A program made the translations under genes and the position numbers. From Fimbriimonadales bacterium (GTDB lineage Bacteria; Armatimonadota; Fimbriimonadia; Fimbriimonadales; JABRVX01), in contig BTVI01000001.1 in the NCBI GenBank assembly GCA_045862955.1, forward strand, positions 64,001-128,000: a stretch of 64,000 bases of DNA, written 5' to 3'. Positions 1-64,000 of the stretch are shown here, in pieces; positions within the stretch are counted from its first letter, which is position 1; every line of letters begins with the position of its first letter. The notes below the pieces were generated by a model. That model saw nothing but the letters and a program-made list of their open reading frames with translations. It was not told the origin of the DNA and made no database searches.

Positions 1-380
1 AGGTGGCCGCTCGAGTCCCACACTAGGACCACTTCGGTGTTTGCGTCTATGTGCAGCTCTTTTCGCAAATGCTCTGGGATAGTCAGGCGACCGTTGGGCT
101 TGATCTCTTGTCCATGCTCCGCAGGCTGCTCCACGGCGGTCTTGATCGTCCACCAGTCATCCTCGCTGTAGCACTTTTCCCGGAGACCAGCGATGTAGCT
201 TTCAAAGTCCTCATCCGAGAAGCAGAGCAGTTCGCCGAGCAGGCCGCTGGTTAGGGTCACGCTGGAGCCGAGCGCTTCACGCATCCGCTGAGGGATGACC
301 ACCCGACCCTTGTCGTCGGTTTTCGTGAACTCCCTCCCCAGACGCAGGGGTCTCGGTTGCTCCGCGCTCGATCCGCCCAA
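1..380 (-). CDS. mraZ: MraZ-like division/cell wall cluster transcriptional regulator (3' end runs off window)
   Basis: Manual minus-strand translation gives two SpoVT/AbrB-type motifs, KTDDKGRVVIPQRMREALG and IKPNGRLTIPEHLRKEL. TTG start at 380 follows a GAGAAGG RBS-like sequence. Missing from the ORF track because it has no stop codon in the window. Confidence 0.8.
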   Translation of the reverse strand, partial: MGGSSAEQPRPLRLGREFTKTDDKGRVVIPQRMREALGSSVTLTSGLLGELLCFSDEDFESYIAGLREKCYSEDDWWTIKTAVEQPAEHGQEIKPNGRLTIPEHLRKELHIDANTEVVLVWDSSGH

Positions 381-444
381 ATCTGCCTTCTCACGAACAA
401 TTCTGCCACTCGGTGCCACGAACGGCTCCGTTTCGGGCAGGCAC

Positions 445-473
445 ATCATATCACAGCGCCACTCAGCTGTCAA
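445..473 (-). promoter_or_regulatory. sigma70-type promoter of mraZ
   Basis: Minus strand reads TTGACA-17 nt-TATGAT. Confidence 0.8.
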
Positions 474-481
474 GCGTTGAG

Positions 482-523
482 CAAGGATTCCACCGTACTT
501 TCACAAGGATTCCACCGTACTTT
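482..523. repeat. Perfect 20-bp direct repeat (period 22) upstream of the mraZ -35 box; possible MraZ operator
   Basis: CAAGGATTCCACCGTACTTT at 482-501 and 504-523; the minus strand contains GTGG cores. Confidence 0.75.
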
Positions 524-831
524 GCTCAGCTTAGTAGAGAACACGTGGAAGTCCGTCTACTTTTCTAGGGGAGTTCGGCTATAGTAGACGCTTATCTACT
601 ACCGCAGTAGAGACTGCGTAGCGACGTCGCTGCCGGCTGGACAGGCACAGAACCCGCTGCCCCCATCCCAGCTGTCCGACTCAGGCGGCCAGCAGCTGGC
701 GAGATGCCAGTGACTTCGCCGTCTCGGCGAAGTATTCGTCCGGCGAACCGGCGGAACTACGCCGTCCCGGAGACCTTCGCTCCGGCGGGACGGCGAAACT
801 GCGCGTGGCGGAAGTGCCCGCAGCGCAACAA

Positions 832-862
832 TTGGCCGGCTCGAGGATATCGAGCCGGCCAA
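832..862 (-). terminator. 13-bp stem-loop downstream of the repeat-protein gene
   Basis: TTGGCCGGCTCGA-GGATA-TCGAGCCGGCCAA, 15 nt after the stop at 878; no clear U-tract. Confidence 0.45.
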
Positions 863-877
863 CACGAGCTGCCGCTG

Positions 878-2710
878 TCAGCGAACGAGGGGTCTGTGAC
901 TGCTACCCGCCTCGGTGATGTACCACTCGTATCCGCGCCGCTCAAGGGTGTAAGCGACATATACGGTTTCGTAGTAGTCGTCCACGTTGACGAAGGTGTG
1001 AGTGGCGTACACTACCACCATGTCACTGCTCCTGCGCGCGACGCGGTCCACACTGAACGACTTGGTACGAACGTTCAACACCGCGTCCCTCGTGATGGCT
1101 GCATAGTCGTATCCTTCCATCGAGTAGGAGTACTCGCCGTCGAGGAAAATCGCGATTCGATCTTCTGGCCGGACGTGTCTCTCGATGAGCCCCGGATCGG
1201 CATAGCGCCACGCGTCTACTATGTCCGATATGGCACGATCCAGCGGTGAGTACGTCGGTCTCTCTAGGTAGTACCCAGAGCGGACGTACACCCAAGAGAT
1301 GGGTCGCTCCACATACACTACCACTGGATACGAGACCCACACCACTCGCAAGTACCACACATACCCAGGAAGACAGCCATAGTAGTAGTAGAGGGATGGG
1401 ACCGTGCAGCGAGGAACGGGCACGTAGCAGTAGTAGTCCCAGTACCAGAACCGATCGCACCACCACGGATCATAGTGCCAGTAACCATGACGCCATCCAT
1501 CCACGTTCACGATGACACCCGCGCGATCTCTCTGCCGCTCGAGATGCCCGAAACGAATAGGAGCGGGTTTCTGCACCATTACGCCGGCGTCCTTGCGGTT
1601 CAGGTTGTGGTTGCCTCCTTTGTCGGGTGCAGGGACCCCGCGGATCTCGTTAGTGCGCGGATAGGTGATGCCCTGTTCGCGGTTATAGTTCTCACGGCCC
1701 GATCGGATGCCATCGAGCAACGCGCCGGCACTCTCACCTCCGCGCAAGTTCCCCGATGATGTTCCACCGCCAGGCCTCGGGGCCTCTCGCACATGGCCGC
1801 CATCGTAGGAGCCTTGTCCACCACTCCGAGGAGGTGTCACCACCGAACCACCCGACTGGCCGCCACTCCGAGGTGGTGTCACCACTGAACCACCCGACTG
1901 GCCGCCGCTGCGAGGAGGTGTCACTACCGAACCACCAGACTGGCCGCCACTCCGAGGTGGTGTCACCACCGAACCACCCGACTGGCCGCCACTCCGAGGT
2001 GGTGTCACCACCGAACCATCCGACTGGCCGCCACTCCGAGGAGGTGTCACCACCGAACCACCCGACTGGCCGCCACTCCGAGGTGGTGTCACCGCTGAAC
2101 CACCCGACTGGCCACCGCTCCGAGGTGGTGTCACCACTGAACCACCCGACTGGCCACCGCTGCGAGGAGGTGTCACCACCGAACCACCCGACTGGCCGCC
2201 ACTCCGAGGTGGTATCACCACCGTGCCACCCGACTGGCCGCCACTCCGAGGTGGTATCACCACCGTGCCACCCAACTGGCCGCCACTCCGAGGTGGTGTC
2301 ACCACTGAACCACCAGACTGGCCGCCGCTGCGAGGAGGTGTCACTACCGAACCACCCGACTGGCCGCCACCCCGAGGAGGTATCACCACTGAACCACCCG
2401 ACTGGCCGCCAATACGAGAAGGCGTGACCACCGAGCGCCCAGACTGACCTCCGCTGCGAGGCGGAGTAACCTGGGGACTTCCAGACTTTGCCGGAATGGA
2501 GCCCGACGAGCGGTACCTAGCCGGTGGCGTGTTCTTGGCATCAGAGCCTTTGTCGGCCGGCGCCTTGGAATCTGCTTGCGCAAAAACGGCAAGGGCCGCG
2601 CCGGCTTGCGCATGAGCCCCAGGAACTAGGCCCATGGTCGCAAGGAACAGAATGCCCGCGCCGACCCATATCGCCTTGCGAAGAACCGGGGCTTGCTGGC
2701 TGAAAATCAT
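878..2710 (-). CDS. Exported protein with ~16 GGQSGGSVVTPPRS repeats, a Trp/Tyr/Cys-rich segment and a C-terminal globular domain
   Basis: 610-aa ORF with signal peptide (…PGAHA-QA), low-complexity repeat block and WHYDPWWCDRFWYWDYYCY segment. Confidence 0.8.
   Translation of the reverse strand: MIFSQQAPVLRKAIWVGAGILFLATMGLVPGAHAQAGAALAVFAQADSKAPADKGSDAKNTPPARYRSSGSIPAKSGSPQVTPPRSGGQSGRSVVTPSRIGGQSGGSVVIPPRGGGQSGGSVVTPPRSGGQSGGSVVTPPRSGGQLGGTVVIPPRSGGQSGGTVVIPPRSGGQSGGSVVTPPRSGGQSGGSVVTPPRSGGQSGGSAVTPPRSGGQSGGSVVTPPRSGGQSDGSVVTPPRSGGQSGGSVVTPPRSGGQSGGSVVTPPRSGGQSGGSVVTPPRSGGQSGGSVVTPPRSGGQGSYDGGHVREAPRPGGGTSSGNLRGGESAGALLDGIRSGRENYNREQGITYPRTNEIRGVPAPDKGGNHNLNRKDAGVMVQKPAPIRFGHLERQRDRAGVIVNVDGWRHGYWHYDPWWCDRFWYWDYYCYVPVPRCTVPSLYYYYGCLPGYVWYLRVVWVSYPVVVYVERPISWVYVRSGYYLERPTYSPLDRAISDIVDAWRYADPGLIERHVRPEDRIAIFLDGEYSYSMEGYDYAAITRDAVLNVRTKSFSVDRVARRSSDMVVVYATHTFVNVDDYYETVYVAYTLERRGYEWYITEAGSSHRPLVR
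1815..2470. repeat. 42-bp intragenic tandem repeat, ~16 copies
   Basis: Unit like CCACTCCGAGGTGGTGTCACCACCGAACCACCCGACTGGCCG repeated with mostly synonymous variation. Confidence 0.95.
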
Positions 2711-2779
2711 CTTTCTCGCCTCCCAACCTTGGAGCCATCTGCTGCTCCAAGGAGTCAGACGCGCGAAGGCTGTTCGGCG

Positions 2780-3223
2780 TCAGCCCTTCTTTCGTCTGCC
2801 CCAAATAGCGTTGTCGAGAGACACGGGTCCGCCGCCCGCAAGAACGAAGTACAAGCCCATCGCTGCCAGCGCAAGGTTGTACTCGAACCCGTTGTCTTTC
2901 AACGAGAACCCGTGCTGGCCGTGTACCAGGGCGATCGCAACGGCCATGACCACGACGATGCCGAGCCCGCAGAGCCGCGTCAGGAATCCCAGGACGAGAC
3001 CGATCCCGCCGCCGAGCTCCGCGAGAATGGCGAGGTAGGTGAGAACGGGAGGGATTCCCAGACCCTTGAAGTTCTGGACCGTCTCCGATATGGAGCCAGT
3101 GCCGAACAAGCCCACCTTGTCAGCACCATGGTAGACAAAAACAGCTGCCAGAGCCAGTCGCAGAACCAGCGCTCCGAACTCGCGAAGCGCAACCGAGCCC
3201 TTCTTCTGCGATCCGTTGCTCAT
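2780..3223 (-). CDS. DoxX family membrane protein
   Basis: LVLRLALAAVFVYHGADK, AELGGGIGLVLGFLTR, NGFEYNL and GGGPVSLD motifs. Confidence 0.9.
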   Translation of the reverse strand: MSNGSQKKGSVALREFGALVLRLALAAVFVYHGADKVGLFGTGSISETVQNFKGLGIPPVLTYLAILAELGGGIGLVLGFLTRLCGLGIVVVMAVAIALVHGQHGFSLKDNGFEYNLALAAMGLYFVLAGGGPVSLDNAIWGRRKKG

Positions 3224-3317
3224 ACTCTATGCCTCCCTTCCCGTGACCTGCCGCACTACACGCGACAGGGCACGATGTTCGCTGCATCTATCACGTCCCG
3301 AAGGGTGCCCCCTTCGT

Positions 3318-4427
3318 CTAGCCCGCGCCGTCAGACTTGCAGCGTGCATCCGAGCGACTGATTGCGCGGGCGTATACCGCCTCGACTCGCTCCAACATCC
3401 TAGTATGCGTGAAGTTTTCGCGCACTCGCTGCTTACCCCGATCGCCCATCCGGATTCGCTTTTCGTCGTCCGAAAGCAACTGTCGGATTGCATCCGCAAG
3501 TCTTCGGCTGTCCTGCTCGATCAGCAGGCCGGTCTCTCGGTCCACTACGACTTCCTCGAGGCCGCCGGTTCGGGTCGCGATCACGGGACGACCTCGGGCC
3601 ATGGCCTCGATGGCCACCATGCCAAAGGTTTCCTTCTCGGAAGGAAGCAAGACGATCTCCATGGCATCCATCAGTTGCGCAACGTCGTCGCGGTCACCCG
3701 CGAGCACTACATAGCTTGCCAGTTCGTGCCGAGCGATGGCTGCCTCGAACTGTTCGCGAAAGCCGGGCTCTATCCGCCCAACGAAGAGGAAACGCGCCTT
3801 CTTTTCTGACTCGACGACTTGCCTCGCTGCCTCGAGGGCGATGAGGTGGCCTTTCTCCCGCGCGATTCGGCCGACTAGGCCGATAACCCGAGCATCCGAC
3901 GGGATGCCGAACTCCCCACGCACGTCTCTCGTCGTCTCGCTATCTGCCAAGAACTCGGTACCGTTGTGGACGAGGTCAATGGCATCGGCTCGGACACCGG
4001 CAGCGACGAGGCTGTCACGCACGGCCCCAGAAACAGCGATCACGCGGGAGCCTCGCCGAGCGACCAGCCGGTACACCGGATCGCGCGTGAAGACGTGAGC
4101 AGTGGCCACTTGAGGCACTCCGGAAAGGACTGAGAATAGCAGCCCGAGGTAGGTAGCTCGAGTTAGGTGGGTATGCACTACGTCATACCCTTCCCGGGAC
4201 GAGGCTCTGAGCAGAGTCCGGAGCACCACCAGAGACCCTAGGCCCCGCATCCTCAAAGGAAGGACATCGAAGCCGTCTCGACGCGACCACTCTGCGGAGG
4301 GGCATGCGACTGTCACTCGATGTCCGGCCTCGTGCAGCAACCGTGCGAGCAACTGGACGTGTCGCTCACCGCCGGAGTTCTTCGTGCTCGATACGATCTG
4401 CAGCACGTGCAAGGGGCGGTCGCTCAT
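3318..4427 (-). CDS. Glycosyltransferase family 4 (GT-B)
   Basis: GGERHV, VGRIAREKG and ETFGMVAIEAMARGRPVI (E-x7-E) motifs. Confidence 0.92.
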   Translation of the reverse strand: MSDRPLHVLQIVSSTKNSGGERHVQLLARLLHEAGHRVTVACPSAEWSRRDGFDVLPLRMRGLGSLVVLRTLLRASSREGYDVVHTHLTRATYLGLLFSVLSGVPQVATAHVFTRDPVYRLVARRGSRVIAVSGAVRDSLVAAGVRADAIDLVHNGTEFLADSETTRDVRGEFGIPSDARVIGLVGRIAREKGHLIALEAARQVVESEKKARFLFVGRIEPGFREQFEAAIARHELASYVVLAGDRDDVAQLMDAMEIVLLPSEKETFGMVAIEAMARGRPVIATRTGGLEEVVVDRETGLLIEQDSRRLADAIRQLLSDDEKRIRMGDRGKQRVRENFTHTRMLERVEAVYARAISRSDARCKSDGAG

Positions 4428-5281
4428 TCCTTCCTCAATACTAGGATGTGCTGGTGGACGATGCTCGGGATAAAGGCGTAGCGATAGCCGTACAGGTGGA
4501 GCTGCTTACTCACATCGTACCAGACGATATCCGCTTTTAGTACCCAGCCTATGTTTTCCAACGAGTTGGCAAGGTCCGCCGACAGCAGGTGATAGCGCCC
4601 ACCTTGGTACATGTCGCCCACCAGGATGGCGCAGTATCCCTTCGGCCGCAGCAGATCGCGGCAGAGGCCGAACGCGGTGTTCATCTCTTCCAACCACTCC
4701 GTCTTGCCCCGTACTTCCCTGTTGTTGAAACGGCTCAGCCTCTTGCGCAAGCGTCCTTCCTCGGCCTCTTGCCCGAATCTCTTCCACCTCCCGTTGGATC
4801 GCTTTGCCGTGTCCATGTTCCAAAAGGGAACGTCCGTCAGCACGAAGTCGAACGGTCCTTGGAGCGACGGCAGCACCTGGAGGCAGTCGCCGACATGCGT
4901 CTCCTGCGGCGTCAGCCCCTCGCGTCGGCACACCTCGTGATAGATGTCCACCCACCGCGGCTCGATCTCGATACCGACGGCGCGTCGTTCCGTGATCGAG
5001 GCCCCGATCAGCGTTCCGCCGACCCCCATAAACGGGTCCAGGACGCTCCCCTCGCACTTGGTGAAGGTCCGGATCAGCTCTGCGCACAACTCGGGCGGCT
5101 TCTGGCCACCGTGCTGATTCCGTAGCTCGAATTGGAAAGAAGGGGGGTACGCCTTGGGGATCACCGAGCGTGTGGCGAACACCCACTCTCGTCCGGTGAG
5201 GTCGTTGAGGCGGTTGCGCGGGTCGTAGAGGCCTCGACTCGTGCCGTCCGGCTCGAACAGCTCCACAATCTCTGTCGGCAT
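4424..5281 (-). CDS. N4/N6 DNA methyltransferase-like protein (permuted motif order)
   Basis: HGGQKPPEL, SAM-binding VLDPFMGVGGT, GIEIE, then motif IV-like TDVPFW; stop overlaps the GT4 start by 4 bp. Confidence 0.75.
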   Translation of the reverse strand: MPTEIVELFEPDGTSRGLYDPRNRLNDLTGREWVFATRSVIPKAYPPSFQFELRNQHGGQKPPELCAELIRTFTKCEGSVLDPFMGVGGTLIGASITERRAVGIEIEPRWVDIYHEVCRREGLTPQETHVGDCLQVLPSLQGPFDFVLTDVPFWNMDTAKRSNGRWKRFGQEAEEGRLRKRLSRFNNREVRGKTEWLEEMNTAFGLCRDLLRPKGYCAILVGDMYQGGRYHLLSADLANSLENIGWVLKADIVWYDVSKQLHLYGYRYAFIPSIVHQHILVLRKE

Positions 5282-5286
5282 ACACA

Positions 5287-5491
5287 GAAGCGCTTCGCCG
5301 GAAGGTAGTCAGCCTCCTACTGATTGGCCCCCTGGGGAAGCCGAGTACTCGACGGCCTCTGTACGTGTGAATCATGCCCCGGCGCGGTCCTTGGGTTCGG
5401 CCTGCGCGCTCAGTAGGCTGGAAGCGGCGGACGCGGGCCGGGGCATAGAGGTACCAGGAAGCCCTTCGCCGGAAGGTGGGCAGCTTCCTAC
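5287..5491. repeat. 34-bp imperfect direct repeat (30/34) bracketing the dapF-methyltransferase intergenic region
   Basis: 5287-5320 GAAGCGCTTCGCCGGAAGGTAGTCAGCCTCCTAC versus 5458-5491 GAAGCCCTTCGCCGGAAGGTGGGCAGCTTCCTAC. Confidence 0.75.
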
Positions 5492-6294
5492 ATCAGCTCG
5501 ATCTCGGGTTGTCCGGTTACGAAAACGGGACCGGTTCCGGGCCAGCGCACGGCGAGCACTCCCCCTTTCGAGGCCACGCACAGGTCGCCCTGATGCAACA
5601 GCCCATAGGTAACCGCGGCTACTGCGGCAGAGCCGGTCCCACATCCCAGTGTTTCGCCAACGCCACGCTCCCAGATTCGGATGCGCACGCTACCAGGGGC
5701 GAGGGGCTGCACCCACTCCACCGATGTGCGCTCGGGGAAGGCCGGGTGGTTCTCCAGTTGCCGGCTGAGCGCCTCGAACTCAGCGTCGCTTGGCAGAGAG
5801 TGCACGATGATCGCCGAATGTGCGGTGCCCGTGGACACGGGCCGAATGGGGTATGGAAAGCCGGGCAGCACGACTTCTGCCGGCAACGGGTCCGGCAGCG
5901 CGATCGGGATGGCGCTGGCGAGGCGAGACGGTTCCGGTAGAGCAACCGTCACCGCAATCGGCTGGTCGGTATCCACTTTCAGCGATATCGGAATTTCCGA
6001 CGCCCCGTGGCGAATCGCAAACTGCTGCCGAAGGACCGCTCCCGTGAGCCATGCATAGGCTCCTGTGCAGATCAGGCCGTTCCCGCAGAAATCTTCCGTG
6101 CCGTCCGGGTTGAACATCCTCAGGTGCAGGGGCTCACCGGCCTCGAAAACCAGCAGGCCGTCGCACTCGGCGCGAGTGCGGTCTTCGCCCCAGCAGACGT
6201 CGAGAGCCAACGCCGACCAATCGCGCGCCTCGGTCTCACGGAGGTCCACCAGCAGGAAACGGTTCTGCACGGAGGACACGCGGTGCAGCTTCAT
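5488..6294 (-). CDS. dapF: Diaminopimelate epimerase (divergent)
   Basis: FNPDGTEDFCGNG and WERGVGETLGCGTGS carry both catalytic cysteines; start taken at MKLHRV (6294). Confidence 0.85.
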   Translation of the reverse strand: MKLHRVSSVQNRFLLVDLRETEARDWSALALDVCWGEDRTRAECDGLLVFEAGEPLHLRMFNPDGTEDFCGNGLICTGAYAWLTGAVLRQQFAIRHGASEIPISLKVDTDQPIAVTVALPEPSRLASAIPIALPDPLPAEVVLPGFPYPIRPVSTGTAHSAIIVHSLPSDAEFEALSRQLENHPAFPERTSVEWVQPLAPGSVRIRIWERGVGETLGCGTGSAAVAAVTYGLLHQGDLCVASKGGVLAVRWPGTGPVFVTGQPEIELM

Positions 6295-6301
6295 CGGCGG
6301 C

Positions 6302-8266
6302 CTAGGCGCGGGTCTCGTCGAACACGAGGTCCGCAGGCGCGCTACCGCGGTCATCCACCAGGTACACCCATACGCCGCGACACGGGTGCAAACAACGGAG
6401 CACCTTCAGCATCAGTTCGTTGTCTCCCCGTCGCAGCTCGGCGCTGGTGATGTAGGGCGGTTTCGGCAGCGGCACTGCTTCGTGATGGTCGTGGTACCAC
6501 AGCTTCTTCTCGCGGTTGACCCACAAAACCAAGCCGTCATCGGTAGCGGCAATGATGCGCACCGGTCGGGCTTCTGCGCTAACCACGATGGTCCGGAGGT
6601 ACACGACTCCTGGGCTGTCCCCGAAGTCCTCGGCGAGTGGGACCCAGGGGCCCTCCACCCAGCGCGGCTGCCACTTGCCCGGCAGGTTCGAGCGAAGCAT
6701 GAATACCTCGTCGCGACCGTACACATCCTCGGCGCGATAGTGCTTGTCGAAGGCCGTGCCCTCGGGGTTCGGAAACGGCCCGACAACCATCCAGCCGTTC
6801 GGACGCAAGAGAGCTGCCTCGAACGAGCAGTCTCCGATGCGCAGTGCGAGGCGCCCCCGCTCTGGCGGGTGGCCCGACGGAGACTGCGCCACGACGCAAA
6901 ACTCGTAAGCGGATCCTGGCCTTAGTAGGGCCGGTTGCGGCCGGCACGCCAGTGTCCAATCATTTGGTGCCGTCACGCTCGGCTCGGCGCTGACGTCCCG
7001 GTCGCCTAGGTTCTCGACCGTTATCCTCGCCTTGTTGGAGCGACCGGGGTACACCACGGGTGGTTCCTGGAAGTCGAAGGTGACACGTAAGCCACAGCAC
7101 TCCACGATCTGCGAGTTCGGGTTGAGCGACCACAGAGGGCGGCACAGCGCGCTATCTTTCATTGGGAGCAGCGGATCGGGTGGCTCTGACTGTGGGGCTG
7201 TCTCGTCGCCGGTCACTTCCGCTTCAGGTGTTGGCGCAGGCGCCAGAGCAGGCACCTCACCCACGGTGGCCGGCGCTCCCTCGCGGGCAATTCTCTCCGC
7301 GACTTCGCCCATCCGCTGAGCAAGCGCCTCGAAGGGCACCGCATCCTCGGGTCGTCGGATGTCCGCAGTGCTCAGCAGGCGGTCGCCGAGCGGGCCTTTC
7401 CACTCGTCCGAGATGCCGTCCGCACCGACGAGGATGCCCATCGCACCGCCGACTGCCACACCGAGCGGTGCCGAGTCTCCGCCGAGCGAGGCAGCGAGAC
7501 AGACACTCTCGCCGAAGGAGCCTCTTCCTGCCAGCAGCGAGTAGACGAAGAACCCAACGTTCAGCGGGCCGAATGCGTGACTGGGTTCTCTGGCCGCCTG
7601 TTGGATGCGCTTACGAGCCTCTGCCGGAGCCGCGGGTGCCTCGAGGGCCGCGTTGACTCCGGCCCGCACGCAGGCTGCGGTGTTGGATTCGGCAGGGACC
7701 ATCTTGAGCGCGATGCCCACCGCCTCGGACAGCCGCTTGGTGGCGAACAGGGTAGAGCAAGCTGCCGCCACGAACATGGCGCACAGCACCCCCTCGCGGG
7801 CGTGGTCCACCGTCGCCGCGAGGCCTGCAAGCCGGGCGGTCTCGGCCGGGTCGCCAGGGCAGAGGCAGCCGAACATCGCACCCGAGGCAGCAGCACCGAA
7901 GCCCTGAGCCAAGGCATTTCCTACGAACCCGGAGGCGGGGGCCGTGAGACCCATTTCGAGGTTTCGGTACGCAAACGCCCCCGCTGATGCCCGCGTGTTC
8001 GCGGTGTCGCGATAGCGGGTGCAGAAGGGATGCGGCGAGTTCGGTCTGCCGTGGTCGGCAAGCAGCGACAGCCACGTGAGTTGGAGGTCCAGAGCGGGTA
8101 GTGGCCTCATCGCGGGCGGTATCGGGTTGAAGCCCCTGACAGGAAGGTAGGCGCCACCTCCGGCTCGCTGTGCACCCAGAGTCCCGCCCGCCGCGGCCCC
8201 GTACAGGAAGCCGAGACGGCTCTTTGACGCATCTGCACTCGGGATATATATCGCCGTGCCTACCAT
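6302..8266 (-). CDS. ADP-ribosylglycohydrolase-family domain (degenerate) fused to NEW3/Ig-like and PA14-like beta domains
   Basis: GFLYGAAAGGTLG, ATVDHAREG and GAMGILVG match the ARH fold pattern; C-terminal WMVVGPF…TDDGLVLWVN…GDNELMLKV. Confidence 0.65.
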   Translation of the reverse strand: MVGTAIYIPSADASKSRLGFLYGAAAGGTLGAQRAGGGAYLPVRGFNPIPPAMRPLPALDLQLTWLSLLADHGRPNSPHPFCTRYRDTANTRASAGAFAYRNLEMGLTAPASGFVGNALAQGFGAAASGAMFGCLCPGDPAETARLAGLAATVDHAREGVLCAMFVAAACSTLFATKRLSEAVGIALKMVPAESNTAACVRAGVNAALEAPAAPAEARKRIQQAAREPSHAFGPLNVGFFVYSLLAGRGSFGESVCLAASLGGDSAPLGVAVGGAMGILVGADGISDEWKGPLGDRLLSTADIRRPEDAVPFEALAQRMGEVAERIAREGAPATVGEVPALAPAPTPEAEVTGDETAPQSEPPDPLLPMKDSALCRPLWSLNPNSQIVECCGLRVTFDFQEPPVVYPGRSNKARITVENLGDRDVSAEPSVTAPNDWTLACRPQPALLRPGSAYEFCVVAQSPSGHPPERGRLALRIGDCSFEAALLRPNGWMVVGPFPNPEGTAFDKHYRAEDVYGRDEVFMLRSNLPGKWQPRWVEGPWVPLAEDFGDSPGVVYLRTIVVSAEARPVRIIAATDDGLVLWVNREKKLWYHDHHEAVPLPKPPYITSAELRRGDNELMLKVLRCLHPCRGVWVYLVDDRGSAPADLVFDETRA

Positions 8267-8314
8267 AGCAATTCGAAGACCCTAGGGCCGTAGCTCGATT
8301 GGAGGCTAGCCGAG

Positions 8315-8343
8315 TTGACTTTGACGCCCGGCTGTGCCACACT
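8315..8343 (+). promoter_or_regulatory. Putative sigma70 promoter for the ANTAR regulator/pilB unit
   Basis: TTGACT-17 nt-CACACT with TGn extension. Confidence 0.45.
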
Positions 8344-8524
8344 CTGCGAGCGGAGTCTCATGGTGCGATTCGTCATGATCCGCGAGTACCTCCACCCTCG
8401 CTGGAACGAGCGAATGATGGCAGGTTACCTCGGAGGGTGACGGGGCACCGGAAACTTGGGTCCGAATCCCCCAGAGAGCATCCCCGGCGAGCCTCGGGGT
8501 ACCACTGAGAGAGTGCAAACGAGA

Positions 8525-9106
8525 ATGGCCAATTGGAGAATTCTGATAGCAGACGATGACGAAGCCGTTCGTCAGGTATTGAGGGAACATCTGGAGAGCC
8601 TCGGCCACCTGGTCGTCGCCGAGTGTCTCAACGGCCTGGAGGTAGTGGAACAGGCCGCTCAAGTGTCGCCCGACCTCATGATCTTGGACATACGCATGCC
8701 CGAGATGGACGGTATCGAAGCGGCGAAGCGAGCCCAGCTCGTGAGTCCTTGCGCCGTGCTATTCCTCACGGGCTACGTCGAGGATGAGCTGATCCAGCAG
8801 GCGGGTGAAGTCGGGGCCGGTGGATACCTGGTGAAGCCCATTCGGGGCGAGGAGATCCGCCCGGCCATCGAAATCGCCGTGAAGCGCTTCCGTGAGCGCG
8901 TGGCCACGGAGAAGGAAGCCGAACACCTTCGGGAGGCGCTGGAGGCCCGCAAGCTGGTGGATCGTGCTAAGGCGTACCTCATGAACTCGAAGGGGATGAC
9001 CGAAGAGCAGGCGTTCAAGACCATCCACTTCGGTGCTCGCAACTCGAGCCGCACGATGAGGGAAGTTGCGATCGAAGTGCTCCAGCAGGCCGGAATTCCG
9101 ATCTAG
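8525..9106 (+). CDS. Response regulator with C-terminal ANTAR RNA-binding domain (PdtaR/AmiR-like)
   Basis: REC motifs ILIADDD, LDIRMPEMDG and YLVKP; ANTAR motif RKLVDRAKAYLM…EEQAF…MREVA. Confidence 0.9.
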   Translation: MANWRILIADDDEAVRQVLREHLESLGHLVVAECLNGLEVVEQAAQVSPDLMILDIRMPEMDGIEAAKRAQLVSPCAVLFLTGYVEDELIQQAGEVGAGGYLVKPIRGEEIRPAIEIAVKRFRERVATEKEAEHLREALEARKLVDRAKAYLMNSKGMTEEQAFKTIHFGARNSSRTMREVAIEVLQQAGIPI

Positions 9107-9161
9107 ATTCGGCGTAACCCCCTGAACTGACCGATAATCCTTCCGAGGAGCAGGGCAGTTC

Positions 9162-10874
9162 ATGGTTACACGGCGGCGCTTGGGTGAAATACTGGTCGCG
9201 GCGGGCCGCATTACCGAGCCACAACTCAAAGCTGCGCTCGAGGAGTCGCGCAATTCCGGCCGGCGCCTAGGCGAGGTGCTCGTTGCGTCTCGGCTGATCG
9301 GTTTCGACGATCTGGGGCGCGCCATCGCCGAGCAGTTCGAGGTTCCTTACGAACCGATGTCCGACATCGCGCCCACTCCCGAAGTGCTCGAGTTGGTCCC
9401 GGCATGCACCGCATCGAACTTCCAAGTGTTCCCCCTCAAGCTCGATGCGCATGCGTTCTCTGTTGCGATGTGCAACCCGGACGACCTCGAGGCTCAGGAC
9501 TGGCTCCAAGCCCGAACCGGCAAGCCTCTGGATGTTCGTTATGCTCTGCCTGAGCGAGTGGAGCGAGCGATCTCCTTCTACTACGGGGTCGCGGGCGGCT
9601 GCCGCGAGGCCGGTGCAGAGGCGGAGGCGGCGCCTGTCGAAGACGAGCCTGACGGGTTCTCGGTCGAGAGTATGCGAAGGGCCGGTCAAGAGGCACCGGT
9701 CATCCGGCTCGTGAACGACATCCTGGCGGAGTGCGTGCAGGCCGGAGCTAGCGACATACACTTCGAGCCCCGGCGTACCGGGCTGGAAGTGCGGATGAGG
9801 GTGGACGGAGTGATGCGGCGGATGCGCCAGCTCCCCAAGTCGCTCCGGCCCGCGGTAATCTCCCGGCTGAAGCTAATGGCCGATATTGACATCACGGAAC
9901 GCAGGAAGGCGCAGGACGGCCGCATCTCCATTCGACTGAACCAACATCGCATAGATATCCGCGTCAACACCTTGCCAACCCGATGGGGTGAGAGAACGGT
10001 GCTCCGACTGCTTGACCAGGAGGCCGGCCCCCGTCCCCTCTCCGAGCTGGGCATGACTCCCGAGATAGAACAAGCCTTCCGAGCCGCGCTCACTCATCCG
10101 CACGGTCTTATTCTGGTCACGGGCCCCACCGGAAGCGGCAAGACGACTACGCTCTACTCCGCCCTCCGCGAGCTGAACGACGAGAGGATCAACATTCTAA
10201 CTTGCGAAGACCCCATCGAGTACGAGCTGGAGGGTGTCGGGCAGTCGCAGGTCAACGAGAAGGTGGGCCTGACCTTCTCGGCCCAGCTTCGGGCGGCGTT
10301 GCGCCAGGACCCCGACGTAGTTCTGGTCGGAGAGATTCGCGACCTCGAGACAGCCGAAGTCGCAGCTCGAGCCGCCATGACGGGTCACCTGGTGCTCTCG
10401 ACGCTGCACACCAATGACGCGCCGAGTGCCATCCCGCGCCTCATTGACATGGAAGTGCCGCCGTACCTAATCAACTCGGCACTGATCGCCGCAACGGCCC
10501 AACGCTTGCTGCGCCGCCTGTGTACCGAATGCCGGGTGCAACGAGCCGTCTCAGCGGAAGAGGCCGCAGAGCTGGGCCTGCCTCCCGGAGCGACGATCTG
10601 GGAAGCCAAGGGCTGCACTAGCTGCATGAACTCGGGCTATCGAGGGCGCATTGGCGTGCACGAGGTACTGACCATGAACGACGAAATCCGTGCGCTGACG
10701 CTTCGGCGTGCCTCGGGCACGGATATCCGCAACGCCGCGGTGCGGTCCGGGATGGTGACCATGCAGGACGACATCCGGCGCAAACTGATGGCCGGCGAGA
10801 CTTCTGCCGCCGAAGCCAGCCGCTTCCTTCTGGCGCACACGGCGGAGAGTGAGACCGAGGAACTGGCAGCGTAA
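9162..10874 (+). CDS. GspE/PilB type II secretion/type IV pilus assembly ATPase
   Basis: MshEN-like N-terminus RLGEILV…RLGEVLV, ASDIHFEP, Walker A GPTGSGKTT, LRQDPDVVLVGEIRD, TGHLVLSTLHTN and a Zn-binding CxxC pair. Confidence 0.93.
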   Translation: MVTRRRLGEILVAAGRITEPQLKAALEESRNSGRRLGEVLVASRLIGFDDLGRAIAEQFEVPYEPMSDIAPTPEVLELVPACTASNFQVFPLKLDAHAFSVAMCNPDDLEAQDWLQARTGKPLDVRYALPERVERAISFYYGVAGGCREAGAEAEAAPVEDEPDGFSVESMRRAGQEAPVIRLVNDILAECVQAGASDIHFEPRRTGLEVRMRVDGVMRRMRQLPKSLRPAVISRLKLMADIDITERRKAQDGRISIRLNQHRIDIRVNTLPTRWGERTVLRLLDQEAGPRPLSELGMTPEIEQAFRAALTHPHGLILVTGPTGSGKTTTLYSALRELNDERINILTCEDPIEYELEGVGQSQVNEKVGLTFSAQLRAALRQDPDVVLVGEIRDLETAEVAARAAMTGHLVLSTLHTNDAPSAIPRLIDMEVPPYLINSALIAATAQRLLRRLCTECRVQRAVSAEEAAELGLPPGATIWEAKGCTSCMNSGYRGRIGVHEVLTMNDEIRALTLRRASGTDIRNAAVRSGMVTMQDDIRRKLMAGETSAAEASRFLLAHTAESETEELAA

Positions 10875-10973
10875 GACGTCAGCCTAGGGTCCCGGTTTTT
10901 CCGCAGCCCCCGGTTCTTGCGTTTCCCCCTTGGCGGTGGCTTGGCAGCGGGACTTGCTGTACAATTTGGAATC

Positions 10974-12230
10974 ATGATCGGTGCGGCGTTTCTCGTCTTC
11001 CTCGGGGTCTGCGCGCAAGTCAGCGTGCAGGACCAGGCGCTCCTCGACGAGCTCTCCTACAAGGCCTTCCGTTTCTTCTGGGAGCAGTCCAACCCCACGA
11101 CGGGGTTCACGAAGGACCGTGCCGCCAATCTGGCCGGGTCGGACTCTTACACGGTGTCCAGCATCGCCTCGACGGGCTTCGCGCTCGCCGCGAACGCGAT
11201 CGGCGTGGAACGCGGTTGGATCACCCGAAACCAGGGCCTCATGCGCACTCGCATCACACTACAGAACCTGAACAGTGTCGCGCCGCGAGTCAACGGATGG
11301 TTCTACCACTTCATCCACTGGCAGACAGGCGCCCGGATGTGGAGCAGCGAGGTGTCCTCGATCGACACGGCCATTCTCTTGGCCGGTGCGGTGATTGCCG
11401 AGCGGTACTTCAAGGATGCCAGCGTGACGAACGAGTTCAATGCGATGCTGGGCGCAGTGAATTGGCAGTGGATGTTGACGGACGGCGGCACGAAGCCCGG
11501 CTCCCTCACCTTCTGCCACGGCTGGACCCCCGAAGCCGGGTTCATCCCGTATCGCTGGGACAGCTATGCCGAGCACATGGTGCTGTACATTCTGGCCCTC
11601 GGGGCCTGGGAAGGGATGCCCAATGCCTCGTGGACGGCATTCTCGCGACCCGTGGTCACCTACTACGGCTACAAGTTGTTCGGGGGAGGACCGCTGTTTC
11701 TGCATCAGATGTCGCAGAGCTTCCTGGACTTCTCGCGCACTCGGGACGTACTGGGGCTGGATTATTGGACCAGCGGGAGAAACCACACGCTGGCGAATCG
11801 CCTGTACTGCATCAACAACCCGAAGGGATACGCTGGTTACGGGCCCAACTTCTGGGGGCTATCTGCGGGCGACACTCCAGACGGCTATAAAGCACTCGGC
11901 GCTCCGGGCTGGGGCGAGGACAACGGCACCGTCATCCCGACGTCGGCCATCGCCAGCATCATCTACACACCGGCCGAGAGCATGGCGGCCGCCGAGCACT
12001 TCCGCAACAACTACGCGAACGCGTACGGGCGCTACGGTTTCAGCAATGGCATCAATCCTTCGCGGTCGTGGGTGGGTCCGGATGTAATCGGAATCGATCT
12101 CGGCATGATGTTGCTGGCGTTGGAGAACTACCGCAGCGGTCTTCCCCACCGCCTCTTTCATTCGCATCCGGTGGTGGAGCGCGGGTTCAAGCGAGCGGGG
12201 TTCTGGCCCCGAAGTCAGGCGCTGGATTGA
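10974..12230 (+). CDS. Glucoamylase-family (PF10091; GH144-like beta-1,2-glucanase) protein, exported
   Basis: SIASTGF, GWFYHF, EVSSIDTA, GGPLFLHQ, WGLSA and IGIDLG motifs; N-terminal hydrophobic signal. Confidence 0.85.
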   Translation: MIGAAFLVFLGVCAQVSVQDQALLDELSYKAFRFFWEQSNPTTGFTKDRAANLAGSDSYTVSSIASTGFALAANAIGVERGWITRNQGLMRTRITLQNLNSVAPRVNGWFYHFIHWQTGARMWSSEVSSIDTAILLAGAVIAERYFKDASVTNEFNAMLGAVNWQWMLTDGGTKPGSLTFCHGWTPEAGFIPYRWDSYAEHMVLYILALGAWEGMPNASWTAFSRPVVTYYGYKLFGGGPLFLHQMSQSFLDFSRTRDVLGLDYWTSGRNHTLANRLYCINNPKGYAGYGPNFWGLSAGDTPDGYKALGAPGWGEDNGTVIPTSAIASIIYTPAESMAAAEHFRNNYANAYGRYGFSNGINPSRSWVGPDVIGIDLGMMLLALENYRSGLPHRLFHSHPVVERGFKRAGFWPRSQALD

Positions 12231-12339
12231 GGCCGGCAGGGGCCGCAGGGCCGTCTTTCGGGCTACTGCCATGGTGCGGAGCCTGTTCAGCGAGTAGACT
12301 AGCGGGCGTGATTCCTTTTCGCTCTCGCGGGCCTCTCGG

Positions 12340-14733
12340 GTGAACAGCTTGACCGATTCCGTCCGACTGCTCCCAAATCGCTATGGCCACTTCGATCCCG
12401 AGACCTCGGAGTTCGTCATCACGGACGTGTTGACGCCTCGTCCCTGGGTCAACGTGCTGGCCAACGAGCGCTACGGCGCGGTGGTGAGCCAGGTCGGAGG
12501 CGGCTTCTCTTGGTTCGAGAACTGCCAGCTGTTCCGGTTGTCGCGTTGGGACCAGGACCTCTCGACCGACGCGATGGGTCGCTTCGTGTATGTTCAAGAC
12601 GCAGATAGGCCGGAGGCCATTTTCTCCACGACTTGGCAGCCTACTAGGCGGTCTCAGCCGGGCGAGAGGGTGCGGCACGGGCTCGGCTACACCGTGTACG
12701 AGCGTGAGCTCGACGGCCTGGCCACCTCGCAGACGGTCTTCGTGCCGGTGGACGCGCCATGCGAGGTCTGGTTGATAGAAGTGCAGAACCGCCGGGCCAC
12801 TCCCCGACGCGTACGGCTGACAACCTATCTCGAGTGGCACCTGGGCGGGGTTGCCGACTGGCACCGGGAGTTCCACCGGCTGTTCGTCGAGACGCGCGCT
12901 CACGGGAATACCCTCCTTGCGCGCAAGCACCCCGGGCTGCATCCCTACTCGCGCGAAGTCGCGGATGGGTCGGTCGGCGCGGTGTTGGCCATCGCCGGCG
13001 CGGGCGACGTGGAGTGGATTACGGACAAGCGCGCATTCTTGGGCAGACAGGGCGACCTGGCACGACCCCAGGCCCTTCTCGACCCGTCGCCCCTCGTTCC
13101 GTGCGAACGAGGGACGGGCCGATGGGATGACCCTGTCGGCTGCGGGAGCGTCACGTTCGAGCTGTCTCCGGATGAGAGCAAGCGAGTGGTAGTCGTCCTC
13201 GGCGCGGGCCACTCGGACGAAGCCAATCAAGGGATGGTACAGCGCTTCGATGCGGATGCCGCCCAGGAAGCCCTCGGTGACGTGAAAGCGCACTGGCGCT
13301 CGCTGTGCGCCGACGCGTCGGTGATCAGTCCAGAGCCTGCGCTGGACGTGTTGTGCAACGCGTGGCTTCCCTATCAGGCCATCGCCGGCCGGATGCTGGC
13401 GCGGTGCGGCTACTACCAGCAGAGCGGGGCGTACGGTTATCGAGATCAGCTGCAGGACAGCCTCCTCCACCTGCTTACCGAGCCGTCACGTTGTCTCGAG
13501 CAGATCCGGCTCCATGCGGAGGCGATGTACGAGGACGGCGGAGTTAGGCACTGGTGGCATCCGGGGACCGACATTTACACCGAGAGCCGGCACAGCGACG
13601 CCGCACTGTGGCTTCCGTTCGCCGTTCTCGCGTATCTGGACGAGTCGGGCGACACCAGAGCACTAGAGCAAGAACTGGCGTACCTCTCGAGAGACACGCA
13701 GTTGCACGGCAGCACGGGGTCTCTGCTCGAGCACTGCATGCGAGCACTGGACCGCGCCCTGGACCGGCTATCGCCACGCGGGCTGCCTCTGATCGAATCG
13801 GGTGACTGGAATGACGGCCTGAGCCATGCCGGGATCGAAGGTCGCGGGGAGTCCGTGTGGCTCGGGATGTTCCTCTTCGCCATCCTCGAACGCTGGAAGG
13901 GCTGGCTGGAGCGGCTGCGCCTCGGCGAAGTGGCGAAGCGCTACGCAGGCTGCGCCGAGTCGCTGCGGCGTGCGGTGAACGAGTGGGGATGGGACGAGGA
14001 CCGGTATGTGGGGGGGTATCGTGACGACGGCAAGCCCTTCGGTGCGAGAGAGTGTGCCGAGGGAAGCCTGTATCTCAACCCGCAGACGTGGGCGGTGATC
14101 AGTGGTATCGCACCGCCAGAACGGGCACAACGCGCTTTGCGAACCGTTCGGGAGCAGTTGCTCGAGCCCTATGGCGCGCTCTTGCTCCGGCCCGCTTACA
14201 CGGCGCTCGACCCGTACATCGGCTACATCACCCGCTACGCGCCTGGGCTGCGGGAGAACGGCGGGGTGTATTGCCATGCCGCCACGTGGGCGGTTCAAGC
14301 CTTCGCGATGATGGGAGACACGGATACTGCTCTCGCGGTGTACCGCTCACAGTGTCCGCCCCTGCGGTCGGGCGAAGCCCCAGACCGGTATGCAGCCGAG
14401 CCTTACGTGATGCCCGGCAACGTGGACGGCCCGGACTCGCCACACGAGGGCCGCGCCGGATGGACTTGGTACACGGGCTCGGCCGCCTGGATGAAACGTG
14501 TGGCCTTCGACTGGCTATGCGGGGTGCGAGCAGAGCCCGAGGGACTCCGCGTGCGGCCATACCTTCCCTCGAGTTGGGACGGTCTTCAGATCCGACGCCC
14601 GTTCCGTGGTGACGTTTTCGAGATCGAAGTGCGTCGGCCGCCGCAATACGGGGGGCCGGCGGATGGTCCGATTGCCGATCTGCTGGTCCAGTCGAGCGGG
14701 AGCGGGAAGACGCATTCGATTAGTCTTCCGTAG
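12340..14733 (+). CDS. GH94 glycoside phosphorylase (cellobiose phosphorylase/NdvB-like)
   Basis: TPRPWVNVLAN, YQQSGAYGYRDQLQD, GDWNDG, GESVW, RENGGVYCH and WYTGSA motifs. Confidence 0.92.
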   Translation: MNSLTDSVRLLPNRYGHFDPETSEFVITDVLTPRPWVNVLANERYGAVVSQVGGGFSWFENCQLFRLSRWDQDLSTDAMGRFVYVQDADRPEAIFSTTWQPTRRSQPGERVRHGLGYTVYERELDGLATSQTVFVPVDAPCEVWLIEVQNRRATPRRVRLTTYLEWHLGGVADWHREFHRLFVETRAHGNTLLARKHPGLHPYSREVADGSVGAVLAIAGAGDVEWITDKRAFLGRQGDLARPQALLDPSPLVPCERGTGRWDDPVGCGSVTFELSPDESKRVVVVLGAGHSDEANQGMVQRFDADAAQEALGDVKAHWRSLCADASVISPEPALDVLCNAWLPYQAIAGRMLARCGYYQQSGAYGYRDQLQDSLLHLLTEPSRCLEQIRLHAEAMYEDGGVRHWWHPGTDIYTESRHSDAALWLPFAVLAYLDESGDTRALEQELAYLSRDTQLHGSTGSLLEHCMRALDRALDRLSPRGLPLIESGDWNDGLSHAGIEGRGESVWLGMFLFAILERWKGWLERLRLGEVAKRYAGCAESLRRAVNEWGWDEDRYVGGYRDDGKPFGARECAEGSLYLNPQTWAVISGIAPPERAQRALRTVREQLLEPYGALLLRPAYTALDPYIGYITRYAPGLRENGGVYCHAATWAVQAFAMMGDTDTALAVYRSQCPPLRSGEAPDRYAAEPYVMPGNVDGPDSPHEGRAGWTWYTGSAAWMKRVAFDWLCGVRAEPEGLRVRPYLPSSWDGLQIRRPFRGDVFEIEVRRPPQYGGPADGPIADLLVQSSGSGKTHSISLP

Positions 14734-14751
14734 CGCGCCGCGTTCGCTCTC

Positions 14752-14946
14752 TCAGTTGCCCTGGCCGGATGAAGAGGTACCTTGCGGGGCGGTGCCACCG
14801 CCCGGAATCGCGGGCTCGCCGATGCCTAGCTGCTCGGGTGTACTGCCGCCGTCTCGAAAGAAGAGGGCCCAAGCGACGACCGCCAAGACGATCACCACGA
14901 TACCGATAACGACGCCTGCCACGCGTCCTGAGACCTGCATGTTCAT
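14752..14946 (-). CDS. Small single-pass membrane protein, divergent from lacI
   Basis: 64 aa with one TM helix (VAGVVIGIVVIVLAVVAWALFF) and a GAGAGG RBS immediately upstream. Confidence 0.6.
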   Translation of the reverse strand: MNMQVSGRVAGVVIGIVVIVLAVVAWALFFRDGGSTPEQLGIGEPAIPGGGTAPQGTSSSGQGN

Positions 14947-14958
14947 CCTCTCACCGCC

Positions 14959-14978
14959 TTGCTGAAACGGTTATGCAG
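14959..14978. promoter_or_regulatory. Candidate LacI-family operator (degenerate copy)
   Basis: TTGCTGAAACGGTTATGCAG, 12 nt upstream of the small-gene start. Confidence 0.5.
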
Positions 14979-15081
14979 CCGATTCGCTGGTGCCCCCGCA
15001 CCCTCCTGCTGAAAAAGGTAATTTACGATACCCGATTTACCAGGTAAAAAGACCTGATTACGCCCCAGATGCTCTCTGAGT

Positions 15082-15132
15082 GTGCCAATCCGGGCGTAGT
15101 GTGTTACACTACTAGGTGAAAGGTTTCAGCAA
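15082..15132 (+). promoter_or_regulatory. lacI promoter with operator directly downstream
   Basis: GTGCCA-17 nt-(TGn)TACACT at 15082-15110, then TAGGTGAAAGGTTTCAGCAA at 15113-15132, just before the GTG start. Confidence 0.65.
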
Positions 15133-15134
15133 CG

Positions 15135-16163
15135 GTGTCGAAACGCAAGACCATCGAAGACGTGGCGCGCCTGGCCGGGGTGAGCAAGGTCACCGTAAGC
15201 TATGTGCTGAACGGGCGAGCGGCACAGGCGAGGATCAGTGACGACACGGAAGTCCGGGTGCTCGCTGCAGCGCGAGACCTGGGCTACCGCCCGAACGCGC
15301 TCGCCAAGATGCTTCTGAGGCAAAGGACGGACTCTTTGGCCGTGGCGTTTCAGTATGCGACCTTCTTCTCGGCCTGGTCGAGCTTTACGTCGGAAGTAAT
15401 GCGTGGCGTGTGCGACGCGTGCGTGCAGGCCGGCATGGATTTGCTGTTACACACTCGCGGAACCGAAGGCAGCAGTGCCGACGCCGACACGCTATCGGAC
15501 GGCCGAGTGGACGGAGCCCTGATTCTGCGTGATGCCGACGACCCTACCCTTCTCGAGCTGATCCGGCGCAAGTTCCCTTGCGTGCTGTTCTTCACGCGTT
15601 CCAGTGATGCCGAAGTGCCGTTCGTGGATGCCGACAACTACGCGGGTGGCCGCATGGCAACGCAGCACCTGCTGAAGCTCGGCCACCGGCGCATCGGCAT
15701 GATTCGAGGCTCAGCGAGTTCCATCAGTTCGAACGACCGTTTCAACGGGTATCGCGACGCGCTGGAGATGGCCAAGATGGAAGTCGACCCTTCCTTGGTC
15801 CTAACACTCGAAACGCCGAGCGCCGATCCGACGGCTTTCATGGACCTAATGATGAGAGAAGACCGCCCGACCGCGCTCTTCGTGTGGTCGGACGACGTGG
15901 CGTTCGCCCTGTTGCGACGGCTCTCGGAGCTCGGGCTCTCGGTGCCCGATGACGTGTCGATCGTTGGCTTCGACAGCACGGAGGCCTGCGAGCGCGTGTC
16001 CCCCCCGTTGACGAGCGTGCGACAGCCCATTGTCGAGATGGCACGCGAGGCGACGCTGCTGTTGGTGTCTCTAGTTCGCCAGGAACCGGTTTCCCGAACC
16101 CAGATCATCTACCCGCCGTCTCTAGACGTGCGGCAGTCCACCGCGCCACCGAAGGCGCGGTAG
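15135..16163 (+). CDS. LacI-family transcriptional regulator
   Basis: TIEDVARLAGVSKVTVSYVLNG HTH, LGYRPN and VPDDVSIVGFD…PPLTSVRQP. Confidence 0.96.
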   Translation: MSKRKTIEDVARLAGVSKVTVSYVLNGRAAQARISDDTEVRVLAAARDLGYRPNALAKMLLRQRTDSLAVAFQYATFFSAWSSFTSEVMRGVCDACVQAGMDLLLHTRGTEGSSADADTLSDGRVDGALILRDADDPTLLELIRRKFPCVLFFTRSSDAEVPFVDADNYAGGRMATQHLLKLGHRRIGMIRGSASSISSNDRFNGYRDALEMAKMEVDPSLVLTLETPSADPTAFMDLMMREDRPTALFVWSDDVAFALLRRLSELGLSVPDDVSIVGFDSTEACERVSPPLTSVRQPIVEMAREATLLLVSLVRQEPVSRTQIIYPPSLDVRQSTAPPKAR

Positions 16164-16182
16164 CTCAGTACGGAGGTTACAT

Positions 16183-16929
16183 ATGAGGCGAGTACGTCTT
16201 GCGTTTACCTTGATCGAGCTACTCGTAGTCATCGCAATCATTGCCATCCTAGCGGGAATCCTCTTCCCGGTCTTTGCGCGTGCGCGCACGTCGGCACAGA
16301 TCACTACCGCTCTCTCCAATATGAAGCAGATCGGGATCGGCGTGCACCTCTACACGGAGAACTATGACGGCGTGCTGTTCAAGATTCGCCACGAGAACGG
16401 GCGGAAGAGCTGGAAGCACGCCATCCAGCCGTACCTAAAGAACGCCGACGTGTTCCGAGACCCTATCAATCCTGCTGCCAAATTGCCGGACGAGCAGGCA
16501 GCGCAGACCAACCCGTTCAAGCCAACCTTCGTACGTGGGTACTTCTACTACCGACCGTTCTTCAAGACTGGTAACTGGCAAGACCTGGCCAATTACACCA
16601 TGCGATCGGTACACGAACCAGCTAGGGCACTGCTCATTGCCGAAAACAAGGACGTGTACCCTGACTACGGGCCGTGGATGCAGTACCTATACAACGGTCA
16701 GAACGGATGGAAGATCCCGAACTGGGGTGGTTTCAAATTCGAGGACAAGAGGATGGTAGTGATCTTCATGGACACTCACGCGAAGATCACTGGCCTTCGA
16801 GAAACCTGCCTTCCGGACGACGGCGAGAACATGTGGCAGTACACTCGTGGCAAGTACGTTTATCCGATAGACGGGAACGACACGAACATGCCCTGGCTCG
16901 ACACGTTCTGCTCGACGTTGCCTTTCTAG
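16183..16929 (+). CDS. Prepilin-type N-terminal cleavage/methylation protein (DUF1559-like)
   Basis: MRRVRLA-FTLIELLVVIAIIAILAGILFPVFARAR…SNMKQIG; C-terminal VVIFMDTHAK. Confidence 0.9.
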   Translation: MRRVRLAFTLIELLVVIAIIAILAGILFPVFARARTSAQITTALSNMKQIGIGVHLYTENYDGVLFKIRHENGRKSWKHAIQPYLKNADVFRDPINPAAKLPDEQAAQTNPFKPTFVRGYFYYRPFFKTGNWQDLANYTMRSVHEPARALLIAENKDVYPDYGPWMQYLYNGQNGWKIPNWGGFKFEDKRMVVIFMDTHAKITGLRETCLPDDGENMWQYTRGKYVYPIDGNDTNMPWLDTFCSTLPF

Positions 16930-16953
16930 CCGCCTGGGCAGGACACACCGGAC

Positions 16954-18306
16954 GTGTTCTCAGTCGCTTTGGGAGCAATCTTATGGGCAAGTGTCACCGG
17001 TGCTCGCGGTGACCTTGCCCTTCTCGATTCGCTCTCGCGCTCGGCCTTTCGCTACTTCTGGGAGCAGTCCAACCCTACCACCGGATTCACGAAAGACCGG
17101 GCACGCAATTCGGAGCAGGGAGATCTCTATGACATCGCGAGTGTGGCTGCCACCGGTTTCGCGCTCGCTGCGTACCCGATCGGCGTCGAGCGCACGTGGG
17201 TGAGTCGCGAGGCCGCCCTCGAGCGGACGCTGCGTACCCTGAAGGCCCTGCGAGATGTGGCGCCGAGGGAGCATGGCTGGTTCTACCATTGGTTTCACTG
17301 GCAGACCGGCGAGCGCATCTGGCAGTGCGAGGTATCCAGCATTGACAGTGCCATTCTCTTTGCTGGCATGATCGTGGCCGAGCGTTACTTCGCGGATGAG
17401 AATGTCACACGACTGGTTGGGGCGATCCTGGACGACGTGGACTGGATGTGGATGCTCACGGACGGCGGTGACCGACCGCAATCCCTTACCTTTAGTCACG
17501 GATGGACGCCGGAAATGGGCTTCCTTTCAGTTCGGTGGGGCTCGTACTGCGAGCACATGATTCTATATATCCTAGGCCTCGGCTCCGATGACAGGGTGCC
17601 CGCTGGCGTCTGGGAGGCATGGGTGCGACCCGTGGTTACCATCGAGGGGTACGACATGCTTGCCGGCGGGCCCCTGTTCATGCATCAGCTATCACACGTG
17701 TTCGTGGACTTCCGAGACCGACGCGATAGGCTCGGATACGACTACTGGGTGTCTAGCAGGAACGCGACTTTGGCCAATCGTCAATACTGCCACACGAATC
17801 CGAAGGGCTTCCACGGGTACGATGAAGACGTGTGGGGTCTCTCCGCGAGTGATCACCCCGAGGGCTACACGGCGCACGGGCTTCCCCCGTGGGGCGACGA
17901 CAACGGGACGATAGCACCTAGCAGCGCAGTCGCATCGGTGTTCCTGTGCCCGGAAGAGAGCATGGCAGCGGCACGAGCGATTGCCGAGCGGTATCCCTCC
18001 ATCCTCGGCAGGTATGGCTTCAGCATCGCGTTCAACCCGACTCGTGAGTGGGTATCGCCCGACGTGGTCGGCATTGACCTAGGTATGATGTTGTTAGGTA
18101 TCGAGAGCTACCGCACGGGGCTTCCACAACGGCTGTTCATGAGCCACCCCGTTGGGCAGCTGGGCATGCAACGGGCTGGGCTGAGGGTGACCACGGAGGG
18201 CCCGGCTTCGCTTCGCCGGCTGTGGCTTGCGCCCTCGGCGCCTGCTGGGAGAACATCGCCGGCCCTGCGCCGCCTCCAACCTCGCACCGCTTTCGGGGGC
18301 TGGTAG
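16954..18306 (+). CDS. Second glucoamylase-family (GH144-like) protein, exported
   Basis: Paralogue of 10974-12230 (FWEQSNPTTGFTKDRA, EVSSID, GGPLFMHQ, GIDLGMMLL). Confidence 0.85.
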   Translation: MFSVALGAILWASVTGARGDLALLDSLSRSAFRYFWEQSNPTTGFTKDRARNSEQGDLYDIASVAATGFALAAYPIGVERTWVSREAALERTLRTLKALRDVAPREHGWFYHWFHWQTGERIWQCEVSSIDSAILFAGMIVAERYFADENVTRLVGAILDDVDWMWMLTDGGDRPQSLTFSHGWTPEMGFLSVRWGSYCEHMILYILGLGSDDRVPAGVWEAWVRPVVTIEGYDMLAGGPLFMHQLSHVFVDFRDRRDRLGYDYWVSSRNATLANRQYCHTNPKGFHGYDEDVWGLSASDHPEGYTAHGLPPWGDDNGTIAPSSAVASVFLCPEESMAAARAIAERYPSILGRYGFSIAFNPTREWVSPDVVGIDLGMMLLGIESYRTGLPQRLFMSHPVGQLGMQRAGLRVTTEGPASLRRLWLAPSAPAGRTSPALRRLQPRTAFGGW

Positions 18307-18431
18307 GGTGCACTCCGATGTCATGACTCCCTCGTGCACTCGACAGGCACATTGCTACCAGGCTCGCCACGATTCCGACGCCGCCATGCTGAGTTTGTCG
18401 AGGATGGCCGACTACCCGGTTCGACCCGGCT

Positions 18432-18864
18432 CCGTCATGCCGAGCCTGTCAGGGGCATACCACCACCCGAATCGTTGCAGGTCCGACGCAGCCGTGCCGA
18501 GGTCATCGAAGCCCAGTTGCAGCCCAACCCGCTCCGACACCGTCATGCTGAGCCTGTCGGTGGCATGTCACCACCCGAATCGTTGCAGGCTCGATGCAGC
18601 CGTGCAGAGATCATCGAAGCCCAGTCGCAGCCCAGCCCGCTCCGACACCGCCATGCCGAGCCTGTCAGGGGCATACCACCACCCGAATCGTTGCAGGTCC
18701 GACGCAGCCGTGCCGAGATCATCGAAGCCCAGTCGCAGCCCAACCCGCTCCGACACCGTCATGCTGAGCCTGTCGAAGCATGCGGACACCTGCCGCACCC
18801 TATCTCCGTCGTGCCGATTGGTCGCGGCTAGGGATGTCATGCTTCGACAGGCTCAGCATGACGG
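18432..18864. repeat. REP/BIME-like array: three 108-bp tandem units plus a terminal perfect 26-bp inverted repeat
   Basis: Units start at 18432, 18540 and 18648 (CCGYCATGCYGAGCCTGTC…). CCGTCATGCTGAGCCTGTCGAAGCAT at 18756-18781 is inverted at 18839-18864. A further degenerate copy lies near 18381. Confidence 0.85.
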
Positions 18865-18867
18865 GTT

Positions 18868-18939
18868 GATACCGGAGCCTCCGATGACTCGGATACCGGA
18901 ACCTCCGATGACTCGGATACCGGAGCCTCCGATGACTTG
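18868..18939. repeat. 3 x 24-bp tandem repeat
   Basis: GATACCGGAGCCTCCGATGACTCG at 18868, 18892 and 18916, with at most one mismatch per copy. Confidence 0.9.
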
Positions 18940-18958
18940 GATGGTTGGCTGTCCCTAC

Positions 18959-21352
18959 GTGGCCCTACTCCTCAAGCTCCTCGTGCTCGTTGTCATGCTG
19001 CTCGTTGCCTGCGCAGTTGCAGCGGAAGACGTGCATCTGAGGTTCGTCGTGTTCGACGGCGACCAGGGCTTGCGTGTGCTGCGCGAGGTCGTGCGCGAGT
19101 TCGAGAAGGTCCATCCCGGAATCAAGGTCAGCTTGGAAAACGTACCCTACGGCTCGTACTTCCAGAAGCTGTTAGCGCAGTATGCGGCCAACGTTGCGCC
19201 GGACGTCGCCATGATGGACTTCGTCAGTTTCCAGAAGCTGGCACGACGCAAGGCCATTCTCCCGCTCAACCAATTCTTCGAACAGACACCCGGGTTCGAT
19301 ATCAACGAGTACTACCGGCCCATCGTACAGGCGCATTCATTGGGTGGTCAGCTATACGTATTGCCTCGCGACATAGCACCCATCGGACTAATCTATTACA
19401 ACAAGAAGATCTTCGACGAAGCGGGGCTACCGTACCCGGATGGAAGCTGGACTTGGGACTTCGAGCCTCGACCGCACCTCCGCGAGAAGTGCTTCACCTG
19501 GACCATGCAGTACCTCACGAAGCGCGACGCGCAGGGACGGATCGTGCACTGGGGCTTCACGCCCGGATGGATGACTGCGTTCGCCGACTTATGCACCTTC
19601 TCGACGGGCGCGCGATATGCAGATGACAACGAGTCGGTTCGACGGGTGCTCTACGACGATCCGAGGGTAATACGCGCATACCAATTCGTTGCCGACTGCG
19701 CGCTGAAGCATCACTGGATGCCTACGCCGACCGAGATCACGTCAGTTATGCAATCCAACGCCTCGCAGCTATTCCTCAGCGGCAAAGTCGCGATGTTTCA
19801 GTCCGGCATCTGGGAGGTGCCTCGGTTCCGGGAGGTATTGCGCCCTGGGGCGGAGGGCTTCTTCGAGTGGGATATCACGCTAGCACCAGCCTTCAAGGAT
19901 GGCACGCGCGCGGCGCCTACCGGCGGATCGGGTTATTCGATCATGTCATCCACGAGGCACCCGAGAGAGGCCTGGTTGCTTACCAAGTGGATGGCAGGAG
20001 AACCGGGCATGGTAGCGATGGCACGAGCCGGTCTCGCTCAACCTGCTATCCGGAGGCTGGCCATCCGCGAGCCGTGGATTCCGGGACCTAACACTCCAGT
20101 CGAACAACGATACCCAGCGAACCGCATCGTCACCGACCAGGCAGTACCCTACGTCGTGTTTCCACCCACCTCGGATAAGTGGCCGGAAGTAAGCAGCTAC
20201 GTTGCGAGCGAGATCGAGCGCATTTTCAATGGAACCTCTACTGCAGAAGAGGCGCTTCGCCGCGGCACCGCACGAGCACAAGCGAGACTAGACACCCTCT
20301 TGAAGGAGGAGCGCCTGCCCAAGTTCGACTGGTGGCTGGGAGGTGCCCTATGCACGGGACTGCTCGCCGCCGCCGTCGGCTGGGTGTATTGGCCAGAGCG
20401 AGGACGTCGGCTTACACGAAGAGAGAAGGCCGACAACCGCGCTGGCTACCTACTTATCAGTCCGTGGATCATCGGCATGATAGTGTTTACTGCAGGCCCG
20501 ATGGTGCTCTCCCTGCTTATGAGTCTGTCCGACTGGGATATTATCCAACCTGCGAAGTGGCGAGGTGTGCAGAACTATGTCGAGGCTTTCGGTGAGGATC
20601 CGCGCTTCTGGATCACGCTGAGGGTTTCCGCGGTCTACACGCTGGTATCGGTTCCCCTCGGTATCATCGGGGCGCTGATGCTCGCGTTGCTGCTGAACAC
20701 CAAGGTCCGTGGTATGCCAATCTACCGCACCTGCTTCTACCTTCCCGCGCTGGCGAGTACGGTTGCGTCGGCCCTCATCTGGCGCCGCATCTTCCAGCCC
20801 GAGGGGGGACTGCTGAATCTGCTCATCTACGGCGCGGACGGCAAAGGCAACTTTCTCGGGCTTGCCACCTTGCTCTCACCGTTCTCCACCGATGGTCAGC
20901 CCGTCAACTGGCTCGGCAACGAGCACCTGGCGCTCCCCGCACTCATCATCATGTCACTGTGGGGAGTAGGTGGTGGAATGGTCATCCTGCTAGCCGGCTT
21001 GCAAGGCATTCCGGAGTTCTACTATGAGGCGGCGACGCTGGATGGTGCTGGCTGGTGGGCACGGTTTCGCGCAATCACCCTACCGCTCCTAAGCCCTTCC
21101 CTATTCTTCACTCTGGTAACGGGTGTGATCGGTAGCTTTCAGGTGTTTACGCAGGCATTCGTCATGACCGGTGGAGGTCCGAACGACGCGACGCGCTTCT
21201 ACATGTTGCACCTCTACGAGCAGGCTTTCGGCTCGCTGCGCATGGGATACGCCTCCGCCCTCGCATGGGTGCTCTTCGTAGTAATCCTGGGCTTCACCCT
21301 GCTGCAGTTCCAGCTCAACCGAATCGTGTACTACGAGGCGGGCGGACGATGA
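18959..21352 (+). CDS. Sugar ABC transporter: solute-binding protein fused to MalF-type permease
   Basis: Signal peptide, SBP_bac_1-like region (APDV…LIYYNKKIFDEAGL…F.SGKVAM), then permease with EAA loop LAGLQGIPEFYYEAATLDGA. Start uncertain (18941 or 18959); the upstream ORF extension is translated repeat DNA. Confidence 0.88.
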   Translation: MALLLKLLVLVVMLLVACAVAAEDVHLRFVVFDGDQGLRVLREVVREFEKVHPGIKVSLENVPYGSYFQKLLAQYAANVAPDVAMMDFVSFQKLARRKAILPLNQFFEQTPGFDINEYYRPIVQAHSLGGQLYVLPRDIAPIGLIYYNKKIFDEAGLPYPDGSWTWDFEPRPHLREKCFTWTMQYLTKRDAQGRIVHWGFTPGWMTAFADLCTFSTGARYADDNESVRRVLYDDPRVIRAYQFVADCALKHHWMPTPTEITSVMQSNASQLFLSGKVAMFQSGIWEVPRFREVLRPGAEGFFEWDITLAPAFKDGTRAAPTGGSGYSIMSSTRHPREAWLLTKWMAGEPGMVAMARAGLAQPAIRRLAIREPWIPGPNTPVEQRYPANRIVTDQAVPYVVFPPTSDKWPEVSSYVASEIERIFNGTSTAEEALRRGTARAQARLDTLLKEERLPKFDWWLGGALCTGLLAAAVGWVYWPERGRRLTRREKADNRAGYLLISPWIIGMIVFTAGPMVLSLLMSLSDWDIIQPAKWRGVQNYVEAFGEDPRFWITLRVSAVYTLVSVPLGIIGALMLALLLNTKVRGMPIYRTCFYLPALASTVASALIWRRIFQPEGGLLNLLIYGADGKGNFLGLATLLSPFSTDGQPVNWLGNEHLALPALIIMSLWGVGGGMVILLAGLQGIPEFYYEAATLDGAGWWARFRAITLPLLSPSLFFTLVTGVIGSFQVFTQAFVMTGGGPNDATRFYMLHLYEQAFGSLRMGYASALAWVLFVVILGFTLLQFQLNRIVYYEAGGR

Positions 21353-22209
21353 GCCGACGAGGACACGACCCAATGCTGCTGATCCCGCACCTGGGCAAGT
21401 TCTTGGTGCTCGGGCTGTTGGTGGTGGGGTCATTGGTGTTCCTCACGCCGTTCTACATCTCGGTAACCATGTCGCTCAAGTCCGCTGCCGAAGTAGCACA
21501 GACGTCGGTGTGGTCGCTGCCTAAATCGGTGACTCTGGAAAACTACCGCGAGGTGTTAGCCAACCCGAATGTCAGCTTCCTGCTCTTCTTTCGAAATACG
21601 GTAGTGATCGCTGGGTTCTCCACGTTGGGAGTGGTGCTCAGCTCTAGCATGGTAGCCTACGCATTTGCTAGGGTGCAATTTCGAGGGCGCGACAGGCTCT
21701 TCATCGTACTGCTGAGCACGATGATGCTGCCCGGCATTGTGACGATGATCCCTACTTACGTGCTGTACAAGTATCTGCACTGGGTGAATACCTTCTATCC
21801 CCTCACGGTACCTGCTTTCTTGGGTGGAGGGGCGTTCAACGTGTTCCTTCTGCGGCAGTTCTTCTTGAGCGTGCCGGTCGAGTTGGACGAAGCGGCGAAG
21901 CTAGATGGAGCCTCGCACTGGACGATCCTTACTCGCATAATCATGCCGCTGTCTGGTCCTGCGCTTGCCACGGTGGGTGTGTTCACGTTCATCGGTAGTT
22001 GGCGCGACTTTATGGGACCGCTCATCTACCTGAACGATGTGAACAAACAGACGCTGGAGCTCGGCCTTAGTACCTACGCCTCGCTCCGAGCGGAGCAGTG
22101 GCATCTGTTAATGGCAGGTAGTGTACTCGTAACGATCCCGCTCATCATCATCTTCCTGATCGGCCAACGATACTTCGTCAAGGGGATCGTGATGAGCGGC
22201 ATGAAATAG
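21349..22209 (+). CDS. Carbohydrate ABC transporter permease (MalG-type)
   Basis: AYAFAR…FRGR, FLLRQFF…ELDEAAKLDGA and QRYFVKG; ATGA overlap with the upstream stop. Confidence 0.93.
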   Translation: MSRRGHDPMLLIPHLGKFLVLGLLVVGSLVFLTPFYISVTMSLKSAAEVAQTSVWSLPKSVTLENYREVLANPNVSFLLFFRNTVVIAGFSTLGVVLSSSMVAYAFARVQFRGRDRLFIVLLSTMMLPGIVTMIPTYVLYKYLHWVNTFYPLTVPAFLGGGAFNVFLLRQFFLSVPVELDEAAKLDGASHWTILTRIIMPLSGPALATVGVFTFIGSWRDFMGPLIYLNDVNKQTLELGLSTYASLRAEQWHLLMAGSVLVTIPLIIIFLIGQRYFVKGIVMSGMK

Positions 22210-22217
22210 GTGCTGTC

Positions 22218-25200
22218 ATGATCGCATTCGTTGTCGCACTCTCGCTCAGTGCCGTATCCCAGGAAACAGCTCGGCTAGACGACTTCGAAGATCTATCGTC
22301 CTGGAGGCCTATCACCTCCGAGGGAGTGGTGCTTCGCCTATCCCAGGCGGAAGGGAGGACCGGCAAGGCGCTTCGCATGGAGTACGACTTTCAGGGCCGG
22401 GGCGGATTCGTGATTGCCGAGAAGCGTATCTCCCTGCCCCTACCCGAGAACTACGAGTTCAGCTTCTGGATACGGGGAAAGTCGCCGGTCAACAACCTGG
22501 AGTTCAAGCTAGGCGATGAGAGCGGCGAGAACGTGTGGTGGAACAACCAGATCGGCTACGAGTTCCCCAGCGAGTGGACGCAGGTGCGGCTACGGAAGCG
22601 ACACATCCGCTTCGCATGGGGGCCTCGAGGTGGAGGGGACTTGCAGAAAGCTGTCACCCTGCAGTTCGTAGTTGCCGCATACACCGGCGGCAAGGGGGAG
22701 GTACTCTTCGACGACCTTCGGTTTCGCGAGCTTCCACCTGTTAGGAGTTACTCCGGTGTGCCTGCGGTGTCTGCGTCGAGCGAGGTGCGCGGCTTCCCGG
22801 CTCGCAACGTGACTAGTGGGGATCGCGGTTGGCGTTCTACTACCACGGGCGAACAATGGATAGCGCTCGACTTCGGCCAGCAGCGTGAGTTCGGCGGTCT
22901 CGTGCTGCGATGGGATGAACAGAGGTATCCCACCCGATTCCGCATCGAGGGCTCTGATGATGGACGGTCTTGGAGCACACTGGAGGAGGTGGCGCAAGCG
23001 GCGGGTGGAACGACCTACCACTATCTGCCCGACTCGGAGGCACGACACCTTCGCATCGTGATGCATGACGGGCCCGGTGGTTGCTACCACCTGAATGCCC
23101 TGGAAGTGAAGGATTTGTCCTTCGGTGACGGGCACAACGCCTTCTTCAGAGCGATTGCCAAGGATCACCCACTCGGTTGGTTTCCGCGAACGACGCGTGG
23201 GGAGGCAGGGTATTGGACGGTGGTAGGCGCTGCAGGCGGGCAACGCGAGGCACTAATCAGCGAGGATGGTGCAGTCGAGCTGGACAAACGCAGCCTCTCG
23301 CTGGAACCGATGCTGTATGCAGACGGCAGGCTATGGACGTGGGCCGATGGGCAGACCACCCAAGGACTAGACGGTGACACCCTACCCCTGCCCTTCGTGA
23401 CACGAAGCCACGGGTCATTCGAGCTTCGAGTGACACCGTTCATGACCGAAGATGATTCGGAGACCCTTTGCGTTACCTATGAGATCGCAAACCGAAGCCC
23501 AGATACGCGAACATGCACGCTCTACGTCGCATTGCGACCGTTTCAGGTGAATCCACCATACCAGATGCTGAACACGATAGGTGGGGTGACACCGATTCGC
23601 CGCCTGTCACTCTCGCGCGATCAGGCACTCATCAACGACTCGGTTCGGCTGGAATCCGTCCCACCGGCCACGCGCGTCGGCGCCGCCCCGTTTCATGTGG
23701 GTGATATCACCAAGTACCTGGCGCAGAACTCCCTGCCCGACCGCGACGATTTGACGGACAGCTTCGGGTTTGCATCGGGAGCCTTCGCTTACGACCTGCA
23801 ACTTCGGCCCTGGGAGCGCATGAGCGTCACGCTGGTCTCGCCACACTCCGACAAACCGACGGCGCTTCGTACTCAGAGAGATCTAGACATCCAGCGCATG
23901 AGGGCTCGCGGTGTGTGGCGTGCGAAGGAGGCTGGCGCAGCCGTCTCACTGCCAACGGCCGTAAGAGACTATGAGCGGCTGCTGAAGGCCAACATAGCGT
24001 ACATACTCGTGAATCGGGACGGACCGGGCATCCAGCCCGGCTCGCGCTCCTATGAGCGCTCTTGGATGCGCGACGGCGCGCTAACATCGGCTGCACTCTT
24101 ACGGTGGGGATGCACCGAGGAGGTCCGGCAGTTCATCGAGTGGTTCGCATCGTACATCCCGCCAAACGGCGCGGTGCCCTGCGTGGTGGACCGCCGCGGT
24201 GCCGACCCGGTGCCGGAGCACGATAGCCACGGGCAGTTCCTGTACATCGTGGCCGAGTACTACCGATTCACGAAAGACCACGAGTTCTTGGAGCGCATAT
24301 ACCCCACCGTGTGTAAGGTGGTGGATCACATCCGCACGCTGCGCGCGAAGCGCATGACGTCGGAGTATCAGACCGAGGAAAAGCGTGCCTACTATGGGCT
24401 GATACCCGAGTCGATTAGCCACGAAGGATACTCCGCCAAGCCCATGCACTCCTACTGGGACTGCTTCTTCATCGCCAGGGGCCTGCGCGACGTGGTCGAG
24501 ATTGCACGCGCTCTCGGAAAGAACGACGAGGCGGATGACTTTGCAGCCCTCGCCGCCGACTTCAGTCGAAGTCTTCGAAACTCGCTGGATCTAACCATCG
24601 AGAAGCACGGCATAGACTTCGTGCCGGGGTGTGTAGAGCTCGGTGACTTCGATCCTACGTCCACTGCCATCGGTGTATTCCCGTGTGCAGTAACGGACTG
24701 TGTGCCGGCAGAAGCCCTCGAGCGCACCTTCGACCGGTACATGGAGTTCCACCGGGACCGTGCGTCGGGCCGCAAGCCGTGGGACGTCTACACCCCCTAC
24801 GAAATCCGGATCGCGAGCGCCCTACTTCTGATGGGTCGGCGGGACCAGGCGCACGAGATACTCGGCTTCTTCCGAACGCACGTTCGGCCACCAGGCTGGC
24901 TCCACTGGGCCGAAGTAGTGCGGCGCGATCCGCGGAAGCCTGGCTTCATCGGCGACATTCCCCACACTTGGGTCGGGTCGGAGTTCGTCAAGTTCGTGCG
25001 CAACGTGCTGGTGTACGAGGACGACGACCGCGGCGCTCTGGTTCTGGGTGCGGGCATCCTGGCGGCTTGGTTCCAGGACGGAGAGTGCATAAAGGTGGCA
25101 GGATTGCCGACTCACTTCGGTAAGGTCTCCTACGAGGTTGCTGCCGAGGACGACGTCATCGTGTTCTCGGTGCGCCAAGCCCCCGCAGCCCCTGGCGGCA

Positions 25201-25322
25201 TCGTCGTCAGAAGTCCGTACGAGCGCACGGCCCGAGCGACGGTGAATGGGCTGCCCGTCGAGCTACTCGACAACGGCGTAACCATCGAGGGCCCCGCCGA
25301 AGTGCGATTCTGGCCCCGCTAG
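22218..25322 (+). CDS. Exported multidomain protein: CBM-like + F5/8 type C (discoidin) + six-hairpin glycosidase-like domain
   Basis: Signal peptide; LDDFED… galactose-binding-like domain; WRS…EQWIALDFG…GSDDGRSW discoidin; YERSWMRDGA and EHDSHGQ (alpha/alpha)6-type motifs. Confidence 0.75.
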   Translation: MIAFVVALSLSAVSQETARLDDFEDLSSWRPITSEGVVLRLSQAEGRTGKALRMEYDFQGRGGFVIAEKRISLPLPENYEFSFWIRGKSPVNNLEFKLGDESGENVWWNNQIGYEFPSEWTQVRLRKRHIRFAWGPRGGGDLQKAVTLQFVVAAYTGGKGEVLFDDLRFRELPPVRSYSGVPAVSASSEVRGFPARNVTSGDRGWRSTTTGEQWIALDFGQQREFGGLVLRWDEQRYPTRFRIEGSDDGRSWSTLEEVAQAAGGTTYHYLPDSEARHLRIVMHDGPGGCYHLNALEVKDLSFGDGHNAFFRAIAKDHPLGWFPRTTRGEAGYWTVVGAAGGQREALISEDGAVELDKRSLSLEPMLYADGRLWTWADGQTTQGLDGDTLPLPFVTRSHGSFELRVTPFMTEDDSETLCVTYEIANRSPDTRTCTLYVALRPFQVNPPYQMLNTIGGVTPIRRLSLSRDQALINDSVRLESVPPATRVGAAPFHVGDITKYLAQNSLPDRDDLTDSFGFASGAFAYDLQLRPWERMSVTLVSPHSDKPTALRTQRDLDIQRMRARGVWRAKEAGAAVSLPTAVRDYERLLKANIAYILVNRDGPGIQPGSRSYERSWMRDGALTSAALLRWGCTEEVRQFIEWFASYIPPNGAVPCVVDRRGADPVPEHDSHGQFLYIVAEYYRFTKDHEFLERIYPTVCKVVDHIRTLRAKRMTSEYQTEEKRAYYGLIPESISHEGYSAKPMHSYWDCFFIARGLRDVVEIARALGKNDEADDFAALAADFSRSLRNSLDLTIEKHGIDFVPGCVELGDFDPTSTAIGVFPCAVTDCVPAEALERTFDRYMEFHRDRASGRKPWDVYTPYEIRIASALLLMGRRDQAHEILGFFRTHVRPPGWLHWAEVVRRDPRKPGFIGDIPHTWVGSEFVKFVRNVLVYEDDDRGALVLGAGILAAWFQDGECIKVAGLPTHFGKVSYEVAAEDDVIVFSVRQAPAAPGGIVVRSPYERTARATVNGLPVELLDNGVTIEGPAEVRFWPR

Positions 25323-25364
25323 CACGTTTTTGGGAGGATTCTCGACGATATCGGCGTTCAGCAC

Positions 25365-25422
25365 TTGCCGTTCAGCGGAACATGTGTTATCATAATCCTG
25401 CGTTGCTGAAAGCATTCAGCAA
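25365..25422 (+). promoter_or_regulatory. Promoter plus palindromic operator upstream of the secreted tandem-domain protein
   Basis: TTGCCG-17 nt-(TGn)TATCAT at 25365-25393; TTGCTGAA-AGCA-TTCAGCAA at 25403-25422. Confidence 0.7.
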
Positions 25423-25450
25423 GCCAATCTAGACGTGGAGCGAGAGGACG

Positions 25451-27163
25451 ATGATGTCACGCACTCTGGGCGCCCTGGCCCTTGCCGCGCTGAGCGCCAC
25501 TTTGGCCAACGCCCAATTCTCGTCGATCAAAGTTATCGAAAGGGTTTGGAACGATAACCCCAGCTCCGTGCTGACGGTCACGAACAACTACCCCGTGAGC
25601 GTTCAGTTCGCGGAGACCGGGCTCAACAACGGCATCAACCGCCATCTATGGTACTTCTCTGGGGATGGCGGAGCAACGGAAGCGACTTTCAACAACACGG
25701 ATTACTGGCATGTCGCCATGGACGTGAAGATTGACCCGACCCCGAGCGGCACTCCTCGTCAGGAAGCCGGCATTTATTTCAACTACAACGGCTGGGACGG
25801 CGTGATGATGGTCGCGTCCGACGGCGAGGTTGCTTGCTTCGGGTACATCCTGCCATTCTGGTCCGTCCCGAACGGCTACACAGCCGGCACGACCATTCGT
25901 ATCGGCATCCGATACTTCTACGATCCCGTCGAGGGAAAGAACAAGTTCGAGTATTACGCCGGCAACAATCGCGTGATCCTCACACCGGGCAACCTGGAGC
26001 AGGGAATCATCAACGGCACCAAGATCGGTGCGTACATTCAGCACCAGGGCTCGGCATCGAACCCGCGCGACGTGACGACCACCATGAGCCACATCGTCGC
26101 GGGCATGGACGACGTCGACTTCGCTTCGGTGCGGATCATTCCTCGGGTCTTTAACGACAATCCGCTCTCGAATCTAACGATTACTGACCAGTACCCGAGC
26201 TACCTCGAGTTCCTGGAGACTGGGCTCAACGTGTGGATCAACCGCCACGTGTGGTACTTCTCTCCGGACGGTGGCGCCACCGACTCGTCCTTCGACAACA
26301 ACGAGTACTGGAACATCGCGATGGACGTCACGATAGATCGCCTGCAGGGCTCGGTCCATCGGCAGGAAGCAGGCATGTACTTCAACTACAATGGCTGGGA
26401 CGGCCAGTTCATGGTAGCGTCCGATGGCGAGGTGGCGGTCTTCGGCTATATGTTGCCATTCCACACTTTCGGCAACATCTACACGGCCGGTGACACGATC
26501 ACCATCGGCATGCGTTACTTCTACGATCCGACGGACGGGTTGCGCAAGCTCGAGTACTATGCCGGCGATCAGGTAGTCGTCAAGGTCCCCGACAACGCCG
26601 AGCAGGGACTGCTCGACGGCACCAAGATTGGCGGCTACGTGCAGCACTGGGGATCGTCGAGTGACCCGACCGATACGATGACAACGATTAGTCACATCAC
26701 TGGCGTGAAGCTGGAGGCAGCGCCGCCGGTCGCTACGCTAGAAGGAACCGTGAACCTCGACCTGTTCGTGGGCGATCCTGCCACGCAGTCTGCGAACCTA
26801 GAGCTTCGCTCGCCGGGAACGCAGACTGTCTTGTACAGCTACCCAATCACCCTGTCCGGCTTCAGCGGTTACCTCGTTCCGAATGTCGCGACAGGAACCT
26901 TCGATATCGCACTGAAGTTCCCGCACTTCCTGCGGTCGGTTGCGACCAACGTGGTGTTGGGTCCCGGCGCGAACTACCAGGACTTTAATGTCACCAACGG
27001 CGACGCGTTCCCCGACAACTCGGTGGGGCTGCAAGACCTGAATGCTGTGCTCATCAACTTCGGTGGCGCGGATGCGCTCTCGGACCTGGACGGAGACGGT
27101 ACGGTCGCCATCGGTGATCTGAATATCATCCTGATTAACTTCGGCAAGGTAGGCGACCTGTAG
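25451..27163 (+). CDS. Secreted protein with two ~195-aa duplicated beta-rich domains and a C-terminal dockerin/EF-hand-like module
   Basis: Signal peptide (…LANA-Q); duplication RVWNDNP…NRHLWYFS…FNYNGWDG / RVFNDNP…NRHVWYFS…FNYNGWDG; tail NGDAFPDNSVGLQDLNAVLINFG…DLDGDGTVAIGDLNIILINFG. Confidence 0.85.
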   Translation: MMSRTLGALALAALSATLANAQFSSIKVIERVWNDNPSSVLTVTNNYPVSVQFAETGLNNGINRHLWYFSGDGGATEATFNNTDYWHVAMDVKIDPTPSGTPRQEAGIYFNYNGWDGVMMVASDGEVACFGYILPFWSVPNGYTAGTTIRIGIRYFYDPVEGKNKFEYYAGNNRVILTPGNLEQGIINGTKIGAYIQHQGSASNPRDVTTTMSHIVAGMDDVDFASVRIIPRVFNDNPLSNLTITDQYPSYLEFLETGLNVWINRHVWYFSPDGGATDSSFDNNEYWNIAMDVTIDRLQGSVHRQEAGMYFNYNGWDGQFMVASDGEVAVFGYMLPFHTFGNIYTAGDTITIGMRYFYDPTDGLRKLEYYAGDQVVVKVPDNAEQGLLDGTKIGGYVQHWGSSSDPTDTMTTISHITGVKLEAAPPVATLEGTVNLDLFVGDPATQSANLELRSPGTQTVLYSYPITLSGFSGYLVPNVATGTFDIALKFPHFLRSVATNVVLGPGANYQDFNVTNGDAFPDNSVGLQDLNAVLINFGGADALSDLDGDGTVAIGDLNIILINFGKVGDL

Positions 27164-27189
27164 TCTGCCGCGCTGATAGATGCTCCTAA

Positions 27190-27219
27190 AGCGGCCCCGG
27201 CGAATGCGCCGGGGCCGCT
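27190..27219 (+). terminator. GC-rich 13-bp stem-loop after the secreted protein gene
   Basis: AGCGGCCCCGGCG-AATG-CGCCGGGGCCGCT; no U-tract. Confidence 0.55.
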
Positions 27220-27446
27220 GCTCCAAAGCTGACGAGGGCCGGCGCGTCGAGTAGTGTTCGGCCGCAGTCCTGCGGGTGGTGGGCATGGTAGCGCGCTGTC
27301 CCATACGGGCGCCCCCTTTTACCACTCGAGAGCAGCAGCCCAAGACAGCCATGCCACCGGCCCGCCACCCGCTCGAGCGTGGCCGGAAGGCTGGGCGCAT
27401 GCTTGGGTAGAATCGCGCAATCCAAGAACCGGGGGGTTGTGGGGAC

Positions 27447-28088
27447 ATGCCTCCTCCAGTCAAAGTGCCTTTGCCCACGTTAGAGCGTCTGGCAACGTAC
27501 CTGCGTCTGCTGTACGAGCTAGAGCAGCAAAACGTACCGACGATCTCGTCCGCGGATGTGGAGCAGCACACCGGGATTGCCGCGCCGCAGTTCCGCAAAG
27601 ATCTTTCTTACTTTGGCGACTTCGGCAAGCCAGGCGTCGGATACGACGTCGCGGCGCTTTTAGCCTCTATTGCCCGCATTCTCAAGGTGGATCGAGCACG
27701 ACGCATCCTGCTCATCGGGACGGGAAACCTGGGTGCTGCGCTCATCGGGTATCCCGGCATGAGCGAGCACAACTTTCACATTGCAGCCGCATTCGACAAC
27801 AATCCGGCCAAGGTGGGGCAGCGGTTCAGCAACCTGCACGTGCGAGATATTAGCACCCTAGCACACGCGAACCGCGAGATCGGTGCGAAGATGGCTATTC
27901 TCGCCGTGCCTGCCAGCGCTGCGCAGGAAGTGGCGGATGCATGCGTCGCTGCGGGTGTCGAAGTGATGCTGAACTTCGCTCCCACCCACATCCGGGTGCC
28001 CAGCCACGTCCATGTTCGTAATGTGTCGTTCCTCCAGGAGCTTGCCGTGCTGTCATACAACCTGGACGACCGCGATGCCGAGACGTAG
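27447..28088 (+). CDS. rex: Redox-sensing transcriptional repressor Rex
   Basis: PTLERLATY, FRKDLSYFGDFGKPGVGY, Rossmann IGTGNLG and LNFAP. Confidence 0.93.
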   Translation: MPPPVKVPLPTLERLATYLRLLYELEQQNVPTISSADVEQHTGIAAPQFRKDLSYFGDFGKPGVGYDVAALLASIARILKVDRARRILLIGTGNLGAALIGYPGMSEHNFHIAAAFDNNPAKVGQRFSNLHVRDISTLAHANREIGAKMAILAVPASAAQEVADACVAAGVEVMLNFAPTHIRVPSHVHVRNVSFLQELAVLSYNLDDRDAET

Positions 28089-28091
28089 AGG

Positions 28092-29684
28092 ATGCCCACT
28101 GAGCCGAGCGACACCGAGCAGTTCGACTTCCTGGTAGTAGGCAGCGGAATCGCTGGTCTGACCTTTGCGCTGAAAGCAATCGGCCACGGGTCGGTGTGCG
28201 TAGTCACCAAACAGGACCTACCGGAGTCCAACACCGCATACGCCCAAGGAGGGATCGCTGCGTCGGTCGGGGAGATGGACTCGTGGTCGCTGCATGAACA
28301 GGACACGCTGACCGCTGGCGCAGGGCTGTGCGACCCCGACGCCGTCCGGCTCGTGGTACGAGAGGCGCCGCGGCTCGTCCACTGGCTGATAGATATCGGG
28401 GCGCAGTTCGACCGAACGCCGGGGCCCGACGGCCTTCCGCAGCTTGCTCTGGGACGCGAGGGGGGACATAGTCGCAATCGGATACTGCATTCGGCTGATC
28501 GCACCGGTTGGGAGATCATGCGGGCCTTGGCCGAAGCGACCCGCTCGCAACCGGACATTCTGGTGCGCGAGTACTGCTCCGCAGTTAGGCTATCGGTGAG
28601 AGACGGTGAGTGCCTGGGTGCATGGGTCTGGGATGCTCGCGCGCAACGGCTAGTGGCCATCCGTGCCCGCGCTGTGGTGCTGGCTACCGGTGGCTGCGGG
28701 CAGGTGTACCGTTACACGACCAACCCGCCTATCGCTACAGGGGACGGGATCGCGATCGCTCGCCGGGCCGGAGCGGTGCTTGCCAACATGGAGTTCATGC
28801 AGTTTCACCCTACCTCGCTCTACCATCCGCATGCCCGAGCCTTCCTCATCTCCGAGCGGGTGCGTGGGGAGGGCGCGCGGCTGATCAACGCAGAGGGCAA
28901 ACGGTTCATGGAAGGGCTGCACCCGATGGCAGAGCTGGCTCCACGCGACATCGTGGCGAGGGCGATAGACACCGAGATGAAGCGCACCGGAGCGGAGTGC
29001 GTGTATCTGGACATGTCCCACCTGCCTGCGGAGCGGATCCGTGACCTGTTCCCGATGATCTACGAGCGGTGTCTGTCGGTGGGTTTGGACATCTCGCGTG
29101 AGCCGATCCCCGTGACTCCTGCCGCGCACTACTCGTGCGGAGGGGTGTGGACGGACCTATGGGGGCGGACCAGCATCTCTCGGCTCTATGCGTGTGGCGA
29201 GGTCGCCTGCAACGGCCTGCATGGCGCAAATCGCCTTGCCAGCAACTCGTTGCTGGAGGCGCTGGTATTCGGTGAGCGCGCTGCAATCCAAGCCGCCGAG
29301 CTGCCTCCCGTTCAGGGGAACTTGCCCGATGAGGCGGGCGAACCGCTGCCCTCCGTCGGGCCGGACCCCGGTGCGGTTCGGACAGGAGTGCAGAACGTGA
29401 TGTGGCAGGACGTGGGCATCGTTCGGACCGATGTGGGGTTGCAGAGAGCACTGCTATCGCTTCAAGCGCTAGCGGGCAGTGTGGGCAGACCTGCCACCAC
29501 TGGCACGGTTGCCGAACAGATGGAAGCGGCCAACCTACTCACCTGCGGAGAGGCCATTGTGCAGTGCGCGTTAATGCGAAGAGAAAGCCGCGGCGGGCAC
29601 TTCAACGCGGACTGCCCGGATCGAGACGACCTTCGCTGGTCGCACCCGACGCTGCTGGGCCGATCCGAATCGCAACCGCAATAG
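28092..29684 (+). CDS. nadB: L-aspartate oxidase
   Basis: VVGSGIAGL, SNTAYAQGGIA, REGGHSRNRILH, QFHPT, HYSCGG, GLHGANRLASNSLLE and RRESRGGH. Confidence 0.95.
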   Translation: MPTEPSDTEQFDFLVVGSGIAGLTFALKAIGHGSVCVVTKQDLPESNTAYAQGGIAASVGEMDSWSLHEQDTLTAGAGLCDPDAVRLVVREAPRLVHWLIDIGAQFDRTPGPDGLPQLALGREGGHSRNRILHSADRTGWEIMRALAEATRSQPDILVREYCSAVRLSVRDGECLGAWVWDARAQRLVAIRARAVVLATGGCGQVYRYTTNPPIATGDGIAIARRAGAVLANMEFMQFHPTSLYHPHARAFLISERVRGEGARLINAEGKRFMEGLHPMAELAPRDIVARAIDTEMKRTGAECVYLDMSHLPAERIRDLFPMIYERCLSVGLDISREPIPVTPAAHYSCGGVWTDLWGRTSISRLYACGEVACNGLHGANRLASNSLLEALVFGERAAIQAAELPPVQGNLPDEAGEPLPSVGPDPGAVRTGVQNVMWQDVGIVRTDVGLQRALLSLQALAGSVGRPATTGTVAEQMEAANLLTCGEAIVQCALMRRESRGGHFNADCPDRDDLRWSHPTLLGRSESQPQ

Positions 29685-31305
29685 GCCGTTGCCGCTCCGG
29701 TACCGGAACCATCCACTTGCCCGCTGCGCCTCTCGCGACGCTGGTCTCGAGACCATCCACCTCTACCGTCCGGACGCGGGAGCCGTCTGGACCTCCGATA
29801 GCGAAGGCGGGCCCAGGCGCGAGCCTCAACCGGACCACCGACGCGTTGTCGGCATCGTACTCTGCCCGCAGTAACCGACCGAGGGGCGGATGTTCCAGGA
29901 CTAGTGGGGGCTCATCGCCCTTTGGAAATCGGGGAGCGGCCAATGCGAGTCGGGCCGCAAGGTAGCGAACCCGGTCGAAATCACGAGGCTGCCAACGCAC
30001 CAACAGCGCCCGCGCGGCGACATCGGAACACTGGGAGAGGAGCTTCGCGTGCGGCAGTCGGCCCTCCGGCATCGGCAGCAGAGTTGCCCAGTCCATGTGC
30101 AGAGCCACGATGGCGAGACACCGAGCGAGGGCATCCTGCCAAGCGGCATCGGGGCCGCACCAGTCGAGAGCTGCGAGCAGGAGCGCGGCAGCCTCCGTGT
30201 GCTCGGCTAGGTCTGCGCCTCGCGCACGGATGAGCGTAGGCACGCCTCGGCGGGTAATCGGCTCGGTCCAATCCTGCCACGACGCCTCCTTCGCCAGCTC
30301 CGTCGCAAGGGCGCGCAGACGGTTGCGGAGCAGCTGCTGATCGTCATCGGTCAGTAGGAACCGGAGGTCGTAGGCATGTAGGTAATCCGCGACAGAGCGC
30401 GCGGTGCGCATCGCCTCCGCCGCCTCGCTGCGGCGTGCCACATTGGAAGGCTCCACCAACGCCGACGGTGGCGCCAGCGAGTAGCTAGCCGACCCCGACG
30501 CCAGAACACGGAGCGTTCCCTCGGCGGTCTGAATATCGGCGAGTCGGGAAGCCGATGCGGGTGGCGCTTTGGCCACGACCGCGGGCGGTACGAGCCCCCA
30601 AGCCTCGGTGATCGCGAGGCGCCCAGTTTCCGGCTCCCATCGGAGCTTCGGCTCGCCGCTCGGCTGCGATTTGGCGAGTACATCGGCGATTGGTGCGACC
30701 CGCGCAGCGAGGGCCCCCAGATCGGCCGCACCACCGGATGCCACGTGCTCGATCCCCAACGGCGCGAGTAGGCGGACCCATCCGAGCCTCTCTGCCTCGA
30801 CGCGCAGCACCAGGTCACCCCCGGTACGGACAAGCAACACCTCGCGGGGTGGGCTGGAAAAACAGATGGCTAGGCACGGTGCATCCGGACTGCCCGACAG
30901 CAGCAGCCACGGCTGGTCGGTCGGCGCGGGCACACCTTCGCCAACGCTGCCACCGGGCCAGGTGAGGAAAGCCTTGTCCCACCCGTTTATTCGCAGGTTC
31001 ATGGTCGTTGCGAAAGCGAGGTCGAGAGCCGGCAGGGCCACATGCAGCCGGAGCTTTTCGGGCCCGCCTGTAGCACCACCTCCCGCGATGACCTTTTGCA
31101 GGCAGCTTGTGCTAGAAAGCACCGCCCCGCGCACGGGAGCGGCGAAGCGGAAGTCCGGCCCAGCAGTCCGGAAGCGGAATCCATCCCGCTCTACGATGAA
31201 GCAAGGGAGTGTATACGGGAAGGTACCACTGAGCCTACCGACGGCTACGACCTCTGCATCGGCCCCAGCCCAGAGAAGCCCTAGGAGCGCGAGCACGAAG
31301 CTCAT
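29602..31305 (-). CDS. Hypothetical exported protein, last gene of the minus-strand operon
   Basis: 567-aa ORF with signal-like N-terminus, 11 bp after the upstream gene; 3' end overlaps nadB convergently. Confidence 0.65.
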   Translation of the reverse strand: MSFVLALLGLLWAGADAEVVAVGRLSGTFPYTLPCFIVERDGFRFRTAGPDFRFAAPVRGAVLSSTSCLQKVIAGGGATGGPEKLRLHVALPALDLAFATTMNLRINGWDKAFLTWPGGSVGEGVPAPTDQPWLLLSGSPDAPCLAICFSSPPREVLLVRTGGDLVLRVEAERLGWVRLLAPLGIEHVASGGAADLGALAARVAPIADVLAKSQPSGEPKLRWEPETGRLAITEAWGLVPPAVVAKAPPASASRLADIQTAEGTLRVLASGSASYSLAPPSALVEPSNVARRSEAAEAMRTARSVADYLHAYDLRFLLTDDDQQLLRNRLRALATELAKEASWQDWTEPITRRGVPTLIRARGADLAEHTEAAALLLAALDWCGPDAAWQDALARCLAIVALHMDWATLLPMPEGRLPHAKLLSQCSDVAARALLVRWQPRDFDRVRYLAARLALAAPRFPKGDEPPLVLEHPPLGRLLRAEYDADNASVVRLRLAPGPAFAIGGPDGSRVRTVEVDGLETSVARGAAGKWMVPVPERQRPIAVAIRIGPAASGATSEGRLDPGSPR

Positions 31306-31316
31306 CGTTGCACGGC

Positions 31317-33254
31317 CTAGAACGGTGCAGCCAGCATCTCGATGCCGAAGCGCCGATCAATGCTGGACCAGCGTAGGGCAATCTCGCGGTAGCCGAGGCG
31401 GTAGCCGAGCAGGAACGAGTGATCACGGAACGTGGACCCCGGGCCGTCATCCCAGGTATAGCCGAATCCCACGCGCCACAGCTTCGAGAGGCCGATGGAC
31501 GCATCACCGAATAGGGTGGTCGCATCTTTGTCCAGGCTGCGGATTGCGTACACGCTGGCGGAGAGCGAGCCCGCGTTGGCCACCAACTGGGTGCTGAGCC
31601 GGTGCATCCCGAAACTGGAGACGCCGAACTGGTTGCGGTTGTACTCGTAGTTCAGGGAGAGCGAGGCGGTGGGACCGAGCATGTAGGAGGAGCTGACCGT
31701 GGCGAGGACAGCCAACCCGTCCCCTGCCCCGCGCCCCCATAGCTGGGTGAGCACCAAGCCGGTGCTCAGCGAGCCGCCTGCCACCTGCATGGGCACCGTT
31801 CTGGCCCGGTAGCGCAGGCCGTAGCCGCGGCGAGTCGTCATCCCCTGACCTGCATCGTATTGCTGATAGGTCGCGGTAAGACCCACACTGTGATAGGCGG
31901 TCTTTCCGAAGAACGGGATGGGGGTCGTCTCTAGCGAAAGGTCCGCCCGCCGGTCGGAGGTCTGGGTCCCGCGCAGGGCCGTCCGACCCGAGGCGGACAA
32001 CGACGCAGAGAAACCGTCGAACAGTTGGGAGAGCTGTGCGAAGCCTGCGAGGCTCTCGTGGCGGGGAGAGTCGAGCAGGAAGAAGCCGTCCAGCCGGTCG
32101 CCGAATCGTTGGTTGTGCCTAAGCGTAACGCCCCAGCGATCAGGCGACAAGTCGCTCAACGTGAAGTCACCCGAGTAGGCCCAACCGTCTGAATACCGGC
32201 TCACCCAATCTAGCGTAGTTCCTCGAGAGCTGGTATACGCCCGCCCTGCGGCGTGCTGCGAGCGCAAGCGCAGCGAGTTGGACTGCCGCGGCCCGAGGCT
32301 CAGGTAGTAGGGCAGGTCCAAGACCAGGCCGTTCTGGTTCACGCCGAACATCTGCTCCGACACCAGCGCTCCGGGGCGCGTAAGATCGAGGGCGTAGTGC
32401 GGCATCGTGAGCACTCGATTGCTCCCGACATAGACGCGGGCGCCGTTGAAAAGCGCTTCCCTGCCCGGATTGACCACCACTCGACGAGCGACAATCACGG
32501 GTTGCGGTCCGAACAACTCGGTAAAGCGAAAGTCGTCGTAGCCGGCAGGGCGGCCCGCTTCACTCGCATCGGTCCCCTGCAACTGCACGAAGACCGCCCG
32601 GCCTTCCTTTTCGACTACGGCGACACCCGTGCGAGAGCGCAGGTTGTACGCGAGCTGCAGTGCCTCCAGCTGGGACGAGCCGACCCGAAGAATGGCGTTG
32701 TATGCGATCACGGAAAGGGGATCGAGGTCCAACTGGAGGTCGTCTGCTTCGATACGGATGGACTGGTACTCCACGTGCGCTCCACGGTCCGGCCCGGTAG
32801 CGGCAATCATGCGAAGCTCGACGTGATAGGCGAGATAGGAGGAGCCAGTCACATCCAGGAACGAAGCGACCTTGCGCAGCTGTGCTGCGTCCGCTACGAA
32901 CTCCACTTCGATGTCCGCAACGGCGCGGTAGCCGGTGACAGAAGCAGTGATCTTCGACCGACCGGGCACGCTGGATGCGACGAGAATACCACGAGCAACA
33001 CCGCCCGAGGTGGCCACAGCGGGCTCCCGGAACTGTCCAAGCGACGCGGTGAAGGAAACGAGCGTACCATCGGGCACGTATCGCCCGGCCATATCGCGAA
33101 CCGTCGCGCTTACGGTTAGGGTGCTCCGCGCGTCCGCAGGAGCGGCTTCGGGGTAGACCGATAGCTCTACGGCTGCCAGGTCCTGCGCGGCCAATGGCCA
33201 CAGACAGCAGAGGAGAACGAATGCGACCAGCGTCCGAAGGGCCTTATGGGCCAT
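31317..33254 (-). CDS. Ig-like (Big_1/invasin) domain + LptD/OstA-like region + predicted outer-membrane beta-barrel
   Basis: Signal peptide; APADARSTLTVSATVRD…VPDGTLVSFTASLG (Big_1); IEADDLQLDL (OstA-like); amphipathic strands; C-terminal Phe. Confidence 0.65.
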   Translation of the reverse strand: MAHKALRTLVAFVLLCCLWPLAAQDLAAVELSVYPEAAPADARSTLTVSATVRDMAGRYVPDGTLVSFTASLGQFREPAVATSGGVARGILVASSVPGRSKITASVTGYRAVADIEVEFVADAAQLRKVASFLDVTGSSYLAYHVELRMIAATGPDRGAHVEYQSIRIEADDLQLDLDPLSVIAYNAILRVGSSQLEALQLAYNLRSRTGVAVVEKEGRAVFVQLQGTDASEAGRPAGYDDFRFTELFGPQPVIVARRVVVNPGREALFNGARVYVGSNRVLTMPHYALDLTRPGALVSEQMFGVNQNGLVLDLPYYLSLGPRQSNSLRLRSQHAAGRAYTSSRGTTLDWVSRYSDGWAYSGDFTLSDLSPDRWGVTLRHNQRFGDRLDGFFLLDSPRHESLAGFAQLSQLFDGFSASLSASGRTALRGTQTSDRRADLSLETTPIPFFGKTAYHSVGLTATYQQYDAGQGMTTRRGYGLRYRARTVPMQVAGGSLSTGLVLTQLWGRGAGDGLAVLATVSSSYMLGPTASLSLNYEYNRNQFGVSSFGMHRLSTQLVANAGSLSASVYAIRSLDKDATTLFGDASIGLSKLWRVGFGYTWDDGPGSTFRDHSFLLGYRLGYREIALRWSSIDRRFGIEMLAAPF

Positions 33255-33276
33255 CCCCTGCCCCTAGCACTTCGCC

Positions 33277-33990
33277 TCAGTCTCCGAAGAGCAGCAGCGC
33301 CAGCACCACACCCGCGGCGGTTAACAGAAAGGCGGTGCGTGTGAAGCCGCCGGATATCTGTTTCCTCCGCTCGGGTGAAGACGAATCGAGGACTGCCTTC
33401 CCTATTCCAAGCGGCTCCGAGATCTCGGCCATCATTTTCGTCGCGGCATCGTCGATCGCCGCAGTCATGACGCCGACTTCGTCACTCTGCGAGTCCCCGC
33501 TCGCCTTGCCGGTCACCGCGGCGCTGACGACGACGGTGTTTTCTTCGACGTTGTACACCTCGAGGCTGACGACGATACTGCCGCTCCGTGTTGCCTCATC
33601 GTAGTGGTAACTCTCAATGGAACCGGCGAGCGCAAAGGGCGTGCGGAGGATACGTCCTACCTCGACAGCGCGCCATGTGTCGCCCTCCGGGACGTTGAAG
33701 GGTGGTTCGGCCTTCGAGAGCGGCAACCGTCCGTCTTCCAGCGCAAGCTGAATCGGGGCGGAGCGGCGGCTATAGTAAAGCGGCCGATACTCGCGCGTCG
33801 CCTCCAGCTTGGCGAACAGGGAGGAACGAAGCAACTCCGCGGGGTGGAAGTCCTCGGGAGGCGCCAGGTCGTCCGGTACTCCGAACTCGAACACCGTAAT
33901 CGGGGTCTTCATATACCCCTTCTGGGCGAACACACCCGAGGCCGCCAGGATCAGCAGTAGGACTGCCGCCGGCCACATCCGATACCGCAT
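33277..33990 (-). CDS. CsgG/TolB-N-like exported protein with C-terminal hydrophobic anchor
   Basis: Signal peptide; ITVFEF…AVEVGRILRTPFALAGSIESY…VSLEVYNV; tail TAFLLTAAGVVLALLLFGD. Confidence 0.55.
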   Translation of the reverse strand: MRYRMWPAAVLLLILAASGVFAQKGYMKTPITVFEFGVPDDLAPPEDFHPAELLRSSLFAKLEATREYRPLYYSRRSAPIQLALEDGRLPLSKAEPPFNVPEGDTWRAVEVGRILRTPFALAGSIESYHYDEATRSGSIVVSLEVYNVEENTVVVSAAVTGKASGDSQSDEVGVMTAAIDDAATKMMAEISEPLGIGKAVLDSSSPERRKQISGGFTRTAFLLTAAGVVLALLLFGD

Positions 33991-34012
33991 GTCTTCTCGT
34001 CCTCCTTGAAGC

Positions 34013-36802
34013 CTAGCGCGTCAGCACGTGCGGTCGGACCACTCGTGCGACCTGTCCGTCCTCAGTGACTGCCGCGACCTCGATCACGTACGTACCCGGG
34101 GGCATCGAGACGCCGCTTGTGTCACGCGTGTCCCAGACGTGCTGCTGCACTCCGCGAGTTTCCGCCCTGCCTGCCGCAAGCGTCCTCACCACCTGGCCCG
34201 AAGCGCTGAGGATGCGCACGGTGGTATTAGCTTCTGCGCTAAGCGAGTACTGCACGTTGACACCGCCCACACCGCGGGTCTGCGTGACGTTTAGGCCGGT
34301 GATCATCACCTTAGAAGGCGCGGCCGGCGTCATCTCCAGCTTGAAGCGCCTCTGGCCCTCCGTCATCTGGAAGGTGTAAGCGGAGACGCTGCGCAGGTTG
34401 CGCACCACGCCCGTCTGCAGGTCGGTCAGACGGAACCCCACGTCCTTGGGCAACTGCGAGAGGTTGGGCCAGGTGAGCGTCACCTCACCGTCCCGATCGG
34501 AAGTCACCGTGAAGTACCAAGTGGCCTCGCGGTCCGAGGCTGGCCGAATGTCTTGCGCGTATGGGCCCGAGTCTGCCCCCCAATCGTTGTTTTCGATGGC
34601 CACCCTCAGCCTGCCGTCCGGTGCGGGCGGCGGCTTGGGCACATCATAGCGGTCGATCCCCACTGACGCACCTTCGGTTACACCGAAGAAGGTCTTGGTG
34701 TCGGCGGAACCGTTCGAGCGCGCGGCAACCTGCAGGCGGAAGTGGCCGGGGCGCGGTGTCCACGGATCGGGTCCAGCCGCCCGCGGCGAGCCACCGACGC
34801 CTACGGTGAAGACCGGCGGCCAGATGACATCTACGGGCCGAGTTGCCGTGATCCGCACCCAGTAGCCGCGTGCAGGCTCGATCGGTGTGGTGAGGTCTTC
34901 GGTGAAGGTGTACTCACCGAGTGCCTTGTCCCACCGATACAGCACGCCGCGAATCCAGCCGAGGCCGATGGCCTGCTCCAGGGAACGTGCCTGGCTAGGA
35001 TCGTCCGCACCAACGAATACGAGCTGCCCGAATGGAATGGGATACAGCCAGGGATTGCCAATCATCCGCCAGCCGGGCTGCAGATTGATCTTGAAGTCAC
35101 TGGTAACCTGCCCCGGCGGTGCGCTGGCTCCCTCCAGTGCGAAGACCGTGTCCTCGCCTGCGTCCAACCAGATCCCTTCGCCCCGAACAGCGTTCGTGAC
35201 AGGGATGTAGCGGCCGGTGGTCGGGTCAACACCGATCGTCCGCAACCCCGGAGTGCCGAAGATGGCCTCGAAGCGGGTGTCACTGAATACGAACGGCAGC
35301 GTGACCATGTCGTATCCGTCGGTGACCTTCATCTTGTTCACCGCAGGGATGTAGATGCGGTTCGTGACACTCTTGGCATTCGCAGGGGGCGGGCTGACGA
35401 TGACGCGGTACTCGACGATACCGTTCACTGTGCCGTCGGCGACCACGTTCCACTTGACCGTAGTCGAGCGCCCAGCGGCGATGCGAGGGATGATCTTTTG
35501 CAAAGTCTCGCCGGGAGCTACCGAGAGGCCGGGGGGCAGGGAGAGCAACACGCTGACGTTCGTGAGGTCCACCTCGCGGTCAACGACCGAGTACCCGTTC
35601 GCCACGAGGGCAGAGATCGTGAAGGGGCTCGGAGCCAGGCTGTTCGGGCTGCTGGGATCGAACTGCAAGGCTCGGGGGGCTTCGGTCGTAACGGCCACTG
35701 GCACCTCGATGTTACTAGCCGCATTCGCCGAGCTCATGTACTGCACGATACGTCTCCCGGGCCGCACCCCGAGGTCGCCGGGCACGTTGACGGGAACGTT
35801 GATGGGATTGTGGAACACCGCATAGGACGGGTCGATGATCGGGAGGTCCGGTACCGTGAAGCCGTTCCATTGGACTCCCTGCAATAGGCGCCCCACGGAC
35901 ATGAACTCGATTCGATCGGCTGTGGTCAGGTCCGGGTGACCGGAGTCGGGTTTGAGCCAGTGCCGGAAGCTAGGATAGGGGTCGCTCTGTCCCCAATACA
36001 CGTCGAAGTATGGGGGGAACTGCGCAGTGCCGACCGAAGTTCGGTCTGCGATGTAGTCGGTGCTTCTCGGTCGCAGTCCGGGAATCAGCACGTACAGATT
36101 GTCGAGGAACCCGCGTCGGTCGCCATTTACGAACTGCCCGGGCGCGCGCTTTCGCATTGCGGTCCAGTGGCCGAAGCGCATCCCGATCTGAACGGGGTTT
36201 TCCGTGAAGTTATAGAAGTCCCACTGGAAGCGCCACGTGTCGCCTAACACGTCGATGCGCAGGTCCACCCAGACGTTGGGACCTCCGAAGTCCCACAGCC
36301 CCCGAATGTATGCGCCGCTGGCACCGATGTACGGCGCCAGACGCCAAGAGGTTCCCTCGCCGAACACCTTGTCGGTGGTAGTTTCCCCCTCGATCACGCG
36401 GATCGTCGCATAGCACCAATCGCCACCGGCGAAGGGGTAGCCGAAGGTAACAGCACAGTCGTCATCGGCTGTCGTCTGCTCGGACCCGGTGCCATACCCG
36501 AACGCGAACCTACCGCTGCCATCGGCGGAGATCGTCGGGTCGAAGCAGCCTTCCTCGGAAAAGTTGTAATTCTGCTCCGGGTCCCCCGTGGTGTCGTCGG
36601 CATCGTTGCCCCACGTCACCTGTCCGACGCTATTAGTAAAGATGTTGATGACCCCGTTCGTGAGCCCCAACAGGTTCTCCAAGTAATTTCCGGCGAACGG
36701 TGCGTCACCAAGACAGCCACGCCACGTCTGCGCAAGGGCAAACGTCGGCACGAGCATCATAGCGGCGATTAGGACCTGCGCGACCTTACGTTGGACAGCC
36801 AT
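34013..36802 (-). CDS. Secreted protein with NEW3/Ig-like domain and shared C-terminal module ending in FlgD-Ig
   Basis: Signal peptide; LSLPPGL…VKWNV; LQPGWRMIGNPW; WDTRDTSGVSMPPGTYVIEV…HVLTR. Confidence 0.8.
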   Translation of the reverse strand: MAVQRKVAQVLIAAMMLVPTFALAQTWRGCLGDAPFAGNYLENLLGLTNGVINIFTNSVGQVTWGNDADDTTGDPEQNYNFSEEGCFDPTISADGSGRFAFGYGTGSEQTTADDDCAVTFGYPFAGGDWCYATIRVIEGETTTDKVFGEGTSWRLAPYIGASGAYIRGLWDFGGPNVWVDLRIDVLGDTWRFQWDFYNFTENPVQIGMRFGHWTAMRKRAPGQFVNGDRRGFLDNLYVLIPGLRPRSTDYIADRTSVGTAQFPPYFDVYWGQSDPYPSFRHWLKPDSGHPDLTTADRIEFMSVGRLLQGVQWNGFTVPDLPIIDPSYAVFHNPINVPVNVPGDLGVRPGRRIVQYMSSANAASNIEVPVAVTTEAPRALQFDPSSPNSLAPSPFTISALVANGYSVVDREVDLTNVSVLLSLPPGLSVAPGETLQKIIPRIAAGRSTTVKWNVVADGTVNGIVEYRVIVSPPPANAKSVTNRIYIPAVNKMKVTDGYDMVTLPFVFSDTRFEAIFGTPGLRTIGVDPTTGRYIPVTNAVRGEGIWLDAGEDTVFALEGASAPPGQVTSDFKINLQPGWRMIGNPWLYPIPFGQLVFVGADDPSQARSLEQAIGLGWIRGVLYRWDKALGEYTFTEDLTTPIEPARGYWVRITATRPVDVIWPPVFTVGVGGSPRAAGPDPWTPRPGHFRLQVAARSNGSADTKTFFGVTEGASVGIDRYDVPKPPPAPDGRLRVAIENNDWGADSGPYAQDIRPASDREATWYFTVTSDRDGEVTLTWPNLSQLPKDVGFRLTDLQTGVVRNLRSVSAYTFQMTEGQRRFKLEMTPAAPSKVMITGLNVTQTRGVGGVNVQYSLSAEANTTVRILSASGQVVRTLAAGRAETRGVQQHVWDTRDTSGVSMPPGTYVIEVAAVTEDGQVARVVRPHVLTR

Positions 36803-36820
36803 ACTCGTCGTAACTCCTTC

Positions 36821-39730
36821 CTAGCGCGTGAGCACCACGGGGCTCACGACCCTAACCTGTTCGCCGTTCGAGCCGGTGGCAGTGACCTGCGCCAGGTACA
36901 CACCCGGCGGCATCGAGACGCCTGCCTGGTCTCGGCCATTCCACACGGCCTGGTTAGCACCGGCAGCACGAGAGCCGGTGGACAGCATAGCCACTTGCTT
37001 CCCGGTCTGGGAGAGGATGCTAACGCTAACATGGGCCTCGCGGTTCAACGAGTACACCACCGTGTAGCTCACACCTCCTCGACCTTTGGACGACGTAACT
37101 CCCAGTCCCGTTACCATTAGCTTAGCGGCAGAGCTCGGGGTTGCCACGACCTTGAAGAGCCTGGGTGTTCCATCTGCAGCGGGTCGGAAGCTAAAGCTGC
37201 TCGTATGGTTCATCGAAATCCTGCGCCCGGATACCGTATCCACGAGCGTGTAGGACACTCCCGATGCCGAGCGGACGATCTCCTCCCACTCCAACGTGAC
37301 TTCACTATCGTTGTTAGGCGCCGTTACCGCTAGGGTCCATTCGATGTTGTGCGCGCTAGCGGGCTTGAGAACCTGGGCGAACGGTGTCCGGCCGTCATCG
37401 CCGACTATTGTTAGTCTCACCGAGTCGATCGGTGCAGGGGCTTTCGGCACCGTGTCATAGGACGCATTCGGCTCTGCGGTCACACCGATGTAGTTGCGTG
37501 CGTCGCGCATGCCGCCTGCCGTTGCGGCGAGACGCAAGGCCCATCCATCGCCACGAATCGCGGGGCGGTCATCACCCGGAGCACGGGAGGACGTCGGAAG
37601 GGGGTGAATGATCAGCCTGCACTCCTTGCGGCAGTAGACCCAAGCACCTTCCCAAGGATAAAGCTGGCCCTGTGGCGCTGCGCGCCAACTATATGCGAGC
37701 TCCGTGGGGGACCAGCGATAGATCTGCGGCCGGATGAACTCGTCCGCGATGGCCTCTTCCAGGCTCATTCGCTTGTTGACGGACTGCACCTCGACCGAGT
37801 TCCAGTCCACCACGAATGGGAACGGGTTGCCGAACATCTGCCAACCCGGCTTCAGTCCGATGCTATACGAGTTGTCGGTGTCCGGCGGGTTCTGCACCGG
37901 GAGGGGCGTTGCCAGCGGGATGGTGAGGAAGTAGCCTACTCCGAAGGGTCGGAAGTCGCCGGAGACACCAACCTTCGTGACGTCGGCATCGGGCGGAGCG
38001 AAGGATGCCCTTGCGTCGCTGGTATCCGACTGGGTGTAGCGCGCCCACTCCCCATCGGGCACCGGGTTGCCGTTTCGATCCTGGTAAACGAAGCGCTGAA
38101 GGCGGAACGTACCGGCGATCAGTTGCTCGGGTCGAGCGTTCCCAACACCGTACGGCACTGCGAACATGGCAGTTCCGGCGGGCTGTACCCTGGGTTGCAC
38201 TCGGAAGGTCCGCGTCGGCACAGGCGAGATGGGGTTACCGTTGATTGCACTAGTAGCAGTTACCGAGAGTGTGTGGGAGCCGCTGGAGAACGCCCGCGTG
38301 AAGTCGATCTCCGAGAAGACACTGTCAATCGGTGTGATGGTGCCGTGCGGGATCACGGTCGTGCCGTCGCGCACTACCACCGATTCCGGCACTACGTTTC
38401 CGAGTCGGATACGCACTCGAATGTTCGTGTATTCGAACACCTCGTTGGCTGCCGGAGACAGGAACTGAACCGACCCGCCGAACCGTCGCAGTGCCTCGAA
38501 CAGGTCGATCTCCCCGTAACCATAGTCGGGGTTCGGAACACTCAAGTTGTGTGTATTAGCGGAGGAGCGGAGCACGTCGAATACGTCTGTTGCAGCGACT
38601 CCCTGAGAAAGCAACATCGCGATGGCCCCAGACGCCATAGGAGCGGCAAACGACGTGCCTACTGCCGTAGTGTAGATGCCACGCATGTCCATGACTGTAG
38701 TGGCTTCCGAAGGCCCGTATCCGTCTCCAGCCGGTGCTGCGAAGTCGACCTTGCGGCTTCGGTCGGTGGAACCCGGATTGGAGTAGCTGGCAATAGAGCC
38801 GCCCCGCGCTGTCGCTCCAATCGAGATGACGTTCGTGTAGCTCGCTGGCCAACCTGCCAATAGGGGTCGGTCATTTCCCGACGACGCGACGATCAGGGTG
38901 CCTTGGTTGAATATCTGGTTGATCAGCTCCTCTTCTCGTGCACTTCGGTTATAGCTACCAAGGCTGAGGTTGAGGACCGCGACTTTAGGTGTGCGCGAGT
39001 TGTTGTAGTCAACCACCCACTGGAGTGACTCCTCGTACAAGGCTGCAGAGAAGAACCAGGGGTTATCTGTTGCGCGGATTGGGAGAATCTTGATACCCTC
39101 CCAGCACACGCCGGCCATGCCGATCGCGTTGTTCGTTGCCGCGGCAATCACACTGGCAACCATCGTTCCATGAGAGTCGGGCCAGTTGGCGTCCGGGCTA
39201 GGATCGTTGCTGTCGTCATCGGCGTTGTAGCCGGGAAGCATTCGGGACTGCCCGCCTCCGAGTTGGAAGTCGGGGTGCGAAATGTCTACCGACGTGTCCA
39301 GCACGCAGACGACGATTCCGTCTTTGCCCTTCTGGAAATCCCAAGTCAGATGGACGTTCATCTGCTTAAGATTCCACTGCTGTGGATACAAGGGATCATT
39401 CGGGGTCTGCTCGTGGCGGAAGTACTTCCAGTTCGGCTCCGGGTTTCGGACTCCGGGAAGCTCGGCAAGTTCCTTCGCCTTCTCGATAGCAAGCTGAGAG
39501 GCGTTCGGCATCGCTGCCTGCTTAATGCGGAGCAGAAAGGAGTTTGGCACTCTCATAGCACGCACGAACTCCAGCCCGTTCGCCTCGGCGAAGGCTCTCG
39601 CCTGTGCAATGGTAGTACCTGGTGCCAGCGTCACACGGATCTCTCCGTTGACGACGTCACCCGCCTCACTCGACTGTGCAGCTCCTGCTGCTGCCAACGC
39701 GAGGCCCAGTCCAATCAGCCATAGTCTCAT
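36821..39730 (-). CDS. S8 subtilisin-family serine peptidase with shared C-terminal module ending in FlgD-Ig
   Basis: Prodomain, PNDPLY..QW, catalytic VLDTS, SHGTMVA and GTSFAAP; WNGRDQAGVSMPPGVY…VVLTR. Confidence 0.9.
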   Translation of the reverse strand: MRLWLIGLGLALAAAGAAQSSEAGDVVNGEIRVTLAPGTTIAQARAFAEANGLEFVRAMRVPNSFLLRIKQAAMPNASQLAIEKAKELAELPGVRNPEPNWKYFRHEQTPNDPLYPQQWNLKQMNVHLTWDFQKGKDGIVVCVLDTSVDISHPDFQLGGGQSRMLPGYNADDDSNDPSPDANWPDSHGTMVASVIAAATNNAIGMAGVCWEGIKILPIRATDNPWFFSAALYEESLQWVVDYNNSRTPKVAVLNLSLGSYNRSAREEELINQIFNQGTLIVASSGNDRPLLAGWPASYTNVISIGATARGGSIASYSNPGSTDRSRKVDFAAPAGDGYGPSEATTVMDMRGIYTTAVGTSFAAPMASGAIAMLLSQGVAATDVFDVLRSSANTHNLSVPNPDYGYGEIDLFEALRRFGGSVQFLSPAANEVFEYTNIRVRIRLGNVVPESVVVRDGTTVIPHGTITPIDSVFSEIDFTRAFSSGSHTLSVTATSAINGNPISPVPTRTFRVQPRVQPAGTAMFAVPYGVGNARPEQLIAGTFRLQRFVYQDRNGNPVPDGEWARYTQSDTSDARASFAPPDADVTKVGVSGDFRPFGVGYFLTIPLATPLPVQNPPDTDNSYSIGLKPGWQMFGNPFPFVVDWNSVEVQSVNKRMSLEEAIADEFIRPQIYRWSPTELAYSWRAAPQGQLYPWEGAWVYCRKECRLIIHPLPTSSRAPGDDRPAIRGDGWALRLAATAGGMRDARNYIGVTAEPNASYDTVPKAPAPIDSVRLTIVGDDGRTPFAQVLKPASAHNIEWTLAVTAPNNDSEVTLEWEEIVRSASGVSYTLVDTVSGRRISMNHTSSFSFRPAADGTPRLFKVVATPSSAAKLMVTGLGVTSSKGRGGVSYTVVYSLNREAHVSVSILSQTGKQVAMLSTGSRAAGANQAVWNGRDQAGVSMPPGVYLAQVTATGSNGEQVRVVSPVVLTR

Positions 39731-39778
39731 CTAGACCACCTCGAATGTCCGAGTTCGCACACCGTGTGAGCTGCCAAC

Positions 39779-41539
39779 CTATTTCCCCGGCGAAGGGGGC
39801 GGCGGCGGCTCGTCAACCGGAGTGAACTCCCATGGCTCAGAGAAAACGAACCGATTGCCATTCTTATCCGGCACAGGTCCGGGCGAGTCGTTCAGGTTTC
39901 GTGCACCCACCCTCCAGTAGAGCCGCTGGGCTCCAGGGAACAATCCGCGAATGTCGAGCGTGTCACTACTCAGTATCCCGCTCTGCTGGGTCGTCGGCAG
40001 GAAGAACACGTTGCGCACCGCTGTTCCTCGAGGGAACGTAAGGTCGCGCGATACCTGCACCACGTAGTAGTTAGCGCCGGGCACCGCTCGCCACGAGAAG
40101 CGAACGCTCTTCAAGTTCACGCTTTCCGACCCATTGACCGGCTGTTCGAGCCCCACCTGTTCTAGGACGGTAGCCGTGCCGCGGGCGTTCACCGGATCGC
40201 TCTCGAAGAAGCAGTCCGTCTGCTGGTCTCCTCCACCACCGGGAAGGTCAATAGACTTTACGCGGTAGACCAGCGAGAGCGAGTAGTTGTAGGTGCGCCC
40301 CGGGACCAGGGCCACTTCCGTCCCTTCCTCAGTGCCAGGGTCCTCGATGCAGTCGGTACCGGGGCCGATTAGCTCGATCTGGCGCCAGTTGAATGCGAGT
40401 GGCGCGGTGTCGTCAATGAAGAAGTTCTCGGTTCCGAGCACTACACCGATGGGCGCGTTCGCCACGTCGTTCCGCCAGATATGCCACTCTACACGGGTGT
40501 AGTTTGCGATTGCGAAGAGGTTCGGGTTCCAACTAACCTTCACACCCGACCCCCGAGCGGGGTCGAATATGGCTTCCGTCGTGAGGTCGTTGGTCGCCGT
40601 ATTGCTCCCGCCTCCTCCCGGACCCGTGATGAGAGCCAGGACGAGCCCGACCACGAGCGCGGTTACGAAAATATTGCCGAGGTTCCTCTGTTTCGGTGCC
40701 CCTCGGATCACCTTGGTTCCGACAATCTTGAGTTCCTCGACGGGGAAGATGGCCCTAGCTTTGTCCCCTGGCCGAACACCTTTCGTGCTTTCGACCACGG
40801 CGGCTTCGGCATCATCGGCGGAGACTTCGATGACCTTGATAGTAGCCACATAGTCACCGTAGCGGAGGACGAGCATCTCCATGCCGGGGCGGATGCCTTC
40901 GCGCGCACCCTTATTCATCAAGACTTTCTGGGGGTTCGCGAACAGGATGGTAGCATCCGGGATTTTCAAGCTAGAGATCGTGGTGACGGCCTCGAGGGCG
41001 GCAAGTTGGATGGCCTCTTGCACGAGAGCGTCTTCGCCACCGGTCATTCCGACCCGGCCCGTGCTTTCACCGACCACGCCACTGGCGCCACGAATAGCCC
41101 TACCCGACGCGGAGTCGTACACGTACACACTCATCACGACGCGCGCCCTGAGGGGGTTCTTCGTGATCAGTACTTGGTCCACGGTGCCAGACACGATGGC
41201 CTCGCACTGCAACTCCTGCCCGATCTTCAGGTACTTCAGACGATCGAGCGGAGGCGCCATGCCCAGGTCTTTGAGCGTCTGGTCCACGGTGTTCTTTGGC
41301 AGCACGTCGTATCGCTGGCTCTTGCTCAGCTCGATGCGGACGCTGTCGGTTGCCATGGCTGCGGTCGCTGCGCCGCCGTAGTCGGATCGGTTCACGAACT
41401 CGACCACTGCCCAGCTGGGTAGCTCGACCTGCGCCTGCGCTCGTCCGGCGGAGAACCCCTGGTAGCAAGTCAGGAGCATGCTTACCACAAGCACTCGGCT
41501 GATAGTGCGCGCCAATGGCGTATTGATGAAACGTCTCAC
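39779..41539 (-). CDS. CsgG-like + FlgT-C-like + FN3-like exported protein with an internal hydrophobic segment
   Basis: WAVVEFVN…KIGQELQCEAIVSGTV…VYDSASG; MNKGAREGIRPG…IKVIEV…VRPGD; IFVTALVVGLVLALI; FSWRAVPGANYYVVQVS. Confidence 0.7.
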   Translation of the reverse strand: MRRFINTPLARTISRVLVVSMLLTCYQGFSAGRAQAQVELPSWAVVEFVNRSDYGGAATAAMATDSVRIELSKSQRYDVLPKNTVDQTLKDLGMAPPLDRLKYLKIGQELQCEAIVSGTVDQVLITKNPLRARVVMSVYVYDSASGRAIRGASGVVGESTGRVGMTGGEDALVQEAIQLAALEAVTTISSLKIPDATILFANPQKVLMNKGAREGIRPGMEMLVLRYGDYVATIKVIEVSADDAEAAVVESTKGVRPGDKARAIFPVEELKIVGTKVIRGAPKQRNLGNIFVTALVVGLVLALITGPGGGGSNTATNDLTTEAIFDPARGSGVKVSWNPNLFAIANYTRVEWHIWRNDVANAPIGVVLGTENFFIDDTAPLAFNWRQIELIGPGTDCIEDPGTEEGTEVALVPGRTYNYSLSLVYRVKSIDLPGGGGDQQTDCFFESDPVNARGTATVLEQVGLEQPVNGSESVNLKSVRFSWRAVPGANYYVVQVSRDLTFPRGTAVRNVFFLPTTQQSGILSSDTLDIRGLFPGAQRLYWRVGARNLNDSPGPVPDKNGNRFVFSEPWEFTPVDEPPPPPSPGK

Positions 41540-41591
41540 TTCAGTTTCTCCTCCGTAATCCGGATTCTCATACCGATCCTTGGTGTGCGCC

Positions 41592-44500
41592 TTAGCGCTT
41601 CAGCACAACAGGCGTCACGGCGCGAGCGATCTGGCCGTCTTCGGTCGTGGCTCGCACTTCAATCGTATACATGCCGGGCGGCACGGACACGCCGCGGCCA
41701 TCTCTCCCATCCCAGGTCACTGACTGCACGCCGGCCGACGCTACTAACCGATTGTCGATCACACGCACCGGCTTGCCGGACGGCGCGATCACGGTCACCT
41801 GCACGCTCGCCTCGGTCGAAAGAGTGAAGCTGATCGAGGCGGCACCACTCCGAGTCGCCTGAGCGACGGGGTTGGTGATACGTAGCACTCGATTCGCCGA
41901 GATCGACTCGATGCGGAACTTGCGCACTGCACCGTCCGAAGGCACGAAGCTGTAGGACGAGGTTGACCGCATGAACACACGCTTGCCGGCTTGCTCGTCC
42001 ACCAGAACGAGGTTCAGATTGCGAGGCAGTTGGCTCATCGCGGGCCAGCGCAGTGTTGCCTGCGTCCCAGCGCCGCTTGTCTCCACGACGAAATTCCACA
42101 CTTGTGTTCCGGCGACCGGGCCGCGAACGTCGGAGACATACCTACCCGATCGTGCACCCCAATCCGTGCGAGGTACGTACACACGTACATACTTTTCTTC
42201 ATCGGAGGGCGGACGCGGGAAGTCGTATCGGCTGTCGAAGCCGTCCGTCGCGCTGTTCGACACCCCGATGAACGCTGCCGTATCCTGAAGCCCCGTCTCT
42301 GTGTAGACGTGGATGGGCAGACGCCACCCATCGCTTAAGCGTGACCAATCCGACCCGTCGGGTCCGTATGCCCTTCCGTCACCACCTGGTGCAGAGCCAC
42401 CAGACGGATCCACTAGCAACGTTACGTCCTCATAGGCCAGGAACCATGCACCCTGATACTGTCCGAGTGTTAGGCTCTCGTCCTTCACCAGGAAGCCAGA
42501 CTGCATCTTCCAGATGATAGGCACTACCCAACCGGCAGCCACTGCCTCGTTATATCCGAGCACTCCTCCCGGCCCACTGACGAAGCTGTTACCCAGCCGC
42601 ACATCGAACTGGAACGGATCGCCGATGAGGTTCCACCCGGCCTTGATAGCGATTGGATAGATGTTATTCGGGTCGGCCGGCGTGCCTGGCGTCGTGAGCG
42701 CCATGTTCGTGTCGTTAGATAGGAAGTAGCCTCGGCCTAGGCGGAACCGGTCTGCCGGTGCCATTGGGTAGTTGAGGAACAGCTGCCTGTCCACGTCCCA
42801 AGCCGTCAGCTTGAAGTTGGGCCCGCCATTGAGCAACTGCTTCGGGTCTTCGGTCAGGTAGTTGAACGGAACCGAGATCAGGTTAGTAAACCGAGCGAAG
42901 TTGGCCAGCGGCGTCAGAATGATGTCGTCAGCGTACTTCGGCAAGCCGTCCGGCGGGGTATCGCCGTCCGGTACCGTCACGGTGATAGGCGCCGGCGGCC
43001 GGAATCCGGTCCCAGTGGTATCCACATGCACCGTGTACGCATTGATGTTATCACCGAGCTTGCAGCCAGGCGCGGCGAACTCGTAGTTGTAGACGTTGCC
43101 GCCCGAGGTGATCGGGGGCGAGAACGTCACCGTGTTGCACACCGTCACGTTGTTCAGCTTAACCAGCACGGGCAGACCAGCGGGTGCGGCCTCGTAGCTG
43201 CTACCGCTGAGTCTCGTCTTCACGTAGCCGCGGAGTGTGCGAGGCGCAACTGGCGACAACTGAACGTCCTGTGTGATGGTGAACCCTGACGGCACATTCA
43301 CCGAGATATCGTTGCGGGTCCGGAATCCGAACGCCGACACCACTAGAGTGTAGTTGCCTGCGGGAAGGTCTATGCCGCTCGCCGCGAAGTCGTACTGACC
43401 ATTCGCGTCGCTCAGCACGGGACCATACGTGACTTGCTGCCCGAAGCGCGTGATGCGTGCGTTGAGCTGTGCACCAGGGATGACTGGGTTTCCAGCTTCT
43501 GTCGAAGTCACGGTCCCTATGAGGTTCCCAGGCGGTCTAAAAATGATGAACGTGTCGGAGCCGGGTGGGTCCGGGTTGCCGGTATTGATTGTGGTCGTCA
43601 CCCCGGCATCCACCACTACCGTAGCGGATGGCGGCTGGCTGGTATCCGAGAATCCAATGGCGGTACCATCTACCGTCACCGTCCAGTTGCCGCGGTTGCA
43701 AGTGATCAAGAAGCGACCCTCGCTGTTCGTGAGACCAGAGACAGGCGGAATGGTCGGGAAGTCCGATGTCAGTGTGACCGTAACGTTGCCCACTGGCGAG
43801 CCGTTCTCGTCGACGACGCGGCCGGTAACGGAACCCGGCGGCTCCTTTGTAATGATCAGGTTGATAGTATTAGCATCTTCCTTGTTGACCTGTCCACCGT
43901 GGATGCCCAGGATCACTTCGGGGTGCTGAATGCGGAAGCCGGGCTTAACCGCATCTACGAAGTAGTGACCCGGCAGCAGGCCGGTGATCACATACTCACC
44001 ATTGGAGTCTGTTAGGGCCGCTCCCAGAACTTGGCCTACCGTCGTCGGATCCTTTCCATTGCCACTGATCCAGCGCACCAGGACGCCGGGCTCGGGCTTC
44101 TTCTCCAAAGTATCCGGGTCGATCGCCTCGACCTTGCCATACGCGCGGGCCGTTCTCATCCAGCAGAGCATGCCGTGGAGCTGCTCATAGCGCCGACTGT
44201 CCGACCAGGCCACGTCCCCATACAGCGGTACCGTAATGACGCGGTGCGAGGAGTGCACGCCCTCCAATCCGTAGGACAGGAAGACCGTCTTCGCCCGCGA
44301 TGCATGGGTAGCAGCTACCGAAGCGAACCCACCCGACGCATATCGGTATGGTCGCCACACCGACGGAATCGAGATCGTACCGACTGCGTTGATCGAATCG
44401 ATCCAGAGCTGATTCCACGCACCGTCAATGGTGACCGACCCGGCAACTAACACACCCGGAGTCTGGAGCTGCAGACCGAAGGGGGTCTTCACTAACTGCG

Positions 44501-47240
44501 CAGGATCGGCCAAGAAGTTCTGCGTGGACCAATCGTCCAGCTCGCCATCGGGCCTAGGCCAGTGGTAGTCCCATGGTCCGAGGACAACTGGGTCACCCGG
44601 TCCACCTTCCACGACGTCGCCGGAGTCGATCAACCGATGGCGTGAGGCGTTATAAGTGCCCACTTGGATATCCGGTCCGACGTCGTCCACATACTGCACT
44701 TTGAAGTAGTTGGTCAGGAAGGTGCTGGGTATCTGACCACCCTGTGTTAGTGCCCAGGCTATATCCTGGCCACTAAGGACGAGACGGCCTCCCGCATCGA
44801 GATACTGCTGAACGACCTGTCGCACCTCTTGTATGTGGATACCGACGCGCTCGGTCCACAGGTCCCCCGCGTATGGTGCCGCCCACACTACCGCGCGTTC
44901 CGCCACCAGCACTTGGCGGGTCTGCAGCGGGTTGTTCGGATCCACCTGTTGATCGAGTCGTGGCAGGTACTGCGCAAGGGCGGTCAGCGGGATGGGACCC
45001 CGGCACTGAGTTCGCCAGATGTCGGCTTCTTGATAAACGGCGGTCGGGCCGAGGGTGTCGAGCGTCTCGCCCGTTCTGGGGTACGGCTCACCCCATGGGG
45101 CAGGCAGATAGAACTTGTCGCGAACGCCAGCCGTGGTATAGAACCATGCGTTCTCTCCATGCGTGGCGGGGTTGCGCAACCAATAGCTTTCTACCGGTGC
45201 CCATGTCGTACGTGCGAACAGGCGGCCGAGCAGCGGATCGAAGTTCAGGTCTTGCGCGAAGAGCTGACCTGCTATGTAGTCCGCAACGAACAGGATCGGG
45301 TTTCTAGCAGCGAAGAGCTGCGTAGTAAAACCGGAGATGTTGTCGTAAACGAGCTGATTGCCTGCGACGTCCTCTACGAGCAGGTCGAGGTAGAAATCGC
45401 TCGGCTGCAGGGGTGTCACCCATGTGTTCGTGTACCAGTTGTCTCCTGCAACCTCACCTTCCGGCTCGTGGCCCCCTTCGCTAACCGGTCCGTCGTCGAA
45501 AAGCTGGAGGCCGTCTCTCAGATCGGATTCCCCCACCGTGCCGACGAACAGTACCCAAGGGAAGGCATAGTTGTAGGTATATGGATTCACTACCTCTTGC
45601 CCGATCTCGACGAACAGGTCCATCTTTTGGCCGGTTGCCGGGAAGGCACGTTGGCCGAACGGATCCGGCAGGTCTCCGCGGAGCTTGAGGTAAAGGCGAT
45701 GCTCAACGCCTTCGCTGTCCACCTCGGCGCCGTCCGGGTCCTTGAACTGAGCGTACACGTGCTTGACGCCGGTCTGGAGGTCGGTGACCCACGCTTTGAT
45801 TTTGATCGGTTGCCCAGGCATGCCCTCGCGTGGTTCGACGATGGGCAACACCTCGAGCATGGGCGGCGACGAGTCCACGAAGAGCCCGATCCAAAGGTCA
45901 TGGAATCCGTCTTTCTGATTCACGGGTGGGTTCGGCCTGTCCGAAACATAGACTAGCCAGTTGAGGCGGAATGCCTCCGTCGGATCCGTCGCACCCTGCT
46001 TACCAGTGGTATCTCCCGCGGGGTCCGCCGTGTAGGCGATTGGGGTATTGAGCGCGTTGTCCTCAGGGACCTCGGGGCTGAACTGATAGATATCGTAGCT
46101 GTTACCAACGCTGTTAGCCGCCACACGGATGCTCAGCTTCCCGTCATACCGAGCTTTGCGCGTAGAAGCGAAGAGGATTCGTGCGCCATCGCTCCGCCAG
46201 ACGGGGTCGCGGTCTTTGGAGGGCGTGCCACCAGACTGGAAGTTGGTCCAAGGCATCGCACCATCCAACGGCATTCCCAACACGTACATGTACAAGCGCT
46301 CACCGGTGGCTGTGCGGCGCGTGAAGATGATGCGCGAGCCGTCAGGCGACCAGTCGGGGTCCACGTCATCCGCACCCGGGGGTGGCTCGGTTAGCTGCCG
46401 GGTGAAGGCCCCGTCCGGATAGGGCGAGCCGTCCGCCCGAGAGCGATAGAGTTTGTACGGCCCACCGGTTGCAAGCCGGGCCGCAAACACCACCTCGGTC
46501 CCTCCGGGGGAGAAGGCAGGGTGGATGCTGTCGCCGAGGGGGCGCACCGGATCGTAGTTCACTCGGATTGGAGGGACGTTGGTGCTGAGATATCGGACGT
46601 AGATATCGAAGTTACCCGACCCGACCGTGCTGCGCCGCGAGTACACGATAGCATTCGAGGCCAAGTTGCTGTCTGGATAGCGCTGCTCGCCGAAGCGTTC
46701 CTCCGGTAGGTTCGGATCATTGCCCGTAATCTGCTGCGCGTTCAGCCCCTCCATATCACATCGCCAGATATGGTACGCCTGGTTTACACCGTCCCACACG
46801 AGACGCCCGGTCGAATCGACGCCGCTCGCATTCGAGGAGAACCAAAGACGTGTATCGCCCTGGGCAAACTTGGGCTCTAGAACGTCGGCGGCAGTCAGCG
46901 TGATGTCTCGGTCTTGAGGCGGGCCGCCTCGGGTAGTGCCTTGCCACCGTGCGGCGAGGCTCTCCTTCGAGAATGGCAGATGCCTGGCGATCTCGAACGG
47001 GGTCTGTATTACCGGGAAGGTGACCACGTTCTTCTCCGGCACCCCCGGAATACGCTCCACCGACTGCGCTGGAGGAAGTTCCTTCCGATACTGTTTCGTT
47101 CGGACGAGACCGCTCCGGTCGGCGAGCTTCGCTGCGTCCCCGGGCGGGGGAGGGGTCTGCGAGAAAGATGAACCAGGAGAAGCGAATAAGAGCGCGGCGC
47201 TGAGAATAACGCCAACCACCGTAGCGCCTTTAGGTTTCAC
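41592..47240 (-). CDS. Large secreted protein: PD40/TolB-like propeller, carboxypeptidase-regulatory-like repeats and shared C-terminal module ending in FlgD-Ig
   Basis: GTG start after GGAGG; HPAFSPGG, DPDWSPDGSRIIF, DPVWRSDG; TDSNGEY, TNSEGRF, SDANGQY; WDGRDGRGVSVPPGMY…VVLKR. Confidence 0.85.
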   Translation of the reverse strand: MKPKGATVVGVILSAALLFASPGSSFSQTPPPPGDAAKLADRSGLVRTKQYRKELPPAQSVERIPGVPEKNVVTFPVIQTPFEIARHLPFSKESLAARWQGTTRGGPPQDRDITLTAADVLEPKFAQGDTRLWFSSNASGVDSTGRLVWDGVNQAYHIWRCDMEGLNAQQITGNDPNLPEERFGEQRYPDSNLASNAIVYSRRSTVGSGNFDIYVRYLSTNVPPIRVNYDPVRPLGDSIHPAFSPGGTEVVFAARLATGGPYKLYRSRADGSPYPDGAFTRQLTEPPPGADDVDPDWSPDGSRIIFTRRTATGERLYMYVLGMPLDGAMPWTNFQSGGTPSKDRDPVWRSDGARILFASTRKARYDGKLSIRVAANSVGNSYDIYQFSPEVPEDNALNTPIAYTADPAGDTTGKQGATDPTEAFRLNWLVYVSDRPNPPVNQKDGFHDLWIGLFVDSSPPMLEVLPIVEPREGMPGQPIKIKAWVTDLQTGVKHVYAQFKDPDGAEVDSEGVEHRLYLKLRGDLPDPFGQRAFPATGQKMDLFVEIGQEVVNPYTYNYAFPWVLFVGTVGESDLRDGLQLFDDGPVSEGGHEPEGEVAGDNWYTNTWVTPLQPSDFYLDLLVEDVAGNQLVYDNISGFTTQLFAARNPILFVADYIAGQLFAQDLNFDPLLGRLFARTTWAPVESYWLRNPATHGENAWFYTTAGVRDKFYLPAPWGEPYPRTGETLDTLGPTAVYQEADIWRTQCRGPIPLTALAQYLPRLDQQVDPNNPLQTRQVLVAERAVVWAAPYAGDLWTERVGIHIQEVRQVVQQYLDAGGRLVLSGQDIAWALTQGGQIPSTFLTNYFKVQYVDDVGPDIQVGTYNASRHRLIDSGDVVEGGPGDPVVLGPWDYHWPRPDGELDDWSTQNFLADPAQLVKTPFGLQLQTPGVLVAGSVTIDGAWNQLWIDSINAVGTISIPSVWRPYRYASGGFASVAATHASRAKTVFLSYGLEGVHSSHRVITVPLYGDVAWSDSRRYEQLHGMLCWMRTARAYGKVEAIDPDTLEKKPEPGVLVRWISGNGKDPTTVGQVLGAALTDSNGEYVITGLLPGHYFVDAVKPGFRIQHPEVILGIHGGQVNKEDANTINLIITKEPPGSVTGRVVDENGSPVGNVTVTLTSDFPTIPPVSGLTNSEGRFLITCNRGNWTVTVDGTAIGFSDTSQPPSATVVVDAGVTTTINTGNPDPPGSDTFIIFRPPGNLIGTVTSTEAGNPVIPGAQLNARITRFGQQVTYGPVLSDANGQYDFAASGIDLPAGNYTLVVSAFGFRTRNDISVNVPSGFTITQDVQLSPVAPRTLRGYVKTRLSGSSYEAAPAGLPVLVKLNNVTVCNTVTFSPPITSGGNVYNYEFAAPGCKLGDNINAYTVHVDTTGTGFRPPAPITVTVPDGDTPPDGLPKYADDIILTPLANFARFTNLISVPFNYLTEDPKQLLNGGPNFKLTAWDVDRQLFLNYPMAPADRFRLGRGYFLSNDTNMALTTPGTPADPNNIYPIAIKAGWNLIGDPFQFDVRLGNSFVSGPGGVLGYNEAVAAGWVVPIIWKMQSGFLVKDESLTLGQYQGAWFLAYEDVTLLVDPSGGSAPGGDGRAYGPDGSDWSRLSDGWRLPIHVYTETGLQDTAAFIGVSNSATDGFDSRYDFPRPPSDEEKYVRVYVPRTDWGARSGRYVSDVRGPVAGTQVWNFVVETSGAGTQATLRWPAMSQLPRNLNLVLVDEQAGKRVFMRSTSSYSFVPSDGAVRKFRIESISANRVLRITNPVAQATRSGAASISFTLSTEASVQVTVIAPSGKPVRVIDNRLVASAGVQSVTWDGRDGRGVSVPPGMYTIEVRATTEDGQIARAVTPVVLKR

Positions 47241-47297
47241 TGGGCACTCGACCTCCTCAATCACCGTCGCCGGTAACGCCTCCATGCGTAACGCGGG

Positions 47298-47326
47298 ATT
47301 ATAGCATAACCCCTTCTGCGTTGCAC
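47298..47326 (-). promoter_or_regulatory. Promoter of the secreted-protein operon
   Basis: Minus strand reads GTGCAA-17 nt-(TGc)TATAAT. Confidence 0.65.
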
Positions 47327-47345
47327 TTTCGAGGCGGGCGGCATC

Positions 47346-48059
47346 CTAAACATGGACGCGCGACGTTCTTCGCAGGTTCGCCAGAATCGCCTCCACGCGC
47401 TTTCGAACCTTTTCCGGTGGGCGATTCGTCGTCACCACGAAATCAGCATACGGCCTTCTCTCCGCGTCAGAGAGTTGCGCCGATAGTATTCGACGGGCCA
47501 GAACCGCATCTCCTTCCCAGCGTTCCACCAGTCTCCTCATCTGCTCGTCTCGTCCGCAACGACACAAGATCACGCGGTCGAACTCACCTTGGACGCCGGC
47601 TTCGACGAGCAGTGGGATTTCGAAGCAGTGGACGCCGCCAGCAGACTGCGCAGACAGCTCTTCGAGCCGAGCCAAGATAGGCCCGTGTAGCAGCGATTCG
47701 AGCGTGTGCCGAAGCGCATCGTCCTCGAAGATGCGTCGGGCGATGAACCGTCGGTCGAGTTCGCCATTCGGCAGCGAAGACCCAGGTCCCACGGCTCTAG
47801 CGACTGCCTTTGCCAGCGGACTACCTGCTCGGGTTAGCTCGCGAGCCACGTCGTCGGCGCTGAATGTGGGCACGCCGAGCTCTGCGAAATAGCCGAGGAC
47901 AGTGGACTTCCCGGTACAGGCGCCCCCGGTGATCGCCACGCGGATCGGAACGCGAGGTTCGGAAGTCTTAGTGCCGCTTAGCGAACGCGAAGCGGCACCA
48001 GAGTTCGGTCTTTGCAGCACCCGGCCGGCCGTCCTAGCCTCGCTAGGAGGGCGTCTCAT
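47346..48059 (-). CDS. coaE: Dephospho-CoA kinase (true start probably downstream of 48059)
   Basis: VAITGGACTGKSTV, SADDVAR, LDRRFIA…IF, EIPLLVE and RILSAQ. Confidence 0.9.
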   Translation of the reverse strand: MRRPPSEARTAGRVLQRPNSGAASRSLSGTKTSEPRVPIRVAITGGACTGKSTVLGYFAELGVPTFSADDVARELTRAGSPLAKAVARAVGPGSSLPNGELDRRFIARRIFEDDALRHTLESLLHGPILARLEELSAQSAGGVHCFEIPLLVEAGVQGEFDRVILCRCGRDEQMRRLVERWEGDAVLARRILSAQLSDAERRPYADFVVTTNRPPEKVRKRVEAILANLRRTSRVHV

Positions 48060-49563
48060 CCGAAGCGGTGCCTACGGCTGGAGCCTCAGTGGTCGCGTCC
48101 ACGGACTCCGCTTCGCCAACGGGCTCTGCTGCCACAGGAGCTTCGGGAGCCGAAGGATTTTCGACTGCGGGCTCCACTGTGCTCTCTGCCTCCGCAGCGG
48201 CTTCGGGAGCGGACGGCACCTCGGCGACCTGCTCAACTTCTGCCGCAGCATTCTCCTCCGATTCCCGGGTGAGAACATCCCTCAGAGACCCAAGGCGCTC
48301 GCCGATCGTCGCACCACCCCTGTGGCTGGTACGACCGTGTCGTTCGACTTCTTCACGCTCCGCGCGGCGCTCCAGCGCCTTCAGGCTGACCACCATGCGT
48401 CGCTCTGGCGCCCGAATTTCTATCACCTGGCACTGGATGGTCTCGCCCTCTGTGACCAGTTCCGACGGGCGGGCGCCCCGTCTGTGGGTCATCTCGCTAA
48501 TCGGTAGCCAGGCCTCCACACCCTCGTTGAGCTTTACGAACGCTCCGGACTGCACGAGGCGCGACACTGGAACTTCGATGATCTGGCCAACCTTGTATTT
48601 GTCCGCGACGATGCTCCACGGATCGGGCTGAACCTGACGATAGCCCAGGGAAATCTTGCCGATCTCCGGGTCGAGGCGGAGGACCTTGACCTTGATTTCA
48701 TCGCCTTCCTTCAGAACCTCGGACGGGTGGTTTATGCGTGTCCAGGACATCTCGCTCACGTGCAGCAGGCCGTCCACGCCGCCGATATCGACGAAGGCAC
48801 CGTAGTCCACGATCCTGCGCACCTTGCCGTCCACCACCTCGCCGACGCGAAGGGAGCTGAAGATGCGCTGCTTCGCCTCTTCGCGTCGCTCCTCTTCTGC
48901 CAGCCGGTTAGACAGAACCACCTTACGCCGCTCTCGGTCGATTTCGAGAATGCGAAGCGGAAGGCTCTGTCCGACGAAGCGCTCGATGTTCCGGAGTTTG
49001 CCATTGCCCACGTGGGTCGCCGGGACAAATCCACGGACTCCAATGTCCACGACGAGGCCACCCTTGACCCGCTCTGTGACCAGTGCGGTAATGATTTCCT
49101 GACGCTCGTAGCAGCGCTCGATCTTGATCCACCAGTCCTCGAAATCCGCCCTCTTCTTCGACAAGACCGGGTTGCCATCGGAACCCTCGGTGTTCAGAAC
49201 GACCACAGAGATCTCATCGCCCGGTTTCACGACACCCTCAGCAGTCGGGATGGGCTCGGCGCTCAGCTCGGCAAGCGGGATAATGCCCTCCGTCTTTCCT
49301 CCCATGTCCACGAAGACGCGTTCGGGTTCGACATGGACGACGATGCCGCGAACCAACTGCCCTTTAGAGAGGCGACGGAAGGACTGGTCGTACTCCTGCC
49401 TCAACGTGTCGTCTTGGAGAGCCTCTTCCATAGAGGCAGGCTCTTCCTCGCCTCTGGAGACGGCCGTACTCGGCTCAGGCTGGGAGGCCCCGGCTGCGGT
49501 CGGGATGTCGTCGCCTGGTGTGTCGGTCGGAATACCAGGCTCAAGTTCCTCGTCAATCATCAC
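48043..49563 (-). CDS. rpsA: 30S ribosomal protein S1 (four S1 domains, acidic tails)
   Basis: VKGGLVVDIGVRGFVP, DYGAFVDIGGVDGLLHVSEMSW and GATIGE. Confidence 0.93.
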   Translation of the reverse strand: MMIDEELEPGIPTDTPGDDIPTAAGASQPEPSTAVSRGEEEPASMEEALQDDTLRQEYDQSFRRLSKGQLVRGIVVHVEPERVFVDMGGKTEGIIPLAELSAEPIPTAEGVVKPGDEISVVVLNTEGSDGNPVLSKKRADFEDWWIKIERCYERQEIITALVTERVKGGLVVDIGVRGFVPATHVGNGKLRNIERFVGQSLPLRILEIDRERRKVVLSNRLAEEERREEAKQRIFSSLRVGEVVDGKVRRIVDYGAFVDIGGVDGLLHVSEMSWTRINHPSEVLKEGDEIKVKVLRLDPEIGKISLGYRQVQPDPWSIVADKYKVGQIIEVPVSRLVQSGAFVKLNEGVEAWLPISEMTHRRGARPSELVTEGETIQCQVIEIRAPERRMVVSLKALERRAEREEVERHGRTSHRGGATIGERLGSLRDVLTRESEENAAAEVEQVAEVPSAPEAAAEAESTVEPAVENPSAPEAPVAAEPVGEAESVDATTEAPAVGTASDETPS

Positions 49564-49738
49564 TGGTCACGCTCCAAAATCGTGCAAAGGACTCGCCAAA
49601 ACGGGCCCCGCGCACCTCGTCGCACACGGTACGGCATTATTGCACATTTGCAGTCTTCCTGCACCCTCGAACCCCGCCAACCACCGAGCAATTCGCGTTT
49701 CGGCTTTAGCGATGGCACGGTGATACACTTTGTCCATC

Positions 49739-51055
49739 ATGCGGGTCCAAGACATTATTGTCAAGAAGCGCGACGGCAAGGCAAACACACCCGAAGAACT
49801 CGAGGAGCTGGTCGGTGGCTACGTTGCCGGCCGCGTTGCCGATTACCAGGTCAGCGCGTGGCTGATGGCATCCTATCTCCAGGGGCTTTCTAACCAAGAA
49901 ACCCTGGCCCTCACTCATATCATGGCCGATAGCGGAGAGCAACTCGATCTGGCGACGCTCCCCGAGCCACATGTAGACAAGCACTCCACTGGCGGCGTAG
50001 GCGACAAAACTTCACTGGTGGTCGTGCCCCTGTTGGCGGCATGTGGGTGCACGGTTGTAAAGATGTCGGGCCGTGGGCTCGGCATCACCGGAGGCACGGT
50101 GGACAAGCTGGAGAGCATCCCCGGCTTTCGCACAGCGCTGCAGCCGGAGGAGATGCTGCACGTGGCGGGCGCGTGCGGCTGTTGCCTCGCAGGCCAAACG
50201 GAGCGCCTAACCCCCGCGGACCGCCTGCTGTACGCGCTGCGAGACGCCACGGCCACGGTGGGCAGCATCCCGCTGATCACTGCGAGCATCATGTCGAAGA
50301 AGCTTGCCGCGGGGGCGGATGTACTGCTCCTAGACGTCAAGTGCGGCAGCGGCGGCTTCATGCAGACCTTGGACGAAGCGCGAAAGCTGGCCATCTCGCT
50401 TCTGGAAGTGGGCAGAGCGGCGGGCAAGCGAGTGGTAGCGTGCATCACCGATATGGAAGCGCCGCTCGGCCACGCCGTGGGGAATGCGCTCGAGGTGATC
50501 GAGGCTATAAATACGCTGCGGGGCGAGGGGCCGCCGCGATTTCGGGACTTCTGCCTCGCGCTGACGGCGGAGGCGCTGGTTGCCGCGGGCCGGGCCGAGG
50601 ATGTGCCGAGTGCGCACGGTCTGGCAAAGCAGCGGCTTTCCGACGGGTCCGCCCTCGACCGATTCCGCGCCCTCGTGGAGTTGCAGGGAGGCGACCCCAG
50701 CATCTGCGACGAGCCCGAAAGCCTGATGGGGAGTCTGCACGTCGAGACGGTGCCTGCCCAGGCCGACGGGTACGTCTCGGCCATTCACGCCGGCTCGGTC
50801 GGTAGGGCCGTGGTCGAACTCGGCGCGGGGAGGCAGCGGAGGGAGGACCCGATCGACCCGCAGGTCGGGGTCGTGATGGCGGTCGAAGTCGGGGACCGTG
50901 TCGAACGGGACATGCCTCTTGCGAGGGTGTACGCCCGCGACCGCCAGGCCGCGGAACGGGCCGTAGCGACCGTGTCGCAGGCCATACGGCTGAGCGCGGA
51001 GCCAGTAGCGGCAAGACCCGTTATCTTGGAGAAATTGTCGCAGCCGGTGGGATAG
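49739..51055 (+). CDS. pdp: Pyrimidine-nucleoside/thymidine phosphorylase
   Basis: IIVKKRDG, VDKHSTGGVGDK, KMSGRGLG.TGGT.DKLESIPG and SIMSKKLA. Confidence 0.95.
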   Translation: MRVQDIIVKKRDGKANTPEELEELVGGYVAGRVADYQVSAWLMASYLQGLSNQETLALTHIMADSGEQLDLATLPEPHVDKHSTGGVGDKTSLVVVPLLAACGCTVVKMSGRGLGITGGTVDKLESIPGFRTALQPEEMLHVAGACGCCLAGQTERLTPADRLLYALRDATATVGSIPLITASIMSKKLAAGADVLLLDVKCGSGGFMQTLDEARKLAISLLEVGRAAGKRVVACITDMEAPLGHAVGNALEVIEAINTLRGEGPPRFRDFCLALTAEALVAAGRAEDVPSAHGLAKQRLSDGSALDRFRALVELQGGDPSICDEPESLMGSLHVETVPAQADGYVSAIHAGSVGRAVVELGAGRQRREDPIDPQVGVVMAVEVGDRVERDMPLARVYARDRQAAERAVATVSQAIRLSAEPVAARPVILEKLSQPVG

Positions 51056-51115
51056 CAGCGCGGCCCAGGTGTCGCAGAACGCGACGTGAAAGCAGCCCGG
51101 CACGATCGCGCCAGT

Positions 51116-51490
51116 TCAGACCTCCTCGTCGTCCGCCCTCCAACCGGGGTCAACGATACACAGGAACTCGAGGGGGCACCCGCCCTCGTTGACGAGCCAC
51201 TGGGTCGCACCGGGCGGCACCAGGACGGTGTCTCCTGCCGTCACCGAGGCCTCTTCGCTGCCGACGTGCATCCGACCCTGCCCATGCAGGAAGTAGTAAA
51301 CCTCTGACGATTCCTTCAGCCGATGCGGCAGGCTCCTCGCTCCGACGGGAAGGCTTGCCCAAGCTAAGCTGTAGCGAAGGGGCATGCCCTCGTTGGGACC
51401 GTGTAGGAGCTCCCGTAGGTGTGTGTGGTCGCCCGCCAGGATCTCCTGTCGCTGGGACAAGCGTCTTATGTCCAAGCGTCTCACCTCCAT
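51116..51490 (-). CDS. Cupin domain protein
   Basis: PHRL..SEVYYFLHGQG…GDTVLVPPG; start taken at MEVRRL (51490). Confidence 0.85.
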   Translation of the reverse strand: MEVRRLDIRRLSQRQEILAGDHTHLRELLHGPNEGMPLRYSLAWASLPVGARSLPHRLKESSEVYYFLHGQGRMHVGSEEASVTAGDTVLVPPGATQWLVNEGGCPLEFLCIVDPGWRADDEEV

Positions 51491-51557
51491 GACCCAGTGT
51501 AGCCGCACGAGCCGGTCCTTCGATGGTACGATGCGCGCACGAAGGAGGTCACATCGG

Positions 51558-51875
51558 GTGCCAAAGCTGCGAATCGAGAGTTTCGGTGAGTTCGAGGTCG
51601 AGTCGGGAAAGAAGCTGGTGCTGGCTATCGAGGACTCGGGTGTGGACATCTCGCATCGCTGTGGCGGGAAGGCGAAATGCACCACATGCCGAGTGCGCTT
51701 CCACAGCCCGGAGCCGCCGATGGGAGAGGTGGAGCGCCAGTGTCTCGAAGAGGACGGGGTGCTCGGCGAGTTTCGCCTGTCGTGCCAGAACCGAGTCACG
51801 GACGACATGCACGTAGAGGTGTTGATGCGCGCCAGCGAGCAGGGATGGGAACCCGGCCCGCGGCCGGAAGACTAG
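51558..51875 (+). CDS. 2Fe-2S ferredoxin
   Basis: HRCGGKAKCTTC…RLSCQ; AAGGAGG RBS before the GTG start. Confidence 0.9.
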   Translation: MPKLRIESFGEFEVESGKKLVLAIEDSGVDISHRCGGKAKCTTCRVRFHSPEPPMGEVERQCLEEDGVLGEFRLSCQNRVTDDMHVEVLMRASEQGWEPGPRPED

Positions 51876-51888
51876 CGGTCGCTAGGCT

Positions 51889-52665
51889 CTAGTCCTGCTG
51901 CGTGGGAGGCTGGGTGCTGAGTCTCTGCTCTAGCTCGGCCAGCTCTGCCTCGACATCCTGCTGAACGGACGAGGGGATCTGCTGCGTCGTTGGCGCGGGA
52001 CCTGCCAGACCCATCCGCTGCTCGAGTTCCTGCAGTTCCTTCTCCGCTGCTGCGTCCATCGTCTGGTCTTCGAGCTCGAGCATCTTGCCTTGCAGACTGG
52101 AAGCCATCATCTCTTGTCGTGCGGCAGCTTCCGATTCTGCATGGCGAATTTTCTCTGCCGCGACGCTCCAGTCTTGCTCGGTGGTCTCGAAGGTCAGGCT
52201 CTCCATGGCCTTGTTGATCTCTTTGGTAATCTGTGCCTGCTTCCATCGAGCCTTCAGTGCCAGCATCTCGGCATACTTGGCCTTGACCTGCTCCTCCTGA
52301 CGCCGCATCGCCACCTTGATGGCTTCCACGGTCTCGGTCGCTTGGGCAAGTGAGGCCTTCAGACCCTCGAGTGTCTGCTCGAGATGCGCCTTCTCACGAA
52401 GGAGCTGGCGCGCGAGGTCGCGGTTTCCCTGCCGCAGCGCCTGTTCGGCGTTGGCCTGCAGAGCGGCGATGCGTCGGGTGTGGTCATCCACCAGATGCTG
52501 CAGGTTGTTCTTCTGCGTGATAGCCTGGATGGCTCGCTCTCGGTTCGAGGCGAGGTTCTCACGCATTTCGCGGCGGGCCTGGTCGAGCAGGATCTCGGGA
52601 TCCTCCAGCCGGTCCATGGTTCGGTTGAATAGCGCCTTTATGTAGTTCCAGAGACGACGAAACAT
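51889..52665 (-). CDS. pspA: PspA/IM30 family protein
   Basis: MFRRL…LEDPEILLDQARREM; long coiled coil; GNRDLARQLL. Confidence 0.88.
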   Translation of the reverse strand: MFRRLWNYIKALFNRTMDRLEDPEILLDQARREMRENLASNRERAIQAITQKNNLQHLVDDHTRRIAALQANAEQALRQGNRDLARQLLREKAHLEQTLEGLKASLAQATETVEAIKVAMRRQEEQVKAKYAEMLALKARWKQAQITKEINKAMESLTFETTEQDWSVAAEKIRHAESEAAARQEMMASSLQGKMLELEDQTMDAAAEKELQELEQRMGLAGPAPTTQQIPSSVQQDVEAELAELEQRLSTQPPTQQD

Positions 52666-52813
52666 TCGCTAGCCTCCACACCCGAAGCACCTCCGGGCGG
52701 CGTCGGGCAGGTTTCGACGGCAAGTTTGGCACATATTGCCCGACGACGGGGAGGTAAGTAGGCGATCCACCGCGAAACGTACTCGGGCGGGCGTTTCGGT
52801 ACAATCCGTCCGC

Positions 52814-53563
52814 ATGTCCACCCACGCTTCGTTTACGCGAATAGCCCCCCATTACGACACTCTGATGCGGGGGGTGCCCTATCGCATGTGGGTCAGCTAC
52901 TTCGAGCTGCTCTGCGAGATGGTGGGTCACAAGCCGAAGAGGGTGCTCGATGCATGCTGCGGCACGGGCACCGTCTGCCGCCTGCTCGCCGCAAAGGGGT
53001 TGAGCGTCACGGGAGTCGACAAATCCTCCGCGATGATCCTGGCTGCGAAGGAGAAGGCTGAGACGACCGGGCTGGACATCACCTTCTACGCCCAGGATCT
53101 CGCCGAGATGAACCTACCAGAGACCTTCGATACGGCGCTCAGCTTCTTCGACAGTCTGAACTACATTACCGAGCCCGAGAGGCTCCGTGCCGCGCTTCAG
53201 CGCATCGCAGCGCACTTGGAGCCGGACGGCCTGCTCGTGTTCGACCTGAACACCGAATACGCGTTCGTAAGCAAGCTGTTCGACCAAGAGGTGCTGACAA
53301 AGGGGGCACCCGTACGATACAAGTGGCGCAGCAGCTATGACGAGGCAACGAAGTTGTGTACCGTACGGATGGAGTTCTGGACCGAAGACCCGCCCGAGAG
53401 CTTCACAGAGGTCCACGTACAACGCGCGCACTCATCGGAAGAGATTCGGTCCTGGCTGAAAGAAGCCGGATTCGGGGACATTCGGGCCTACCACAGCTAC
53501 TCGCTGGAGCGTCCCAGACCTACCAGTGATCGGGTCCACTATATGGCTAGGCGTATGCGCTGA
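52814..53563 (+). CDS. Class I SAM-dependent methyltransferase
   Basis: VLDACCGTG, GVDKSSAM, FDSLNY and HLEPDGLLVFD. Confidence 0.9.
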   Translation: MSTHASFTRIAPHYDTLMRGVPYRMWVSYFELLCEMVGHKPKRVLDACCGTGTVCRLLAAKGLSVTGVDKSSAMILAAKEKAETTGLDITFYAQDLAEMNLPETFDTALSFFDSLNYITEPERLRAALQRIAAHLEPDGLLVFDLNTEYAFVSKLFDQEVLTKGAPVRYKWRSSYDEATKLCTVRMEFWTEDPPESFTEVHVQRAHSSEEIRSWLKEAGFGDIRAYHSYSLERPRPTSDRVHYMARRMR

Positions 53564-53960
53564 GAACCTGTCTCATGGCCGACGCGAGTGCCCCGTCGGC
53601 AATCGGCTCCGGCTCTCCCTGCGCCAGCGAGCGCACTGCGTCCGCCCCCGAAATCTCGCCGCGGGCCAGCCTCCCAAGTATGTCGTGAGCCTCTTGCCTG
53701 CTAGCCACCAGGGTTAGCCCGTTGACTTTGAGAAGGCACAAGGTCGCAACGAGTGCCGTGATCTCATTGCCTTCGTCGAACGGCTGCCGGCGAAGCAGCC
53801 CCTCGAAGAAGCGTCCTGCATCCCGGTAGACCTCTGGCTCTCGCTTGTAGGCGTACTGATAGCCGACGCACTCCTCGAGGTCCATTACCCGAAACCCGAC
53901 GACTCGCTTCAGCAGCTGGGAGTTGATCCAGAGAAGGTCCTGATTGGTTAGATATTTCAC
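53547..53960 (-). CDS. Doc/Fic-fold protein with degenerate catalytic motif
   Basis: MKYLT..DLLWIN N-terminus and QPFDEGNEITA…LKVNG (canonical HPFxDGNKRTA). Confidence 0.7.
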   Translation of the reverse strand: MKYLTNQDLLWINSQLLKRVVGFRVMDLEECVGYQYAYKREPEVYRDAGRFFEGLLRRQPFDEGNEITALVATLCLLKVNGLTLVASRQEAHDILGRLARGEISGADAVRSLAQGEPEPIADGALASAMRQVLSAYA

Positions 53961-54098
53961 GCGTCCCTACCTGCAGCCTCGTCCATGACACCTGCAAAGT
54001 ACCCGTGAGGGCCACTAGCTCGCAAGTTCCCGGCAGGACGGGCGGCGACTAGGACGAATCGGACTACCGCTCGCGCGATGCGGGCAGGAGGACCGAAC

Positions 54099-55781
54099 AT
54101 GGCCAAGCTGCGCTTCGACCGTTACTATCGCTACGCCGACATCACCCGCTTCCTCAAGCAGTTCTCTCAACAGCGGCCGGACATCTTCCGGTACGAGTCG
54201 ATCGGCAAGAGCTACGAAGGCCGCGATATCTGGCTGTGCACGATTACGCGCTTCAAGACTGGGCCGGACACGGAGAAGCCCGCGATGTGGGTGGACGGAA
54301 ACATTCACGCCTCCGAGGTATCGGCGTCGTCGGCCTGCCTTTACCTCATTCACAAGCTGCTCACCGAAGACCCGAAGAACGAGTCGATTCGGTCGTTGCT
54401 GGACAACCGAGTCTTCTATGTTTGTCCCCGGTTGAACCCGGACGGAGCAGAGTGGGCACTAGCCGACAAGCCGAAGATCATCCGTTCTAGCACCCGCCCA
54501 TGGCCCTACGACGAGGACCCCATCGAAGGTCTGATCCGAGAGGATATGGACGGCGACGGGCGCATGCTTCAGATGCGAATCCCCGACCCGAACGGTTCGT
54601 GGAAGCCGCATCCCGATTACCCGAAATTGCTGGTGCCCCGTGCGCCGGACGAGACGGGTGGCACCTACTACCGTCTTCTCCCAGAAGGCAGAATCGAGAA
54701 CTACGACGGATTCCTGATCCCCATGGCTCGGACCAAAGAGGGGCTAGACCTCAATCGCAACTACCCCGTCGGGTGGCGGTTGGAAGGCGAGCAGCACGGC
54801 GCGGGGCCGTTCCCCACTTCGGAGCCGGAGATTCGAGCACAGGTGGACTTCATCTGCAAACATCCTAACATCACGGGCGCCGTCTGCTTTCACACCTTCA
54901 GCGGGGTGCTGCTGCGACCCCCGAGTAGGTTTGCGGAGGACGAGCTGCCCGCTGAAGACGTATGGAACTATAAGACCATCGGCGCGAAGGGTACGGAGAT
55001 CACGGGCTATCCGGCGATATCCGTATACCACGAGTTCCGCTACCACCCCAAGGAGATTATCACCGGTGTGTTCGATGATTGGATGTACGAGCACCGCGGC
55101 GTACATGCATGGACCGTGGAGATATGGAGCCCTCAGCGACAGGCAGGGATAAGCGAGTACAAGTATATAGACTGGTACCGGGAGCACCCCGTGGAAGACG
55201 ACATCAAGATGCTGGAATGGTCGGAGAAGGTGCTGAAGGGCAAGGGCTACATCGAGTGGTACCCATTCGAACACCCGCAGTTAGGGAAGGTGGAGCTAGG
55301 TGGCTGGGATGTCGCTTACTGCTGGCGTAACCCACCCCCTCATCTGTTGGAAAAAGAGATCGCGCCTTTCGCCGACTGGCTGATGTTCCACTTGCGGATT
55401 GCGCCCAAGCTGGAGATCATCTCCAGCAGCGCGAAGGCGATTGGCCAAGGTGCGTATCGCGTCGAGCTAGTGCTGCAGAACACGGGCTGGCTGCCCACCT
55501 ACGTCACCAAGAAAGCGCTGAATAACAAGCTGGTGCGACCGATAGTCACCGAGATCGAGCTGCCACGTGGAGCCACACTCGAAACCGGCAAAGTGCGCGA
55601 GGAGCATGCGCAACTCGAGGGAAGGTGCTATCGTGGTGCTGCTGGCGTGTGGTCTGCAGACAGCACCGACGATAGGCTGCGACTCCTGTGGACGATTCGT
55701 GCCCCGCGTGGTGGTACCGTAAAGATCACCGCACGCCACGAACGCGCCGGCACCGTGCGCTCAACCTTGCGACTGCAGTAG
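54099..55781 (+). CDS. M14 zinc carboxypeptidase
   Basis: [19 protein letters not shown] (HxxE), LNPDG, DLNRNY and SEPE. Confidence 0.9.
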
Positions 55782-58442
55782 CGAACGAACTACGAACTGC
55801 AAGATGCCTCCGTGGCGGTAGTACTCGAGCTCGCGGGGAGTGTCGATTCGCGCCTCGACATCGAATCGCTGCCACCGGGTACCCTCCTGGGCGGATACCT
55901 GCAACCGACGCCCGCCAGCAAACCCGGAGGCGACAGCGTTAGACAGTCCGAGCACGTCGAAGTGCTCGCTACCCGTCAGGCCCAGGCTCTCTGCACTCTC
56001 GCCTGGCAGGAACTGAAGTGGCAAGATCCCCATGCCGATCAGATTCGAGCGATGGATGCGCTCGAAGCTCTCCGCTATGACCGCTCTGACACCTTGCAGA
56101 TACGGCCCCTTTGCCGCCCAATCGCGGCTCGATCCGGAACCGTACTCCTTGCCCGCTAGTACTATGAGGGGTGTTCCATCCTGTTGGTAGCGGACGGACG
56201 CATCGTAGATGCTCATCACCTCGCCGGTCGGCAGATAGGTGGTTACACCCCCCTCCACGCCAGGGACTAGCTTGTTCCTTATCCGCACATTCGCGAATGT
56301 TCCGCGTACCATCACCTCGTGATTGCCGCGCCGCGAGCCGTAGGAGTTGAAGTCTTGCCACTGCACCCCGTGCTCGAGCAGGTAACGTCCCGCAGGCGAG
56401 TCTTTCTTGATGCTCCCTGCCGGGGATATGTGATCGGTCGTGATGCTGTCACCCAGATACGCGAGAACGCGAGCGCCTCGGATGTCGGAAGCCGCATCAG
56501 GCGGATCGGCGGGCATCCCGTCGAAGTACGGCGGCCTGCGCACGTAGGTGGATTCTGGCTGCCACTGAAAACGTTCCGAGCGCGCTACGCTAATCAACTC
56601 CCAGTTCTCATCGCCGCGAAAGACGTCCTTGTAGTTGCTCTCGAACATCTCGGACCGAATGCACTGCTCGACTGCAGAGGCGACCTCGGCGTTGGTAGGC
56701 CACAGGTCTTTCAGGTACACGGGCACTCCCGATGCGTCCAGCGTGAGCGGCTCGGACGTGAGATCGAGATCGATTCGTCCGGCGATGGCATACGCTACAA
56801 CGAGTGGCGGTGACATGAGATAGTTCGCCCTCACTTCCGAATGCACACGCCCCTCGAAGTTGCGATTGCCGGAAAGCACGGAGCACACGACGAGGCTACC
56901 TTCCTCGATTTCCCGTGACACCTCTTCGGGCAGCGGGCCCGAGTTACCGATGCATGTCGTACATCCGTAGCCTACCGTGTGGAAGCCGAGCTGCTCCAAG
57001 TAGGGGGTGAGACCAGCCCGATCGAGGTAGCTGGTAACCACCCGCGAGCCGGGCGCAAGAGAGGTCTTGACCCATGGCTTGCGTGTCAAGCCGCGCTGCA
57101 CGGCTTTCTTTGCCAGCAAGCCCGCTGCCAGCATGACGGCGGGATTCGACGTATTCGTGCAGCTCGTAATCGCCGCGATCACCACGTTCCCGTGTGTCAG
57201 TGTCCCTGCGCCAGCGGGCTCTTTGCCGTTGGGTCCGCGCAGGTCCGGCAAGGCCTCTGAGAACGATTGGCCGACGCGGCCGAGTGGCACGCGATCCTGC
57301 GGCCTTCGAGGGCCTGCCACGCTGCTCTCTACCCGAGAGAGGTCCAGCTCCAGCACCGCGGTGCACTCGGGATCAGGGGTGCTTCGGTCTCGGAAGAGGC
57401 CCTGCTCCTTGGCGTACGCCTCGATCCTTTCGACGAGCTCGGGGGGACGTCCCGTCTGTCTCAGGTATCGTAAGGTTTCGTCATCCAGGGGGAACATCGC
57501 ACATGTGGCGCCATATTCGGGACACATGTTGCTGATGGTAGCTCTATCCGCTACGGGCAGGCCGTCCAACCCGGGGCCGAAGAACTCCACGAACTTCCCT
57601 ACCACCCCGTGGGCGCGCAGCATCTGGGTGACTGTCAGAACGAGATCGGTGGCGGTGACACCTTCCGAGAGCGCCCCGGTGACACGCACCCCCACGACTT
57701 GGGGTACCAAGATGGATACCGGCTGCCCGAGCATCGCTGCTTCCGCCTCGATCCCTCCTACACCCCAACCCAACACTCCCAGGCCGTTGATCATGGTAGT
57801 GTGCGAGTCGGTTCCTACCAGCGTATCCGGGTACGCCAGGCGCTCACCGTCAGCATCTTCCACGAACACCACCCGCGCGAGATACTCGAGGTTCACTTGA
57901 TGCACGATGCCCGTGTTCGGTGGTACGACACGAAAGTTGCGGAACGCACTCTGCCCCCACTTCAGAAAAGCGTATCGCTCACGATTCCTCTCGAACTCCT
58001 TCGCGACATTCAAGCGGTTCGCCTCGGGGGTGCCGAACACGTCCACTTGCACGGAATGGTCGATAACCAGTTCCACCGGCTGCTGGGGGTTCACTCGGGA
58101 AGCATCCCCACCCATCTCGGCAACCGCGTCACGCATCGCCGCCAGGTCTACGAGGCACGGTACTCCGGTGAAGTCCTGCAACACGACACGGGCCGGCACG
58201 AAGGCGATCTCTTGCGTCGGCTCCGAGGCGGGGTCCCAGTTGGCCAGGGCAAGCACGTGCTCGGGAGTGACGGTCACGCCGTCCTCACGCCGCAGCAGGT
58301 TTTCGAGCAGCACGCGCAGCGAGAACGGCAACCTAGATAGCCGAATGCCCTGCCGCTCGAGTGCGTCGAGGCGGTAGATGGTGTAGGAATCGTCACCGAG
58401 CCGCACCGATGCTCGGGCGCCGAAGCTGTTATTCATGAACAT
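55761..58442 (-). CDS. acnA: Aconitate hydratase A
   Basis: [50 protein letters not shown] and [10 protein letters not shown]. Confidence 0.97.
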
Positions 58443-58528
58443 CCCCCGATGAGCCGTGGTACGACCCTAGTCTACCTTCAGGCGCGGGGGCAACAGGAGG
58501 AGGCTGGCTCACGGGGAACCTAGAGACC

Positions 58529-59908
58529 ATGCGCACGGTTATCGAACCCTTTCGCATAAAGAGCGTGGAGCCGATCCGCTTTACGACTCGAGAGGAACGT
58601 GAGATACTTCTGCGACAGGCACACTACAACCCCTTCCTACTTCACGCAGACGACGTAATGTTCGACCTGCTGACGGACAGCGGCACTGCCGCCATGTCTT
58701 CGGCACAGTGGGCTGCGATCATGCAGGGCGACGAGAGCTACGCCGGCAGCCGGAGCTTCTACCGCTTCGAGGAAGTGGTGAAGGATATCACCGGACTGAA
58801 GCACGTGATCCCGACGCATCAAGGCCGAGCAGCGGAGAGGATCCTTTTCTCGCTGGTGGCGGGTGAGGGCCTGGTAATCCCCAGCAACAACCACTTCGAC
58901 ACTACACGCGCGAACATCGAACACACCGGGGCGGAAGCACTGGATCTCGTGATTCCCGAGGGCAAAGACCCGTCCTCGATGCACCCCTTCAAGGGGAATG
59001 TGGACTTGAACAGGTTGGAGGACTTGATCAAGGAGCTTGGCAGGGACGGCATCCCGCTAGGCATGGTCACAGTCACCAACAACGCGGGCGGGGGCCAGCC
59101 GGTCTCGATGGAGAACATTCGCGAGGTGTCTCGCTTGCTCCACGAGAACGGGATTCCCTTTTTCCTCGATGCGTGCCGTTTCGCTGAGAACGCGTACTTT
59201 ATCAAGATGCGCGAGCCGGGCTACGAGGACAAGAGCCCGAAGGAGATCGCGCGCGAAATGTTCTCGTACTGCGACGGCGCCACGATGAGCTGCAAGAAAG
59301 ACGGCTTGTGCAATATCGGCGGCTTCCTGGCACTCAACAGTGACGGTCTGGCGCAGCGGGCGAGGGCCAACCTCATCCTGACCGAAGGCTTTCCGACCTA
59401 CGGGGGGCTCGCCGGGCGCGACCTCGAGGCGATGGCGGTCGGCCTGACCGAGGTGCTGGACCCCCACTACCTCGAGTACCGCATGGCAAGCACGCGCTAT
59501 TTCACGCGGAAACTGAACGAGGAAGGCGTCGCGACCGTACAGCCGCCAGGTGGTCATGCAGCCTACATCGATGCGAGAGCGTTCTTGCCTCACGTGCCCA
59601 TCGAGCAGTACCCCGGCCAGGCCCTGGTCTGTGCTCTCTATTTGGTAGGGGGTATCCGTGGAGTGGAGATCGGAAGCGTGATGTTCGGAAAGCACACGGC
59701 TTCGGGAGAGACCTTCGCCGACATGGACCTGGTGCGCCTCGCCGTGCCGAGACGGGTGTACACGCAAAGTCATGTGGATTACATGGCGGAGGTGATTCTC
59801 GAGGCATTCGAGCAGCGAGAGTCGGTGCACGGGTACCGAATCACGCAGCAGGCGCCGACCCTGCGACACTTCACGGCACATTTCGAGCCGCTAAGTAATG
59901 CAGGATAG
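58529..59908 (+). CDS. tnaA: Tryptophanase (beta-eliminating lyase; tyrosine phenol-lyase not excluded)
   Basis: EPFRIKSVE, DLLTDSGT, GDESYAGS, HQGRAAE, PLP-lysine MSCKKDG and LRHFTA. Confidence 0.85.
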   Translation: MRTVIEPFRIKSVEPIRFTTREEREILLRQAHYNPFLLHADDVMFDLLTDSGTAAMSSAQWAAIMQGDESYAGSRSFYRFEEVVKDITGLKHVIPTHQGRAAERILFSLVAGEGLVIPSNNHFDTTRANIEHTGAEALDLVIPEGKDPSSMHPFKGNVDLNRLEDLIKELGRDGIPLGMVTVTNNAGGGQPVSMENIREVSRLLHENGIPFFLDACRFAENAYFIKMREPGYEDKSPKEIAREMFSYCDGATMSCKKDGLCNIGGFLALNSDGLAQRARANLILTEGFPTYGGLAGRDLEAMAVGLTEVLDPHYLEYRMASTRYFTRKLNEEGVATVQPPGGHAAYIDARAFLPHVPIEQYPGQALVCALYLVGGIRGVEIGSVMFGKHTASGETFADMDLVRLAVPRRVYTQSHVDYMAEVILEAFEQRESVHGYRITQQAPTLRHFTAHFEPLSNAG

Positions 59909-60299
59909 ATAGTGCAGTTTTCCACGAAATAGCGTCCGACGCGTCCCATTTCGGCGCAAATCCTGCTAGAATGCACGAAAGAAGCAACGGGCGAATCAGC
60001 GTTCGTCGGAATGCGCTTTCCTGACTGCACAACGTGAACCTTACGACAGTTGCGGCGCGGCTCGCCCCCCCAAGACCGCGTCAGCGACTGGAATAGCGGC
60101 CGCAACCTCCCCCCGGTTGCGGCCCGCTCTATTCGTGCCGCAGGGCTAAGGAACCTCGCCAGCGCGAGTCATGTTTAATACGACTGTCTGCACAGGCCCC
60201 GTCACCGTGGAATGGCTCGATGGCGCCTCGGGGCTTCCCGGCCAAGCCGAGATGCGAAACCGGCCGGGTGCGGATTGTGAGGAATCTAGGAGGTACTGC

Positions 60300-63182
60300 A
60301 TGTTCTTTCGTCTCTCGCGCTTGGCGCTTCCCTCCTTAGTGCTGATTCCGGCGATGATGTTGGCGGTGTCGGCGCTGGGGCAGTCGGAATTCGATGGCCG
60401 AGACCCTGTGGCCACAGTTACGGTAACTCCGCCCTCCGTCGTGGAGGACGAGATGGACGTGTACAACCGGATGATGCTCCGGCCGTTCGAGCTGACTTGG
60501 TCATGGCGACCGATGAAGCAGGACAACACCGAGCCACCTAAGATCAAGCCTGGGAAGGTGTGGAACTTCGACATCATTCAGCGGGGCGGAAGCGAGGTCG
60601 GCTTGGCGGATATCGGCTGGGATAGCGTGTCGTCGGGGTCGGTCTGGCCGCCCGACCCGATTCTAGCCGTAGGGCCCAATCACGTTCTGGTCGCGACGAA
60701 CGCAGGCTTTCGCATCTACAACAAGTCCGGAAGTCAGACTTACTCTTCTTCGTTCGGGACCTTCTTCAGCGGGCTTGCGGGGTTCACGTTCACGTCGGAC
60801 CCGCGTGTGATTTACGATCATGATAGCGGTCGGTGGTTCCTGCTGATTTTAGGGCTCAACAACAGCTACTACTCGTGGTACCTGCTCGCAGTCTCCGACG
60901 ACAGCGATCCGAACGGCACTTGGAAGAAGTACGCTATCGACTCCACTCTGAACGGGGGGACGAGCACTAACAACATGTCGGACTACCCCGGCATGGGTGT
61001 CAGCCAGGATGCGCTGTATATCACGGCAAACATGTTCAACCGGAGCACATGGAGCTTTCAGTACGTCAAGCTGCGCGTGATCCCCAAGCAGCAGTTGCTG
61101 GACTTCGCTAGCAGCATCACCTACAGCGACCTGTGGAGCATCACGAACGCAGACGGCAGCACGGCCTTCACTATCCAGCCGGCTCAGCACTGGGGCACGC
61201 CACAGGCACCGTTTCTCGCGGATGTTCAGGGCAGTAACAAGGTGAACGTCTTCGGTGTGAACAATCCGCTCGGCACCCCGTCGCTTACGAAGCGGAGCGC
61301 TACAGTAACATCGTTCTCCGCTCCGCCGTCCGCAGTTCAGCAGGGCGGATCGGTCCGACTCGACACCATCGACACTCGAACGTACAACTCCGTGTGGCGC
61401 AATAACTCGATCTACTTCGCGCACACCATCGGGCAAAGCAGCGTAGCTGCATGTCGCTGGTACCAGCTCAACACGTCCAACTGGCCGACTTCGGTGAGCG
61501 TCACCACGAGCGGCACCGTAATCACGAGCGGCGTGTACCAGTGGTTCCCGTCGGTAGCAGTCAACCAAGATAACACGTTGTTCATGGGATTCTGCCGTGC
61601 CAGTAGCAACGAGTATGCGTCCATCTACTATGCCTACCGACTGGCATCGGATCCGCCCGGCCAGATGACGGTACCGACGGTCATCAAGGCAGGCACCCGA
61701 TACTACACCGGTGAGGGCGGCAGCCCGGTACGGTGGGGCGACTACACCGGCACCGTCGTAGACCCTCAGGACGACAGGACCTTCTGGCATTTCAACGAGT
61801 ATCCGCACGCCACTTCGAGTAGCACCTGGCGGACATGGGTTCAACAAGTTACGTTGACCCCACCCGGCGATCCGACGACACTCACTGTAGCCAACGTGGC
61901 TGGCCAGATCGGCGCAACCGTCACTCTGAGTGCCACACTAACGCGCGACTCGGACGGAGCTCCCGTTTCGGGTAAGTCCATCAGTTTCAAGGTGGCATCG
62001 AACAGCGTCGGGTCCGGCACCACGAACGGTAGCGGAGTAGCAACGGTCAACTACACGATTCCGCCTAGCCTCGGCACCGGCATCAAGTCCATCCAGGCCG
62101 ACTTTGCCGGGGACGGCACCTACGCAGCCTCCACGGGTAGCGGAAACCTCAACGTGTCAAAGGCCAATTCCGTGGTCGAGGCCTACGACGCATCCGGACA
62201 CCTCGGCGAGAGCGTTAGTCTGAGTGCGAAACTCACCCGCGCGACAGATGGGGCGCCGCTCCAGGGGCAGAGCTTGAGGTTCAAAGTCCAGGGCTCAATC
62301 GTTGGAAGCGGAGACACTGGTACGAACGGCATTGCCACCATCAACTACACTCCTCAAGAGGGCGATGGCATCGGGGTCAAGACGCTAACGGTCGAGTTCG
62401 ATGGCGATACGCTGCACAACGCATCCAGCGGCACCGCAACCATGACCGTCCTAGCAGCGAACACCTCGGTGACACCAAACAATGCGAGCGGGACGAGCGG
62501 GCAGCCGGTGACGCTGACTGCGACGCTTCGACGTACCACGGATAACTTGCCCCTAGTCGGACGAACGGTGGCCTTCGACGTCGGTGGCTTCTCGGCGGGC
62601 TCCGCGGTCACGGGAGTCGGTGGAGTCGCCACGGTTAACTGGGTCATCCCGCCTGCCTTGGGTACTGGGCCTAAGACGATTACCGCGTCGTTTGCCGGCG
62701 ACAGCCTTTACAACGCCTCGAGCGGCACAGCCACACTCGATGTGGCCCCCGGCGGCTCGACGGTGAGCGGCGTCGTGACGCTCGAGCAGTACCTAGGCGG
62801 TCCTGGCCAGAGCGCAACGATCGAGTTCCGCGAGATCCCGTCGGGCACAGTGCTGCACAGTGCGACGATCGTGCTGGACGGCGCGGGGAACTACTCGACG
62901 CCCGATGTGCCGAATGGCACCTACGACGTGGCGGTCAAGTTCGTCAACTGGCTCCGGCAGGTGGTGCCCGGCGTCACGGTCTCCGGCCCGACCACGGTCA
63001 ACTTCTCCTTGTTCAACGGCGATGTGGACAACTCGAATGGTGTGGACCTCGTCGACCTGAACGCCATCCTGGCAACATTCGGGAATCCGGGGGGCTACGG
63101 TGACCTCAACTGGGACGCCGTCGTCAACCTGGTGGATCTGAACATCGTTCTCGCAAACTTCGGAATGACCGGAGCACCGTAA
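60300..63182 (+). CDS. Secreted protein: uncharacterised N-terminal domain, three Big_3-like Ig repeats and a C-terminal dockerin/EF-hand-like module
   Basis: AGGAGG RBS; signal peptide; PPDP..AVGPNH…DPRVIYD…RWGDY; three repeats of L[ST]A.L.R..D..P..G…F.GD..Y/H; tail NGDVDNSNGVDLVDLNAILATFG…GDLNWDAVVNLVDLNIVLANFG. Confidence 0.85.
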   Translation: MFFRLSRLALPSLVLIPAMMLAVSALGQSEFDGRDPVATVTVTPPSVVEDEMDVYNRMMLRPFELTWSWRPMKQDNTEPPKIKPGKVWNFDIIQRGGSEVGLADIGWDSVSSGSVWPPDPILAVGPNHVLVATNAGFRIYNKSGSQTYSSSFGTFFSGLAGFTFTSDPRVIYDHDSGRWFLLILGLNNSYYSWYLLAVSDDSDPNGTWKKYAIDSTLNGGTSTNNMSDYPGMGVSQDALYITANMFNRSTWSFQYVKLRVIPKQQLLDFASSITYSDLWSITNADGSTAFTIQPAQHWGTPQAPFLADVQGSNKVNVFGVNNPLGTPSLTKRSATVTSFSAPPSAVQQGGSVRLDTIDTRTYNSVWRNNSIYFAHTIGQSSVAACRWYQLNTSNWPTSVSVTTSGTVITSGVYQWFPSVAVNQDNTLFMGFCRASSNEYASIYYAYRLASDPPGQMTVPTVIKAGTRYYTGEGGSPVRWGDYTGTVVDPQDDRTFWHFNEYPHATSSSTWRTWVQQVTLTPPGDPTTLTVANVAGQIGATVTLSATLTRDSDGAPVSGKSISFKVASNSVGSGTTNGSGVATVNYTIPPSLGTGIKSIQADFAGDGTYAASTGSGNLNVSKANSVVEAYDASGHLGESVSLSAKLTRATDGAPLQGQSLRFKVQGSIVGSGDTGTNGIATINYTPQEGDGIGVKTLTVEFDGDTLHNASSGTATMTVLAANTSVTPNNASGTSGQPVTLTATLRRTTDNLPLVGRTVAFDVGGFSAGSAVTGVGGVATVNWVIPPALGTGPKTITASFAGDSLYNASSGTATLDVAPGGSTVSGVVTLEQYLGGPGQSATIEFREIPSGTVLHSATIVLDGAGNYSTPDVPNGTYDVAVKFVNWLRQVVPGVTVSGPTTVNFSLFNGDVDNSNGVDLVDLNAILATFGNPGGYGDLNWDAVVNLVDLNIVLANFGMTGAP

Positions 63183-63209
63183 GCGGCCCGCTCTGAACAT
63201 TCGACCTCG

Positions 63210-63241
63210 GAAGGGGCGCCTTTTCGGCGCCCCTTCTTTCT
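63210..63241 (+). terminator. Intrinsic terminator
   Basis: GAAGGGGCGCC-TTTTC-GGCGCCCCTTC followed by TTTCT. Confidence 0.75.
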
Positions 63242-63460
63242 AGATCAGGGTTAGGCGGCAAAGCGGGGAACCGCTTCGGCACGCTATGTGTTGACTCCTA
63301 ACGCAGAGGTTCCGATTCGGAATGTGCTGGCCTTACCCGCGTTTTCGGGTGATCTGCGGGGGACCGCGGATTCCGAATCGACTTTTGCTCATCCGCGCAC
63401 TGAGCCCAGGCTAATCGCGAGGGCCGCGGTGCATACATCTAGGAGTTTGGAGGCGAACCT

Positions 63461-64000
63461 GTGCTTAGGTTGGCATTAGCCGCAATGGCCGTGGTTCTGG
63501 CGCTGGCCGCCGGAGCGGCAGAGAGCAAGCAGGCCGCACTGCAGCGGCTGGAGCGCGATTATCCCGCCGTTCGGTTTTTTACATCGGAGGGCAAGCTTAG
63601 CCGTGTTTACGGCACCAAGATGTCCGCGTTCGGGACCCCGGAGCGGTCGGCCGATGCGTTCTTGAGGTCCTATAGCGCCGCGTTCGGCGTTCCCGCCAGC
63701 AACCTCGTGTTCGAGGCCCAGCACGAACTGATGCGGGGCAAGTTCACGGTGTTGCACTACCGACAGTTCTGCAACGGTCTAGAAGTGGACCGAGCCTGGC
63801 TCACCGTGCTGGTGAAGAACGAACCCGGCTACCCGGTAGTGTTGGCGTCCGCCAACGTGTACGACATCAACAACGTGGCCTTGACACCCATTCGGATCGG
63901 TGCCCAGGATGCAATAGCCCGCTGGGCACGCTGGTATCCCGACTTCACCTTCGGGCAGCCGGAGTTCATCGTGTATGCGCAGGACGGTATGGCTACCTAC
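63461..64000 (+). CDS. Secreted protein with FTP-like (fungalysin/thermolysin) propeptide, probable M4/M36 metallopeptidase; truncated by window end
   Basis: Manual translation from GTG after GGAGG: MLRLALAAMAVVLALAAGA-AESK…ADAFLRSYSAAFGV…TVLHYRQFCNGLEV…LTVLV; open to 64000. Confidence 0.6.
   Translation, partial: MLRLALAAMAVVLALAAGAAESKQAALQRLERDYPAVRFFTSEGKLSRVYGTKMSAFGTPERSADAFLRSYSAAFGVPASNLVFEAQHELMRGKFTVLHYRQFCNGLEVDRAWLTVLVKNEPGYPVVLASANVYDINNVALTPIRIGAQDAIARWARWYPDFTFGQPEFIVYAQDGMATY

Follow-up and report, generated by a model that had tools for sequence, protein, structure and literature searches.

An operon built on an LptD paralogue is a candidate surface-protein translocon of the Armatimonadota

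Within a 64,000-nucleotide stretch of a Fimbriimonadales genome (hereafter the window), seven consecutive genes, A to G (Table 1), include a second member of the LptD family. We regard it as an evenly balanced proposition that this operon encodes an LptD-paralogue translocon for surface proteins, in which the beta-taco of gene F is bound by gene B and for which export is as yet a prediction; the machine likely places proteins, not LPS, on the cell surface. The Armatimonadota, which are diderm Terrabacteria, export many large proteins and have cultured members; a near-universal operon centred on a second LptD provides them with a concrete candidate surface route. That LptD-family barrels move proteins is a recent finding, which would here be extended to a dedicated paralogue.

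Table 1. Features of the operon, with positions in the window.
Feature	Position	Strand	Description
Gene A	41592-47285	(-)	1897 aa; TolB-like PD40 propeller, unknown domain, three CarboxypepD_reg Ig domains, tail T1-T2-T3
Gene B	39779-41539	(-)	Signal peptide, PelC/CsgG-fold domain, FlgT_C-like barrel, basic linker, hydrophobic helix, two Fn3, Pro-rich end
Gene C	36821-39730	(-)	S8 subtilase (137-406) and tail T1-T2-T3
Gene D	34013-36802	(-)	N-terminal region without known family, and tail
Gene E	33277-33990	(-)	Short paralogue of gene B N-terminal domain; basic residues and hydrophobic helix at end
Gene F	31317-33254	(-)	LptD paralogue; Big_1 Ig (29-121), beta-taco (~133-290), barrel of ~21-22 strands, C-terminal Phe
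Gene G	29602-31305	(-)	567 aa, signal-like N-terminus, no family; accessory
TGcTATAAT extended -10 promoter-like motif	47298..47306	(-)	No -35 match

The original prediction, made from the DNA letters alone, had placed seven co-oriented genes behind a single TGn-TATAAT promoter, and both elements are present: all seven open reading frames lie on the minus strand, separated by gaps of 52, 48, 18, 22, 22 and 11 bp from A to G, and the motif that precedes them, TGcTATAAT, is the single copy in the window (18 copies genome-wide). The true start of gene A is probably the GTG at 47240, which is preceded by GAGGAGG. Judged by eye, all seven proteins carry the signal-like N-termini ascribed to them, and a regular-expression search found no lipobox in any. 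The operon encodes no energy source, an observation that speaks against protein export. Four RNA-library runs yielded short scattered contigs of low depth across A-F and nearly no coverage of gene G; because DNA carry-over into these libraries is possible and a silent control is lacking, the coverage of A-F does not serve here as proof that the genes are expressed. In two studies the RNA contigs end at 47330/47331, on the upstream side of the TGnTATAAT motif, which hints weakly at another transcript start or at read-through. Gene G is confined to 8 of 40 fetched loci, all of them with the same gene order, so that the phylum-wide unit comprises A-F.

Gene F had been proposed to be a beta-barrel, and AF2 indeed predicts one (pLDDT 84), with an Ig domain and a beta-taco preceding a barrel of ~22 strands. 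Its profile matches LptD (7omm) with an E-value of 5e-10 across positions 151-439, ranks 1-15 of a Foldseek search with the model are all LptD, and the beta-taco aligns with LptA (Z 9.9, rmsd 2.5, 99 residues). By its modelled fold, gene F is thus a member of the LptD family, with a beta-taco followed by an outer-membrane barrel, and its Ig domain appears, from alignment ranges, to sit in the barrel lumen as the protein's own plug, in place of LptE. No column of the alignment holds cysteine in at least 25% of the 40 gene F rows, and the taco-to-barrel cysteine pair of LptD is absent. This pair is common but not universal, since F. johnsoniae LptD lacks it. Counted from the secondary structure of the model, the barrel has 21-22 strands, about four fewer than canonical LptD, for which a recent report gives ~26 (10.64898/2026.10.03.756453); a barrel of this size (~22 strands) leaves little room for folded cargo with several domains, a further observation that speaks against protein export.

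Both B and E had been called CsgG-like, and the call holds at the level of fold, through alignment members and structure, but not as a Pfam CsgG match of either protein itself. PF03783 is matched by 4 of 27 alignment members, and the gene B model superimposes on PelC (Z 13.3, rmsd 2.6, 132 residues) and on CsgG 6lqh (Z 12.3, rmsd 3.6, 135 residues). The PelC/CsgG fold occupies residues 40-192 of gene B and is followed by a FlgT_C-like barrel (193-265), likewise part of the original prediction and recovered by structure comparison of the model, then by a helix at ~287-305 and two Fn3 domains; by eye, the hairpins of the model seem too short to form a CsgG pore. The internal hydrophobic helix of B and E, which had escaped earlier notice, is present in 117 of 131 gene B homologues, with K/R more frequent before it than after it in 98 of those 117, and a regular-expression search of all 131 found no lipobox. 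Gene E aligns with gene B in hhalign (98.8%, E 6e-17) and is present in 21 of the 40 loci; it too lacks a lipobox, and its long variants in some relatives continue after the helix into Fn3 and Big_1 repeats or stalks. An apparent E-F fusion was rejected, as it proved to be gene E with Big_1 repeats. Few outer-membrane proteins are known to be anchored by a single alpha-helix, and B and E are candidates for a family of this kind.

Complex modelling predicts that gene B binds the beta-taco of gene F, with a score of 0.62 against 0.01 for the best control; one of three runs scored 0.00. Of 157 solved pairs, 116 reach the mark used for such scores, as do 2 of 215 mismatched ones; this mark is roughly applicable here. 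Contact agreement between the runs is at least 0%, the partner pLDDT is at least 73, and the residues of the predicted interface show no higher conservation than the remainder of the domains, which includes core residues (1.66 vs 1.97 bits in B, 1.47 vs 1.83 in F).

BLASTP supports the homology claimed for the C-termini of A, C and D (identity 30-35%, E 1e-37 to 1e-53), though what they share is not a small tag: in each protein the tail spans ~400 residues (370-470) in three parts, arranged T1-T2-T3 in A and C. The gene A-like N-terminal cluster comprises 19 proteins and that of gene D 25, the gene D N-terminus having no PDB match below E 0.3. Genomes encode 1-15 tail proteins each, the source genome only 4, and those outside the operon carry S8/S53 proteases, propellers, beta-helices and Big_1 + DUF11 repeats; some are, to judge from their domains, adhesin-like stalks. 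The idea of cargo with a T9SS-like sorting tag survives in part: the tail is shared, but its FlgD-Ig end is absent in family f30, where it would be dispensable, and no tail was detected in family f26 (0 of 5 genomes), in which B and F are adjacent. Tails were also undetected in 5 of 11 f6 genomes that retain gene B, and the persistence of gene B in both families argues that the machine is independent of tails. Some T1 look-alikes belong to clusters in which Chloroflexota or Archaea are the most frequent taxa, so that T1 does not necessarily act as a signal for export across the outer membrane; others occur in Fidelibacterota clusters, one of them with Por_Secre_tail in 44% of its members. Against TIGR04183 (type A CTD; cut-off 23 bits), C and D score 14.2 and 14.3 bits, with gene A unlisted; 2 of 54 tails match weakly (best E 0.004), and a genome search gave 0 matches, its control being silent as well.

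In the mechanism that we propose, all parts would reach the periplasm via Sec, as their N-termini suggest. Gene F would fold as taco and barrel, with an Ig plug whose replacement of LptE is suggested by the alignment ranges. B and E would be single-pass proteins, the helix crossing the outer membrane so that the PelC-fold domain lies on its inner side and the Fn3/Ig domains on its outer side, and the periplasmic domain of B is predicted to dock on the taco. By analogy with the lipoproteins handled by LptD in Borrelia and Bacteroidota, the lumen and lateral gate of gene F would pass and insert the helix-anchored B and E. In the least supported step, A, C, D and the scattered proteases and adhesin-like proteins may be exported by the complex or docked on it through T1. 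A broader claim, which we hold only tentatively and consider rather doubtful, is that of a new, phylum-wide type of secretion, in which a self-plugged LptD paralogue and its helical partner export folded proteins that are not lipidated, reach 4,500 residues and are selected by T1, and insert single-pass outer-membrane helices; if true, this would give the Terrabacteria a counterpart of type IX secretion made from LPS-transport parts.

The same pair might instead serve a lipid. On this account, unlikely but to be taken seriously, F-B would be a second Lpt-type translocon, carrying either a modified LPS or a glycolipid other than LPS, and the tail proteins would be surface or periplasmic proteins that assemble on one another or on B/E and take a different route across the membrane. 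Gene F retains an LptA-like taco, a lipid-carrying fold that leaves room for a lipid substrate; B-F persists where tails are undetected, and a third LptD-like paralogue (C92) indicates that the family has diversified. The neighbours of gene F are, however, protein-display genes, with lptF/G in none of the 40 gene F loci, and some route across the outer membrane is required for the B/E passengers and the giant tail proteins, T2SS being missing in 7 of 14 genomes (PMC11535203); the model of our own T2SSK search also matched monoderm controls.

Quite improbable is a scheme in which the tail proteins are fixed subunits of the machine, either a dome outside the cell or an attachment module like that of T9SS (C PorU-like, A PorZ-like), which serves other cargo such as dockerin-tagged or PEP-CTERM proteins. 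The orthologues of A, C and D are conserved and keep a fixed order, which fits a subunit role as well as a cargo role; of the original notion of a dedicated machine with its cargo, the machine gains support from the predicted B-F contact, and the assignment of A, C and D as cargo is borne out in part. Gene D is the one tail protein of many same-order genomes, left even in the shortest such operons, the tail end matches PorU 6za2 (E 0.007) and PorZ 5m11 (E 0.09), and in the source genome dockerin-like C-termini number 75 and PEP-CTERM-like ones 41, vs 4 tails. These PorU and PorZ matches are nevertheless limited to the FlgD-Ig domain, gene C is missing from many operons, several relatives' included, and is S8 rather than C25, and the scattered tail proteins look like passengers.

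Gene F could also be the cell's own LPS exporter within a mere envelope gene neighbourhood, but this is very improbable. A longer LptD (family C46), missing from the original prediction, was found in 88 of 101 genomes; it coexists with gene F and adjoins lptF/G in the source genome, as it does in 8 of 11 short loci of relatives. Its profile matches 8h1r (E 6e-14), a single-sequence PDB search having returned no match, and it holds Cys165 in 12 of 12 rows and Cys693 in 10 of 12. Because this longer, cysteine-pair LptD lies beside lptF/G elsewhere in the genome, gene F, which has no conserved cysteines and about four fewer strands, is probably not the LPS exporter. Its LptD-like profile and fold, the presence of LpxC and LpxB, and weak Pfam LptE matches in 3 of 15 gene E members (best E 0.003) fit such a role; moreover, the long LptD had no match in 13 of the 101 genomes, and a single-query search by family gave 0 of 4 in f26 and 1 of 5 in f8, where gene F could be the sole LptD.

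The synteny on which the original prediction leaned proved to be phylum-wide. Gene B is found in 197 and gene F in 184 of 201 Armatimonadota genomes, gene B lies upstream of gene F, at most 25 kb away, in 86 of 90 same-contig cases, and across the 40 fetched loci the gene order is maintained while flanking genes vary. This linkage, together with a predicted B-F binding that exceeds controls, leaves only a slender chance that A-G are a loose envelope-gene cluster carried behind rpsA-coaE with no common machine, a view favoured by the presence of rpsA and coaE before the block in 11 loci each, by 6 of 40 loci in which gene F is unlinked from B/E/tail genes, and by the complex run that failed to score. 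Outside Armatimonadota, gene B look-alikes (CsgG + Fn3) score sub-0.9 only (Atlas), and a representative-protein search retrieved 670 proteins with E-values of 1e-30 or lower, without taxonomy. It is scarcely credible that gene B acts as a FlgT-like protein of the flagellar ring and that the FlgD-Ig tails belong to the flagellum: FlgT is the top Foldseek match of the gene B model (8z5n, 3w1e; E 3e-11), and the lack of flagellar genes noted for the window does not extend to the source genome, which carries flgI on another contig, but flgI is found in 112 of the 201 genomes, with 0 of 18 in f6, 0 of 8 in f14 and 0 of 6 in f8, and the occurrence of B and F is independent of flagella.

The surface-protein translocon that we favour shares parts with several known systems. 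PelC and CsgG are lipoproteins that form rings. Gene B resembles the PelBC exporter and the CsgG/FlgT/PelC group (9h80, 5t0z, 6lqh, 3w1e) in the fold of its first domain and in its predicted pairing with a barrel; unlike PelC and CsgG, it is non-lipidated, carries Fn3 domains as well as a membrane helix, and would sit on the taco, not on the barrel rim, and the operon has no curlin or Pel genes. T9SS likewise combines a signal peptide with a C-terminal Ig-like domain on diverse passengers, whereas here the tails fall below the TIGR04183 cut-off, can dispense with the Ig end and are few per genome. A complete canonical T9SS elsewhere, which could have explained the tails, was not found: searches for SprA_N (0/5), GldN (0/5) and PorP_SprF (0/41) gave no signal in any control genome either and so do not show absence, and a published survey reports no T8SS or T9SS (T9SS in 0 of 14 genomes, Suppl. 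Data 13) and patchy T2SS in Armatimonadota (PMC11535203).

Gene F shares with the LptD/LptE translocon (7omm, 8h1r, 5iv9, 4q35) a beta-taco followed by a large barrel, and differs in its N-terminal Big_1 Ig domain, ~21-22 vs 26 strands, lack of conserved cysteines and coexistence with a canonical LptD, in an operon in which no lipoprotein LptE is recognised, gene E having a related fold but no lipobox. The closest parallels come from two reports, in which LptD exports surface lipoproteins in Bacteroidota, flanked by helical outer-membrane and taco-binding subunits (10.64898/2026.10.03.756453), and in Borrelia, as BB0838 (10.1101/2022.12.21.521298). As described there, the Bacteroidota translocon (LptN/P/Q/R/S/T) and BB0838 likewise use an LptD-family barrel for protein surface export, with taco-binding accessory subunits, an alpha-helical outer-membrane subunit and extracellular beta-sandwich subunits; those systems rely, on the same accounts, on a single LptD and lipoprotein cargo, whereas the Armatimonadota operon pairs a dedicated paralogue and C-terminally tailed proteins with non-lipidated partners of another fold.

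The seven co-oriented genes A-G constitute a real operon, phylum-wide as A-F, that is undescribed in the literature searched: no paper describing it was found in a library with few subscription journals. The predicted layout, with gaps of 11-52 bp between consecutive ORFs behind a TGn-TATAAT motif, was recovered in full. The encoded proteins carry Sec signal-like N-termini, as judged by eye, and no lipobox was found in A-G.

Operon features and their positions in the window
Feature	Position	Strand	Content
A	41592-47285	minus	PD40 + CarboxypepD_reg domains; FlgD_ig end above Pfam cut-off
B	39779-41539	minus	PelC/CsgG-fold domain, FlgT_C-like barrel, helix, two Fn3 domains (model)
C	36821-39730	minus	S8 protease; FlgD_ig end above Pfam cut-off
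D	34013-36802	minus	FlgD_ig end above Pfam cut-off
E	33277-33990	minus	paralogue of B first domain
F	31317-33254	minus	Ig domain, beta-taco, barrel (model)
G	29602-31305	minus	ORF of operon
TGcTATAAT motif	47306-47298		promoter-like; sole such motif in window, 1 of 18 in 3.36-Mb genome

In many relatives, as here, rpsA-coaE (window 47346-49563) sit ahead of the operon, which may therefore share a transcript with these housekeeping genes. The ends of G and nadB have 83 bp in common in a tail-to-tail overlap (window 29602-29684), and the gene order G-nadB-rex is found again in same-order loci.

At E 0.001, matches to F, the LptD-like barrel, occur in 184 of 201 genomes of the phylum, the weak ones possibly reflecting the Ig domain alone; at E 1e-15, a B profile finds matches in 197 of these 201. 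Among the matches listed for both, 120 genomes were available for linkage, 30 of them with the genes on different contigs; in 86 of the 90 left, B lies on the strand of F and no more than 25 kb upstream of it, bearing out the synteny looked for across Armatimonadota, the phylum indicated by Atlas cluster taxa. In 40 loci hand-picked from the 184 F genomes for long contigs and varied families, B, E or tail genes lie within 14 kb upstream of F in 34 and none does in 6; the commonest order is A-B-C-D-(X)-E-F, with E present in 21 loci and G in 8 same-order loci only. As related genomes are not independent, these genome and locus counts are descriptive and carry no statistical tests.

The F profile matches N. 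gonorrhoeae LptD (E 5e-10), and its AF2 model (40 sequences; pLDDT 83.8, pTM 0.75) predicts a barrel, as anticipated, of about 21-22 strands. In Foldseek, LptD structures fill ranks 1-15; VIA-align scores LptD level with other large barrels (5iv8 Z 13.9, rmsd 5.0, 314 residues), so that the family call rests on the order of taco and barrel. Residues from about 36 superpose in VIA-align on the plugs of TonB-dependent receptors, which suggests that the modelled Ig domain may occupy the barrel lumen. The source genome also carries lpxC and lpxB, lptA/B/F-like genes on contig C28 and, on C46, a longer LptD directly after an lptF/G gene. The profile of the latter matches LptD at E 6e-14, its family features a conserved Cys pair, and its type adjoins lptF/G in 8 of 11 short loci of relatives; because F has neither the conserved Cys pair nor an lptF/G neighbour, it is very likely a second copy with a dedicated role. 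With one query, the long LptD turned up in 88 of 101 genomes and was mostly missed in families f26 (0/4), f27 (0/2) and f8 (1/5). A third LptD-like protein, shorter at 532 aa (G000:C92:254-1852, L108) and with similar short matches in other genomes, is followed by a dockerin-tagged gene, and just downstream of the C28 lptA/B/F genes lies an SLH-domain protein ending in Phe (G000:C28:24862-26871, L109), which we take to be SlpA/OmpM-like.

The CsgG-like call for B is upheld by its model (27 sequences; pLDDT 85.7, pTM 0.49), whose first domain adopts the PelC/CsgG fold (PelC Z 13.3, rmsd 2.6, 132 residues), alongside a FlgT_C-like barrel with FlgT as best Foldseek match, a low-confidence helix at 290-304 and the two Fn3 domains; E scores as a paralogue of the first domain at 98.8%. 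From 150 B homologues, 131 were anchored on a motif and 19 dropped. Hydropathy reaches at least 1.6 in a 19-residue window at the helix site in 117 of the 131, and elsewhere in the mature chain in 10; Lys/Arg are more numerous before than after the helix in 98 of the 117. Given a cleaved signal peptide and the established positive-inside rule, this bias would not fit an ordinary inner-membrane anchor. Together with E variants of two genomes in which long Fn3 + Big_1 stalks follow the helix, it leads us to infer an outer-membrane location for the predicted B helix and a periplasmic one for the PelC-fold domain. A Pro-rich motif ends B (window 39779-39810), 64 of the 131 homologues and many E homologues, even E forms without Fn3. 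Apart from the operon, G000:C14:41063-41998 (L110) encodes a genuine Pfam CsgG + FlgT_C protein that lacks both the helix and Fn3.

Complex prediction with F(24-645) and B(38-310) scored 0.62 (runs 0.62, 0.71 and 0.00; best control 0.01), a mark that 116 of 157 solved pairs and 2 of 215 mismatched ones attained, counts roughly applicable with these alignments; contact agreement between runs is at least 0%, and partner pLDDT at least 73. The predicted interface would lie between the F taco (139-280) and residues 68-83 and 159-186 of B. LptE sits inside its barrel and PelC at the barrel rim, and we know of no solved complex arranged like B on the F taco, which would make memory of a similar complex a less likely origin of the prediction. 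Interface conservation is not above that of the rest of the domains; S159 and R162 of B, numbered as in a close homologue, are conserved in 86% and 80%, respectively.

The C-terminal region shared by A, C and D is homologous (30-35% identity), as originally predicted, and spans 370-470 aa rather than a short tag. It comprises T1 and T2, which match no family, and T3, an FlgD-Ig domain. At E 1e-20 its profile matches 111 of 121 genomes, from 1 to at least 15 times per genome; the source genome has four tail proteins. Tail proteins of family f30 end with T1 alone, so that the FlgD-Ig behind the proposed T9SS analogy is dispensable and T1 the common part; in three proteins T2-T3 scored and a T1 match was absent. 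Thirty off-operon tail proteins, sampled from 58 matches in five tail-rich genomes, carry S8 and pro-kumamolisin proteases, WD40/LVIVD propellers, beta-helices, Big_1, CARDB and DUF11 repeats, a range that looks cargo-like. A pure cargo reading is weakened because A, C and D are orthologous clusters in fixed order, because B-F persists in f26, where tails went undetected, and because T1 look-alikes occur outside diderms.

The fourth tail protein of the source genome lies off the operon (G000:C70:2395-5730, L106); downstream of it come two lipoprotein-like genes and an ORF whose start looks LptC-like, and its family is seen in four other genomes. Stand-alone T2-T3 proteins (L076:11972-12745, with its own signal-like N-terminus, and L032:6224-7048), together with a neighbouring 3689-aa protein that has internal FlgD-Ig repeats and a T1 end, show the tail parts to be separable. 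Genome-wide, dockerin-like C-terminal tags (75 ORFs) and PEP-CTERM-like motifs (41), of which window 25451-27163 gives an example, far outnumber the 4 tail proteins of the source genome.

The likeliest reading, held at about even odds, is that F and B are the core of a complex in the outer membrane putting proteins on the surface, in which F would supply lumen and lateral gate, B/E would serve both as subunits anchored by the helix and as display stalks, and tail proteins would be exported or docked via T1. Of this picture, gene content, conservation, homology and the separate LptD are observed, the folds and the B-F contact come from structure prediction, and the topology, the Ig plug, a protein substrate and the part played by T1 are inferences. 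The main rival, that F-B is a second lipid translocon, seems unlikely. A flagellar role is disfavoured, since flgI, although carried by the source genome itself, occurs in only 112 of the 201 genomes against 197 for B. Export of T1-tagged folded proteins by the surface-display complex can be put forward only tentatively; if true, it would define a new secretion system type.

The original prediction of a machine analogous to T9SS or curli and distinct from both can be set against known systems. TIGR04183 scored below cut-off on the tails, and family searches for SprA, GldN and PorP, run with no positive control, gave no matches. In PMC11535203, T8SS and T9SS are 0 in 14/14 genomes and T2SS is 0 in 7 of 14 (Suppl. 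Data 13), the diderm envelope has a 55-nm periplasm, and three genes labelled 'FlgD Ig-like domain' have RNA counts, one also appearing in proteomics. Overall, we class the operon among LptD-based translocons. Its nearest working analogues are Borrelia BB0838 (10.1101/2022.12.21.521298) and the expanded Bacteroidota LPS translocon (10.64898/2026.10.03.756453), and PelBC (PMC12141448) is the nearest barrel and PelC-fold pair to F-B.
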